Assembly: GCA_045532715.1 (NCBI GenBank)
Contig: JAZSGM010000163.1
Span: 1-35,183, forward strand
DNA from: Clostridia bacterium
Lineage (GTDB): Bacteria; Bacillota; Clostridia; UBA1381; UMGS1253
DNA length: 35,183 nucleotides
Direction: 5' to 3'
Positions 1 through 35,183 of this stretch are shown in pieces. A program made the position numbers and the translations under genes. The notes beneath the pieces were generated by a model. That model did not search any database and had not been told where the DNA came from. It worked only from the letters and a program-made list of their open reading frames with translations. How positions within the stretch are numbered: position 1 is the first letter of the stretch; each line of letters opens with the position of its first letter.

Positions 1-242
1 GACCGCAGGGCGGTGACCAGCAGATTGGCGCGAGAATTGCGTACAATGAAATCGACCTCGTGCTCTTTTTCCGCGATCCTTTAACTGCGCAGCCGCACGA
101 GCCGGATGTTTCTGCGCTGTTCCGACTCTGTGACGTGCATAATATTCCGCTTGCAACCAATGTTGCGACCGCCGAGGTTTTAATCCACGGTGTTGAACGC
201 GGCGACCTTGCATGGAGAGATATTGTAAATCCGAAGGATTGA
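1..242 (+). CDS. mgsA: Methylglyoxal synthase, C-terminal part (5' truncated by window edge)
   Basis: Frame from nt 3 reads [58 protein letters not shown], containing the MgsA motifs GGDQQIG, PHEPDV and NIPLATN. Stop TGA at 240-242. Confidence 0.95.
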
Positions 243-243
243 T

Positions 244-278
244 AATAAAAAAACACCCCGTCGGGGTGTTTTTTTATT
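244..278. terminator. Bidirectional intrinsic terminator
   Basis: AATAAAAAAACACCCC-GTC-GGGGTGTTTTTTTATT is a perfect inverted repeat with A/T tracts on both sides, between convergent genes. Confidence 0.9.
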
Positions 279-281
279 GTT

Positions 282-1322
282 TTAAATGAACGGCCTTCTG
301 TCGAGTACGAGCTTGAGCGGTCGCTCTGTTTTGAACATACCCGGCAATGCCTGCTGGAGCTCAGCAAGTGCACAAACCGTACCAAACAGCATATGCAAAT
401 CGTTAAACTCGTCATTCGTTTTGTGGTTGATGCTGTTTAAATAAGTGATGTATCCGTCTGCAAATTCAATGAGTGCTTGTTTACACTCTTCGAAACGGTG
501 CGGCGTCTGGCGCATCGAACGTGTGATGGAATAAATCCAGTCCATCTCGATAAAACCAATCATACGACCGAATTTGCCGCTGGGCGTTCCGGTTACTCTG
601 TACATATGCAGGCAGGTATCGATAATTTTATCCGGGTAGCGTACCGGCATATGTGCATGCTCGTGGTTAAAAAAGTAATGGAATCCGCCGCCGATTTGCT
701 TGAAGGGTTCACACTTTTCCGCAAAGCCCTTTTTCCAAAGGCCGGTAATCGGACTTGCGTTTTCCCAGAACCAGTCAAAATACCACTCGGACCATTCTCT
801 GTTTGCCTGACCGGCGTTTGCAAATGCGGCATAAATGCCTGCACCCTGATGCGATTGCGGCCAGGGGTTGGTCCAGTCCAGTCCGTCTAAGAGGGCATAG
901 AGGTTTTCTTTTGTTTTATACTTTTCTAAATCGTAGTACGGATATTTCGGCTTTGCATCAAATAACTCAAGTGCACCTGCGCAGTGCGCCGTGGTGTGAA
1001 TCGGATGGTGCGTAAACTCTGTAAACAGACCGGTTTTTTTGTCCTGTAAGCCCTGCAGAACCTCTACCCAGCTTGCGCGCTCTTCCGGGGCTGACGGAAA
1101 ATAACCGATGGTATACAAAATATTTGCCGCGTCTGCGCAGCCGTATTCGTTGATGCCGAGGTCGCGCACAGCGCCTTCTTCGATATTGTTGCTGCCGGAA
1201 ATGTCCGCCGCAGAGCCGTCCGGCGCCGTTTGCCAGATCCAGCGTGCATACGCGCCCGGCTTGTCAAGACGATGTGAATCCACGGTTTCTTTAATTTTTA
1301 AAATCAGATTGTCAATATACAT
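282..1322 (-). CDS. Conserved hypothetical cytoplasmic protein, paralog B; His-rich, probably alpha/alpha-toroid fold
   Basis: 346-aa ORF with RBS (CAGGAG) upstream and no signal peptide. Colinear and highly similar to the adjacent ORF. LQGLQDKKTGLF and FWENASPITGLW resemble prenyltransferase/terpene-cyclase-type alpha/alpha repeats (fold is inference). Confidence 0.8.
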   Translation of the reverse strand: MYIDNLILKIKETVDSHRLDKPGAYARWIWQTAPDGSAADISGSNNIEEGAVRDLGINEYGCADAANILYTIGYFPSAPEERASWVEVLQGLQDKKTGLFTEFTHHPIHTTAHCAGALELFDAKPKYPYYDLEKYKTKENLYALLDGLDWTNPWPQSHQGAGIYAAFANAGQANREWSEWYFDWFWENASPITGLWKKGFAEKCEPFKQIGGGFHYFFNHEHAHMPVRYPDKIIDTCLHMYRVTGTPSGKFGRMIGFIEMDWIYSITRSMRQTPHRFEECKQALIEFADGYITYLNSINHKTNDEFNDLHMLFGTVCALAELQQALPGMFKTERPLKLVLDRRPFI

Positions 1323-1343
1323 AATAGAATGCTCCTGTCTGTT

Positions 1344-2348
1344 TTAAATAAACGGTCTTCTGTCTAATACGAGCTTGAGCGGCTTTTCGGAAATCAGCAC
1401 GCCCGGCAATGCCTGCTGCAGCTCTGCAAGTGCGCAGACTGTACCGAAGAGGGAGTGCAGGTCGTTGAATCCGTCGTTTTTGGTTTCGTCGACTTTATTT
1501 AAGAATTCTATAAAGGTGTCTGTAAATTCCATTAGTGCTTTTCTGCATTCTTCAAAGCGGTGCGTTGTCTGACGCATCGAGCGTGTAAGGCAGTAAACCC
1601 AGTCAATTTCGATAAAACCGGTTTTGGTGCCGAACTGGATATTGTCGTAGCTTATGGAGTTATCATAGTACATTTCAAGGGTGCTGTCGATGATTTTGTC
1701 CGGGTAGCGCATCGGCATATGCGCGTGCTCGTGGTTGAAGAAATAGTGGAAGCCGCCTGCCATATAGAAAAACATCGGACGGTTAAAGCCACAGCCCTTT
1801 TTCCAGAAGCCGGTTGTTTCGTCGGCGTTTTCCCAGAACCAGTCGAAATACCATTTTTTCCATTCCGGCGTAATCTGACCTGCGTTTGCAAAGGCGGCAT
1901 AAATCCCTGCACCCTGATGCGAATCGCGCCACGGGTTTTCGTTCCAGCCTAAATTGTCGAGCAGATTGTAGAGTGCATCTTTTTCTTTATATATCTCTAA
2001 ATCGTGATACGGATGCTTCGGCTTTGCGTCAAACAGCTCCAATGTAGCACTGCAGTGCGCCGTCGTGTGGATATAGTGGTGTGTTGTTTCAGTAAACAGA
2101 CCGGTTTTTGCGTCCTGCATATTCTGCAGAACCTCTACCCAGCTTTTGCGTTCTTCCGGATCGGAAGGAAATTCACCGATGGTATACAAAATGTTTGCCG
2201 CATCTGCACAGCCGTACTCGTTTAAGCCGAGCTCGCGCGTGCCGGCCTCGTTTTGCCACAGCCAGCGTGTATAGGCACCCGGCTTGTCTAAGCGGTGCGC
2301 ATCTACGGTTTTTCTGATTTTTGTAATGATATTGTCTATGTTATACAT
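1344..2348 (-). CDS. Conserved hypothetical cytoplasmic protein, paralog A; His-rich, probably alpha/alpha-toroid fold
   Basis: Start moved from 2399 to ATG 2348 (MYNIDNII): it follows a GAAAGAGGG RBS and matches the paralog N-terminus MYIDNLI. Shares YGCADAANILYTIG, HTTAHC, SHQGAGIYAA, GGFHYFFNHEHAHMP and PLKLVLDRRPFI with paralog B. Confidence 0.8.
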   Translation of the reverse strand: MYNIDNIITKIRKTVDAHRLDKPGAYTRWLWQNEAGTRELGLNEYGCADAANILYTIGEFPSDPEERKSWVEVLQNMQDAKTGLFTETTHHYIHTTAHCSATLELFDAKPKHPYHDLEIYKEKDALYNLLDNLGWNENPWRDSHQGAGIYAAFANAGQITPEWKKWYFDWFWENADETTGFWKKGCGFNRPMFFYMAGGFHYFFNHEHAHMPMRYPDKIIDSTLEMYYDNSISYDNIQFGTKTGFIEIDWVYCLTRSMRQTTHRFEECRKALMEFTDTFIEFLNKVDETKNDGFNDLHSLFGTVCALAELQQALPGVLISEKPLKLVLDRRPFI

Positions 2349-2370
2349 AAAAGCACCCTCTTTCTGTAGT

Positions 2371-2399
2371 ATCATACCATATTCAGCTTTGTTTGGCAA
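2371..2399 (-). promoter_or_regulatory. Sigma-A-type promoter for the two-gene hypothetical operon
   Basis: Minus strand TTGCCA (2399-2394), 17 nt spacer, TATGAT (2376-2371), with extended -10 TG. Confidence 0.6.
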
Positions 2400-2448
2400 G
2401 GGGGAGCTGGCTTATACAAAACATACATATTTTAGGTCAATATTTGTT

Positions 2449-2477
2449 TAGACAGTATAAGCCTGGTATGTTACAAT
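2449..2477 (+). promoter_or_regulatory. Sigma-A-type promoter for lyase 1
   Basis: TAGACA (2449-2454), 17 nt, TACAAT (2472-2477), with TG extension. AAGGGAGG RBS precedes ATG 2512. Confidence 0.55.
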
Positions 2478-2511
2478 TGAATTACAGAAGATGCTTTAAG
2501 GAGGTCTTACA

Positions 2512-5500
2512 ATGAAAAAAGGAATCAGTTTGTTTTTGGCGACAATCATGCTTTTAACGCTTTTTGTGCCGGTAAGCTACGGCGCGGAAGCCAAAGAAGA
2601 TGCGCTTACTGTGATTTTGGCAGATGATTTTGAAACGCATGATACGGGAAAAGCACCGCCATACACACCTGGCGGCTGGAGCAGCGGCGCGATTAAAAAT
2701 GCACCGCGCGCATATGTTGAGTTGGATACAGATGGCAAAAATAAGGTGCTTAAGGCGTACCACGGAGATCCGACAGGCGAGCCGGGCACACGCACGCCGC
2801 GTATTGAAAAGCTGGTGCAGACCGCTGACCTTACGAAGTTTACGCTCGAATATGATATCAAGTCTTCTATGGGTGAGAGCACAATGGGCTTAGGCCTTGT
2901 GCATCCGACGGAAAACAAAAGCATTGTGAACATCAAACCCTCCTATGCTTATCCGGAGTGGACGCGTATGCGCGTTGAGTTTGATGTGGAAAAGGGCGAA
3001 GGTGCGGTATATGTCGGACGTAAAATGGAGAAAGAGTTTTCCTTTGATTTGTCCGAATATGAGCAGTTCAGAGTTCGCATTAACTTTTCGGTAAGTTCAG
3101 AGGATAACAGTTGGGTGATGATTGATAATGTTATGCTCACAACGCCGGATGAAATCAAGGGCGGCATCATCGGCCTGGACGGTGAAAGCGTAAACTGGGA
3201 TCAGGTGAAGCTGAAGGAAGAAGAAAAGACGGGTATGCTCGAGGTAATGCGCAAGAGTCACCCGCGTCTGTATACTACGGATTGGGCGCTTTTAAATAAG
3301 AAAGCAGAAACGGATGATGTTTGCAAACTCTGGCGTGACAACATTATTGCTGCCGGTGAAGCGCGCATCGGTACAACGCCGACCAAGTATTTCAGAAACA
3401 GCAGAAACAATTTAAATGACTGTTCATCGTCTTTCCGTGGCGCGACCATTCCGCTTGCAGCAGCGTATGCCCTGACAAAGGATAAGCGCTATAAGGACAG
3501 ACTTTACGAAGAATTAGAGTACGTCGGCAACTGGCCGGACTGGGGCGCAGATGCGTATCTTTGTACGGCACATAACATTTTAACCTTTGCGGTTTGTTAT
3601 GACTGGCTGTATAATGACTGGACAGAGGAAGAAAGAGAAAATATTCTCGGTTGGCTGATGGAAAAGGGTATCCGCGAAGCGGTGCTCGGTTATGAGGGGC
3701 ATGCGAAGGGGACGGTATGGCCGAATTCCAAATCCAACTGGAACAATGTATGTAACGGCTCGAATCTGGTTGCGGCAATTGCAATTGCAGATGAATATCC
3801 GGATGTAGCGGACTACATTTTACATCATGCGGCAGAGAGCTTGCCGAAGTGCTTCCACGAGGTGTCTGCAGACGGAGCGTATGCCGAGCCAATCAACTAC
3901 TGGGACTATGGTATGCGTTATCAGGTTAAGGCAATGGCGGCGCTCGACAGTGCTTTATTAGACGGAAAAACCTTGCCGGAGTGCCTCGACTTTTCGGACG
4001 AAACCGGCTTTGACAATTCGGGTGACTTCCCGATTTACTACAATGGTATTACGGCGGCATTTAACTATGGTGATGCTGACCCGGGTATGATTGTTTCGCC
4101 GATTATGTATTACTTTGCGAATAAATATAACAAGCCGCAGTATGCATGGTACAACCAATATATGTATGAAAATAGTCCGTATGTATCGCACGAATCGGGC
4201 AAGGAAGCGGTTTGGTCGCTTTTGTGGTACGATCCGGACAACGCGAGTTTGCCGGAGGAGGGCTTTGCACTCGATAAATACTATCAGTCCAAAGAATCTC
4301 TCGGCGTAAACGGCATCTCGATGCGCTCGTCATGGACGGACCAGGATGCGCTTTACATTGCAATGCGTGCAGGTGACCAAAAAGCGTCGCACTCTTCGCT
4401 GGATGCGGGCGGTTTCGTTCTTGACTGGGCAGGAAAGCGATTTGTGCATATGTACGGCAGACGCGTAGCGGGGCAGGCGTCTGTTTACGGCTGGCCGAAC
4501 TACCATACGAAAAAGGCGAGCGGACACTATTCGTACTACCATTGCCGTGCAGAGGCAAATAACACGATTATCGCAAATCCGGTGCAGGACGGCGCCGATA
4601 TGAACATCACCTATTTTGCAGAGCTGCTTGAAGGCAAGAGCTCGGCAAATACAGCGTACGGCATCATCAATATGACTGATACAAATGCAGATTTCGAGGA
4701 TGCAAAGCGCGGTCTGATGATGACGGACAACCGCGAGGTTGTTATTATTCAGGATGAAATCAAGGCAAACAAGCCGTCGGAATTTTATTGGTTTGCAAAT
4801 ACGAAGGCGGATATTACAATTGCAGAGGACGGCAAAAGTGTGCTTCTCGATATGGACGGCGATAAGATGCTCGTGCGTATTACGCAGGGTCCGGCGGATG
4901 CAAAGCTTGGCGTTATGATGTCGCAACCGCTGCCGACTTCTCCGAATCCGTCGATTCAGCCAATGCTCGATGAACAGAAGCTCTATATTCACATGGAAGA
5001 CGTGAAGGACTTGAAGCTGACTGTGGAATTTGTTCCGCTGAAGGCGGGCGAAGCAATTCCGGCGCCGCAGCCGGTTAAGCCGCTTTCCGATTGGAGCGTA
5101 GATGAAAACGATGAAATGCTGACGAGTCAGAAGCTCGGCGATGTGGTTGCACTCAAAGTAGATAACCCGAATGCGTATGCAAAGGGTGCAAAGACCTATG
5201 TAGACACAACCAATTTAGAGATTGCACCGATTGTGCAAAACGGCAGAACACTTGTGCCGGTGCGCTTTATTGCAGAAAACTTCGGCGCAAAGGTCGGTTG
5301 GGACGATGCAACCCAGACGGTTTCTTTAAAGACACTTGGCAAGGAAATTACATTGCAAATCGGCAGCAACCTTATGATGGTCGGCGACAGCCAGGTAACT
5401 CTGGATGTGCCGGCGCAGACCGTTGGCGGCAGAACGCTCATTCCGCTGCGTGCGCTTGTTGAGGCACTCGGCAAAGAGGTGCTTTGGGACGACAGAGGTC

Positions 5501-6552
5501 TTATCGTTATCGGTAAGGATGTCCTTGGAATGGACAAAGATACCATCGACAAAACGGTAGCGCTTTTGGATACACGTATTCAGTATGGCGATAAGGAGCT
5601 TACATTCTTTGACAGTGAAGTTTACGAATACGACATTGCACTTGCGAAGGGCGAAAGCGTACCGGAGGTGCGCGTGCTCTCGGACAGCGAAAGCAGCATA
5701 GTGCAGGGGAATCCTGCGGTTGTAACCGTGGGCGGTAAGAGCTACACACTGCGCTTTGCGGAAAATCCGTTTGACGGTCTTTTGGGCACGGGCTCGGAAG
5801 GTATTCTGAGTACCCTCAAGCTTACGATTGAGGGTGTGACAACGGATGCTGGCTATCAGACCTATCTCGATGTAGCGGATGTTACATCTTCGATTGAATG
5901 GGATGAAAAGTATCAGCCGAGCGGCACGATTGACGGTGTTATCAGTGATGATACCGCAAACCGCTGGTCGGCAGACGGTATGGGCAACTGGATTTGCTAC
6001 GACCTCGGCAGTGTGAAGAATATAAATTCCATTGCAATTGCAGGTTATAAGGCAGAGCAGCGTGCTTACACCTTCGCAGTTGAAATCTCCGCTGACGGTA
6101 CAAATTGGGAAAAGGTGACGGATGCGCAGACCAATGCCGGTAAGCAGGTCGATGTATTTGCGCTCGGTGATAAGCGTGCACGCTATATCAAATTAACCGG
6201 TACACGCGTATCGACCGGTACATGGCTCGGTATCAACGAGGTGCGCATTTATGAGAGCGCGAAGATGATGGAAGACGACCAGTCGCTTTGGAATCTGAAT
6301 TTTAATAAAGAAGGTATCAGCGGCAAGGTCGGAAGCAGCGTAAAGCTCGCTGTTCTGGGCGCGGATAAAAACGGTGCAGCGCTTGCGGTAAATGTGGCAG
6401 ATGTTACATTCGGCAGTATGGATGAAAGCATTGCCACTGTAGATGCTGCGGGCAATGTAAAGCTGGTCGGTGCAGGTGAAACAAGCATTTATGCAGAAGT
6501 CAGTGTCATCGGCATGAAAAAGCGTGCTACCATTACGGTAACGGTACAATAA
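2512..6552 (+). CDS. Secreted multi-domain heparinase II/III-superfamily polysaccharide lyase-like protein, paralog 1
   Basis: Sec signal peptide; jelly-roll module (DDFE...IDNV); catalytic module with HPRL, NWNNVCNG, DGAYAEPINYWDYG, FNYGD, HSSLDAGGFVLD; copper-amine-oxidase-N-type module (PIVQNGRTLVPVRFIAE...GRTLIPLRALVEALG); discoidin/CBM32 (RWSA..WICYDLG...INEVRIY); Ig-like Big_2 tail (SIATVDAAGNVKLVGAG). Confidence 0.85.
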   Translation: MKKGISLFLATIMLLTLFVPVSYGAEAKEDALTVILADDFETHDTGKAPPYTPGGWSSGAIKNAPRAYVELDTDGKNKVLKAYHGDPTGEPGTRTPRIEKLVQTADLTKFTLEYDIKSSMGESTMGLGLVHPTENKSIVNIKPSYAYPEWTRMRVEFDVEKGEGAVYVGRKMEKEFSFDLSEYEQFRVRINFSVSSEDNSWVMIDNVMLTTPDEIKGGIIGLDGESVNWDQVKLKEEEKTGMLEVMRKSHPRLYTTDWALLNKKAETDDVCKLWRDNIIAAGEARIGTTPTKYFRNSRNNLNDCSSSFRGATIPLAAAYALTKDKRYKDRLYEELEYVGNWPDWGADAYLCTAHNILTFAVCYDWLYNDWTEEERENILGWLMEKGIREAVLGYEGHAKGTVWPNSKSNWNNVCNGSNLVAAIAIADEYPDVADYILHHAAESLPKCFHEVSADGAYAEPINYWDYGMRYQVKAMAALDSALLDGKTLPECLDFSDETGFDNSGDFPIYYNGITAAFNYGDADPGMIVSPIMYYFANKYNKPQYAWYNQYMYENSPYVSHESGKEAVWSLLWYDPDNASLPEEGFALDKYYQSKESLGVNGISMRSSWTDQDALYIAMRAGDQKASHSSLDAGGFVLDWAGKRFVHMYGRRVAGQASVYGWPNYHTKKASGHYSYYHCRAEANNTIIANPVQDGADMNITYFAELLEGKSSANTAYGIINMTDTNADFEDAKRGLMMTDNREVVIIQDEIKANKPSEFYWFANTKADITIAEDGKSVLLDMDGDKMLVRITQGPADAKLGVMMSQPLPTSPNPSIQPMLDEQKLYIHMEDVKDLKLTVEFVPLKAGEAIPAPQPVKPLSDWSVDENDEMLTSQKLGDVVALKVDNPNAYAKGAKTYVDTTNLEIAPIVQNGRTLVPVRFIAENFGAKVGWDDATQTVSLKTLGKEITLQIGSNLMMVGDSQVTLDVPAQTVGGRTLIPLRALVEALGKEVLWDDRGLIVIGKDVLGMDKDTIDKTVALLDTRIQYGDKELTFFDSEVYEYDIALAKGESVPEVRVLSDSESSIVQGNPAVVTVGGKSYTLRFAENPFDGLLGTGSEGILSTLKLTIEGVTTDAGYQTYLDVADVTSSIEWDEKYQPSGTIDGVISDDTANRWSADGMGNWICYDLGSVKNINSIAIAGYKAEQRAYTFAVEISADGTNWEKVTDAQTNAGKQVDVFALGDKRARYIKLTGTRVSTGTWLGINEVRIYESAKMMEDDQSLWNLNFNKEGISGKVGSSVKLAVLGADKNGAALAVNVADVTFGSMDESIATVDAAGNVKLVGAGETSIYAEVSVIGMKKRATITVTVQ

Positions 6553-6570
6553 AACGAAAAAACAATAACG

Positions 6571-6604
6571 GGGGCAGGCGCCGGTTTTTGGCACCTGCCT
6601 TTTC
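6571..6604 (+). terminator. Intrinsic terminator after lyase 1
   Basis: GGCAGGCGCC...GGCACCTGCC stem (one mismatch) followed by TTTT. Confidence 0.65.
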
Positions 6605-6605
6605 G

Positions 6606-6764
6606 CACTTTTGTCCATAAAAACGCATCATTTTCCATTGTAATTGTGTTCGGAAACTGTTATATTGATATTGAGCGTATAAAAAAGAACGCGTTTTTGG
6701 CAAAAAAAGGCCCTAAAGAAGGCAAAAACGGTTCTTTTGTTTTGCGGAGCAGGTATGCTATAAT
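6606..6764 (+). promoter_or_regulatory. Tandem promoters with upstream direct repeats for lyase 2
   Basis: P1: TCCAT repeats 20 bp apart (6614, 6634) abutting TTGTAA-17-TATATT (6638-6666). P2: extended -10 TGCTATAAT (6756-6764), preceded by GGCAAAAA repeats 22 bp apart (6699, 6721). Confidence 0.45.
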
Positions 6765-6802
6765 TAAATTATAATTGTAATATAAACAAGGAGTGTGACA
6801 GT

Positions 6803-9800
6803 ATGAAAATAAGATATGTGCGAATTCTCGGTATGGTGCTTGCACTGGTGATGGTGCTTTCAATGCTGCCGATGCAGGCATTTGCCATCAAGGTGGTCTT
6901 AAAGGATCTGGACAAGCCGGAATTGACCGAAGACAAGCTCGTGATTATGCGCGAGGACTTTGAAAAAGGTACGGTTGGCAAGAACATCACCACGGGCGGT
7001 ATGGGCTTTACGACCGGTGCTTACGGCGTGCAGGCGGCAATGAATATTACCGAGGAGGAAGGCGGCAATAAGTATTTAAAGGCTTATCACGGCGACCCTT
7101 CCGAGGATAAAACCCGTAACCCGCGCGTGGAAAGATACATTCCGACGGCGGGACTTACGCAATTTACGGTGGATTTTGATGTTATGTCGTCTATGGACGA
7201 AACGAATATGAGTGTCAGCATCATGAAGGCAAAGACCAACGAAAGTCTTGCGCCTTTAAAGACGCCGTACAAATTTGATAAGTGGACACACATTAAGATT
7301 GTTTGCGAGATTGAAAATCAGGAGGCTACGGCAACTGTATATGCAGATGGCAAGGAGGATAGCGTACATAGCTTCTCTATTGCGGGCATTGACAATATCG
7401 GTATCCGCTTTGCCAGCATTGTACAGCCGGATTCGAGCTGGGCGGCGATTGACAATGTGCTGATTACAACGACGAATCTGGATTTGGGTGGTATCGTCGG
7501 CTTGGATGGCGTGACCGTAAACTGGAATAAGCTGCCGGAATCTGATGTGCCGTCTACGGGCTTTTTGGATGTAATGAACCAACAGCATCCGCGCATTTAT
7601 GTCACCGATTGGGATGTAATCAAGCAAAAGATTGCGACGGACGAAAACTGCAAGGCTTGGTACGATCAGATTATCCGCCACGCGGACGCGCAGGTCGGTA
7701 CGCCGACGGTGGAATATTACAGAAATGCGCGTAACACCGTAAACGATGCGACAACGAATTTTAAGCGTTATATCATTCCGGTTGCGGCGGCATATTGCTT
7801 AACCGGGGAACAGAAATACTTAGATAAGGTATATCAGGACCTTGTAACGGCAGGTACATGGCCGGATTGGGGTCATGATGCTTACCTTTGTACGGCACAT
7901 ATGATGTTTGCCTACGGCGTGTGCTATGACTGGCTGTACAATGCTTTTACACCGCAGCAGCGTGAAAAGGTCATCGAAGCATGGATGAAGAACGGCTTTA
8001 CTGCGGCGGTGCAGGCATATGAAGGCTACGGCGTCGGCACGGGCTGGATTAACGCATCCAATAACTGGGGTATGGTTTGCCACGGCTCGAATATGGTTGC
8101 GGCAATTGCGATTGCAAACGACAAGCCGGAGCTTGCAAACTATATCTTAGCGCAGGGCGCAATGCGTATCCCGAAAACCTTTGATGAAATTTCGGCAGAC
8201 GGCGGCTATGCAGAAACGCTTGGCTACTGGGATTACGGTGTACGCCATCTCGTAAAGATTATGGCGGCGCTCGATTCTTCGGTTTTGCCGGGCAAGAGCA
8301 TCCCGAGTGTACTTGATTTCAAGGGTGTAACGGGCCTCAACAATTCCGGTGATTTTCCGATTTACTACAACGGTACAACCGGTGCATTTAACTTCGGTGA
8401 CGGTACGCTGGAAATTCAGCACACACCGATTATGTATTATCTGTCTACAAAGTACAACAAGCCGGAATACACATGGTATAACCTGGATATCACAACCCAT
8501 CCGAAGGCAAACTCGATTTCTGCGCAGGGGGCAGTACTTGCGCTGATGTGGTTTGACCCGAGCATGAACAAAGCGCCGGAGGCAGGCTTTAAGTTAGATA
8601 AATTCTATTCCTCGACGGAAAAGTACGGTACAAACGGTATTTCGATGCGTTCGTCGTTTGAGGACCCGGATGCGCTCTTTATCGCAGCGCACGCAGGTGA
8701 CGAAACCATGTCGCACTCCAACCTTGATGCCGGCGGTTTTGTGCTGGATTGGGCGGGTAAGCGCTGGGTATATATGTACGGCAGAAATACCCGCGGTATC
8801 ACGGATTGCTACGGCTGGCCGAATTACAATACAAAAACGGAAGAGGGCAGATATCAGTATTACATTACCCGTGGTGAAGCGAACAACACCTTCATTATTA
8901 ACCCTAAGCCGGGCAAGCCGGATATGTACTATCAGTATTTTTCCGAGGTTTCCAAGTATGAAGCCGGTGTGAATACTTCTTACGGCGTTATCAATATGAC
9001 ACCGACAAATGAGGATTACGAAGCTGCACAGCGTGGTATTATGCTCACAGGTAACCGCGATGTTGTTGTGGTGCAGGATGAAATTAAGGCAAAGGCACCC
9101 TCTGAGATTTACTGGTTTGTAAATACAGATGCTGAAATTACCATTGCAGAGGACGGCAAAAGTGCCCTTTGGGAAATGGAGGGCGATCGGATGCTTGTCC
9201 GTATTACCTCCGGCCCTGCAGATGCAAAGTTTGGCATTATGCCGACAGCGCCGCTGCCGACGAGCCCGGACCCGGACATTCAGCCGGATTTGGAAGGTCA
9301 TAAGATGTTCATTCATATGACCAATGTGACAGAAACGACTTTGACGGTGGAATATGTGCCGCTGAAGGAAGGCGAGGGGATCCCGGCGCCGCTGCCGGTG
9401 AAGGCAATTGCTGACTGGACAGTCGACAACGGCGCAGAAAAGACAACGAGTCAGAGCTTGAGCGGCGTAGTTGCGCTGAAGGTGGATAACCCGAACGCTT
9501 ACGCGAAGGGCGCAAAGACTTACGTAGATACTGCAAATCTTGACATCAAGCCGATTGTACAGAACGGCAGAACGCTTGTGCCGGTGCGCTTTATCTCCGA
9601 AAAGTTCGGCGCAAGTGTCGGTTGGGATGATATAACGCAGACCGTAACCGTAAAGACAAAGACACTGAATATCTCTTTGCAGATTGGTTCGACGCAGATG
9701 CTGGTCAACGGCGAAGCGGTAACGCTCGATGTACCGGCACAGACCATTGGCGGCAGAACACTGATTCCGCTGCGTGCGCTTGTAGAAGCACTCGGTAAGC

Positions 9801-10879
9801 AGGTGTTCTGGGATGACAGAGGTCTTATCTTAATCGGTAGTGCTGTGATGAACTACCCGGCAGAAACGATTGATAAGATTATTGATTTATTGGACATTCG
9901 TGTACAGCTTGACGGTCAGGAAATGAAATTCTTTGACAGCGAAGTGTACGAATACCATGTACAGATTGCCAAGGGTGCGGCTATGCCGACGGTATCCGTA
10001 ATTTCCGACAAGGAAGCGGTAGTTGCGCAAGGCAATCCGGCAACTGTAACTGTTGGCGATAAGACGTATACCATCAATTTTGTAGAAAATGCGTTTGAGG
10101 GCATTTTAGGCACCGGCTCCGAGGGCGTGCTTAAGCAGATGCAGTTTCAGGTTATCTATGAAGGGGGAACGGCAAATTACCAGACCTATCTGGACATCGC
10201 AAGTGCAAAAAGCTCGATTGACTGGAACGAAAAGTATGTGATGGGTGGTACCTATGACGGTATCATCAGCGATACAACCCAAAACCGCTGGTCGGCAGAT
10301 GGTGCCGGCAACTGGATTCTGTACGATCTGGGTGCAGAAAAGAATTTGCACTCGATTTGTATTGCCGGCTACAGAGCGCTCGTTCGTTCCTACGAATTTA
10401 AGATTGAAACCTCGAAGGACGGACAGAATTGGGAGACGGCGCACGAGGCGGCAAAGACCACCTATGGCGTAGACCATGATGTATACAAGCTCGGCGACAA
10501 GAGCGCACGCTATATTCGCATCACAGGTCTTTCGGCGACAAATACCAACTGGATGGGCATCAACGAAGTACGCATCTATGACAGTGCGCAAATGGAAGCC
10601 GATGACCAGAATGCTTGGTATCGCACCTTCTACGATGCGCAGATTAACGCAATGGCAGGCACGACGCAGCGGATTGATGTATTGGGCTTTACCAAGAGCG
10701 GTGCAGAATTCCCGCTTGAAATCACCGATGTGAAGCTTTCGAGCACCAAGCCGGAAATTGCAACCGTAGATGCAAACGGTCTTGTTACGTTGCATAAGGC
10801 GGGCAAGGCAGAAATCGTAGCGGAATATGAAATTCTGGGCGTTACGATTAAAGCGCGTATGGCGGTTACTGTAGAATAA
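6803..10879 (+). CDS. Secreted multi-domain heparinase II/III-superfamily lyase-like protein, paralog 2
   Basis: Same architecture as paralog 1. Signal peptide ends in AFA. Motifs HPRIY, NNWGMVCHG, DGGYAETLGYWDYG, HSNLDAGGFVLD. RBS AAGGAG. Confidence 0.85.
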   Translation: MKIRYVRILGMVLALVMVLSMLPMQAFAIKVVLKDLDKPELTEDKLVIMREDFEKGTVGKNITTGGMGFTTGAYGVQAAMNITEEEGGNKYLKAYHGDPSEDKTRNPRVERYIPTAGLTQFTVDFDVMSSMDETNMSVSIMKAKTNESLAPLKTPYKFDKWTHIKIVCEIENQEATATVYADGKEDSVHSFSIAGIDNIGIRFASIVQPDSSWAAIDNVLITTTNLDLGGIVGLDGVTVNWNKLPESDVPSTGFLDVMNQQHPRIYVTDWDVIKQKIATDENCKAWYDQIIRHADAQVGTPTVEYYRNARNTVNDATTNFKRYIIPVAAAYCLTGEQKYLDKVYQDLVTAGTWPDWGHDAYLCTAHMMFAYGVCYDWLYNAFTPQQREKVIEAWMKNGFTAAVQAYEGYGVGTGWINASNNWGMVCHGSNMVAAIAIANDKPELANYILAQGAMRIPKTFDEISADGGYAETLGYWDYGVRHLVKIMAALDSSVLPGKSIPSVLDFKGVTGLNNSGDFPIYYNGTTGAFNFGDGTLEIQHTPIMYYLSTKYNKPEYTWYNLDITTHPKANSISAQGAVLALMWFDPSMNKAPEAGFKLDKFYSSTEKYGTNGISMRSSFEDPDALFIAAHAGDETMSHSNLDAGGFVLDWAGKRWVYMYGRNTRGITDCYGWPNYNTKTEEGRYQYYITRGEANNTFIINPKPGKPDMYYQYFSEVSKYEAGVNTSYGVINMTPTNEDYEAAQRGIMLTGNRDVVVVQDEIKAKAPSEIYWFVNTDAEITIAEDGKSALWEMEGDRMLVRITSGPADAKFGIMPTAPLPTSPDPDIQPDLEGHKMFIHMTNVTETTLTVEYVPLKEGEGIPAPLPVKAIADWTVDNGAEKTTSQSLSGVVALKVDNPNAYAKGAKTYVDTANLDIKPIVQNGRTLVPVRFISEKFGASVGWDDITQTVTVKTKTLNISLQIGSTQMLVNGEAVTLDVPAQTIGGRTLIPLRALVEALGKQVFWDDRGLILIGSAVMNYPAETIDKIIDLLDIRVQLDGQEMKFFDSEVYEYHVQIAKGAAMPTVSVISDKEAVVAQGNPATVTVGDKTYTINFVENAFEGILGTGSEGVLKQMQFQVIYEGGTANYQTYLDIASAKSSIDWNEKYVMGGTYDGIISDTTQNRWSADGAGNWILYDLGAEKNLHSICIAGYRALVRSYEFKIETSKDGQNWETAHEAAKTTYGVDHDVYKLGDKSARYIRITGLSATNTNWMGINEVRIYDSAQMEADDQNAWYRTFYDAQINAMAGTTQRIDVLGFTKSGAEFPLEITDVKLSSTKPEIATVDANGLVTLHKAGKAEIVAEYEILGVTIKARMAVTVE

Positions 10880-10881
10880 AC

Positions 10882-10921
10882 AAAAAGGTCGCAGAATTAT
10901 TTTTGGTTCTGCGACTTTTTT
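10882..10921 (+). terminator. Intrinsic terminator after lyase 2
   Basis: GTCGCAGAA...TTCTGCGAC stem followed by TTTTTT, with an A tract upstream. Confidence 0.8.
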
Positions 10922-10922
10922 A

Positions 10923-10951
10923 TTGCTTTTTCAAGTGGATATTGCTATAAT
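10923..10951 (+). promoter_or_regulatory. Sigma-A-type promoter for the catalytic-only lyase
   Basis: TTGCTT (10923-10928), 17 nt, TATAAT (10946-10951), with TG extension. Confidence 0.7.
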
Positions 10952-10986
10952 GAAGGCAACTTAAATTCAAAACGGGAGTGATTGCG

Positions 10987-12882
10987 GTGAAGGCTTACAT
11001 TTCTGAAGATAAAACCAAAATTTTGTGGGATAAGTTTTGCGAAATCGAAACGGAAAAGAGCGGTATTACTTCGGTGATGCGCAAAACGCATCCGCGCATT
11101 TTAACCCGCGATTGGGGAGAAATCAAAGAAAAAATCAAAACAGATGTGCATATGCAGCATTGGTATGATGCCGTGATTGCAGCTGCGGAAAAGCTCGTGG
11201 ATGCGCCGCCGACAAAGTATTTTGTCAATATCCGAAATAACATCAACGATTGCTCTACCGAGTTTAAATATAATGTGATTCCGGTTGCGGCGGCATATTG
11301 CCTGACGGGGGATGTGCGCTACAAAAACCGCGTATGGTCCGAGCTTGAAAATGTGGGCAACTGGCCGTACTGGGGCTCAAATGCCTACTTGTGTACGGCG
11401 CATATTCTGTTCTCCTTTGCGCTTTGCTATGACTGGCTGTATAACGATTTTACCGCAGAAGAAAGAGCGCAGATTGTTGCCTGGACACGTGATCAGGGCT
11501 TTAACGAAGCCATTCTTGCCTATGAAGGTGTGGATGAAAACGGTTGGTGGAGACACGCCTACAACAACTGGAATAACGTGACAAACGGCTCCAATATCGT
11601 GGCGGCGCTTGCCTTTGCAGATGAGCTTCCTGAGGTGGCAGAGTATATTACAAAAAAAGCGGCAGAGGGACTGCCGTACAGCTTCGGCGAGCTGTCGGCG
11701 GACGGCTCATATGCCGAGCCGGTCGGCTACTGGGGCTATGCCATCGGGCATCAGGTCAAGGCGATGCACGCCCTGAACACGTCTTTGGCGGATGGCGAAA
11801 AACTGCCGGAATGCCTGGATTTTTCCAAGGTATCCGGCTTGGATAACACCTGCGATTTCCCGATTTACTATAACGGTACGTGCGGTGCGTTTAACTATGG
11901 TGACGGCGCGCTCGAAACGGTTTTGGTGCCGTGTATGTTCTGGCTTGCGGACTTTTACAACAAGCCGCAGTACACTTGGTATGCATCAGAATATATGGAC
12001 GATTGCGGCTGGAAGGAAGATTGCCTCGCCAAAAATGCGACTGAGGCGCTTTTGTGGTACAATCCGGTGCACGCGAAGGTGAAGGATGTAAAGCTACCGC
12101 TGGATAAGTTTTATACCTCGACGCGAAAGTACGGCGCAAACGGCATCTCGATGCGCTCTGCATGGTCTGAAGATGCGCTCGTAGTGCTTGCACACGCGGG
12201 CGACGGCACGGCGGCGCACGGGAATTTGGATGCCGGCGGCTTTATCCTGGATTGGAAGGGCAAGCGCTTTGTACATATGTATGGCAGAACGCCGGCAGGA
12301 CTTAAGGCAGGTACGCTTTATTCCTGGCCGAATTATCACAAGCGCGAGGAAAAGGATGCGCGCTTTATGTACTACCATGTGCGCGGCGAGGCAAACAATA
12401 CAATCATTGCAAATCCTGAAAAAGATATGCCGGATATGTACTATCAGTACTACGCACAGCTTGTAGAATCTGCCTCTGAAGCGGGCAGTGCCTACGGTGT
12501 GATTGATATGACAAGCACCAATCACGATTATGAAAATGCAAAGCGTACGATTGCGCTTACGGAAAATCGCAGTCGCGTTGTGATTACGGATAAAATTACG
12601 GCGAAAAAGCCGTCGGAATTTTATTGGTTTGCCAATACAACGGCGGAGATTACACTCTCCGAAGATAAAAGAAGTGCCATTTTGAAAATGGGTGAGGACG
12701 AAATGCTTGTACGCATCAAAAATGCGCCTGCCGATGCAGCGTTTGAGGTTGTGCCGGCGATTCCGCTTGAAACCTCGCCGCATCCGCCGCAACAGCCGGT
12801 CATTCCGGAAAACAAGCTGCGTATTCATATGGAGAACATACAAAAGCTGGATTTGTGCGTAGAATTTATTCCGCAGATATAA
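10987..12882 (+). CDS. Catalytic-module-only heparinase II/III-superfamily lyase-like protein, paralog 3 (no signal peptide, presumably cytoplasmic)
   Basis: GTG at 10987 lies 8 nt after a GGGAG RBS (ORF track start is 10978). Contains HPRIL, NNWNNVTNG, DGSYAEPVGYWGY, HGNLDAGGFILD and ends at LCVEFIPQI. All accessory modules are absent. Confidence 0.85.
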   Translation: MKAYISEDKTKILWDKFCEIETEKSGITSVMRKTHPRILTRDWGEIKEKIKTDVHMQHWYDAVIAAAEKLVDAPPTKYFVNIRNNINDCSTEFKYNVIPVAAAYCLTGDVRYKNRVWSELENVGNWPYWGSNAYLCTAHILFSFALCYDWLYNDFTAEERAQIVAWTRDQGFNEAILAYEGVDENGWWRHAYNNWNNVTNGSNIVAALAFADELPEVAEYITKKAAEGLPYSFGELSADGSYAEPVGYWGYAIGHQVKAMHALNTSLADGEKLPECLDFSKVSGLDNTCDFPIYYNGTCGAFNYGDGALETVLVPCMFWLADFYNKPQYTWYASEYMDDCGWKEDCLAKNATEALLWYNPVHAKVKDVKLPLDKFYTSTRKYGANGISMRSAWSEDALVVLAHAGDGTAAHGNLDAGGFILDWKGKRFVHMYGRTPAGLKAGTLYSWPNYHKREEKDARFMYYHVRGEANNTIIANPEKDMPDMYYQYYAQLVESASEAGSAYGVIDMTSTNHDYENAKRTIALTENRSRVVITDKITAKKPSEFYWFANTTAEITLSEDKRSAILKMGEDEMLVRIKNAPADAAFEVVPAIPLETSPHPPQQPVIPENKLRIHMENIQKLDLCVEFIPQI

Positions 12883-12889
12883 ATAAACG

Positions 12890-13195
12890 AAAAAGACCGT
12901 CAAAGCGCGTTATCCCAAGGGATACGCGCAGTGAAATTCGCCCTGAAGAGCGAGTGGTATACGCCTGTCGGCGTGTGATATATGTTCTGTCGAACATGTG
13001 ATATATTTCCTTGCAGGAAGTGTTATGGAAAAAAACCGTCTCACAGAGACGGCTTTTAATCATTTACATCCGATTTATCGGATATTTCACATTTGCGAAG
13101 CAAATATATCACTGCGAAGCAATATCACTTGCCGCATAGCGGCAAATATCACCGGTGGTTATCCATAGGGATAGCCACCATATGACGGTCTTTTT
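12890..13195. repeat. Inverted composite hairpin-array element (REP/BIME/MITE-like)
   Basis: Terminal inverted repeats AAAAAGACCGTCA (12890-12902) and TGACGGTCTTTTT (13183-13195). Left arm hairpins are separated by GTGATAT-like heptamers and right arm hairpins by the complementary ATATCAC. Confidence 0.8.
13029..13057. terminator. Central bidirectional terminator-like hairpin inside the element
   Basis: AAAAAAA-CCGTCTC-ACA-GAGACGG-CTTTT between the convergent lyase 3 and araC genes. Confidence 0.6.
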
Positions 13196-14006
13196 TTGTT
13201 TGCTGTTTGCGAAACTGCATGGGGCTTACGTCCATGACTGCCTTAAATCGCTTGCCGAAATAGGTTACATCGTCAAAACCGACTTGCGCGGCGATGACTG
13301 CAATGGCATCTGTGCTTTTCTTTAAAAGCATAGATGCTTTTTCTATGCGGTAGTCTGTAATGTAGTCAAGCACGCTTTTGCCGGTTGTCTTTTTGAAGCA
13401 GCGGCAGAAATAGCTTTCGTTTAAATGGCAAAGCGCAGCAAGCTTGCGCGTGGAAATTTTATCCGTGTAGTGCTTGTCGATATAGCTGAGTACGATATCC
13501 ATACGCTGTTCTTTTGCGGTGAGCTGCGCAGATTCCTTTTGCGAGTGCGTTAATGTATAATTGCGCAAAAGATGTGCCATCATCGCGTAGGCGTGGCTTT
13601 TGAGCATCATATCGCACCAGGGCTTGTTCGAGCAATTCTCTTCGTATAAGTTATAAATCGCCTGTTTAACGGTTTCGTCGTTTTGGATGTGCTTTTGAAT
13701 ATGAATGTTGTCGAAGGGAAGCTCTGCGAAAAAATCGGGATGGATGCGGATATAGTAATACGCTGTGCCGCCGGCAGACTCCATTGCGTGCAGCTCGCCT
13801 TTATTTATAACGACCAGATCGCCGGCGTGCACCTGGATTTTTGCATCGCTGCAATATAAGGTTGCTGCGCCGCTGCGGTAAAAAAGCAGCTCATAAAAAT
13901 CGTGTCGATGCGGTCTGGTGTACGTTTCTGTCGGGGAATGCTCAATATAAACGGAAAATTCTCCCGGTGTTCGCTCCTTGGGCGGCTGAAATATTGCTTC
14001 TTGCAT
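13149..14006 (-). CDS. AraC-family transcriptional regulator (cupin sensor + double HTH)
   Basis: N-terminal PHRHDFYELLF...GDLVVINKGELH cupin motif; C-terminal SYFCRCFKKTTG and IAAQVGFDDVTYFGKRFK...SPMQFRK. AGGAGG RBS. Confidence 0.95.
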   Translation of the reverse strand: MQEAIFQPPKERTPGEFSVYIEHSPTETYTRPHRHDFYELLFYRSGAATLYCSDAKIQVHAGDLVVINKGELHAMESAGGTAYYYIRIHPDFFAELPFDNIHIQKHIQNDETVKQAIYNLYEENCSNKPWCDMMLKSHAYAMMAHLLRNYTLTHSQKESAQLTAKEQRMDIVLSYIDKHYTDKISTRKLAALCHLNESYFCRCFKKTTGKSVLDYITDYRIEKASMLLKKSTDAIAVIAAQVGFDDVTYFGKRFKAVMDVSPMQFRKQQTKKDRHMVAIPMDNHR

Positions 14007-14018
14007 ATATGGCCTCCT

Positions 14019-14103
14019 AAAGTCAAAATCTTACGAAAAAAAGTCAAATCTATTCTTGAGTTTCGCTGGATTACATTATATACTTGTATTGGTGAAAAGT
14101 CAA
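14019..14103. promoter_or_regulatory. Overlapping divergent promoters (araC / MATE) with AraC-type direct repeats
   Basis: Minus strand: TTGACT (14103-14098)-17-TATAAT (14080-14075). Plus strand: TTGAGT (14056-14061)-17-TATACT (14079-14084). AAAGTCAAA direct repeats at 14019 and 14040 (21-bp spacing) lie just upstream of the plus -35. Confidence 0.7.
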
Positions 14104-14148
14104 TATTGGACGACAAAAATTCGTTGGACAACTATCGGGAGGGGCAAA

Positions 14149-15501
14149 ATGTTTACAAGCAAACAAATTCTTTCAATCATCTTACCGCTTTTGCTGCAGC
14201 AGTTTTTCTTGATTTTTGGCGGCTTTGCAGACACAGTTATGGTTGCAAGTGTTGGCGAGGCGGCGATTGCGGGCGTTTCTCTGGTTGACCAGCTTTCGGC
14301 AATTCTTACGACAACGATGGCGGCTTTGGCATCGGGAAGTGCTGTGCTTTGTGCGCAGTCGCTCGGCAGAAAAGACATCGATGGTGCGGCAAGCTATGCA
14401 AAGCAGCTTTTGCTTTCGAATCTTATCATTGCGCTTGTGCTTATGCTTGTGCTGATTGTGTTTAATCGCAGTATTTTAACCCTGGTTTTCGGTAGCATTG
14501 AACCCGAGGTTATGGACAATGCGTGTAAGTATTTGGTGGTCATAGCCGTTTCGATTCCTTTCTTTGCGATAGACAATGCGCTTGCGGCTGTTTTTCGCGC
14601 TGAGGGAAATACACGTGTTTCTTTGAATATTTCACTGATAACGACCGTAATCCACCTTGTGGGAAATGCCATCGGTATTTATGTGCTTCATGCAGGGGTT
14701 TACGGTGTGGCAATTCCAACGCTCATATCCCGTATTGTCGCAGTTGTGCTGTATGATTATACAGTGAAGCATTCCAAGGGCTTGATTAAAGTTGATTTCA
14801 AATCGAACAACAGGCTACATTTTGGCAAGCTTAAGCAGATTTATGCATTGGGCATCCCAATGGGTGTTGAAAATTTTATGTTTCAGTTCGGCAGAACAAT
14901 GCTGTCGAGTTTGACAGTTTCGCTCGGTACTACCTCCGTTGCGGCGTATGCAGCGAGCCTTAAAATCTGCAACTTTGCCTACTTGCCGGGGCAGGCGCTG
15001 GCTTTGGCGGTGCCGGCAATTGTGGGCAGATGCATCGGTGCCGGTGAATTTGGGCAGGCAAAGAAAAATACTTATCGATTGTTTGGTTACAAATATGCCA
15101 TTATGCTGCAGGTTGTACTTGTTATCAGCATATTTGCCCCGCAGATTGCAGGCTGGTTTAATCTGTCAGAGGCTGGTGTCGGTTTTTGTACAGCGATGGT
15201 GCTTGTCAACAGCGCGATCATGCCGATTCGCCCACTTGCATTCCAGATGGGATATGTACTGCAGTCGGCATCGGATGTGCGCTATACAATGACCGTTTCT
15301 ATGTTTTCTATGTGGATTTTCAGAGTCGGCTGTGCTTATGTATTCGTTAATGTATTCCACACGGGCGTGGTGGGTATATACTACGCTCTTGCGCTGGATT
15401 GGATAGTGCGTGCGACTCTTTATGCTTGGCGCTTTTTCTCCGGAAAATGGCTTCGCGTTTATCAGAAAAAGCAGCAGGCATTGGAAACAGTTAAGAATTA
15501 A
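14149..15501 (+). CDS. MATE-family transporter
   Basis: Start moved to ATG 14149 after a GGGAGGGG RBS. Many hydrophobic segments and MATE motifs (ADTVMVASVGEAAIAGVSLVD, FRAEGNT, GVYGVAIPTLISR, GRCIGAG). Confidence 0.9.
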   Translation: MFTSKQILSIILPLLLQQFFLIFGGFADTVMVASVGEAAIAGVSLVDQLSAILTTTMAALASGSAVLCAQSLGRKDIDGAASYAKQLLLSNLIIALVLMLVLIVFNRSILTLVFGSIEPEVMDNACKYLVVIAVSIPFFAIDNALAAVFRAEGNTRVSLNISLITTVIHLVGNAIGIYVLHAGVYGVAIPTLISRIVAVVLYDYTVKHSKGLIKVDFKSNNRLHFGKLKQIYALGIPMGVENFMFQFGRTMLSSLTVSLGTTSVAAYAASLKICNFAYLPGQALALAVPAIVGRCIGAGEFGQAKKNTYRLFGYKYAIMLQVVLVISIFAPQIAGWFNLSEAGVGFCTAMVLVNSAIMPIRPLAFQMGYVLQSASDVRYTMTVSMFSMWIFRVGCAYVFVNVFHTGVVGIYYALALDWIVRATLYAWRFFSGKWLRVYQKKQQALETVKN

Positions 15502-15534
15502 ATTTTTATAAAAGAATTAAAGAAAAGGAAGTGT

Positions 15535-18500
15535 ATGCAAATGAGAGGAAAATGGTTCAAAGGCATCGGCGTTCTTTTGTGCACCGTAATGCTTCTGACG
15601 CTTTGTGCGCCGATGGGATTTGCGATTGTACGAGATCCAAAAGAGGAATTCGCCACGGGCGAGGCAGTTGTGTTTATGAATCTCGACTTTGAAAATGAAA
15701 AGGTCGGGGCCAAATACACGTACAAGTCGACCGGCTTTGATACGGGTGCGATTACGTCAGAGGCCCGCTTCTATGTCGAGGAGGACACGGACGGCAATAA
15801 TGTTTTAAAGGCATACCACGGTAATCCGACAGCCGATGGTGCAACAGCCAGAAGTCCGCGTGTGGAAAAGACGCTGCAGGCAAAGGGTTTAACGAATTTA
15901 AAAATTGAGTTTGACTTAAAGTCGAGCGGCGGTGCATCCTTTATGAATTTTTCCATTGCTGAGGCAACGGAGAATAAGGTGATTCGCAGCATCAAGGTGC
16001 CGACGGAATTTAAGGAGTGGACGCACGTTGAAGTTTTGATGCTGCAGTCGGACGCCGGGACAAACACCTTCACCGCACAGGTTTACATCAACGGGGAAGC
16101 ATATGGCGACGAGTACAGCGTGGAGCTTGGTGACAGAGAAGCCTTCCGCGTGCGCTATGGTACAAAGGTTGAACTCGATGGCAGCTGGCTGATGTTTGAT
16201 AATTTTAAGCTCAGTACGACGGATAAAAATATCGGCGGTATGTTCGGTATTGACGGAAACACCATCAACTGGGACGAGTTTGAAATGACCGACGAGAAGA
16301 CCGGACTTGCCGATGTGATGCGCAAAACGCATCCGCGTATTTTTGTAACGGACTGGCAAGGGATTCGTGACAGAATTCAGACGGACGAAAATATGAAGGC
16401 GTGGGCAGATACGGTAATTGCATTTGCGGATTCGCATCTGAATACGAGCCCGGTTGAGTATACCATCAATGTGCGCGGTAACATCAATGAGGATTCGACA
16501 GAATTTAAAGACAGAGTCGTGCCGATTGCAGCGGCATACTGCATTACGGGAGATACGCGTTATAAAGACAGAGTATATAAGGAAATGGTCGCAATCGGCA
16601 ACTGGCCGGATTGGGGTGCAGCAGCATGGCTTTGTACGGCGCATATTCTGTATGCCTACGGTGTTTGCTACGACTGGCTGTATAACGACTTTACACCTGA
16701 GCAGAGGGAAGAGCTTGTCGGTTACGTGAGAGATCAGGGCTTTAAGGAAAGCGTTCTGGCTTACGAGTGCAAAGGACCGTCGCATACCTGGGTAGACGGC
16801 GGCAATGCGAAAACCAACTGGTGTCAGGTATGCAACGGCTCCAATCTTGTAGCAGCGATTGCATTTGCAGATGAGCTGCCGGAGATTGCGGATTATATCT
16901 ATGCCAAGGTGGCGAAGGTTTTACCGCCTTCCTTGCAGGAAATTTCTGCTGACGGCGCCTATGCAGAGCCACTCGGCTACTGGGACTACGGCGTGCGCCA
17001 TTTGGTGAAGGCGATGGCAGCACTCGATAGCTGCGTTGAGGACGGAAAGTCGATTCCGGCGTGCCTGGATTTTAAAAATGTGCGCGGCGTGAATAATACA
17101 AGTGATTTTCCGATTTACTACAACGGTACAAACGGCGCGTTCAGCTACGGCGACGGTGTAACCAAGTTGGTGTATTCACCGAGTATGTTCTATTTCGCAA
17201 ACAAGTACAATAAGCCGCAGTATGCGTGGTATCCGCTCAATATGATGGACAACAACCCGAATGCAGCGCCGTTTGACGCAAAGAATGCAGCGCACGCACT
17301 CGTTTGGTACAATCCGGACAATGTACAGGGCGGTGACTTGCCGTTAGATAAGTTCTATTCTTCGGACGAGCCGCTTGGTGCAAACGGTATTTCAATGCGC
17401 TCAAGCTTTACAGATAATGAAGCGCTCGTTGTCATGGCGCGCGGCGGTGACGAAACGGCAGCACACGCTAATCTGGATGCCGGCGGCTTTGTGCTCGACT
17501 GGGCAGGCAAGCGCTGGGTGCATATGTACGGCAGATTAGACGGTTGGGGTATTTCCGGCAGTGTATATTCCTGGCCAAACTACCACACAAAAAGAGAGAA
17601 GAACGGCCGCTATCAGTACTATCATACACGCGGCGAGGCAAATAATACCATTATCGCCAACCCGCAGCAGGATATGCCGGATATGAACTATCAGTACTAT
17701 GCACAGCTCGTGCGCAGCGAAAGCGGCGAAAACACGGCATTCGGTATTATTGATATGACCGATACCAACAAAGATTACACCGACGCAAAGCGCGGTTTTA
17801 TGCTGACGGATAATCGAAGCAGACTTGTGATTCAGGACGAAATCAAGGCAAATAAACCGTCGGAATTTTACTGGTTTGCAAATACGCATGCGGAAATCAC
17901 ACTTGCTGAGGACGGCAAGAGTGCACTTTTGGAATACGACGGCGATAAGATGCTTGTTCGCATTACGCAGGGTCCGGCTGATGCATGCTTGGGCATTATG
18001 CAGACGCGTCCGCTGCCGACCAGTCCGAATCCGGATGTGCAGATAAAGATTGATGAGCATAAGCTGTTTGTGCATACGCAGAATGCGCAGACACTCAACC
18101 TGACGGTAGAATTTGTACCGCTTGCAGAGGGCGAGGGCATCCCGGCACCGCTGCCGGTCCAGCCGCTTGCAAGCTGGAGCACAAACGGCAGCAGCGCAAA
18201 GACCACCAGTCAGACACTTGGTGATGTGGTTGCGCTCAAGGTCGATAACCCGAATGCGTATGCGAAGGGTGCAAAGACCTATGTAGATACAAGCAATTTA
18301 GACATTAAGCCGATTGTGCAAAACGGCAGAACGCTTGTACCGGTACGCTTTATTTCCGAAAACATCGGTGCAACCGTCGGCTGGGACGATGCAACACAGA
18401 CGGTTTCCATCAAAACAAAGGCAAAGAGCATATCTCTGCAGCTCGGAAGTGACCAGATGATTGTGGACGGCAAGGCAATAACGCTCGATGTGCCGGCACA

Positions 18501-19641
18501 GGAAATCGGCGGCAGAACGCTCATTCCGCTCCGTGCACTTGTAGAAGCGCTCGGTAAGCAGGTGTTCTGGGACGACAGAGGTCTCATTCTTATTACGGAT
18601 AAGCCGGTAGATTATGAAGCGGATAAGATTAACAAAATTATTGATTTGTTAGACATTCGTGTACAGGCGGACGGCAAGGAAATCAAGTTCTTTGACAGTG
18701 AAGTATATAACTACAATGTAGAAATTGCCAAGGGCGCTGCTGTCCCGACACTTTCGGTGCTTTCCGATAAGGAAGCAGTCGTAGTGCAGGGAAATCCGGC
18801 AACCGCCACAATTGACGGCAAGACCTATACCTTCAATTTTGTGGAAAATGCATTTGAAGGCTTGATTGGTACGGGCTCGGAGAATATTGTAAAGAAGCTG
18901 AAAGCAGAGGTTGTCGTTGACGGCGCACTGCCGCAATATCAGACCTACTTAAGCATTGCAAGCGCTAAAAGCTCAATCGAGTGGACAGAGGAAAAGTACC
19001 CGATGACCGGTACCTACGACGGCATTATCAGCAATGCAACGGTTAACCGCTGGTCGGCAGATGGCGAAGGCAGTTGGATTATGTACGACCTCGGCAAAGC
19101 ACAGAATCTGCACTCGATTGCGATTGCAGGCTACAGAGCAATCTCGCGTTCGTACGAATTCAGAATCGAAACTTCTGTAGACGGCGAAAACTGGCAGACA
19201 ATCCATGAAAAGGCCAGCACTACGAGCGGCGTGGACCACGATGTGTATTCGCTTGGCGATGTGAATGCGCGCTATGTGCGTATCACCGGTCTTTCTGCAA
19301 CCGATACGACTTGGATTGGTATAAACGAGGTGCGTATTTACGAAAGTGCACAGATGGAAGCAGATGACCAGAGTGCGTGGAACCTGTACTTCTACACAGA
19401 TTCGATTAACGCCAAGGCGGGCAGCACGCTGCAGCTCGCTGTTACGGGCGAAAATGCAAGCGGTATGACTGTTCCGGTTGCACTGTCCGATGTCGTATTT
19501 ACAAGCGATAATCCTTCGGTTGCAAGTGTGGATGCAAACGGTGTTGTAACGCTGCATAAGGCTGGCAGCACAAAGCTTCGTGCAGTCTATGAACTGCTCG
19601 GCATTCGCGCTGAAGCGGAAATCCCGGTATTGGCAGAATAA
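15535..19641 (+). CDS. Secreted multi-domain heparinase II/III-superfamily lyase-like protein, paralog 4
   Basis: Same architecture as paralog 1. Motifs HPRIF, NWCQVCNG, DGAYAEPLGYWDYG, HANLDAGGFVLD. Start at 15535 or 15541. Confidence 0.85.
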   Translation: MQMRGKWFKGIGVLLCTVMLLTLCAPMGFAIVRDPKEEFATGEAVVFMNLDFENEKVGAKYTYKSTGFDTGAITSEARFYVEEDTDGNNVLKAYHGNPTADGATARSPRVEKTLQAKGLTNLKIEFDLKSSGGASFMNFSIAEATENKVIRSIKVPTEFKEWTHVEVLMLQSDAGTNTFTAQVYINGEAYGDEYSVELGDREAFRVRYGTKVELDGSWLMFDNFKLSTTDKNIGGMFGIDGNTINWDEFEMTDEKTGLADVMRKTHPRIFVTDWQGIRDRIQTDENMKAWADTVIAFADSHLNTSPVEYTINVRGNINEDSTEFKDRVVPIAAAYCITGDTRYKDRVYKEMVAIGNWPDWGAAAWLCTAHILYAYGVCYDWLYNDFTPEQREELVGYVRDQGFKESVLAYECKGPSHTWVDGGNAKTNWCQVCNGSNLVAAIAFADELPEIADYIYAKVAKVLPPSLQEISADGAYAEPLGYWDYGVRHLVKAMAALDSCVEDGKSIPACLDFKNVRGVNNTSDFPIYYNGTNGAFSYGDGVTKLVYSPSMFYFANKYNKPQYAWYPLNMMDNNPNAAPFDAKNAAHALVWYNPDNVQGGDLPLDKFYSSDEPLGANGISMRSSFTDNEALVVMARGGDETAAHANLDAGGFVLDWAGKRWVHMYGRLDGWGISGSVYSWPNYHTKREKNGRYQYYHTRGEANNTIIANPQQDMPDMNYQYYAQLVRSESGENTAFGIIDMTDTNKDYTDAKRGFMLTDNRSRLVIQDEIKANKPSEFYWFANTHAEITLAEDGKSALLEYDGDKMLVRITQGPADACLGIMQTRPLPTSPNPDVQIKIDEHKLFVHTQNAQTLNLTVEFVPLAEGEGIPAPLPVQPLASWSTNGSSAKTTSQTLGDVVALKVDNPNAYAKGAKTYVDTSNLDIKPIVQNGRTLVPVRFISENIGATVGWDDATQTVSIKTKAKSISLQLGSDQMIVDGKAITLDVPAQEIGGRTLIPLRALVEALGKQVFWDDRGLILITDKPVDYEADKINKIIDLLDIRVQADGKEIKFFDSEVYNYNVEIAKGAAVPTLSVLSDKEAVVVQGNPATATIDGKTYTFNFVENAFEGLIGTGSENIVKKLKAEVVVDGALPQYQTYLSIASAKSSIEWTEEKYPMTGTYDGIISNATVNRWSADGEGSWIMYDLGKAQNLHSIAIAGYRAISRSYEFRIETSVDGENWQTIHEKASTTSGVDHDVYSLGDVNARYVRITGLSATDTTWIGINEVRIYESAQMEADDQSAWNLYFYTDSINAKAGSTLQLAVTGENASGMTVPVALSDVVFTSDNPSVASVDANGVVTLHKAGSTKLRAVYELLGIRAEAEIPVLAE

Positions 19642-19654
19642 ATAATTTATATGG

Positions 19655-19685
19655 GAAAAAGTCACTTGAAAAAGTGACTTTTTTC
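19655..19685 (+). terminator. Intrinsic terminator after lyase 4
   Basis: AAAAAGTCACTT-GAAA-AAGTGACTTTTTT. Confidence 0.85.
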
Positions 19686-19867
19686 TATGTACGGAAAAAT
19701 GCAGAAGTGATATAATTATTTTGATTGAACAAAAGGACATAAACCTTGCAAAAATGTCTTTTCGGGCACTTGCGGAAATGATATAAATGTAGTACAATGG
19801 AACTATGTGAGGCTACAAAAGTATACAAACCGTTTACGAAAGTACTAGAAATAAGGAATATGGTCTA

Positions 19868-19896
19868 TTGACTTCAATTTTTACGGATGTTATAAT
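19868..19896 (+). promoter_or_regulatory. Sigma-A-type promoter for lyase 5
   Basis: TTGACT (19868-19873), 17 nt, TATAAT (19891-19896), with TG extension. Confidence 0.7.
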
Positions 19897-19978
19897 TATA
19901 TGTTGATGAAAAATCTGTACATTTATATACAAAATGATAAAAAATGTATGTTTTTTAAAATTATTATAAAAGGAGTGT

Positions 19979-22900
19979 ATGAAAATGAAAGGAAAGTGGA
20001 TGAGAAGCATCAGCGTGCTTATAAGCATGGTTATGCTTCTGGCGCTTTGCTCGCCGCTTGCACTTGCGGCAGACGATGGCGTGCTTGTGCTGATGGACTT
20101 GGATTTTGAATCCTATGCCACAGGTGCAAAACCACCGAAGAAGACGGACGGCTTTGACGGAACAAACAGCGCTGTAACGGATGTAGCGCGTATGTTTGTG
20201 GAAAAGGATGAGGATGGGAACCAGGTATTAAAGTGTTACCACGGTAACCCGACCGGTGCGGACGAAAAGAAGCGCAGTCCGCGTCTTGAGAAGACCTTTT
20301 CTTTGGAAGGGCTTACGAATATGACCATCAGCTACCGCGTAAAATCGAGCGGCGGCAATTCATCGGCAACGATTGGCTTTATGGAAGCAGATTCCAACAC
20401 AGCAATCGGTTGGTCGGCAGCACCGCACAACTTTAAGGAATGGACAAGTATTGAGGTTCATGTGGACTTTAAGAATGGTACCTCGCAGGTCTATGTGGAC
20501 GACCAAAAGCAGGGCGATGCAAGAAGCATCGACTTTGAAGGCAAAGAAAAGTTTTCCCTGCGCCTCGGTTCTTCGGTAGACATCGACGGTAGCTGGGTTA
20601 TGATTGATGATTTTAAGGTTACTACAACGGACAAGGACTATAAAATCGGCGGTCAGATTAAGGAACTCGACACACCGTTTAACGAAAAAGATATGTTGCC
20701 GGAAAGCGGTGATTTATTAACGATTGTAAATGAAAACTTTGAAAACCAGACGATTGGCAAGGCACCGGCAATGAATCCGGCAGGTGGCTTTACCGGCAGT
20801 GCAATCAATTCTGCGGCTCGTATGTATGTCGAGCAGGATACGGACGGAAACAAGATTCTTCGTGCTTACCACGGTGAGCCGAATACGCCGAATGCGGCAA
20901 AGCGCACACCGCGTGTCGATCGTGCACTTCCGCTCGATGGCTTAAAAACGCTGACCATTGATTTGGATATGAAAAACAGCGGTGGCTTGACGGGCTTCCC
21001 AAGTATTAATATTGTGCATGAAAGCGAAAACAGCCCGACCTATATGAGCACCTTCCCGTCAGCAAATACGACGGATTGGATTCATGTAAAAATCCGTTGT
21101 GACTTGGTTAGCGGCAAGGCGAAGGTTTATGTAGACGGCAAACTGCATTCTGAAAGAAATATCAATCTGCAGGGTGCGACCTCGGCGCGCCTGCGCATCA
21201 ACTGCGGCGTGGAAACGGACGGCAGCTGGTCTGCAATTGACAATGTGGTTGTTACCACACCGGATACGGATATCGGCGGCCTTGTCAGCATCGACGGTAC
21301 GACTGTGAACTGGGACAAGCTCGTCATCGGCGAGGAAGACAGAACCGGCATGGACGATGTGATGCTTCACTCGCATCCGCGTATTTATGTAACGGATTGG
21401 CAGGCAATTAAAGATAAGATTGCTACGGATGAAAACGCCGCTTACTGGTACAGTGTTATCATCAGGGACGCGGATGCTATGCTGCAAAGAGAGCCGGTTG
21501 GGTATTACAGAAATTTAAGAAATAACATTAACGACTGTTCGACGGACTTTAAAGACAGCATCATTCCGGTCGCAGCTGCGTACTGCTTAACCGGTGATGT
21601 GCGTTATAAGGACAGAGTGTATCAGGAGCTTGAAAATGTTGGCAATTGGCCGGATTGGGGCGCAGATGCATGGCTGTGTACGGCGCATATTAACCTTGCG
21701 TTCGCGCTGTGCTACGACTGGATGTATAACGACTGGACCGAAGAGGAAAGAGCAAACATTTTAGGCTGGCTGGATAAGCACGGCCTGCGCGAAGCTGTAC
21801 TTGCATACGAAGGCTACGGCTCTTCCACCGGTTGGAGAACCGGCTCGAACAACTGGAATAACGTATGTAACGGCTCGAATATGGTTTTAGCGCTTGCCGT
21901 ATATGACGAGCGTCCGGATGTAGCGGAATATATCATCCGCAATGCCGGGGAAGGCCTGCCGCATTCCTTCCAGGAAATTTCCGCCGACGGCGCGTATGCG
22001 GAGCCGCTCGGCTATTGGGACTACGGTGTGCGCCATCAGGTGAAGGCAATGGCTGCGCTCGACAGCGTGCTTGCACCGGGCAAGAGCCTGCCGGAATTCC
22101 TTGATTTTAAGGATGTGCGCGGCTTGGATAAGACCTGCGATTTCCCGATTTACTACAACGGTATCACGGGTGCATTTAACTACGGCGACGCGGCAAATGC
22201 TTTGGTAGATTCGCCGATTATGTTCTATCTTGCAAATAAATACAGCAAGCCGGAATATGCATGGTATCCAATCAATTTGAGAGACACGAATCAGCTTGTC
22301 AACACCATGCGCGGTAAAAATGCTGCATTCTCGCTTTTGTGGTATGACCCGAGCAATATGGCAGCAGGCGATTTGGCGCTCGACAAGTTCTATTCGTCCA
22401 CGGAGCAGTACGGCGCAAACGGCATCTCGATGCGTTCAAGCTTTGCGGATAATGATGCACTTGTTTTAATGATGCATGCAGGTGACGCGACGGCTTCGCA
22501 CTCTGCACTTGATGCCGGCGGCTTTGTGCTTGACTGGGCAGGTAAGCGTTGGGTGTACATGCACGGCAGAGCGCCGGTGCCGAACATTCCGGGCGGTACA
22601 TATTCCTGGCCGAACTTCCACACCCATTCGGAAACCGGCGGTCACTTTTCTTACTATCATTGCCGCGGTGAGGGAAATAATACGATTATCGCAAACCCGA
22701 AGCCGGATGTGGCGGATATGAATTATCAGTACTATGCTGATGTTATCCGCTCTGAGAGCGGCACCAATACGGCATACGGTATCATAAATATGACCGATAC
22801 AAACCATGATTACACAGACGCAAAGCGCGGCGTTATGATGACAGGCAACCGCGATGTGATTGTCCTGCAGGATGAAATTACTGCAAAGGCAGCGTCCGAG

Positions 22901-24685
22901 TATTATTGGTTTGCAAATATGAACGCAGAAATTACCATCGCGCCGGACGGTAAGAGCGCGCTTTTGGAGTATGACGGTGACAAGATGCTCGTGCGTATCA
23001 CGCAGGGTCCGGCAGAAGCAAAGCTTGACATTATGCCGACACAGCCGCTGCCGACTTCTCCGGATCCGGAAATTCAGCCGGATATTCCGGGACACAAGCT
23101 GTTTATCCATGTAACCAATCAGCAAACGCTCAATCTGACGGTTGAATTTGTACCGCTTAAGGAAGGCGAGGGCATCCCGGCACCGCAGCCGGTGAAGGCG
23201 CTTGCAGACTGGAGCGTAGATGAGGGTACGCAGAAGACAACAAGCCAGACGCTTAACGATGTCGTTGCACTCAAGGTGGATAACCCGAACGCATTTGCGC
23301 GCGGTGCAAAGACATATGTAGATACAAACAACTTAGACATTAAGCCGCTTGTACAAAACGGCAGAACCCTCGTTCCGGTACGCTTTATTTCCGAAAACAT
23401 CGGTGCAAACGTATCGTGGGACGATGCAACACAGACCGTCGGTATCAAGACCAAGGCAAAGCACATTACCTTGCAGCTTGGCTCGGATCAGATGATGGTT
23501 GACGGCAATGCAGTCACCCTCGATGTGCCGGCGCAGGAAATCGGCGGCAGAACACTTATTCCGCTCCGTGCACTTGTTGAAGCGCTCGGCAAGGAAGTGT
23601 TCTGGGATGACAGAGGACTTATCCTTATCACAGATGATCCGGTAACCTACGACGCAGAAAAGATTAACAAAATCATTGATTTGTTAGACATTCGCGTACA
23701 GGCGGACGGTAAGGAAATCAAGTTCTTCGACAGCGAAGTATACGACTACAATGTGGAAATCGCCAAGGGTGCAGCAGCACCGGCAATTTCGGTTATCTCC
23801 GCCAAGGAAGCGGTTGTAACGCAGGGCAACCCGGCGACCGTGACGGTGGACGGCAAGACCTACACCTTCAACTTCGTGGAAAACGCATTTGAAGGCGTGC
23901 TCGGTACAGGCTCGGAAGGCATTGCAAAGACGCTGCTCGTTACCGTGAAGAACGCAGGTGCGCTGCCGACCTACCAGACCTATTTGGATATTGCTTCTGC
24001 ATCCAGTTCGATTGACTGGTCGGATAAGTATCCGATGACAGGTACCTATGACGGCATCATCAACGATGAAACGCAGAACCGCTGGTCTGCAAACGGCATC
24101 GGCAACTTTGTGCTCTACGACCTCGGTGCGGTGAAGAATCTGCACTCGGTAGCCATTTCCGGCTATAAGGCACTTTCGAGAAGCTACAAATTCGACATTG
24201 AGGTGTCGACGGACGGTGTAAATTATACAAAGGTTTGCACAGAAGTGCCTACAACGCTCGGTGTGGACAGAAATGTGTTTAAGATGGGCGATGTGCCGGC
24301 GCGCTTCGTTCGCGTAACGGCGACGTATTCGTCCAACTCCACATGGGTCGGTATTTCCGAAATCCGCTTCTATGACAGCGCGCAGATGGAGGCAGACGAC
24401 CAGGGCGCATGGAATCATTACTTCTATACAAGCTCGATTAACGCGATGGTTGGTCAGCAGATGCAGCTTGTGGTTGAAGGTAAGAGCAAAAACGGCAACT
24501 TCGTAGCGGTGAACATTACGGATGTGAAGTTTACTTCCGACGATCCGGAGGTTGCAAGCGTGGATGCAAACGGTATTGTAACCTTAAAGAAGGTTGGTAC
24601 AACAACGCTGCGTGCAGAGTATGAAAGCTTCGGCGTAAAGACCTACTCTACGGTTGCGGTCAATGTTGAGCCGTTTGTAGAATAG
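19979..24685 (+). CDS. Secreted multi-domain heparinase II/III-superfamily lyase-like protein, paralog 5 (two N-terminal jelly-roll modules)
   Basis: Signal peptide ends in ALA. Two tandem modules (LDFE...YHGNP...RSPRLE...IDDF and ENFE...YHGEP...RTPRVD...IDNV). Catalytic motifs HPRIY, NNWNNVCNG, HSALDAGG. Same C-terminal modules as paralog 1. Confidence 0.85.
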   Translation: MKMKGKWMRSISVLISMVMLLALCSPLALAADDGVLVLMDLDFESYATGAKPPKKTDGFDGTNSAVTDVARMFVEKDEDGNQVLKCYHGNPTGADEKKRSPRLEKTFSLEGLTNMTISYRVKSSGGNSSATIGFMEADSNTAIGWSAAPHNFKEWTSIEVHVDFKNGTSQVYVDDQKQGDARSIDFEGKEKFSLRLGSSVDIDGSWVMIDDFKVTTTDKDYKIGGQIKELDTPFNEKDMLPESGDLLTIVNENFENQTIGKAPAMNPAGGFTGSAINSAARMYVEQDTDGNKILRAYHGEPNTPNAAKRTPRVDRALPLDGLKTLTIDLDMKNSGGLTGFPSINIVHESENSPTYMSTFPSANTTDWIHVKIRCDLVSGKAKVYVDGKLHSERNINLQGATSARLRINCGVETDGSWSAIDNVVVTTPDTDIGGLVSIDGTTVNWDKLVIGEEDRTGMDDVMLHSHPRIYVTDWQAIKDKIATDENAAYWYSVIIRDADAMLQREPVGYYRNLRNNINDCSTDFKDSIIPVAAAYCLTGDVRYKDRVYQELENVGNWPDWGADAWLCTAHINLAFALCYDWMYNDWTEEERANILGWLDKHGLREAVLAYEGYGSSTGWRTGSNNWNNVCNGSNMVLALAVYDERPDVAEYIIRNAGEGLPHSFQEISADGAYAEPLGYWDYGVRHQVKAMAALDSVLAPGKSLPEFLDFKDVRGLDKTCDFPIYYNGITGAFNYGDAANALVDSPIMFYLANKYSKPEYAWYPINLRDTNQLVNTMRGKNAAFSLLWYDPSNMAAGDLALDKFYSSTEQYGANGISMRSSFADNDALVLMMHAGDATASHSALDAGGFVLDWAGKRWVYMHGRAPVPNIPGGTYSWPNFHTHSETGGHFSYYHCRGEGNNTIIANPKPDVADMNYQYYADVIRSESGTNTAYGIINMTDTNHDYTDAKRGVMMTGNRDVIVLQDEITAKAASEYYWFANMNAEITIAPDGKSALLEYDGDKMLVRITQGPAEAKLDIMPTQPLPTSPDPEIQPDIPGHKLFIHVTNQQTLNLTVEFVPLKEGEGIPAPQPVKALADWSVDEGTQKTTSQTLNDVVALKVDNPNAFARGAKTYVDTNNLDIKPLVQNGRTLVPVRFISENIGANVSWDDATQTVGIKTKAKHITLQLGSDQMMVDGNAVTLDVPAQEIGGRTLIPLRALVEALGKEVFWDDRGLILITDDPVTYDAEKINKIIDLLDIRVQADGKEIKFFDSEVYDYNVEIAKGAAAPAISVISAKEAVVTQGNPATVTVDGKTYTFNFVENAFEGVLGTGSEGIAKTLLVTVKNAGALPTYQTYLDIASASSSIDWSDKYPMTGTYDGIINDETQNRWSANGIGNFVLYDLGAVKNLHSVAISGYKALSRSYKFDIEVSTDGVNYTKVCTEVPTTLGVDRNVFKMGDVPARFVRVTATYSSNSTWVGISEIRFYDSAQMEADDQGAWNHYFYTSSINAMVGQQMQLVVEGKSKNGNFVAVNITDVKFTSDDPEVASVDANGIVTLKKVGTTTLRAEYESFGVKTYSTVAVNVEPFVE

Positions 24686-24697
24686 TTCAACAAAAAT

Positions 24698-24727
24698 GAA
24701 AACACCTTTCTCCGGAAAGGTGTTTTC
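24698..24727 (+). terminator. Intrinsic terminator after lyase 5
   Basis: GAAAACACCTTTC-TCCG-GAAAGGTGTTTTC. Confidence 0.85.
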
Positions 24728-24781
24728 TTATGTACATTTGAAAAGAGATGTGCTATACTATAGAAAAAGGGGTGTGAAAAA

Positions 24782-25432
24782 ATGCGTAATGAAGTAATAG
24801 AAGCAATAGAAAAGGAAAAATTAATTGTTATTGTCCGCGGGGTGGAAAAAGAAAAGCTTTTGCCGCTTTGTGAGGCAATGTATGCAGGCGGTATCCGCCT
24901 TCTGGAAATTACCTATGATGCATCCGGCAAGGTAACGAGCGAGGAAACGGCGGAAAACATCCGTATGCTGTCAGAGGCGTTTGCAGGCAGAATGTACATC
25001 GGTGCAGGTACGGTGCTGACCGAAGCACAAGTAGAGCTTACCAAAAATGCCGGCGGCAGCTTTATCATTTCGCCGAACACGAAGGAAGCGGTCATCAAAA
25101 AGACGGTCGGGCTGGGTATGGTTTCCATGCCGGGCGCACTTACGCCGACGGAAATTGAAGCTGCGCACGAGTACGGCGCAGATTTTGTGAAGCTTTTCCC
25201 GATTACGAGCTTCGGCCCGGACTATGTAAAAGCAGTGAAAGCACCGCTTAGCCACATTAAGCTGACCGCGGTGGGCGGCATCAATGAGGAAAATATGCCG
25301 GTATACTTAAAGGCAGGTGTGTCCGGCTTCGGCATCGGCACCAATATTGTCAATAAAAAGCTGGTTGAGCAGGAAGACTGGACTGCGATTACCGCGCTTG
25401 CAAAAAGGTATGTTGCGGCGACAGAGGCGTGA
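24782..25432 (+). CDS. eda: 2-keto-3-deoxy-6-phosphogluconate / KHG aldolase
   Basis: Motifs IVIVRG, GGIRLLEIT, IGAGTVL, FIISP, PGALTPTEI, VKLFP (Schiff-base Lys) and AVGGI. Confidence 0.93.
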   Translation: MRNEVIEAIEKEKLIVIVRGVEKEKLLPLCEAMYAGGIRLLEITYDASGKVTSEETAENIRMLSEAFAGRMYIGAGTVLTEAQVELTKNAGGSFIISPNTKEAVIKKTVGLGMVSMPGALTPTEIEAAHEYGADFVKLFPITSFGPDYVKAVKAPLSHIKLTAVGGINEENMPVYLKAGVSGFGIGTNIVNKKLVEQEDWTAITALAKRYVAATEA

Positions 25433-25483
25433 GTGTATGGCGTTACAGATGGTTTGGTACGAAAATGTTTCGTTGGGATATTC

Positions 25484-25512
25484 TTGACATTTGCGATTTC
25501 GACTGATATCCT
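25484..25512 (+). promoter_or_regulatory. Promoter for the ceramidase-like gene
   Basis: TTGACA (25484-25489), 17 nt, TATCCT (25507-25512), with TG extension. The -10 lies in the first copy of a tandem repeat. Confidence 0.55.
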
Positions 25513-25544
25513 AAAGGCATATCCTAAAGGCATATCCTAAAGGC
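25506..25544 (+). repeat. Perfect 13-bp tandem repeat, three copies (ATATCCTAAAGGC)
   Basis: Copies at 25506-25518, 25519-25531 and 25532-25544. Confidence 0.95.
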
Positions 25545-25567
25545 AAAATCATACAGGGGGCATCACA

Positions 25568-26914
25568 ATGGAAAACTATACAAATTGCAACATTAAATGC
25601 GGTTTTTACGAGTTGGATATTACACCCTTTCTGGGCGAACATATTCCGGGCTATTCAAGTATCCGCATTGCAGACGGCGTAAAAAGCAAGCTTTCGGTGA
25701 AAGCACTTGCGGTAGGTCATAGCGAGGTGGAGACTGTAATTATTGCTATTGACGGCATTCGTACAACGACGGAGATTTGCGATGGTATTTACAGGCGCGT
25801 GCTGGAGCTTGTGGGTGTTGCGCAGGAAAAAATCCTGGTTGCTGCTACGCACAATCATACTGCGGCGACGTATTTTGATAACAAAATTCAAAAAGAGGAC
25901 CCGTTTTATACACAGTTTTTAATTCGTCGTGGCGCGGATTGCGCTGTAATGGCAATAAAGGCGATGGAGGAGGGAACCATTCGCTATGGTTGCGGAAAGA
26001 CGGAGAACGTGGCGTTTATCCGCAACTATCGACTCAAGGACGGCGCAATCCGAACCAATCCGGGCGTTTTAAATCCGGAGATTGTAGCGCCGATCGGGCA
26101 ACCGGATGAGGATTTTCCTTTTATGCTGTTTTATAACAAAGACGGAAAGCCGCTCGGTGCACTAAGTAGTTTTTCACTCCATCACGATACAGTAACCGGC
26201 ACAGAGTACTGCGCAGACTTTTCCGGTGCACTTGCAGACGAATTAAAACAAGCGTACGGTCGGGATTTTGTCAGCGTGTTTCTTGCCGGATTTTGCGGCA
26301 ATGTAAACCATATCAACGTAAATCTGCCGGTGGAGGAATGGGAGCGCCCGGTTTATTTGCATATCGGCAAGACGTTATCTCGCGTATTACAAGAAAATGT
26401 GCCGCAGGCACGCAAGATGGAAACAACCGTGGTGCGCTCGGCAAAACGCACATTCGAAATCGAACAAAGAAAGGTTTCTCCGGAAAAGCTTGAGGAGGCA
26501 AAAGAATTATTAAAATTAGATCCTGCCACCTTGGGCAAGCCGCTCGGCAAATATCCTGAGTCGCCGGCGTTTAAACGCGCAAAGGCGCCCGTGCTCATTG
26601 ATTACGCGAAAACGCAGGATAAGCCCTGTACAGTGGTTATTCAGGCAATCCGCATCGGCGACTGTATAATTTATGCACTCTGCGGCGAAATCTATGTAGA
26701 ATTCCAGCACTACCTTAAGGAAAATTCGCCTGCGACATTTAATATGTTTTCGTCTTTATCCAACGGTAGTTTCTATGGCTATTTGCCTACGCAGGATATG
26801 TACGAGGTGGAGACGCTTTATGAAGCTCAGCTGCCCTCTGCAAAATTGAAAAAGGGTAGCGGTGAATTTCTCGTAGAGCAACTGGTAGAGATGGCAAAGG
26901 TGCTTATGAAATGA
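25568..26914 (+). CDS. Neutral/alkaline ceramidase-like putative metallo-amidohydrolase
   Basis: Motifs DITP...GY, ILVAATHNHTA, HHDT, ADFSG, GFCGNVNH, GEIYVE and NGSFYGYLPT are typical of the neutral ceramidase N-terminal-like family. No signal peptide. Confidence 0.7.
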   Translation: MENYTNCNIKCGFYELDITPFLGEHIPGYSSIRIADGVKSKLSVKALAVGHSEVETVIIAIDGIRTTTEICDGIYRRVLELVGVAQEKILVAATHNHTAATYFDNKIQKEDPFYTQFLIRRGADCAVMAIKAMEEGTIRYGCGKTENVAFIRNYRLKDGAIRTNPGVLNPEIVAPIGQPDEDFPFMLFYNKDGKPLGALSSFSLHHDTVTGTEYCADFSGALADELKQAYGRDFVSVFLAGFCGNVNHINVNLPVEEWERPVYLHIGKTLSRVLQENVPQARKMETTVVRSAKRTFEIEQRKVSPEKLEEAKELLKLDPATLGKPLGKYPESPAFKRAKAPVLIDYAKTQDKPCTVVIQAIRIGDCIIYALCGEIYVEFQHYLKENSPATFNMFSSLSNGSFYGYLPTQDMYEVETLYEAQLPSAKLKKGSGEFLVEQLVEMAKVLMK

Positions 26915-26921
26915 ATGATGC

Positions 26922-26949
26922 AAAGCAGTGGCACAGGCTACTGCTTTTT
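26922..26949 (+). terminator. Intrinsic terminator
   Basis: AAAGCAGTGGC-ACAG-GCTACTGCTTTTT. Confidence 0.75.
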
Positions 26950-27000
26950 GCTTTGGCAGAATAGTGCAAAAAGTTAGCTGAATGATGCTATGTGTTTTTA

Positions 27001-27113
27001 TTGCAATTTGCACAATGCAGTGTTAAAATCAAATTAAGTGTTTGTGCAGGTTACAAAATGACATAAAAAAGTGATTTTTTTACATTGCATTTTATGCGCG
27101 TACCTTGTAAAAT
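27001..27113 (+). promoter_or_regulatory. Two candidate sigma-A promoters for lyase 6
   Basis: TTGCAA-17-TAAAAT (27001-27029, TG-extended) and TTGCAT-17-TAAAAT (27085-27113). Confidence 0.5.
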
Positions 27114-27164
27114 TAAAGTAATCAATGTAGGGTGAAATAGAATCTGAACAGGAGAGTGATAGGT

Positions 27165-30100
27165 ATGAAAAAGAAGGTTTTAAGCATTTTGCTTGCCTGC
27201 GTGATGCTTGTATCGCTTTTACCGGCAGTCGGCATGGCGGCAGAGGAGCGCATTGTCCTTTTTGAAACGGACTTTGAGTCAGAAACAGCAGGTGCAAATC
27301 CAACAAAATCCGGATTTGACAATGTTGTGTCGACGGATGTTGCGTGCTTTAAGGTTGTCGACGATGAAGACAATCGGGCACTCAAGGCATGGCACGGCGA
27401 CCCGACGGCGGAAGGTGAGAAGGCGCGCGGGCCGCGTATGGACATCAACGTATCCACCAAAGGGCTTACGAACCTGCGCTTGGAGTACGATGTAAAGAAC
27501 AGCGGCGGCGAGACCTCGTTTAAGGTTTATTTCACCGGCGCAAACAGCGGTAAAAACGCAGGTACAATCAATGCGCCGTACGAGTTTAAGAAGTGGACGC
27601 ATATCATAATTGATATGGATGTGTCTGCGCAGAAGGCGACTGTTTATGCAGACGGTGAAAAGGCAACAACGGCAACGCTTAAGTTTTTGGATGAAGCAAC
27701 CGTTTATATGCGTCTCGCCGCAACCGTTGAGCTCGACGGCAGTTGGGTAATGCTCGATAATGTGAAGCTGACTACAACGGATAAAGGCTATTCCTTAAAT
27801 CAGGGCATGAGCGCAGAGGATATCCAGGGCGAATACAATGCAGCAGATGCGGTAGCGGAAAGCGGCGATGTTGTAACGATTCTTGATGTCAACTTTGAAG
27901 ACCACGAAATCGGCAGCCTGCCGCAGTATAAAAAGGACGGCGGCTTTACGACCGGCGCAGTAACGGATGTTGCTTGTATGCGCGTAGAAGACGATAACGG
28001 CAACAAGGTCATCCGCTGCTATCAGGGCGACCCGGTAAACTATCCGGAAACACGCTCGCCGCGCTTGGAGCGCTCCGTAACAAAGAACGGGCTGAAGAAA
28101 ATGACAATCGACTACGATGTAAAGTCGAGTCTTGGTGAAACTATTTTAAATATCGATTTTTACCCGACCTCGGGCGGTAAGTATCTTTGCAGATTAAAGC
28201 CGCCGAGTGAGTTTAAGGAATGGACACACGTAAAAATCCGCTGCGATTTTGAAACGATGAAGGCGGATATTTATGTCGGCGGCAAAAAGCTGACAACAAA
28301 AAATATTGCATGGGGCGATGAAACGAGCTTTATGATTCGCGTTTCTGCAGCTTGTGCAATTGACGGCAGCTATGTTATGCTTGACAACTTCAAGATTACC
28401 TCTCCGGATTTAGAGCTCGGCGGTGCCGTGTCGGTTTCCGGCGACAAAATCTACTGGGATAAGTTAAAGATTGACCCGGCAACGAAAACCGGTATGCTCG
28501 AGGTTATGCGTATGGAGCATCCGCGTATTTTCGTGACGGACTGGGATGCGGTTCGTGCAAAGGCAGATTCGGATGAGGACTATAAGCACTTTAAAAACAA
28601 TCTCCTTGCAACGGCAAACGGTGTTTTAAATGCAGAGCCGACTGTTTATATGCGCGGAAGCACGGGCACGATTAACGGCCCTTCGACAACGGCAAAGGAT
28701 AATATGGTTACACTTGCGGGTGCGTATCAGCTGACCGGAGATGTGCGCTATAAGGACAGACTTTACGCTGAGCTTGAAGCGGTCGGCAACTGGCCGGATT
28801 GGGGATCGGATGCATTCTTGTGTACGGCGCATTTAAACCTTGGTTTTGGTATTGCGTATGACTGGCTCTATCACGAATGGACACCGGAGCAGAGAAAGAA
28901 TATCGAAGGCTGGCTCATGGAAATGGGGCTTTCGCAGGCGGTGCTTTCCTACGAAGGCTTCATCGCCGCAGGCTGGGCAACAGCAGCATCGAACTGGAAC
29001 AATGTATGTAACGGCTCGAACCTCATTGCGGCGCTCGCAGTTGCAGATACGCAGCCGGATGCGGCAGATTATATTTTTGCAAAGGTAGCAAAGTCGATTC
29101 CGTTTATGTATGAGGAATTGACAGCCGACGGTGGCTACTGTGAGCCGCTTGGTTATTGGGACTACGGTATCCGCCATCTGGTAAAGACCATGGCTGCACT
29201 CGACAGCTGTTTAAAACCGGGTGAAACCCTGCCGACGTGCCTCGATTTTTCGACGGTAACCGGTCTTGACAACACGGGCGATTTCCCGATTTACTACAAC
29301 GGTGCAAGATACGGCTTTAACTATGGTGACGGCGAATCCGCATTTGAAACCACACCGATTCTGTACTACCTTGCAACGAAATTTGATAAGCCGCAATACG
29401 CTTGGTATAATACCTATATGTACAAAAACAATCCGATGGTATCGCAGTATTGGGGCAGAAATGCAATGTGGAGCCTCTTGTGGTACGATAAAGCACATGC
29501 GGAGAGCGCAGGCACAAATTTCCCGCTGGACAAGTTTTATAACGCAGAAGTTGTCGGCGGACCGAAGGCACTTTCGATGCGTTCGTCCTTTACCGATGAT
29601 GATGCGCTCATCGTGATGGCGATTGCCGGCGATATGGAGGCAGGACATTCACATCAGAATGCCGGCGGCTTTATCCTCGATTGGTCAGGCAACAGATGGG
29701 TACATATGTACGGCAGAACTGTACCGGGGAAAAGTGGCACACCATACGACTGGGATAACTATTTCTTATCGGTATGGGAAGGCGGCAGGTATGACTACTA
29801 TCATACCCGCGGCGAAGCAAACAATACGATTATTGCAAATCCGCAGCAGAACAGAGCGGATATGAATATCGACTATGTGACAAAGCTCGACCGCTACGAA
29901 TCGGGCACATCCAAGGCGTTCGGCATCATGGATTTGACCGATACAAACAAAGATTACCTCTCTGCAAAGCGCGGCTTTATGCTCACGGACAACCGTGAAA
30001 CGCTTGTGATTCAGGATGAAATCACGGCGACAAAGCCGAGTGAGTATTACTGGTTTGCAAACACAAAGGCGGAAATCACAATCGCGCCGGACGGCAAGAG

Positions 30101-31817
30101 CGCACTTTTGGAAATGAACGGCGATAAGATGCTCGTGCGCATCACGCAGGGACCGGCAGATGCAAAATTGGGCATTATGCCTTCGCAGCCGCTTCCGACT
30201 TCGCCGGACCCGGATGTACAGCCGGATATTGATGAGCATAAGCTGTTTATTAACGTAAAGAATCAGCAGAACCTGCAGCTGACGGTTGAATTTGTACCGC
30301 TCGGCGAGGGAGAGGGTATCCCGGCGCCACAGCCGATTGCCTTACTGGATAAGTGGACGGTTTCGGATGCACCTGCCATGACAACGGAAAAGACGCTCGG
30401 CGATGTGGTTGCATTAAAGGTAGACAACCCGAACGCTTATGCAAAGGGTGCAAAGACCTATGTAGATACGGAAAATCTTGATATTAAGCCGATTGTCGAA
30501 AATGGCAGAACGCTCGTTCCGGTGCGCTTTATTGCAGAAAAATTCGGTGCACAGGTCGGTTGGGAGGATGCAACGCAGACTGTAACCGTGAAGGTGGATA
30601 CGAATTTGATTACATTGCAGCTTGGCTCCAATCAGATGGTTGTCAACGGCAATGCAATTTTGCTCGATGTGCCTGCAAAGGAAATCGGCGGCAGAACGCT
30701 TATTCCGCTCCGTGCACTTGTAGAAGCGCTCGGCAAGCAGGTGTTCTGGGATGACAGAGGCCTTATCTTAATCAGTGACGCCGCAGCAAATTACGATGCG
30801 GCTACGATTGATAACATCATCGACCTTTTGGATATCCGCGTGCAGGTGAATGGCAATGAAGTTAAGTTCTTCGACAGCGAAATCTACGAATATGATGTAA
30901 AGCTTGCAAAGGGTACGGCAGCTCCGGTTGTAACGGCAAGCTCCGATAAGGGTGCGACTGTGGTACAGGGCAATCCGGCAACGGTAACCGTAGGCGATAA
31001 AACCTACACCTTCCGTTTTGCTGAAGATGTATTTGAAGGCGTGCTCGGTACAGGTAGTGCCGGCGTAGTCAAGAGTTTGAATCTCTTTGTGGATAACGGC
31101 TCGGTTGCAAATTACCAGACCTATCTTGACATCGCAAGCGCGTCCAGCTCGATTGAGTGGGATGAAAAGTATCCGATGACCGGTTCGTATGACGGCATCA
31201 TCAATGGCTCCGTTACGCAGAACCGTTGGTCTGCAAACGGCGAAAATCAGTGGATTTCCTACGACCTCGGCGCAGAAAAGAATCTGCACTCGATTGCGAT
31301 TGCGGGTTATAAGTCGGATGGACGTTCGTATACCTTTAAGATTTCCGTATCGAATGACGGTGCAAACTGGACAACGGTAAATGAGGCGGCAGTTACCGAA
31401 ATCGGCGTAGACCGTACGGTGATTCAGCTCGGTGATGTAAAAGCAAGACACATCCGTCTCGATGGCTTGAAGGCAACGAATACGACCTGGATGGGTATCA
31501 GCGAGGTGCGTATTTACGACTCGGCACAAATGGAAGCAGACGACCAGACTTGCTGGAACGCATACTTCTACACAAGCTCTATGATGGGTACGGTTGGACA
31601 GACGCTCAAACTGTGCATCGAGGGCGAAAGCGCACTCGGCGAAATCCTGCCGGTAAGCTTTAACGATGTGAAGCTGACAAGCCTGAATCCGGAAATTGCT
31701 TCGGTAGATGCTTTGGGGAATGTAACCTTCCATAAGGCGGGCACGACACGCATTCGCGCAGAAGCAATGATTAACGGTATACTCAAGACAACCACCATCG
31801 AGGTTGAAGTAAACTAA
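27165..31817 (+). CDS. Secreted multi-domain heparinase II/III-superfamily lyase-like protein, paralog 6 (two N-terminal jelly-roll modules)
   Basis: ATG 27165 (MKKKVLSILLAC) is preferred over GTG 27156. Two N-terminal modules. Motifs HPRIF, SNWNNVCNG, DGGYCEPLGYWDYG, HSHQNAGGFILD. Same C-terminal modules as paralog 1. Confidence 0.85.
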   Translation: MKKKVLSILLACVMLVSLLPAVGMAAEERIVLFETDFESETAGANPTKSGFDNVVSTDVACFKVVDDEDNRALKAWHGDPTAEGEKARGPRMDINVSTKGLTNLRLEYDVKNSGGETSFKVYFTGANSGKNAGTINAPYEFKKWTHIIIDMDVSAQKATVYADGEKATTATLKFLDEATVYMRLAATVELDGSWVMLDNVKLTTTDKGYSLNQGMSAEDIQGEYNAADAVAESGDVVTILDVNFEDHEIGSLPQYKKDGGFTTGAVTDVACMRVEDDNGNKVIRCYQGDPVNYPETRSPRLERSVTKNGLKKMTIDYDVKSSLGETILNIDFYPTSGGKYLCRLKPPSEFKEWTHVKIRCDFETMKADIYVGGKKLTTKNIAWGDETSFMIRVSAACAIDGSYVMLDNFKITSPDLELGGAVSVSGDKIYWDKLKIDPATKTGMLEVMRMEHPRIFVTDWDAVRAKADSDEDYKHFKNNLLATANGVLNAEPTVYMRGSTGTINGPSTTAKDNMVTLAGAYQLTGDVRYKDRLYAELEAVGNWPDWGSDAFLCTAHLNLGFGIAYDWLYHEWTPEQRKNIEGWLMEMGLSQAVLSYEGFIAAGWATAASNWNNVCNGSNLIAALAVADTQPDAADYIFAKVAKSIPFMYEELTADGGYCEPLGYWDYGIRHLVKTMAALDSCLKPGETLPTCLDFSTVTGLDNTGDFPIYYNGARYGFNYGDGESAFETTPILYYLATKFDKPQYAWYNTYMYKNNPMVSQYWGRNAMWSLLWYDKAHAESAGTNFPLDKFYNAEVVGGPKALSMRSSFTDDDALIVMAIAGDMEAGHSHQNAGGFILDWSGNRWVHMYGRTVPGKSGTPYDWDNYFLSVWEGGRYDYYHTRGEANNTIIANPQQNRADMNIDYVTKLDRYESGTSKAFGIMDLTDTNKDYLSAKRGFMLTDNRETLVIQDEITATKPSEYYWFANTKAEITIAPDGKSALLEMNGDKMLVRITQGPADAKLGIMPSQPLPTSPDPDVQPDIDEHKLFINVKNQQNLQLTVEFVPLGEGEGIPAPQPIALLDKWTVSDAPAMTTEKTLGDVVALKVDNPNAYAKGAKTYVDTENLDIKPIVENGRTLVPVRFIAEKFGAQVGWEDATQTVTVKVDTNLITLQLGSNQMVVNGNAILLDVPAKEIGGRTLIPLRALVEALGKQVFWDDRGLILISDAAANYDAATIDNIIDLLDIRVQVNGNEVKFFDSEIYEYDVKLAKGTAAPVVTASSDKGATVVQGNPATVTVGDKTYTFRFAEDVFEGVLGTGSAGVVKSLNLFVDNGSVANYQTYLDIASASSSIEWDEKYPMTGSYDGIINGSVTQNRWSANGENQWISYDLGAEKNLHSIAIAGYKSDGRSYTFKISVSNDGANWTTVNEAAVTEIGVDRTVIQLGDVKARHIRLDGLKATNTTWMGISEVRIYDSAQMEADDQTCWNAYFYTSSMMGTVGQTLKLCIEGESALGEILPVSFNDVKLTSLNPEIASVDALGNVTFHKAGTTRIRAEAMINGILKTTTIEVEVN

Positions 31818-31828
31818 AACAAATAATT

Positions 31829-31862
31829 AAAAACAGGCAATGGAAACATTGCCTGTTTTTTT
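31829..31862. terminator. Bidirectional intrinsic terminator
   Basis: AAAAACAGGCAATG-GAAA-CATTGCCTGTTTTTTT between convergent genes. Confidence 0.9.
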
Positions 31863-31915
31863 GTTTGCATGAAAACGATTCGAATACGCTCAGTTGATTT
31901 GCTGAATCGAATAAA

Positions 31916-32731
31916 TTATCGCCTGAAAAGCTTTTTGTATTCCGTCGGTGACAGACCGGTGTGCTTTTTAAACCTTCTTGCAAAATAGGAAGCATCCAAA
32001 ATGCCGATGGCCTTTGCGACATCCTCGATACTGTCCTTGCTGCTGATGAGCAGACTCATCGCTTTGTACATACGAAGGTTATTTAAATAGGCGAGCGGCG
32101 ACATGCCGCATTTTTCGCCGAACTTTTTTACAAAATAGGTCGGGTGCATATGTACGGCCTCTGCAAGCTCATCCAATTTAACAGCGCGGTCAAGATTTAA
32201 GGTCATATATTCAAAAACAGGTCTGAAATAGGTATAGGCACTGTCGCTTTGCTTTTGTCTTTGTTCGGCGTAGATTCTGATGATTTGCAGAATGTTTGAA
32301 CACCACGCTACATCATAGATCGGATCCTTGAAAACCTCCGTTCGGTTAGCGCTTTCGAAAAGTCTTTGCATTTCTTCGCGATTTTCTACATTTACAACAA
32401 AATCCTGCTCCGAAAGTTCTAAGGTTACCATTAGGTTTTCGTTGTCAAATACATGGGCCTTGAAGCGCATTTCGTACATAGCAAAGTTTTCTGATGCCTG
32501 CGTATATATGCGCATTTTTCCCTTGGGCAAGAAGGCAAGCTGCCCTTTTTTGACAATATAACTCTGCGCATCGATGCTTAAAAAGCATTCCCCCTCCAAT
32601 ACATAAAAAAACACATCCTGTTCGCCGATGTGCCCCACGGTGTCACCCTTCCACAAAATGGGCGGCACATACAAATGCACAGAGCCGGGCGTGATTTGCA
32701 AGTTTTTGAGTCTTAAAGCTGAATCCGGCAT
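31916..32731 (-). CDS. AraC-family transcriptional regulator
   Basis: Cupin-like FFYVLEGE...KKGQLAFLPKG; C-terminal HPTYFVKKF and VAKAIGILDASYFARRFKKHTGLSPTEYKK. AGGAGG RBS. Confidence 0.95.
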   Translation of the reverse strand: MPDSALRLKNLQITPGSVHLYVPPILWKGDTVGHIGEQDVFFYVLEGECFLSIDAQSYIVKKGQLAFLPKGKMRIYTQASENFAMYEMRFKAHVFDNENLMVTLELSEQDFVVNVENREEMQRLFESANRTEVFKDPIYDVAWCSNILQIIRIYAEQRQKQSDSAYTYFRPVFEYMTLNLDRAVKLDELAEAVHMHPTYFVKKFGEKCGMSPLAYLNNLRMYKAMSLLISSKDSIEDVAKAIGILDASYFARRFKKHTGLSPTEYKKLFRR

Positions 32732-32740
32732 AAAACCTCC

Positions 32741-32884
32741 TAATATTGTCCTGGTCAGTATAATATAATCCTGATTTGTACTAAAATATGCATTTTAAAG
32801 TGTGTGAAAGTATAATTTTATCCTTAAAAACATAAAATCGTCCATTTACAATTGCATCGTAGCACAATATAATTGAATTGTCAA
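32741..32884. promoter_or_regulatory. Overlapping divergent promoters with two pairs of 20-bp-spaced direct repeats
   Basis: Repeats TAATATTGTCCTG (32741), TAATATAATCCTG (32761), TAATTTTATCCTT (32813), TAAAATCGTCCAT (32833). Plus promoter TTTACA-17-TATAAT (32845-32873). Minus promoter TTGACA-17-TACGAT (32884-32856). Confidence 0.7.
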
Positions 32885-32912
32885 TACATCATTTTGAAAA
32901 GAGGCGTTTTTT

Positions 32913-34160
32913 ATGAAAAAATATGTGCAGGTCGGATGTGGCGGCAGAGGTATTTCCTCGTATTCCATACCGCTGGTTCGCGATTACGCGGATTGTGCGG
33001 AGCTTTGTGGCGTGTATGACACGAATTACAAGCGCGCCGAAGCTGTAAGTGATTTAACAGGCAAAGACATTCCGGTGTTTTCGGATTTCGATGCAATGCT
33101 CGAAGCGGTAAAGCCGGATGTGGTTATCGTTACCTCGGTGGATGCAACGCACGACACGTATGTGATTCGAGCAATGCAGGCAGGCTGCGATGTTATCTGC
33201 GAAAAGCCGTTGACCACGACCTTTGAAAAGGCGATGGAAATTTACAGAGTGCAACAGGAAACGGGACGAGAGGTCCGTGTGACATTCAATGTTCGCTTCA
33301 ACCCGCAGATTGCCCGCTTAAAGGAAATCGTAAAATCAGGTGCAATCGGCGATATATTAAGTGTACATTTCCAGTGGATGCTCGACACCTCGCACGGCGC
33401 TGACTATTTCAGAAGATGGCACAGAGAAATGAAAAATTCCGGTTCGCTTATGGTACATAAATCAACGCACCATTTTGATTTAATCAACTGGATTTTGGAA
33501 GAAGACCCGGTTTCTGTCAATGCATTCGGCACGAAACGCTTTTATGGTCCGACCAGAGAAAAGCGCGGCGAAAGGTGCTCGACTTGTCCCTACAAGAATA
33601 CCTGTGAGTTTTATTTTGACCAAACAAAAAGTGAGCTGCACAGAAAAATTTATGTAGCGTGCGAGGATGTGGACGGCTACTATCGTGACAGATGCGTTTT
33701 TGCTGACGAAATTGATATCCAGGACAGCGTAAGTGTGAATGTCAAATACAGCGGCGGCGCTGTTATGAGCTATTCGCTTACCGCACATTCGCCTTTTGAA
33801 GGCTATGAGATTATTTTAAACGGTACAAAAGGCAGAATTGAATTCAAACGAACGGCTGCACATACGGAGAATTTCGGAGAGAGAGGGGCACACACAACCA
33901 CGAGAATATATAACCGCCGCGGTGAAGTGATTGATTATACACTTCCGCAGGTATCGGCAGAAGGGCACGGCGGTGCGGACGGAAGAATTCGAGATAATCT
34001 GTTCCGCAGCTTTGAAAGCGATCCGCTCGGTCAGATGGCGGACACGGTTTCGGGACTGATGAGCATCGGTATCGGCATGGCTGCGAACATTTCCATGAAG
34101 GAAGGCAGACAGGTACAGTTAAGTGAATTTTATAAGGATATAAAAAAATACGCAAAATAA
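32913..34160 (+). CDS. Gfo/Idh/MocA-family NAD(P)-dependent oxidoreductase (YteT-like)
   Basis: Rossmann VGCGGRG, CEKP, HGADYFRRWHR, HKSTHHFDL, a Cys-rich insert RCSTC...C and GHGGAD. Confidence 0.9.
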   Translation: MKKYVQVGCGGRGISSYSIPLVRDYADCAELCGVYDTNYKRAEAVSDLTGKDIPVFSDFDAMLEAVKPDVVIVTSVDATHDTYVIRAMQAGCDVICEKPLTTTFEKAMEIYRVQQETGREVRVTFNVRFNPQIARLKEIVKSGAIGDILSVHFQWMLDTSHGADYFRRWHREMKNSGSLMVHKSTHHFDLINWILEEDPVSVNAFGTKRFYGPTREKRGERCSTCPYKNTCEFYFDQTKSELHRKIYVACEDVDGYYRDRCVFADEIDIQDSVSVNVKYSGGAVMSYSLTAHSPFEGYEIILNGTKGRIEFKRTAAHTENFGERGAHTTTRIYNRRGEVIDYTLPQVSAEGHGGADGRIRDNLFRSFESDPLGQMADTVSGLMSIGIGMAANISMKEGRQVQLSEFYKDIKKYAK

Positions 34161-34173
34161 GGAGATAGAAAAA

Positions 34174-34911
34174 ATGGAAATCAGAATTTGTCAAAACAGT
34201 GAAGAATTAGGTAAGAGCGCTGCAAAACACGTTGCGCAGGTATTGAAAGAGGTAATTGCACAAAAGGGCTGTGCAAGAATTTGCCTTTCCACCGGTGCAT
34301 CGCAGTTCGATACATTAAAGGCGTTGGTTGAAGAAAAGGGCATCGAATGGAGCAAGGTTGAAATGTTCCACTTAGACGAGTATGTTGATCTGCCGATTAC
34401 ACATGTTGCAAGCTTTAGAAAGTACCTGCAGGAGCGCTTTGTGGACAAGGTTGGACCGCTGAAGGCAGTACACTTTGTTGACGGCACAAAAGAGTGCATC
34501 GCAAAGCTGACCGAAGAAATCAGAAAAGCGCCGGTGGATATCGGCTTAATCGGTATCGGCGAAAACGGTCATATTGCGTTTAATGACCCGCCGGCAGATT
34601 TTGATACAAAAGAGGCTTATATCATCGTTAACTTAGATGACAGATGCAAAAAGCAGCAGATGGGTGAGGGCTGGTTTGCAACCATCGACGATGTACCGAA
34701 GCAGGCAGTTTCGATGACAACCTATCAGATTATGCAGTGCGAGCGTATCGTTTCCTGCGTGCCGAACGCTGTAAAGGCAGAGGCAATCAAAAACACACTT
34801 ACAGCAAAGGAAGTTACGGCTATGGTGCCGGCAACCTTGCTGACCACACATCCGGACTGGATTTTATACATCGATAAAAACAGTGCGGCAGATATTGTGA
34901 AGGGGCTGTAA
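34174..34911 (+). CDS. Glucosamine-6-phosphate deaminase / 6-phosphogluconolactonase-family protein (NagB-like)
   Basis: Motifs LSTGASQ, FHLDEYV, GIGENGHIAFNDP and VPAT.L..HP. The TGASQ variant differs from canonical NagB (TGSTP-type), so the substrate is uncertain. Confidence 0.8.
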   Translation: MEIRICQNSEELGKSAAKHVAQVLKEVIAQKGCARICLSTGASQFDTLKALVEEKGIEWSKVEMFHLDEYVDLPITHVASFRKYLQERFVDKVGPLKAVHFVDGTKECIAKLTEEIRKAPVDIGLIGIGENGHIAFNDPPADFDTKEAYIIVNLDDRCKKQQMGEGWFATIDDVPKQAVSMTTYQIMQCERIVSCVPNAVKAEAIKNTLTAKEVTAMVPATLLTTHPDWILYIDKNSAADIVKGL

Positions 34912-34914
34912 TTT

Positions 34915-35183
34915 ATGGCGACTTTTGAGGAACTGCAAAACAGCGTAAGCGGCGTATACGGACTTCGGGACAAGCTGTTTTTGTATGTACACAACAGGTC
35001 TGTTGCGGCATTTGATCGAGCGGACAGACGCAGAAACAGAATTAAGAACGCAGAGGCTTTTTTGAAATATCAGAAAGCCTCTAAAGGTGCTTTTCTGAAA
35101 AGCATCGGTAAAATTCCGTATGATCCGAAACTTCCGTTAGAGGCAGAGATTGTAAAATCGGGTGTGTACGATGGCATCCAAAT
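34915..35183 (+). CDS. Partial CDS (3' truncated), possibly the N-terminus of an alpha/beta-hydrolase (acetylxylan-esterase-like)
   Basis: ATG 3 nt after the nagB-like stop, with an AAGGGG RBS. Frame is open to the window end: MATFEELQNSVSGVYGLRDKLF...FLKSIGKIPYDPKLPLEAEIVKSGVYDGIQ. Product guess rests on the N-terminal pattern only. Confidence 0.55.
   Translation, partial: MATFEELQNSVSGVYGLRDKLFLYVHNRSVAAFDRADRRRNRIKNAEAFLKYQKASKGAFLKSIGKIPYDPKLPLEAEIVKSGVYDGIQ

Follow-up and report, generated by a model that had tools for sequence, protein, structure and literature searches.

A probable lineage-specific expansion of PL35-like lyases in an uncultured gut Clostridia bacterium

Six open reading frames (ORFs) of an uncultured animal-gut Clostridia bacterium probably belong to a very large family of PL35-like lyases that is specific to this lineage. 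The window, the whole stretch of DNA that was analyzed, comprises 35,183 nucleotides of contig JAZSGM010000163.1. This reading, which is favored with some reserve, is a joint judgment on the family, the retention of its members at the surface, their lyase chemistry and substrates other than glycosaminoglycans. The expansion points to an unexplored mode of feeding on acidic polysaccharides.

Array, Fold, and Genome-wide Family

The six paralogs (A–F; Table 1) occupy positions 2512–31817, every one on the plus strand, confirming the co-oriented array that an earlier note had described from the letters of the window. All 15 of the 15 paralog pairs aligned with E = 0 and 49.2%–62.1% identity, and the similarity is therefore not due to chance. 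Paralogs A, B, D, E, and F are multidomain proteins with signal-peptide-like N termini. Unlike these five, C was found to have neither a signal peptide nor an accessory domain and is thus probably cytoplasmic; its orthologs in related genomes are 81%–96% identical. F probably begins not at the ORF start but at an ATG three codons further on. The two motifs quoted in the earlier note hold for part of the array: A, E, and F match NWNxVCNG exactly, C reads NWNNVTNG instead, and B and D do not match even the looser pattern NWN.V.NG, whereas DGxYxExxxYWxYG is present in all paralogs except C, which has DGSYAEPVGYWGY followed by A. By alignment to 8khv, the two motifs between them carry the catalytic Asn and Tyr.

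Table 1. Features of the window (nucleotide positions; domain limits in amino acids)
Feature	Position	Strand	Remarks
Promoter-like site upstream of A	2449-2477		
Paralog A	2512-6552	+	1346 aa; ORF, Pfam, alignment; signal peptide, one N-domain, PL35-like core ~213-845, Cu_amine_oxidN1 901-995, middle domain, F5/8 type C 1125-1243, Big_2
Cu_amine_oxidN1 of A	5212-5496	+	Pfam
Promoter-like site upstream of B	6638-6666		
Paralog B	6803-10879	+	1358 aa; architecture as in A
Cu_amine_oxidN1 of B	9533-9817	+	Pfam
Terminator-like hairpin behind B	10882-10921	+	strong, 18 pairs
Paralog C	10978-12882	+	634 aa; core alone
C N197	11566-11568		catalytic-equivalent, by alignment
C Y251	11728-11730		catalytic-equivalent, by alignment
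C H414	12217-12219		catalytic-equivalent, by alignment
Hairpin-plus-T sites behind C	12958-12977, 13036-13052		
AraC-family regulator	13149-14006	-	Pfam; divergent from MatE and D
MatE-family transporter	14056-15501	+	Pfam
Paralog D	15535-19641	+	1368 aa
Cu_amine_oxidN1 of D	18292-18579	+	Pfam
Promoter-like site upstream of E	19868-19896	+	best: 11/12, extended -10
Paralog E	19979-24685	+	1568 aa; two N-domains
Cu_amine_oxidN1 of E	23324-23614	+	Pfam
Hairpin behind E	24698-24727	-	minus strand only
Eda (KDPG/KHG aldolase)	24782-25432	+	Pfam
Neutral-ceramidase-like protein	25568-26914	+	Pfam, weak
Terminator-like hairpin	26922-26947		behind ceramidase-like gene
Promoter-like sites upstream of F	27001-27029, 27058-27086		
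Paralog F	27156-31817	+	1553 aa; two N-domains
Cu_amine_oxidN1 of F	30468-30758	+	Pfam
Hairpin-plus-T site between F and second AraC	31829-31860		reported for both strands
Second AraC	31916-32731	-	just past array end
GFO/IDH/MocA gene	32913-34160	+	just past array end
NagB-like gene	34174-34911	+	just past array end

The core of ∼630 residues is PL35-like. A phmmer search with C against PDB sequences (E <= 10) returned only three distinct chains, each of them PL35 (8khv, 2.6e-44; 8khw, 1.5e-40; 9o3q, 9.7e-31), and did not detect the other toroid lyase families or DS-epimerase 1. The AF2 model of C (pLDDT 93.5, pTM 0.92) is helical in its N-terminal half and β in its C-terminal half. Foldseek placed 8khv, 9o3q, and 8khw on top (TMq 0.77–0.82; TM 0.82/0.89 against GAGase II, 8khv), followed by PL15, PL33, DS-epimerase, PL17, PL21, PL39, and PL12. 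The model and the Foldseek ranking thus bear out the heparinase II/III-type α/α toroid plus β-sandwich proposed earlier, and PL35, whose likeness had been recognized from the motifs, is indeed the closest family. The more distant relatives (PL15 Atu3025/exoHep, PL33 BtPL33HA, PL17 Alg17c, PL21 heparinase II, PL39, PL12, and DS-epimerase 1) have the fold in common (Foldseek E 1e-16 to 2e-25, TMq 0.55–0.72), and the broad profile A1 reaches the non-PL35 families at E 5e-36 or weaker versus 8e-197 for PL35. According to Table 4 of the GAGase II study, the non-PL35 toroid plus β-sandwich lyases also use His/Tyr acid/base chemistry (PMC12088678).

The PL35 glycosaminoglycan lyases available for comparison are GAGase II (8KHV), GAGase VII (8KHW), a B. 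caccae-type chondroitinase (9O3Q), and the founding endo-chondroitin lyase of Victivallis vadensis. Similarity to these enzymes is full length (E 1e-30 to 2.6e-44, 22%–25% identity) and extends to the fold, the Asn/Tyr/His residues and, for C, the length. In contrast, five of the six window proteins are 1346–1568 aa long, with Cu_amine_oxidN1, F5/8C, Big_2, and extra N-domains, and they belong to a family of ∼55 genes in a Gram-positive genome, where the known lyases are single genes.

The description as a six-paralog array understates the extent of this family, since 55 ORFs or fragments were found on 36 contigs, amounting to 208.8 kb or 7.7% of the 2.70-Mb assembly. The copy number is approximate, as the assembly is a fragmented MAG (327 contigs, 84% complete, 4% estimated contamination) and contig ends truncate 18 of the 55 ORFs. 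Among six genomes of the genus, a first look gave 68, 55, and 70 candidates for three and 9, 5, and 2 for the rest. In a FastTree phylogeny of sequences picked for similarity to C, all near-full cores (n = 45) fell into one clade (support 0.994), separate from the characterized PL35 lyases; with the degenerate metal site described below, this bears out the suggestion that the proteins are divergent enough for a new subfamily.

The number of contigs, the contamination and the truncated ORFs might mean that the count is partly a bin artifact of strain mixture or contamination, with head and tail fragments of one gene counted twice in some cases, and that the real genome has far fewer copies, most of them in the window. 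This is very improbable. The paralogs are too deeply diverged to be strain variants of a handful of genes (median core identity 37%, maximum 78%), and 36 ORFs are uncut and full length. The other two genomes of the genus with high counts (55 and 70) include one, G004, with a syntenic array. Moreover, an independent study lists 50 polysaccharide lyases by CAZy-type annotation in one uncultivated Clostridia genome from Tibetan pig gut (MAG052), 39 of them PL35 (PMC7785962). That similarly large count comes, in the available part of the report, as numbers only; the present analysis adds architecture, catalytic and metal residues, anchor, and context.

Catalytic Triad and Former Metal Site

The available text of the GAGase II study gives Asn192, Tyr246, and His401 as the catalytic residues (PMC12088678). 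By alignment, their counterparts in C are N197, Y251, and H414, and the triad is invariant in 57/57 rows of alignment A1 and kept in 44 of the 45 near-full cores of the genome. The metal site fared differently from that of the PL35 lyases. The Mn2+ ligands of GAGase II are His403, Asp405, Asp421, and His457, and in the six window paralogs the equivalents are N/S/A/H, D/N, M, and N, respectively (N416, D418, M434, and N473 in C). The complete H-D-D-H site occurs in 0/45 near-full cores of the genome versus 112/258 database homologs. Since every Mn-ligand-to-Ala mutant of GAGase II is fully or largely inactive, loss of the metal site could mean altered or reduced activity. Retention of the triad at such low core identity argues for retained catalysis. 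Judged from these residues, members of the clade would be metal-independent lyases that cut 4-linked uronic-acid glycosides by β-elimination. Analogous to GAGase II, the Asn would neutralize the carboxylate, the His would act as base and the Tyr as acid; unlike GAGase II, the Mn2+ site would have no part.

The loss of a site needed for GAGase II activity, together with an adhesin-like multidomain tail that includes Big_2 and F5/8C, would also fit proteins of this fold that are not lyases, either uronate C5-epimerases or non-catalytic surface proteins that bind glycans. Human dermatan-sulfate epimerase 1 (6hzn) has this fold (TMq 0.72) and uses His and Tyr chemistry. Against this explanation, which appears improbable, stand the near-invariant triad and the sequence neighbors of solved structure, all of which are lyases; the epimerase is reached by profile only (E 4e-5). 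In addition, an unsaturated-uronate catabolic route is encoded in the genome, with eda inside the array, and a gut fermenter would have nothing obvious to gain from epimerizing extracellular polymers.

Domain Architecture and Cu_amine_oxidN1

The usual order of domains in the proposed lyases is signal peptide, one to three variable N-domains, core, Cu_amine_oxidN1, middle domain, F5/8-type-C, and Big_2. It is complete in 30 members, and partial members keep the same order. Median pairwise identity is 21% for the N-domain, 37% for the core, and 70% for Cu_amine_oxidN1, and 33%, 40%, and 31% for the middle, F5/8C, and Big_2 modules. Cu_amine_oxidN1 is the best conserved module, with a mean column identity of 75% over 32 paralog copies and Pfam E-values of about 1e-31 to 1e-33 in the window paralogs. 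The domain (PF07833) was confirmed in 21/21 other ORFs of the genome that were tested; its fusion partners include Amidase_3, cell-wall Hydrolase_2, PrsA-like rotamases, an HtrA-like protease, three cohesin proteins, and one GH88-like enzyme. Its top conservation and its presence on cell-wall enzymes indicate that Cu_amine_oxidN1 generally marks envelope proteins of this genome and is probably the surface anchor of the lyases, a role proposed from conservation and co-occurrence. The earlier note had listed no anchors. Indeed, Pfam (E <= 0.01) gave no match in the paralogs to SLH, dockerin, or Gram-positive anchor families, and no LPxTG string was found in them, but the Cu_amine_oxidN1 module had been overlooked.

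In C. thermocellum OlpC, a protein of the cell surface, and in A. cellulolyticus ScaG, PF07833 lies beside a cohesin (PMC3413522). As in the window, it is joined there to an extracellular functional domain, but here it sits mid-lyase, with the core on one side and the CBM-like domains on the other. Excerpts on the D. reducens surfaceome likewise include PF07833 proteins and describe the domain as frequent in cell-wall hydrolases (PMC4137172). Counting against an anchor role, the same Pfam domain mediates dimerization in Paenibacillus PaSOD (PMC10432803).

With these modules, five of the six window paralogs would leave the cell via Sec and would be retained at the envelope by the highly conserved Cu_amine_oxidN1. 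Substrate recognition may reside in the fast-diverging N-terminal β-sandwich-type domains and the F5/8-type-C (CBM32-like) domain. Bacteroidota PULs and clostridial cellulosomes, with many surface-displayed, substrate-specific enzymes and dedicated regulators, are organizational analogs. Unlike them, the present system has no SusC/D pair and its lyases carry no dockerin or cohesin by Pfam, and one enzyme family is multiplied where those systems combine many.

Genomic Context and Candidate Substrates

A survey of 85 ORFs adjoining family members on 20 contigs found 14 of AraC type and 20 that are carbohydrate-active (GH78, GH106, GH95, GH29, GH20, GH109, GH2, GH43, and GH88-like, two each of GH3, GH4, and PL22-like, plus esterases and deacetylases); only one encodes a solute-binding protein. 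GH20, GH109, GH29, and GH95 are also compatible with host glycans. Elsewhere in the genome are nine PF07470 (GH88/GH105-like) hits, KduI split across two contig ends, PfkB kinases, one adjoining a KduI piece and another an Eda paralog, and, in all, four Eda copies, which makes the link to Eda drawn in the earlier note plausible. Unsaturated uronates could pass via KduI and KDG kinase to Eda, and the core-only C probably completes the breakdown of oligosaccharides once they have been imported into the cytoplasm. To speak of a utilization system as such goes too far for the window, where Pfam recognized neither a sugar importer nor a GH88/GH105 (unsaturated-uronyl hydrolase) gene.

The most likely substrates are acidic, non-sulfated heteroglycans of various kinds that contain rhamnose, fucose, or hexosamine, with microbial capsules or exopolysaccharides and plant pectic or gum glycans as candidates rather than glycosaminoglycans. 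That the bacterium lives in the hindgut and specializes on hyaluronan, chondroitin, or heparosan-type chains of its host, as the characterized PL35 GAGases would suggest, is unlikely. All characterized PL35 enzymes act on glycosaminoglycans, one also on alginate, and the catalytic triad is identical to theirs. The F5/8-type-C module is present, and CBM32 modules bind Gal and GalNAc-type sugars; NagB-like, GH20, and GH109 genes are present as well. PL35 is reported to be the most abundant PL family in yak feces and to be enriched there versus rumen (PMC7547465), which would fit host glycans. On the other hand, the sulfatase family PF00884 has only two hits in the genome, in frames of 591 and 644 aa, a size that would fit LtaS-type enzymes. 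Most of the clade has other residues at the cationic subsite positions of GAGase II: Arg88 is Asn in 64/86 clade members versus Arg in 171/217 outside sequences, and His136 is Ala or Ser in 64/86 versus His in 198/217 outside. Rhamnosidase neighbors (GH78, GH106) do not fit glycosaminoglycans, fucosidase neighbors also weigh against this reading, and ∼55 diverged paralogs with variable N-domains, often with their own AraC, far exceed the number of glycosaminoglycan backbones. Under the preferred heteroglycan reading, specificity probably differs between single paralogs or small groups of them, each induced through a separate AraC-type sensor.

Within the array, Pfam confirms the AraC, MatE, and KDPG aldolase genes reported as interleaved, but the second AraC and the NagB-like gene lie beyond its end. 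Most paralogs had been credited with their own promoter and terminator, and the data would allow this. Candidate sites do lie near A, B, C, E, and F, but promoter/terminator-like totals barely exceed those of shuffles (36 versus 28.3 ± 6.2, 31 versus 23.4 ± 5.0, 28 versus 22.7 ± 5.5, and 20 versus 19.0 ± 4.8). D starts 33 nt downstream of the MatE gene without a site of its own and is probably co-transcribed with it. The AraC/GFO-IDH-MocA/NagB-like triad (31916–34911) has a second copy on contig C273 at 55%–82% identity and may be a unit independent of the array.

A lyase-like family related to PL35

Six plus-strand ORFs (A-F, in order) were found along the window, as the earlier note had claimed, and the encoded proteins are 49.2-62.1% identical to one another, with E = 0 in 15/15 pairs. 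The five long paralogs (A, B, D, E, and F; 1346-1568 aa) begin with a basic and hydrophobic stretch followed by an Ala-x-Ala-like site. Each gives Pfam matches to Cu_amine_oxidN1 (109-113 bits, cut-off 24.2), F5/8 type C, and Big_2, while their central region is matched by Hepar_II_III_C and DUF4962 only, at sub-threshold or borderline scores. An N-terminal domain of ∼190 aa is present in a second copy in E and F. The third paralog, C, has a hydrophilic N terminus, and its upstream frame is open for just eight further codons. C alone matched no Pfam family and lacks Cu_amine_oxidN1, and an NCBIfam search of A, C, and E returned no family. The proposal that most of the genes have their own promoter and terminator is compatible with the data: roughly four of the six have sites in the expected places, and the scan totals are barely above those of shuffled sequence. 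Contigs obtained from the reads of four animal-gut DNA runs were all short (90-99% likeness), and none spans the stretch.

Coordinates of features in the window and of related loci on other contigs
Feature	Position	Strand	Description
g01	282-1322	-	tandem paralog of g02
g02	1344-2399	-	tandem paralog of g01
A	2512-6552	+	ORF
B	6803-10879	+	ORF
C	10978-12882	+	ORF, 634 aa, shared central region only
Gut-1 motif	12929-13009	+	Rfam RF01706, 54.6 bits
Gut-1 motif	13079-13154	-	Rfam RF01706, 57 bits
D	15535-19641	+	ORF
E	19979-24685	+	ORF
Promoter-like site	25484-25512		upstream of ceramidase-like gene
Ceramidase-like gene	25568-26914	+	448 aa
F	27156-31817	+	ORF
Triad	31916-34911		AraC, GFO/IDH/MocA, NagB-like
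Triad, second copy	C273:13447-16510		same genome
L058	C132:7448-9184		578 aa, same genome
L015	JAZRUW010000028.1:5995-7896		core-only ortholog of C

To place the core, C was compared with all PDB sequences (phmmer, E ≤ 10), and three chains only were found: 8khv (2.6e-44), 8khw (1.5e-40), and 9o3q (9.7e-31). The first two are GAGase II and GAGase VII, both of family PL35 (PMC12088678), and the third is, by its PDB name, a 'PL35 chondroitinase'. A 57-row profile of the core (A1) matched PL35 at 8e-197, the next family being PL15 at 4.8e-36. The AlphaFold2 model of C, calculated from a 57-row alignment (mean pLDDT 93.5, pTM 0.92), is helical in its N-terminal half and beta in its C-terminal half. 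Foldseek ranked 8khv, 9o3q, and 8khw as the best three PDB matches (TMq 0.82, 0.77, and 0.82; TMt 0.89 for 8khv and 8khw), followed below PL35 by PL15, PL33, dermatan-sulfate epimerase, PL17, PL21, PL39, and PL12. As modeled, C thus has the N-terminal (alpha/alpha)n toroid and C-terminal antiparallel beta-sheet domain that characterize PL35. The toroid and beta-sandwich fold predicted in the earlier note, and the likeness to PL35 that it suggested, were both borne out.

The array represents only a small portion of a very large family. A search with C against the window's own genome (2.70 Mb in 327 contigs, a fragmented bin, 84% complete with 4% contamination) gave 55 matches. With an HMM of the six cores and a six-frame ORF set (E < 1e-10), the family amounts to 55 ORFs or fragments on 36 contigs, 18 of them cut by contig ends and one a small piece; this copy number is approximate because additional head-only or tail-only fragments lie at contig ends. 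Together they comprise 69,607 residues, or 208.8 kb, equivalent to 7.7% of the assembly. The 36 uncut ORFs range from 634 to 1747 aa (median 1526), and C is the only one that lacks the signal peptide and all accessory domains.

Catalytic residues, metal site, and phylogeny

In GAGase II, Asn192 (with Asn191) acts as neutralizer, Tyr246 as acid, and His401 as base, and Mn2+ is bound in the C-terminal domain by His403, Asp405, Asp421, and His457, alanine mutants of which are completely or substantially inactive (PMC12088678). In a HMMER alignment of C with 8khv, where the chain numbering equals that of PMC12088678 minus 22, the catalytic residues Asn191, Asn192, Tyr246, and His401 correspond to N196, N197, Y251, and H414 of C. 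N197, Y251, and H414 are invariant over the 57 rows of A1, and the Asn/Tyr/His set is kept in 44 of the 45 near-full genome cores. The two motifs picked out in the earlier note hold the catalytic Asn and Tyr. In contrast to the shared triad, the Mn2+ site of GAGase II is replaced: its four ligands, in the order listed, align with N416, D418, M434, and N473 of C, the corresponding positions in A-F are N/S/A/H, D/N, M, and N, and an H-D-D-H site occurs in 0/45 near-full genome cores. We infer that the paralogs are lyases whose activity would be independent of metal.

A FastTree tree was calculated from 303 cores, 45 from the genome and 258 from searches, a sample biased to relatives of C; a Spirosoma protein that its source names DUF4962 (P0106) served as root. 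All genome paralogs fall in one 86-tip clade (support 0.994). The metal site is degenerate in 84/86 tips of this clade, and at least three of the four ligands are kept in 165/217 cores outside it; an acidic residue at the Asp421 position is found in 2/86 inside versus 206/217 outside. Two subsite positions are also altered. That of GAGase II Arg88 is Asn in 64/86 of the clade and Arg in 171/217 outside, and that of His136 is Ala or Ser in 64/86 and His in 198/217, respectively. Among the 41 database members of the clade, 35 are longer than 900 aa and 24 carry the Cu_amine_oxidN1 module, as detected with our own HMMs. A-F lie in a 22-tip subclade (support 1.0), in which paralogs of seven other contigs are interspersed. 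Within it, C is nested next to D and so probably derives from a longer protein that lost its flanking domains.

Sequence, fold, and catalytic residues place the paralogs with PL35, and their metal site, subsite residues, modular build, and clade set them apart as a distinct subfamily of it, in agreement with the new subfamily proposed in the earlier note. CAZy families are defined by sequence, so loss of the metal site marks a subfamily and does not exclude the proteins from PL35. No member of this subfamily was found among the solved PDB structures or among the characterized PL35 enzymes in the accessible parts of the PL35 literature.

Among 1.84 billion cluster representatives, phmmer with C found 4557 proteins at E ≤ 1e-3, of which 1413 pass E ≤ 1e-30. 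The top matches are often 1000-3000 aa long, and one metagenome protein of 3123 aa (P0123) contains two complete PL35-like cores, residues 4-645 and 1540-2179. Profile A1 gave a match at E ≤ 1e-20 in 22 of 40 related genomes, or 23/41 counting the window's own. Within the genus, first-look candidates, which are not copy numbers, are 68 (the window's genome), 55, and 70 in genomes of 2.0-2.7 Mb, and 9, 5, and 2 in genomes of 1.4-1.7 Mb. A syntenic array is present in a sister genome, and a named record with an ortholog of C at 96% identity has the same neighborhood as the window. In a word-indexed search, orthologs of C were 81-83% identical, after which identity dropped to ≤34%. One core-only ortholog (L015, 82% identity) has no large paralog within 6 kb on either side, so the C-type, probably cytoplasmic form also exists outside arrays. 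The named relatives are recorded as 'MAG: Clostridia bacterium', one of them from goat colon, and near-identical words to the window sequence turn up in animal-gut metagenomes from 14 studies.

PL35 is a young family, and to our knowledge its few characterized members are single-domain Gram-negative enzymes acting on glycosaminoglycans. The branch described here is deep and Firmicute centered, with the triad kept, the metal site lost, a multidomain build, and a share of about 8% of a genome, and it provides dozens of candidates for new lyase specificities. Its expansion has already been glimpsed in print as counts. In Tibetan pig gut, one uncultivated Clostridia MAG has 50 polysaccharide lyases, 39 of them PL35 by CAZy-type annotation (PMC7785962), and in yak faeces PL35 is the most abundant lyase family, with 447 genes, enriched in faeces over rumen (PMC7547465). 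Nothing on this expansion beyond counts was found in the accessible parts of the literature on PL35 lyases and on PL35 in Clostridia. These surveys read the counts as 'chondroitin degradation', the pig enzymes being taken to act on chondroitin (PMC7547465; PMC7785962). If the branch acts on other glycans, such functional read-outs are wrong.

The conserved Cu_amine_oxidN1 domain

The complete architecture, present in 30 members, consists of a signal peptide, one to three N-domains, the core, Cu_amine_oxidN1, a middle domain of ∼120 aa, F5/8 type C, and Big_2. Median pairwise identity (n = 30) is 21% for the N-domain, 37% for the core, 33% for the middle domain, 40% for F5/8 type C, and 31% for Big_2, compared with 70% for Cu_amine_oxidN1, the mean column identity of which is 75% over 32 aligned copies. 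The constancy of this domain while the catalytic and recognition parts diverge is most simply explained by one common contact partner. Laminin_G_3 was matched in 2/7 copies of the N-domain (best E 2.7e-6), the profile of which also gave a weak match (E 0.021) to the PDB entry 4d0q, which bears the name 'hyaluronate lyase'; no Pfam match was found for the middle domain.

The Cu_amine_oxidN1 family, PF07833, was confirmed in 21/21 other ORFs tested in this genome. Its partners include an N-acetylmuramoyl-L-alanine amidase, a cell-wall hydrolase, an HtrA-like protease, a transglutaminase-like protein, a nuclease, and a GH88-like enzyme, as well as two PrsA-like rotamases and three cohesin proteins; many of these fusion proteins must stay at the Gram-positive envelope. 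A PF07833 domain lies beside cohesin in OlpC, a cell-surface protein of C. thermocellum, and in ScaG of A. cellulolyticus (PMC3413522), whereas here it is part of lyase-like proteins. Conservation, envelope fusion partners, and the precedent of OlpC and ScaG together argue that Cu_amine_oxidN1 retains the lyase-like proteins at the envelope. Against this, the Pfam-assigned PF07833 domain of Paenibacillus PaSOD mediates homodimerization (PMC10432803). A two-copy complex prediction for Cu_amine_oxidN1 (alignment A3) scored 0.02 against a mark of 0.42 and speaks neither for nor against self-association. On balance, envelope retention is somewhat favored as the role of this module, although a search of the literature on PF07833 and Cu_amine_oxidN1 found no direct test of cell-wall binding. 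The branch carries a candidate new anchoring module and is a concrete test case for its role on Gram-positive surfaces.

None of the six proteins has an SLH, dockerin, or LPxTG signal, as the earlier note had stated. Elsewhere in the genome there are 46 SLH matches and about nine dockerin matches, and three proteins, on contigs C102, C15, and C259 (L039, L040, and L044), combine cohesin with Cu_amine_oxidN1. These matches point to a small cohesin-dockerin system in which the proteins for anchoring carry the module also found in the lyases.

Locus context and candidate substrates

A polysaccharide utilization locus of Gram-positive bacteria combines a degrading enzyme, a carbohydrate transporter, and a regulator in one place. 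The window has enzymes and regulators, namely six lyase-like genes and two AraC genes; no ABC, PTS, or MFS carbohydrate importer was found in it, and its sole transporter is a MatE-family protein. The genes interleaved with the array encode an AraC regulator, the MatE transporter, Eda, and a weakly ceramidase-like protein, and F is followed by the second AraC regulator, a GFO/IDH/MocA oxidoreductase, and a NagB-like protein. On 20 other contigs, 85 ORFs flanking paralogs were scanned. AraC regulators account for 14/85 and carbohydrate-active proteins for 20/85; one is a solute-binding protein of sugar transport. The carbohydrate-active neighbors include rhamnosidases (GH78 and GH106), fucosidases (GH95 and GH29), GH20, GH109, GH2, GH43, a GH88-like enzyme, two each of GH3, GH4, and PL22-like proteins, esterases, and deacetylases.

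Genes for the catabolism of unsaturated uronates are also present in the genome, consistent with the breakdown of lyase products through Eda that had been proposed. It has nine matches to PF07470 (GH88/GH105-type), eight over the cut-off; of these proteins, one lies just downstream of a paralog and one carries Cu_amine_oxidN1. In L058, Cu_amine_oxidN1 (aa 94-195) is joined to a GH88/GH105-like barrel; this would be a candidate envelope-tagged unsaturated-uronyl hydrolase, able to act on the lyase products extracellularly. KduI is present, split over two contig ends, PfkB kinases lie directly beside a KduI piece and beside an Eda paralog, and there are four Eda-type genes, one inside the array.

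A glycosaminoglycan, one of the substrates considered in the earlier note, is disfavored. There are only two sulfatase-family matches in the genome, which together with the changed Arg88 and His136 positions argues against glycosaminoglycans and, more generally, against sulfated substrates. The number and divergence of the paralogs are also far beyond what the handful of glycosaminoglycan backbones would call for. The best inference from this context is that the substrates are diverse non-sulfated uronate-containing heteroglycans, for example the capsules and exopolysaccharides of microbes or the pectic and gum glycans of plants. The GH20, GH109, GH29, and GH95 neighbors would suit host glycans too, as would the reported enrichment of PL35 genes in faeces relative to rumen (PMC7547465). 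A more specific proposal, which we regard as rather unlikely, is that a small-genome lineage of gut Clostridia forages with a single family: ∼55 metal-independent PL35-type lyases, sharing a Cu_amine_oxidN1 envelope dock and each with its own recognition domains and AraC regulator, would harvest uronic-acid capsules and exopolysaccharides from neighboring microbes, a hyper-diverse class of glycans. If true, this would be a Gram-positive counterpart to the PULs of Bacteroidota, aimed at microbial glycans, and would add a subfamily to PL35 and a class to the known cell-wall anchors.

Several other elements accompany the array. The genes upstream of A, g01 and g02, encode proteins with 66% identity from a well-conserved family with 1918 homologs (E ≤ 1e-5, mostly 53-60% identical) and no Pfam domain. 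The AlphaFold2 model of g01 (pLDDT 91) is an (alpha/alpha)6 barrel most similar to terpene cyclases and to the beta subunits of protein prenyltransferases (VIA Z 17-19), and a metal site is suggested by the number of invariant His, Cys, and Asp residues. A role as the missing unsaturated-uronyl hydrolase was unsupported, GH88 (3wiw) appearing at Z 12.7 among many barrels versus 17-19 for the prenyltransferases. The product of the ceramidase-like gene, just downstream of eda, matches the neutral-ceramidase N-terminal family only weakly (E 2.4e-5, under the cut-off) and has five distant paralogs in the genome; its Atlas neighbors are clusters without names, 12-27% of whose members have PF04734. 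The second copy of the AraC, GFO/IDH/MocA, and NagB-like triad beside F is 55%, 60%, and 82% identical, respectively, and the triad may stand on its own as a module for amino sugars or sugar oxidation, outside the lyase array. The two Gut-1 RNA motifs (gathering score 50) are inverted between C and the AraC gene, within a repeat of ∼250 nt. Five more copies of this repeat, 91-98% identical, are present in the genome (contigs C38, C184, C223, C213, and C136), and in four gut metagenomes the bin at this repeat has a contig depth 10 to 100 times that of its flanks.

Follow-up and report, generated by a model that had tools for sequence, protein, structure and literature searches.

What is the array of hairpins that lies between two convergent genes at positions 12,890–13,195 of the window (the whole 35,183-nt stretch of DNA from a Clostridia bacterium that was analysed), and how did it come to lie there? 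An earlier note, made from the sequence alone, had described heptamers alternating with hairpins of variable stem inside 13-bp inverted repeats, and all of these were found in the sequence. Specifically, the left arm carries the words GTGAAAT (12931), GTGGTAT (12954), GTGATAT (12975 and 12998), and GTGTTAT (13020) at spacings of 23, 21, 23, and 22 bp, the right arm carries reverse-complement words at 13084, 13106, 13122, and 13146, and a perfect 13-nt inverted repeat pairs 12890–12902 with 13183–13195. The minimum free energy of folding is −133.1 kcal/mol for the plus strand and −136.5 kcal/mol for the minus strand, while 100 dinucleotide shuffles gave about −76 ± 5 kcal/mol and none reached the native value (z = −12.3 on both strands); the proposal that the hairpins are under structural selection is upheld. 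By contrast, the long branched rod proposed from pairing of left with right words is unsupported and no more than a thermodynamic possibility: the minimum-energy fold has some such pairs, but in the window copy the word variants of the two arms do not match in nested order and show no covariation in that register.

The note had not recognised the element as a member of a named family. However, an Rfam scan with cmscan showed that both arms are copies of the catalogued RNA motif Gut-1 (RF01706), with 54.6 bits for the left arm (12929–13009, plus strand) and 57.0 bits for the right arm (13079–13154, minus strand). Both matches span model positions 1–77 and exceed the gathering score of 50 bits, and their window-wide E-values are 6.5e-9 and 2.7e-8. 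The alignments comprise three hairpins with A-U and U.G closing pairs and 3-nt linkers, which in this element are GAA, GGU, GAU, and also GUU. Beyond these matches, a fifth word/hairpin unit extends the left arm to 13026 on the plus strand, and the right arm as a whole (13068–13154, minus strand) opens with a hairpin at 13068–13083. In the available part of Weinberg et al. 2010 (PMC2864571), Gut-1 was recorded from the human gut alone and treated as a free-standing, likely non-coding RNA. The arms described here resemble that motif in that each exceeds the gathering score along the entire model, is gut-associated, and consists of hairpins with short purine-rich linkers. They differ from the motif as presented there in that they are paired convergently within a mobile unit that has its own terminator and end hairpins, in that they occur in metagenome-assembled genomes (MAGs) of animal-gut Clostridia, and in that the linkers include GAU, GGU, and GUU.

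Gut-1 has 15 matches in the window's own genome, 13 of them above the cut-off, and at least one match in 30 of 61 related genomes. Altogether, 144 matches collapsed into 111 loci, of which 33 were detected as pairs, and all 33 pairs are convergent. In the window feature, the plus-sense array consists of four to five hairpins of variable stem joined by a 7-nt word. Across 137 distinct units, the stems are near-perfect on both strands, and the inner stem pairs comprise 675 Watson-Crick, 6 G-T, 14 A-C, and 39 other pairs, that is, there is no RNA-type wobble excess. The loops on the word strand are biased (TTC 32, TTT 15, and TGC 7 of 137).

The window feature is one copy of an approximately 279-nt, gene-less, multi-copy, non-autonomous mobile element. 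Full copies, 92–96% identical, were found in genomes G000 (contigs C304, C38, and C184), G001 (C400), G003 (C9), and G004 (C47 and C102), and further copies are cut by contig ends (C223, C213, C136, and C12). Together they occupy about 10 distinct insertion sites in four of the six genomes of the genus, all at terminators, in agreement with the note, which had suspected a repeated non-autonomous mobile element. An exact-pattern scan of genome contigs gave four loci, all in two genomes already compared, and a scan of metagenome contigs gave one locus with mismatched flanks, which represents a chimera or a recombinant. BLASTN found no match to the element in phage and plasmid collections. We also considered sequence conservation as a sign of function: at a shared insertion site (site 3), the element is identical at 278 of 281 positions between G000 and G003 and the left flank at 800 of 888. 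This argument was dropped because the right flank is also 97–100% identical over ~500 nt, indicating a recombination tract.

The inserted element, here called family A, spans 12905–13183 on the plus strand (279 nt, with ends uncertain by 1–2 nt), its ends read GCGCGTTATCCC.. and ..GGATAGCCACC, and it is organised as end hairpin, Gut-1 arm, internal bidirectional terminator, Gut-1 arm, and end hairpin. The left end hairpin (GCGCG-T-TATCCC / GGGATA-CGCGC; 12905–12929, plus strand) and the right end hairpin (GGTGGTTATCC-ATAG-GGATAGCCACC; 13154–13179, plus strand) have GTTATCC..GGGATA in common as a same-strand repeat, and the left end hairpin and the internal terminator are kept in all copies. 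The internal intrinsic terminator (A7, CCGTCTC-ACA-GAGACGG, CTTTT; 13029–13057) is built around a hairpin at 13036–13052 with A7 ahead and CTTTT behind, and the two arms converge on it. A terminator scan called the site on the plus strand; on the minus strand, A7 would give a T7 tail, and the tool did not call it there. The same internal terminator is also the gene-end terminator in half-elements (G004:C78, C11, C91, and C92). Coding capacity inside the element is limited to short ORFs of 65 aa or less. On the right, the ORF of an AraC-family regulator (13149–14006, minus strand; Pfam HTH_18, HTH_AraC, and AraC_binding) has final codons that run across the adjoining terminator half and into the right end hairpin, and its stop codon (13149–13151) lies inside the element. 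On the left lies a convergent, upstream ORF of 634 aa from the ORF list (10978–12882, plus strand), the transcript of which would enter the left arm. For this ORF no Pfam or NCBIfam family was found, and a 'heparinase-like' label was dropped for lack of a match.

The 13-nt inverted repeats, which the note had taken for the ends of the element, are instead the two halves of a host terminator, and the element sits in the 3-nt loop of this bidirectional terminator between convergent genes. As delimited with the empty alleles, the left half (12890–12904) consists of A5, the stem GACCGTC (12895–12901), and loop A's, and the right half (13184–13197) consists of the stem GACGGTC and T7. Comparing the orthologous empty site, as the note had proposed, revealed at this locus (site 1) an intact terminator that lacks exactly 279 nt: the congener G004 (C142) reads A5-GACCGTC-AAA-GACGGTC-T7 with a 3-nt loop, and a metagenome contig (record 17, run X3) joins 12904 to 13184. 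At site 2 (G000:C38 versus G004:C36), the empty allele corresponds to the filled allele minus the element minus one TA, with one SNP. Site 3 (G000:C184 versus G004:C36 at about 184.3 kb) provides a further filled/empty pair, while at site 4 (G001:C400 versus G004:C75) the terminator has diverged; for the copies at G000:C223, G000:C213, G004:C47, G004:C59, and G004:C102, the genomes searched showed rearrangement or divergence at the orthologous sites. Moreover, all six independent full copies, which are about 94% alike, have flanks that form perfect inverted repeats of 9–13 bp, each different, with a left-hand A-run and a right-hand T-run. For comparison, among 39,700 TA sites sampled from the window's genome, only 206 (0.52%) had both arms of an inverted repeat of at least 7 bp within 5 nt. 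Because empty sites retain an intact terminator and the flanks differ from copy to copy, these inverted repeats belong to the host sites and not to the element. We hold the identity of the element and its insertion into a terminator, taken together, with high confidence. Targeting by hairpin structure has precedents: IS1397 and ISKpn1 insert in the loops of REP sequences and group IIC introns at terminators, and these elements encode their own transposase or reverse transcriptase. The element described here likewise targets hairpin structure rather than sequence but, unlike them, encodes nothing.

The junctions bear on how the element moves. TA occurs at nine of the ten left junctions, the exception being AA in the window copy, and at all seven right junctions, and the centre of the inferred loop is TA in five of six full copies. 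A MITE of the IS630/Tc1-mariner kind, moved in trans by a DDE transposase that duplicates TA and favours palindromic targets, would account for these dinucleotides, for the exact fit of site 2, and for the size and non-coding nature of the element. TA-duplicating bacterial MITEs, such as RUP and Correia/NEMIS, are short, non-coding, TA-flanked, and foldable and carry transcription signals, and the element shares all of these traits. It differs from them in its strict preference for the hairpin apex and in its weak terminal inverted repeat, in which 8 of 13 positions match and the inner TATCCC alone is common to both ends. Also, no IS630-type DDE_3 domain (PF13358) was found in any of the six genus genomes, which are incomplete MAGs. 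Under the TA-duplication reading, the family A core would span 12904–13180, but the empty allele at the window site has the loop AAA without TA, the left junction there is AA, and site 3 is off by one base, leaving exact duplication at one of three informative sites (site 2). Three junction models, i.e. TA duplication, 279 nt without duplication, and 280 nt without duplication, each leave 3–4 unexplained changes across the three empty sites; because all empty alleles come from a lineage that is 5–9% diverged, single-base boundaries are unsafe. Altogether, we consider an IS630-type MITE unlikely.

Searches of the six genus genomes for IS630-type, Y1/HUH, and reverse transcriptase genes revealed no mobilising enzyme for the element, and a BLASTN search of these genomes for an autonomous partner with the same ends returned only copies of ~280 nt or shorter. 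Because MAGs often lack IS copies, a missing enzyme is weak evidence, and we regard each particular mobilising enzyme as improbable when taken singly. RVT_1 was present only in G003 and G004, while Y1_Tnp genes were present in all six genomes. The latter are relevant to the suggestion in the note of a REP/BIME/REPIN-like element mobilised by a HUH nuclease. In this scenario, a Y1 HUH enzyme (RAYT or the TnpA of IS200/IS605) would mobilise the single-stranded form of a REP- or PATE-like element; this enzyme recognises the same-strand end hairpins and inserts into the loop of an extruded hairpin. As in PATEs derived from IS200/IS605, the element has subterminal same-strand hairpins at both ends (12905–12929 and 13154–13179), and these have the same asymmetry on the same strand at the same spot (unpaired T versus T.G); in addition, a long target duplication is absent, the target is a hairpin loop, and the stems are near-perfect on both strands. 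The loops on the non-word strand are mostly GAA, GCA, GGA, and GTA closed by C-G, e.g. GCGAAGC at 13094–13100, and C-G-closed loops of the GCGAAGC type are unusually stable in DNA. As in REP/BIME/REPIN elements, the copies are intergenic, multi-copy, and hairpin-forming and occur as inverted pairs at the 3′ ends of genes. However, conservation in REP elements lies in the stems, whereas here it lies in the linker, and stem sequences differ both inside one copy and from copy to copy. A fixed short 5′ target word, as in PATEs, is absent, the left flank being no fixed tetranucleotide but varying apart from TA/AA. As for candidate partners, the ends of an IS605-type copy (C126) are unrelated to the element, the 250-aa Y1 genes (G001, G003, and G004) are bordered by a distinct repeat of their own, and the 170-aa Y1 genes do not adjoin arrays; no RAYT or TnpA gene flanked by such arrays was found in the six genus genomes. 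Thus, the non-autonomous mobile part of the suggestion stands while mobilisation by RAYT or IS200 is unsupported, and we consider a Y1 HUH mechanism quite unlikely.

The same mirrored architecture is found directly upstream of genes for Avd-like four-helix-bundle proteins (4HB; PF05635). An exact mirrored 7-mer array lies just upstream at 19 of 32 PF05635 loci, with about 12 different words, compared with 23 of 5000 random windows. Conversely, a PF05635 gene was located no more than 600 nt from 19 of the 111 Gut-1 loci, downstream of the array in 17 of these 19, and the other 92 have no 4HB gene nearby. Among the 61 genomes, which are related and therefore non-independent, 24 have both Gut-1 and a 4HB gene, 6 Gut-1 only, 8 a 4HB gene only, and 23 neither. 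The words differ between paralogues within one genome (GCTAAAT and TCGATAT in G000; GCTAAAT, GTGATAT, and ATGAAAT in G004), and protein pairs with the same word (n = 8) are 60–93% identical while pairs with different words (n = 163) have a median identity of 53%. The protein encoded by the GTGATAT unit of G004:C102 belongs to TIGR02436/PF05635, and among solved structures 2rld is nearest to it (E = 8.5e-31). The window's own assembly, at 84% completeness, yielded no 4HB gene accompanied by GTGATAT words. Two bacterial families share a unit of ~640 nt, the DNA of which is 88% identical between them. Because the mirrored architecture directly precedes 4HB genes, the word changes with the protein lineage, and the congener has a GTGATAT-type gene, our tentative proposal, which we rate somewhat below even, is that the 4HB protein reads the words. 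The window copy, by its words, would then be a non-autonomous satellite of GTGATAT-type 4HB units, as we infer from these comparisons. Alternatively, the tracking of word with protein lineage could reflect plain co-inheritance.

Two known systems use related proteins. Intervening sequences (IVSs) in 23S rRNA carry an S23p/PF05635 ORF, as described for the Coxiella IVS in the available part of Warrier et al. 2016 (PMC4990558). Like these IVSs, the element is a selfish insertion in a host hairpin loop, bracketed by the host stem, with a link to the same 4HB family; unlike the IVSs as described there, its target is an intrinsic terminator between protein-coding genes rather than helix 25 or 45 of 23S rRNA, and the window copy lacks a PF05635 ORF while related complete units have one. 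The array-linked proteins are also homologous to Avd of diversity-generating retroelements, which is PF05635-like (PMC10053308, available part), and the NCBIfam Avd model matched them with E = 3.9e-4, below the cut-off. In contrast to the Avd systems as presented there, no reverse transcriptase gene is adjacent, template/variable repeats were not seen, and RVT_1 occurs in only two of the six genus genomes. One might speculate that mirrored arrays plus an Avd-like 4HB gene constitute an undescribed class of minimal hairpin-homing selfish elements, with the 4HB protein as the sole word-specific factor, the window element as a gene-less satellite of the GTGATAT lineage, and the ORF-bearing 23S rRNA IVSs as another branch; as a joint claim this is a long shot.

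If the words are read by a protein, they might be read in double-stranded DNA, the array serving as an operator- or centromere-like binding site for the 4HB protein or another factor and the hairpins being incidental. The arrays lie upstream of or overlap 4HB promoters (C202, G004:C102, and G050:C30), and in the units G004:C102 and G050:C30 a good promoter (TTGAAA, 17 nt, TATAAT) follows the array; because the array thus lies outside the 4HB mRNA in these two units, a role at the DNA level is favoured. A G-U excess is absent, the arms are mirror images as expected for symmetric complexes, and the word spacing of 21–23 bp in the window copy corresponds to about two helical turns. However, the spacing is 15–25 bp in other copies, so that on duplex DNA the words are not in phase with the helix. 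Moreover, homologous units have wholly different spacers that are nevertheless palindromic: between G000:C202 and G004:C91, the words are the same while all four left-arm stems differ, a pattern that requires intrastrand pairing. The long-range helices that close the arms also covary between unit types. We therefore judge it rather improbable that the hairpins are incidental to a duplex-binding array.

Finally, it is very unlikely that the arms are two resident, non-mobile, convergent small RNA genes with own promoters, a shared terminator, and a trans-acting cellular role. In favour of such genes, Gut-1 is regarded as a probable non-coding RNA both by Rfam and in the available part of Weinberg et al. 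2010, loops on the word strand show a strong bias, both arms point at the terminator, and a −10-like TATAAG directly precedes the first word in several relatives. Against them, a promoter scan of 12700–13400 gave no promoter-like site, the element is polymorphic for presence with exact ends, and its about 10 insertion sites are all terminators. These data contradict only the resident-gene part; an RNA role of the arms is compatible with mobility, and the 'structured RNA' of the note is a fair candidate.

Our best overall explanation, to which we assign a probability of roughly 0.75, is that the window feature is a mobile pair of Gut-1 arms inserted in a host terminator, with the following inferred roles. 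Some enzyme would place the element into the tip of a hairpin that palindromic DNA can form, most often leaving TA on either side, which may represent a 2-bp duplication or TA-ended termini. The insertion would be tolerated in that the element supplies a replacement bidirectional terminator, so that both neighbouring transcripts still end; we consider this replacement role probable. Each neighbouring transcript would gain a 3′ tail consisting of one arm, oriented in the Gut-1 sense. In the single-stranded arms, the hairpins would serve to space and present the 7-nt words irrespective of stem sequence, and these words may be reading sites for a cognate 4HB protein.

In the literature searched, which included Weinberg et al. 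2010 apart from its supplements, we found no work tying Gut-1 to mobility, terminators, or four-helix-bundle genes. With the element described here, Gut-1, an orphan Rfam motif since 2010 that was known only from metagenomes, can be given a natural history in concrete terms, as a motif that moves and inserts precisely in terminator hairpins, where a spare terminator should render the insertion nearly harmless. Gut-1 is also tied to the four-helix-bundle family of Avd and the 23S rRNA IVSs, the free-standing members of which are likewise without known function. Such elements break MAG assemblies, and four copies here end contigs; they can lengthen neighbouring ORFs, as for the AraC gene here, and they can pass for small RNA genes or CRISPR-like arrays.

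The element lies between two convergent open reading frames (ORFs) in the window, one of 634 aa on the + strand (10978-12882) in which no Pfam or NCBIfam family matched at E <= 0.001, and one on the - strand (13149-14006) with a Pfam match to AraC-family regulators. The inserted unit consists of a left end hairpin (12905-12929), an arm in + sense (12929-13009, with a fifth repeat unit continuing to 13026), an internal terminator (13029-13057) made up of an A7 run, a 7-bp GC-rich hairpin, and CTTTT, an arm in - sense (13079-13154), and a right end hairpin (13154-13179). Outside this unit lies a perfect 13-nt inverted repeat (12890-12902/13183-13195). The left arm carries five copies of a 7-nt word on the + strand (12931, 12954, 12975, 12998, and 13020) and the right arm four reverse-complement words (13084, 13106, 13122, and 13146); neighbouring words are separated by a perfect hairpin that differs in sequence every time, and GTTATCC..GGGATA is common to both end hairpins. 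Words, hairpins, inverted repeat, the shared end-hairpin core, and the central terminator-like hairpin (13036-13052, within the internal terminator) are all located where an earlier note on this DNA had placed them. The predicted RNA fold energy was -133.1 kcal/mol for the + strand and -136.5 kcal/mol for the - strand, while 100 dinucleotide shuffles, a control that the earlier note had suggested, averaged ~-76 ± 5 kcal/mol and included none as stable (z = -12.3 for each strand). The hairpin array is real and non-random.

An Rfam scan identified two matches to Gut-1 (RF01706), each over the full 77-position model, at 12929-13009 (+; 54.6 bits) and 13079-13154 (-; 57.0 bits), both above the curated cut-off of 50 bits. 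The arms, which the earlier note had not recognised as a named family, are already catalogued as a motif. In the Gut-1 model, each hairpin is closed by A-U and U.G pairs formed between the two final letters of one word and the two initial letters of the following word, so that a 3-nt linker remains. Weinberg et al. 2010 (PMC2864571) list Gut-1, from the "human gut only", as probably a non-coding RNA without a cis-regulatory role; a literature search found no later work on Gut-1 function. Both arms converge, in Gut-1 sense, on the internal terminator, which was called on the + strand by the terminator scan and which, read from its A7 run, is probably active on the - strand too.

The window's own genome is a metagenome-assembled genome (MAG) of 327 contigs and 84% completeness; many of its 15 Gut-1 matches lie at the ends of contigs. 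Using BLASTN with the element, we found further copies, as the earlier note had envisaged, in this genome and in three of its five congeners: two full copies in the former (C38 and C184, each ~94% identical) together with copies truncated at contig ends (C223, C213, C136, and C12), and full copies at G001:C400, G003:C9, G004:C47, and G004:C102 as well as a decayed copy at G004:C59 in the latter. Phage and plasmid collections contained no match to the element. Two loci of congener G001 (C75 and C136; L080 and L154) have an extra segment of GTGATAT, a long hairpin, and ATATCAC where the internal terminator otherwise has its loop, reflecting either a nested insertion or a fork in the assembly of this 400-contig MAG. 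A metagenome contig (L139) combines a full copy and the right flank of site 3 (see below) with a left flank from another place, and is either a recombinant of two copies or an assembly chimera at the repeat.

The element, ~279 nt long and without genes, is mobile: it inserts at the apex of terminator hairpins and carries a spare terminator. All six of six independent full copies are bracketed, outside the element ends, by a perfect inverted repeat of 9-13 bp that differs from copy to copy, with an A-run in front of it and a T-run behind; for comparison, of 39,700 TA sites sampled in the window's genome, only 206 (0.52%) have both arms of an inverted repeat of at least 7 bp within 5 nt. At site 1 (the window), congener G004 has the orthologous gene end (95% identical) followed by A5-GACCGTC-AAA-GACGGTC-T7, by its sequence an intact bidirectional terminator, and in an animal-gut metagenome contig (X3 record 17) position 12904 is joined to 13184 with exactly 279 nt absent. 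At site 2 (C38 of the window's genome), the intact terminator in G004:C36 matches the filled site with the element and one TA removed, save one SNP, and different intact terminators occupy this position in G002, G003, and G005. At site 3 (C184, common to G003 and G001), the hairpin is intact in G004:C36 near 184.3 kb, and at site 4 (G001:C400) G004:C75 has a terminator with a diverged stem. These empty sites are decisive: the 13-nt repeats, which together with the copy-specific flanks are explained as a split host terminator, belong to the host and are not, as had been proposed, terminal inverted repeats of the element. Once split, the host terminator should be abolished; the element's own terminator would replace it for both convergent genes, and each transcript would gain one sense-orientation arm as a 3' tail. 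Half-elements consisting of an end hairpin, an arm, and the same terminator are present at gene ends in G004 (C78, C11, C91, and C92) and fit this terminator role.

A side effect of the insertion shows at the window locus, where the AraC ORF crosses the terminator half and its stop codon (13149-13151) lies inside the element. In G004 (L056, G004:C142:16500-21100), an AraC paralogue (74% identical) and ~2.8 kb of sequence separate the empty terminator from the 97%-identical AraC gene. The window's genome lacks that segment (window 13149-13260); the junction lies within a short sequence common to the 3' ends of both AraC paralogues, and as a result the ORF here has lost its normal stop and runs ~17 codons longer, into the element. 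Upstream, the 1358-aa and 634-aa ORFs (window 6803-12882) are alike in a long N-terminal region.

Among copies, similarity begins at ..AAGCGCG and stops at GCCACC(A/T)TA... TA lies directly outside AGCGCG.. at nine of 10 left junctions (the window copy has AA) and directly after ..GCCACC(A/T) at seven of seven right junctions. This looks like TA duplication on insertion, to which site 2 is an exact fit; however, the window's empty allele has an AAA loop without TA and site 3 is one base off, and insertion without duplication fits as well or as badly, with all empty alleles coming from one lineage that is 5-9% diverged. Single-strand mobilization by an HUH enzyme would match the end hairpins, which are asymmetric on one strand as in HUH elements, but among the Y1 transposases present in all six genus genomes none fits. 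The RAYT or IS200-like mobilizer proposed earlier is disfavoured by the differing ends or repeats of the Y1 genes and by the lack of arrays beside them. Specifically, an IS605-type tnpA-tnpB pair (C126:4800-6500 of the window's genome; 130-aa TnpA and 377-aa TnpB-like ORF) has ends unrelated to the arrays, 170-aa Y1 genes are without arrays nearby, and 250-aa Y1 genes of G003, G004, and G001 (L161, L162, and L169) are flanked by their own, different short GC-rich direct repeats and look like a separate REP/RAYT-like system. IS630-type DDE_3 was found in none of the six genomes, and RVT_1 in G003 and G004 only. No autonomous element with these ends was detected by BLASTN in the genus genomes or by pattern scans of genome and metagenome contigs; because MAGs under-represent IS copies, the missing enzyme is weak evidence.

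Gut-1 occurs in 30 of 61 related genomes, with 144 matches forming 111 loci, and all 33 loci detected as pairs are convergent. Considering the best locus per genome, at least 16 of 29 lie just 3' of a tRNA or tmRNA gene and its terminator, so the affinity for terminators is general. In L016, L020, L021, and L032, the terminators after tRNA-Tyr, tRNA-Leu(gag), and tRNA-Leu(taa) that precede Gut-1 pairs share an identical 19-nt inner core while their outer stem bases vary in a compensating manner, as expected had a small hairpin inserted into different terminator loops. A ~20-nt conserved stretch (..CCGAATGGTTTAGAT..) lies beside Gut-1 pairs in L018, L023, L026, and L031 and at C109:4165-4200 of the window's genome; Rfam gave no family at gathering score there.

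That the arms act as a folded single strand is supported by stems that vary in sequence with pairing always kept, and by long-range helices closing one arm that covary between unit types. Action purely as RNA is disfavoured: across 137 distinct hairpin units, inner pairs on the word strand (675 Watson-Crick, 6 G-T, 14 A-C, and 39 other) show no wobble excess, and in the GTGATAT unit described below the promoter comes after the array. Loops on the word strand of these 137 units are strongly biased (TTC 32, TTT 15, TGC 7, TCC 5, and TAC 5), reading GAA, AAA, GCA, GGA, and GTA on the other strand; GNA triloops closed by C-G are unusually stable in DNA.

Similar arrays accompany genes for Avd-like four-helix-bundle proteins (PF05635, 23S_rRNA_IVP), which are present in 32 of the 61 relatives. 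Both Gut-1 and PF05635 were found in 24 genomes, Gut-1 only in six, the gene only in eight, and neither in 23, these genomes being kin and not independent. A PF05635 gene lies no more than 600 nt from 19 of the 111 Gut-1 loci, with the array upstream of the gene in 17. A de novo search for mirrored 7-mers of any word (at least two copies, then at least two reverse complements) identified such arrays just upstream of 19 of 32 PF05635 genes compared with 23 of 5000 random 430-nt windows of the window's genome, several of them true arrays. The words vary by gene (GCTAAAT, TCGATAT, GCGATAT, TGAATTG, ATGAAAT, GTGAAAT, GTGATAT, and others) and differ between paralogues within one genome: the window's genome has GCTAAAT 4+4 (C202:10775-10945) and TCGATAT 3+4 (C261:4890-5070) before such genes, and G004 has GCTAAAT, GTGATAT, and ATGAAAT. 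A further TCGATAT 4+4 array lies on C306 of the window's genome, near 487-917. Same-word protein pairs (n=8) are 60-93% identical while different-word pairs (n=163) have a median of 53%, and the closest of the latter have near-identical words. Between C202 and G004:C91, words and gene are conserved (82% DNA identity), whereas all four left-arm stems differ, palindromic in both. A 2023 CRISPR survey (PMC10910872) names "23S rRNA IVP" among the proteins newly tied to adaptation modules or CRISPR arrays; repeat finders might score word/hairpin arrays of this kind as CRISPR-like.

A complete GTGATAT unit is present at G004:C102, in a genome that also has copies of the element. It comprises a terminator-like hairpin, three units each of GTGATAT and ATATCAC, a promoter close to consensus, a gene for a 116-aa protein (TIGR02436/PF05635; PDB 2rld match, E = 8.5e-31), and a terminator. 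A unit of this type, ~640 nt and 88% identical at the DNA level, occurs in G050, a genome of a different bacterial family, which points to horizontal spread. While the motif itself was catalogued, what is new here is its behaviour, i.e. its mobility, its landing at terminator apices, and its spare terminator, and the window's element is one member of a wider family, spreading horizontally, in which word/hairpin arrays are coupled to Avd-like proteins.
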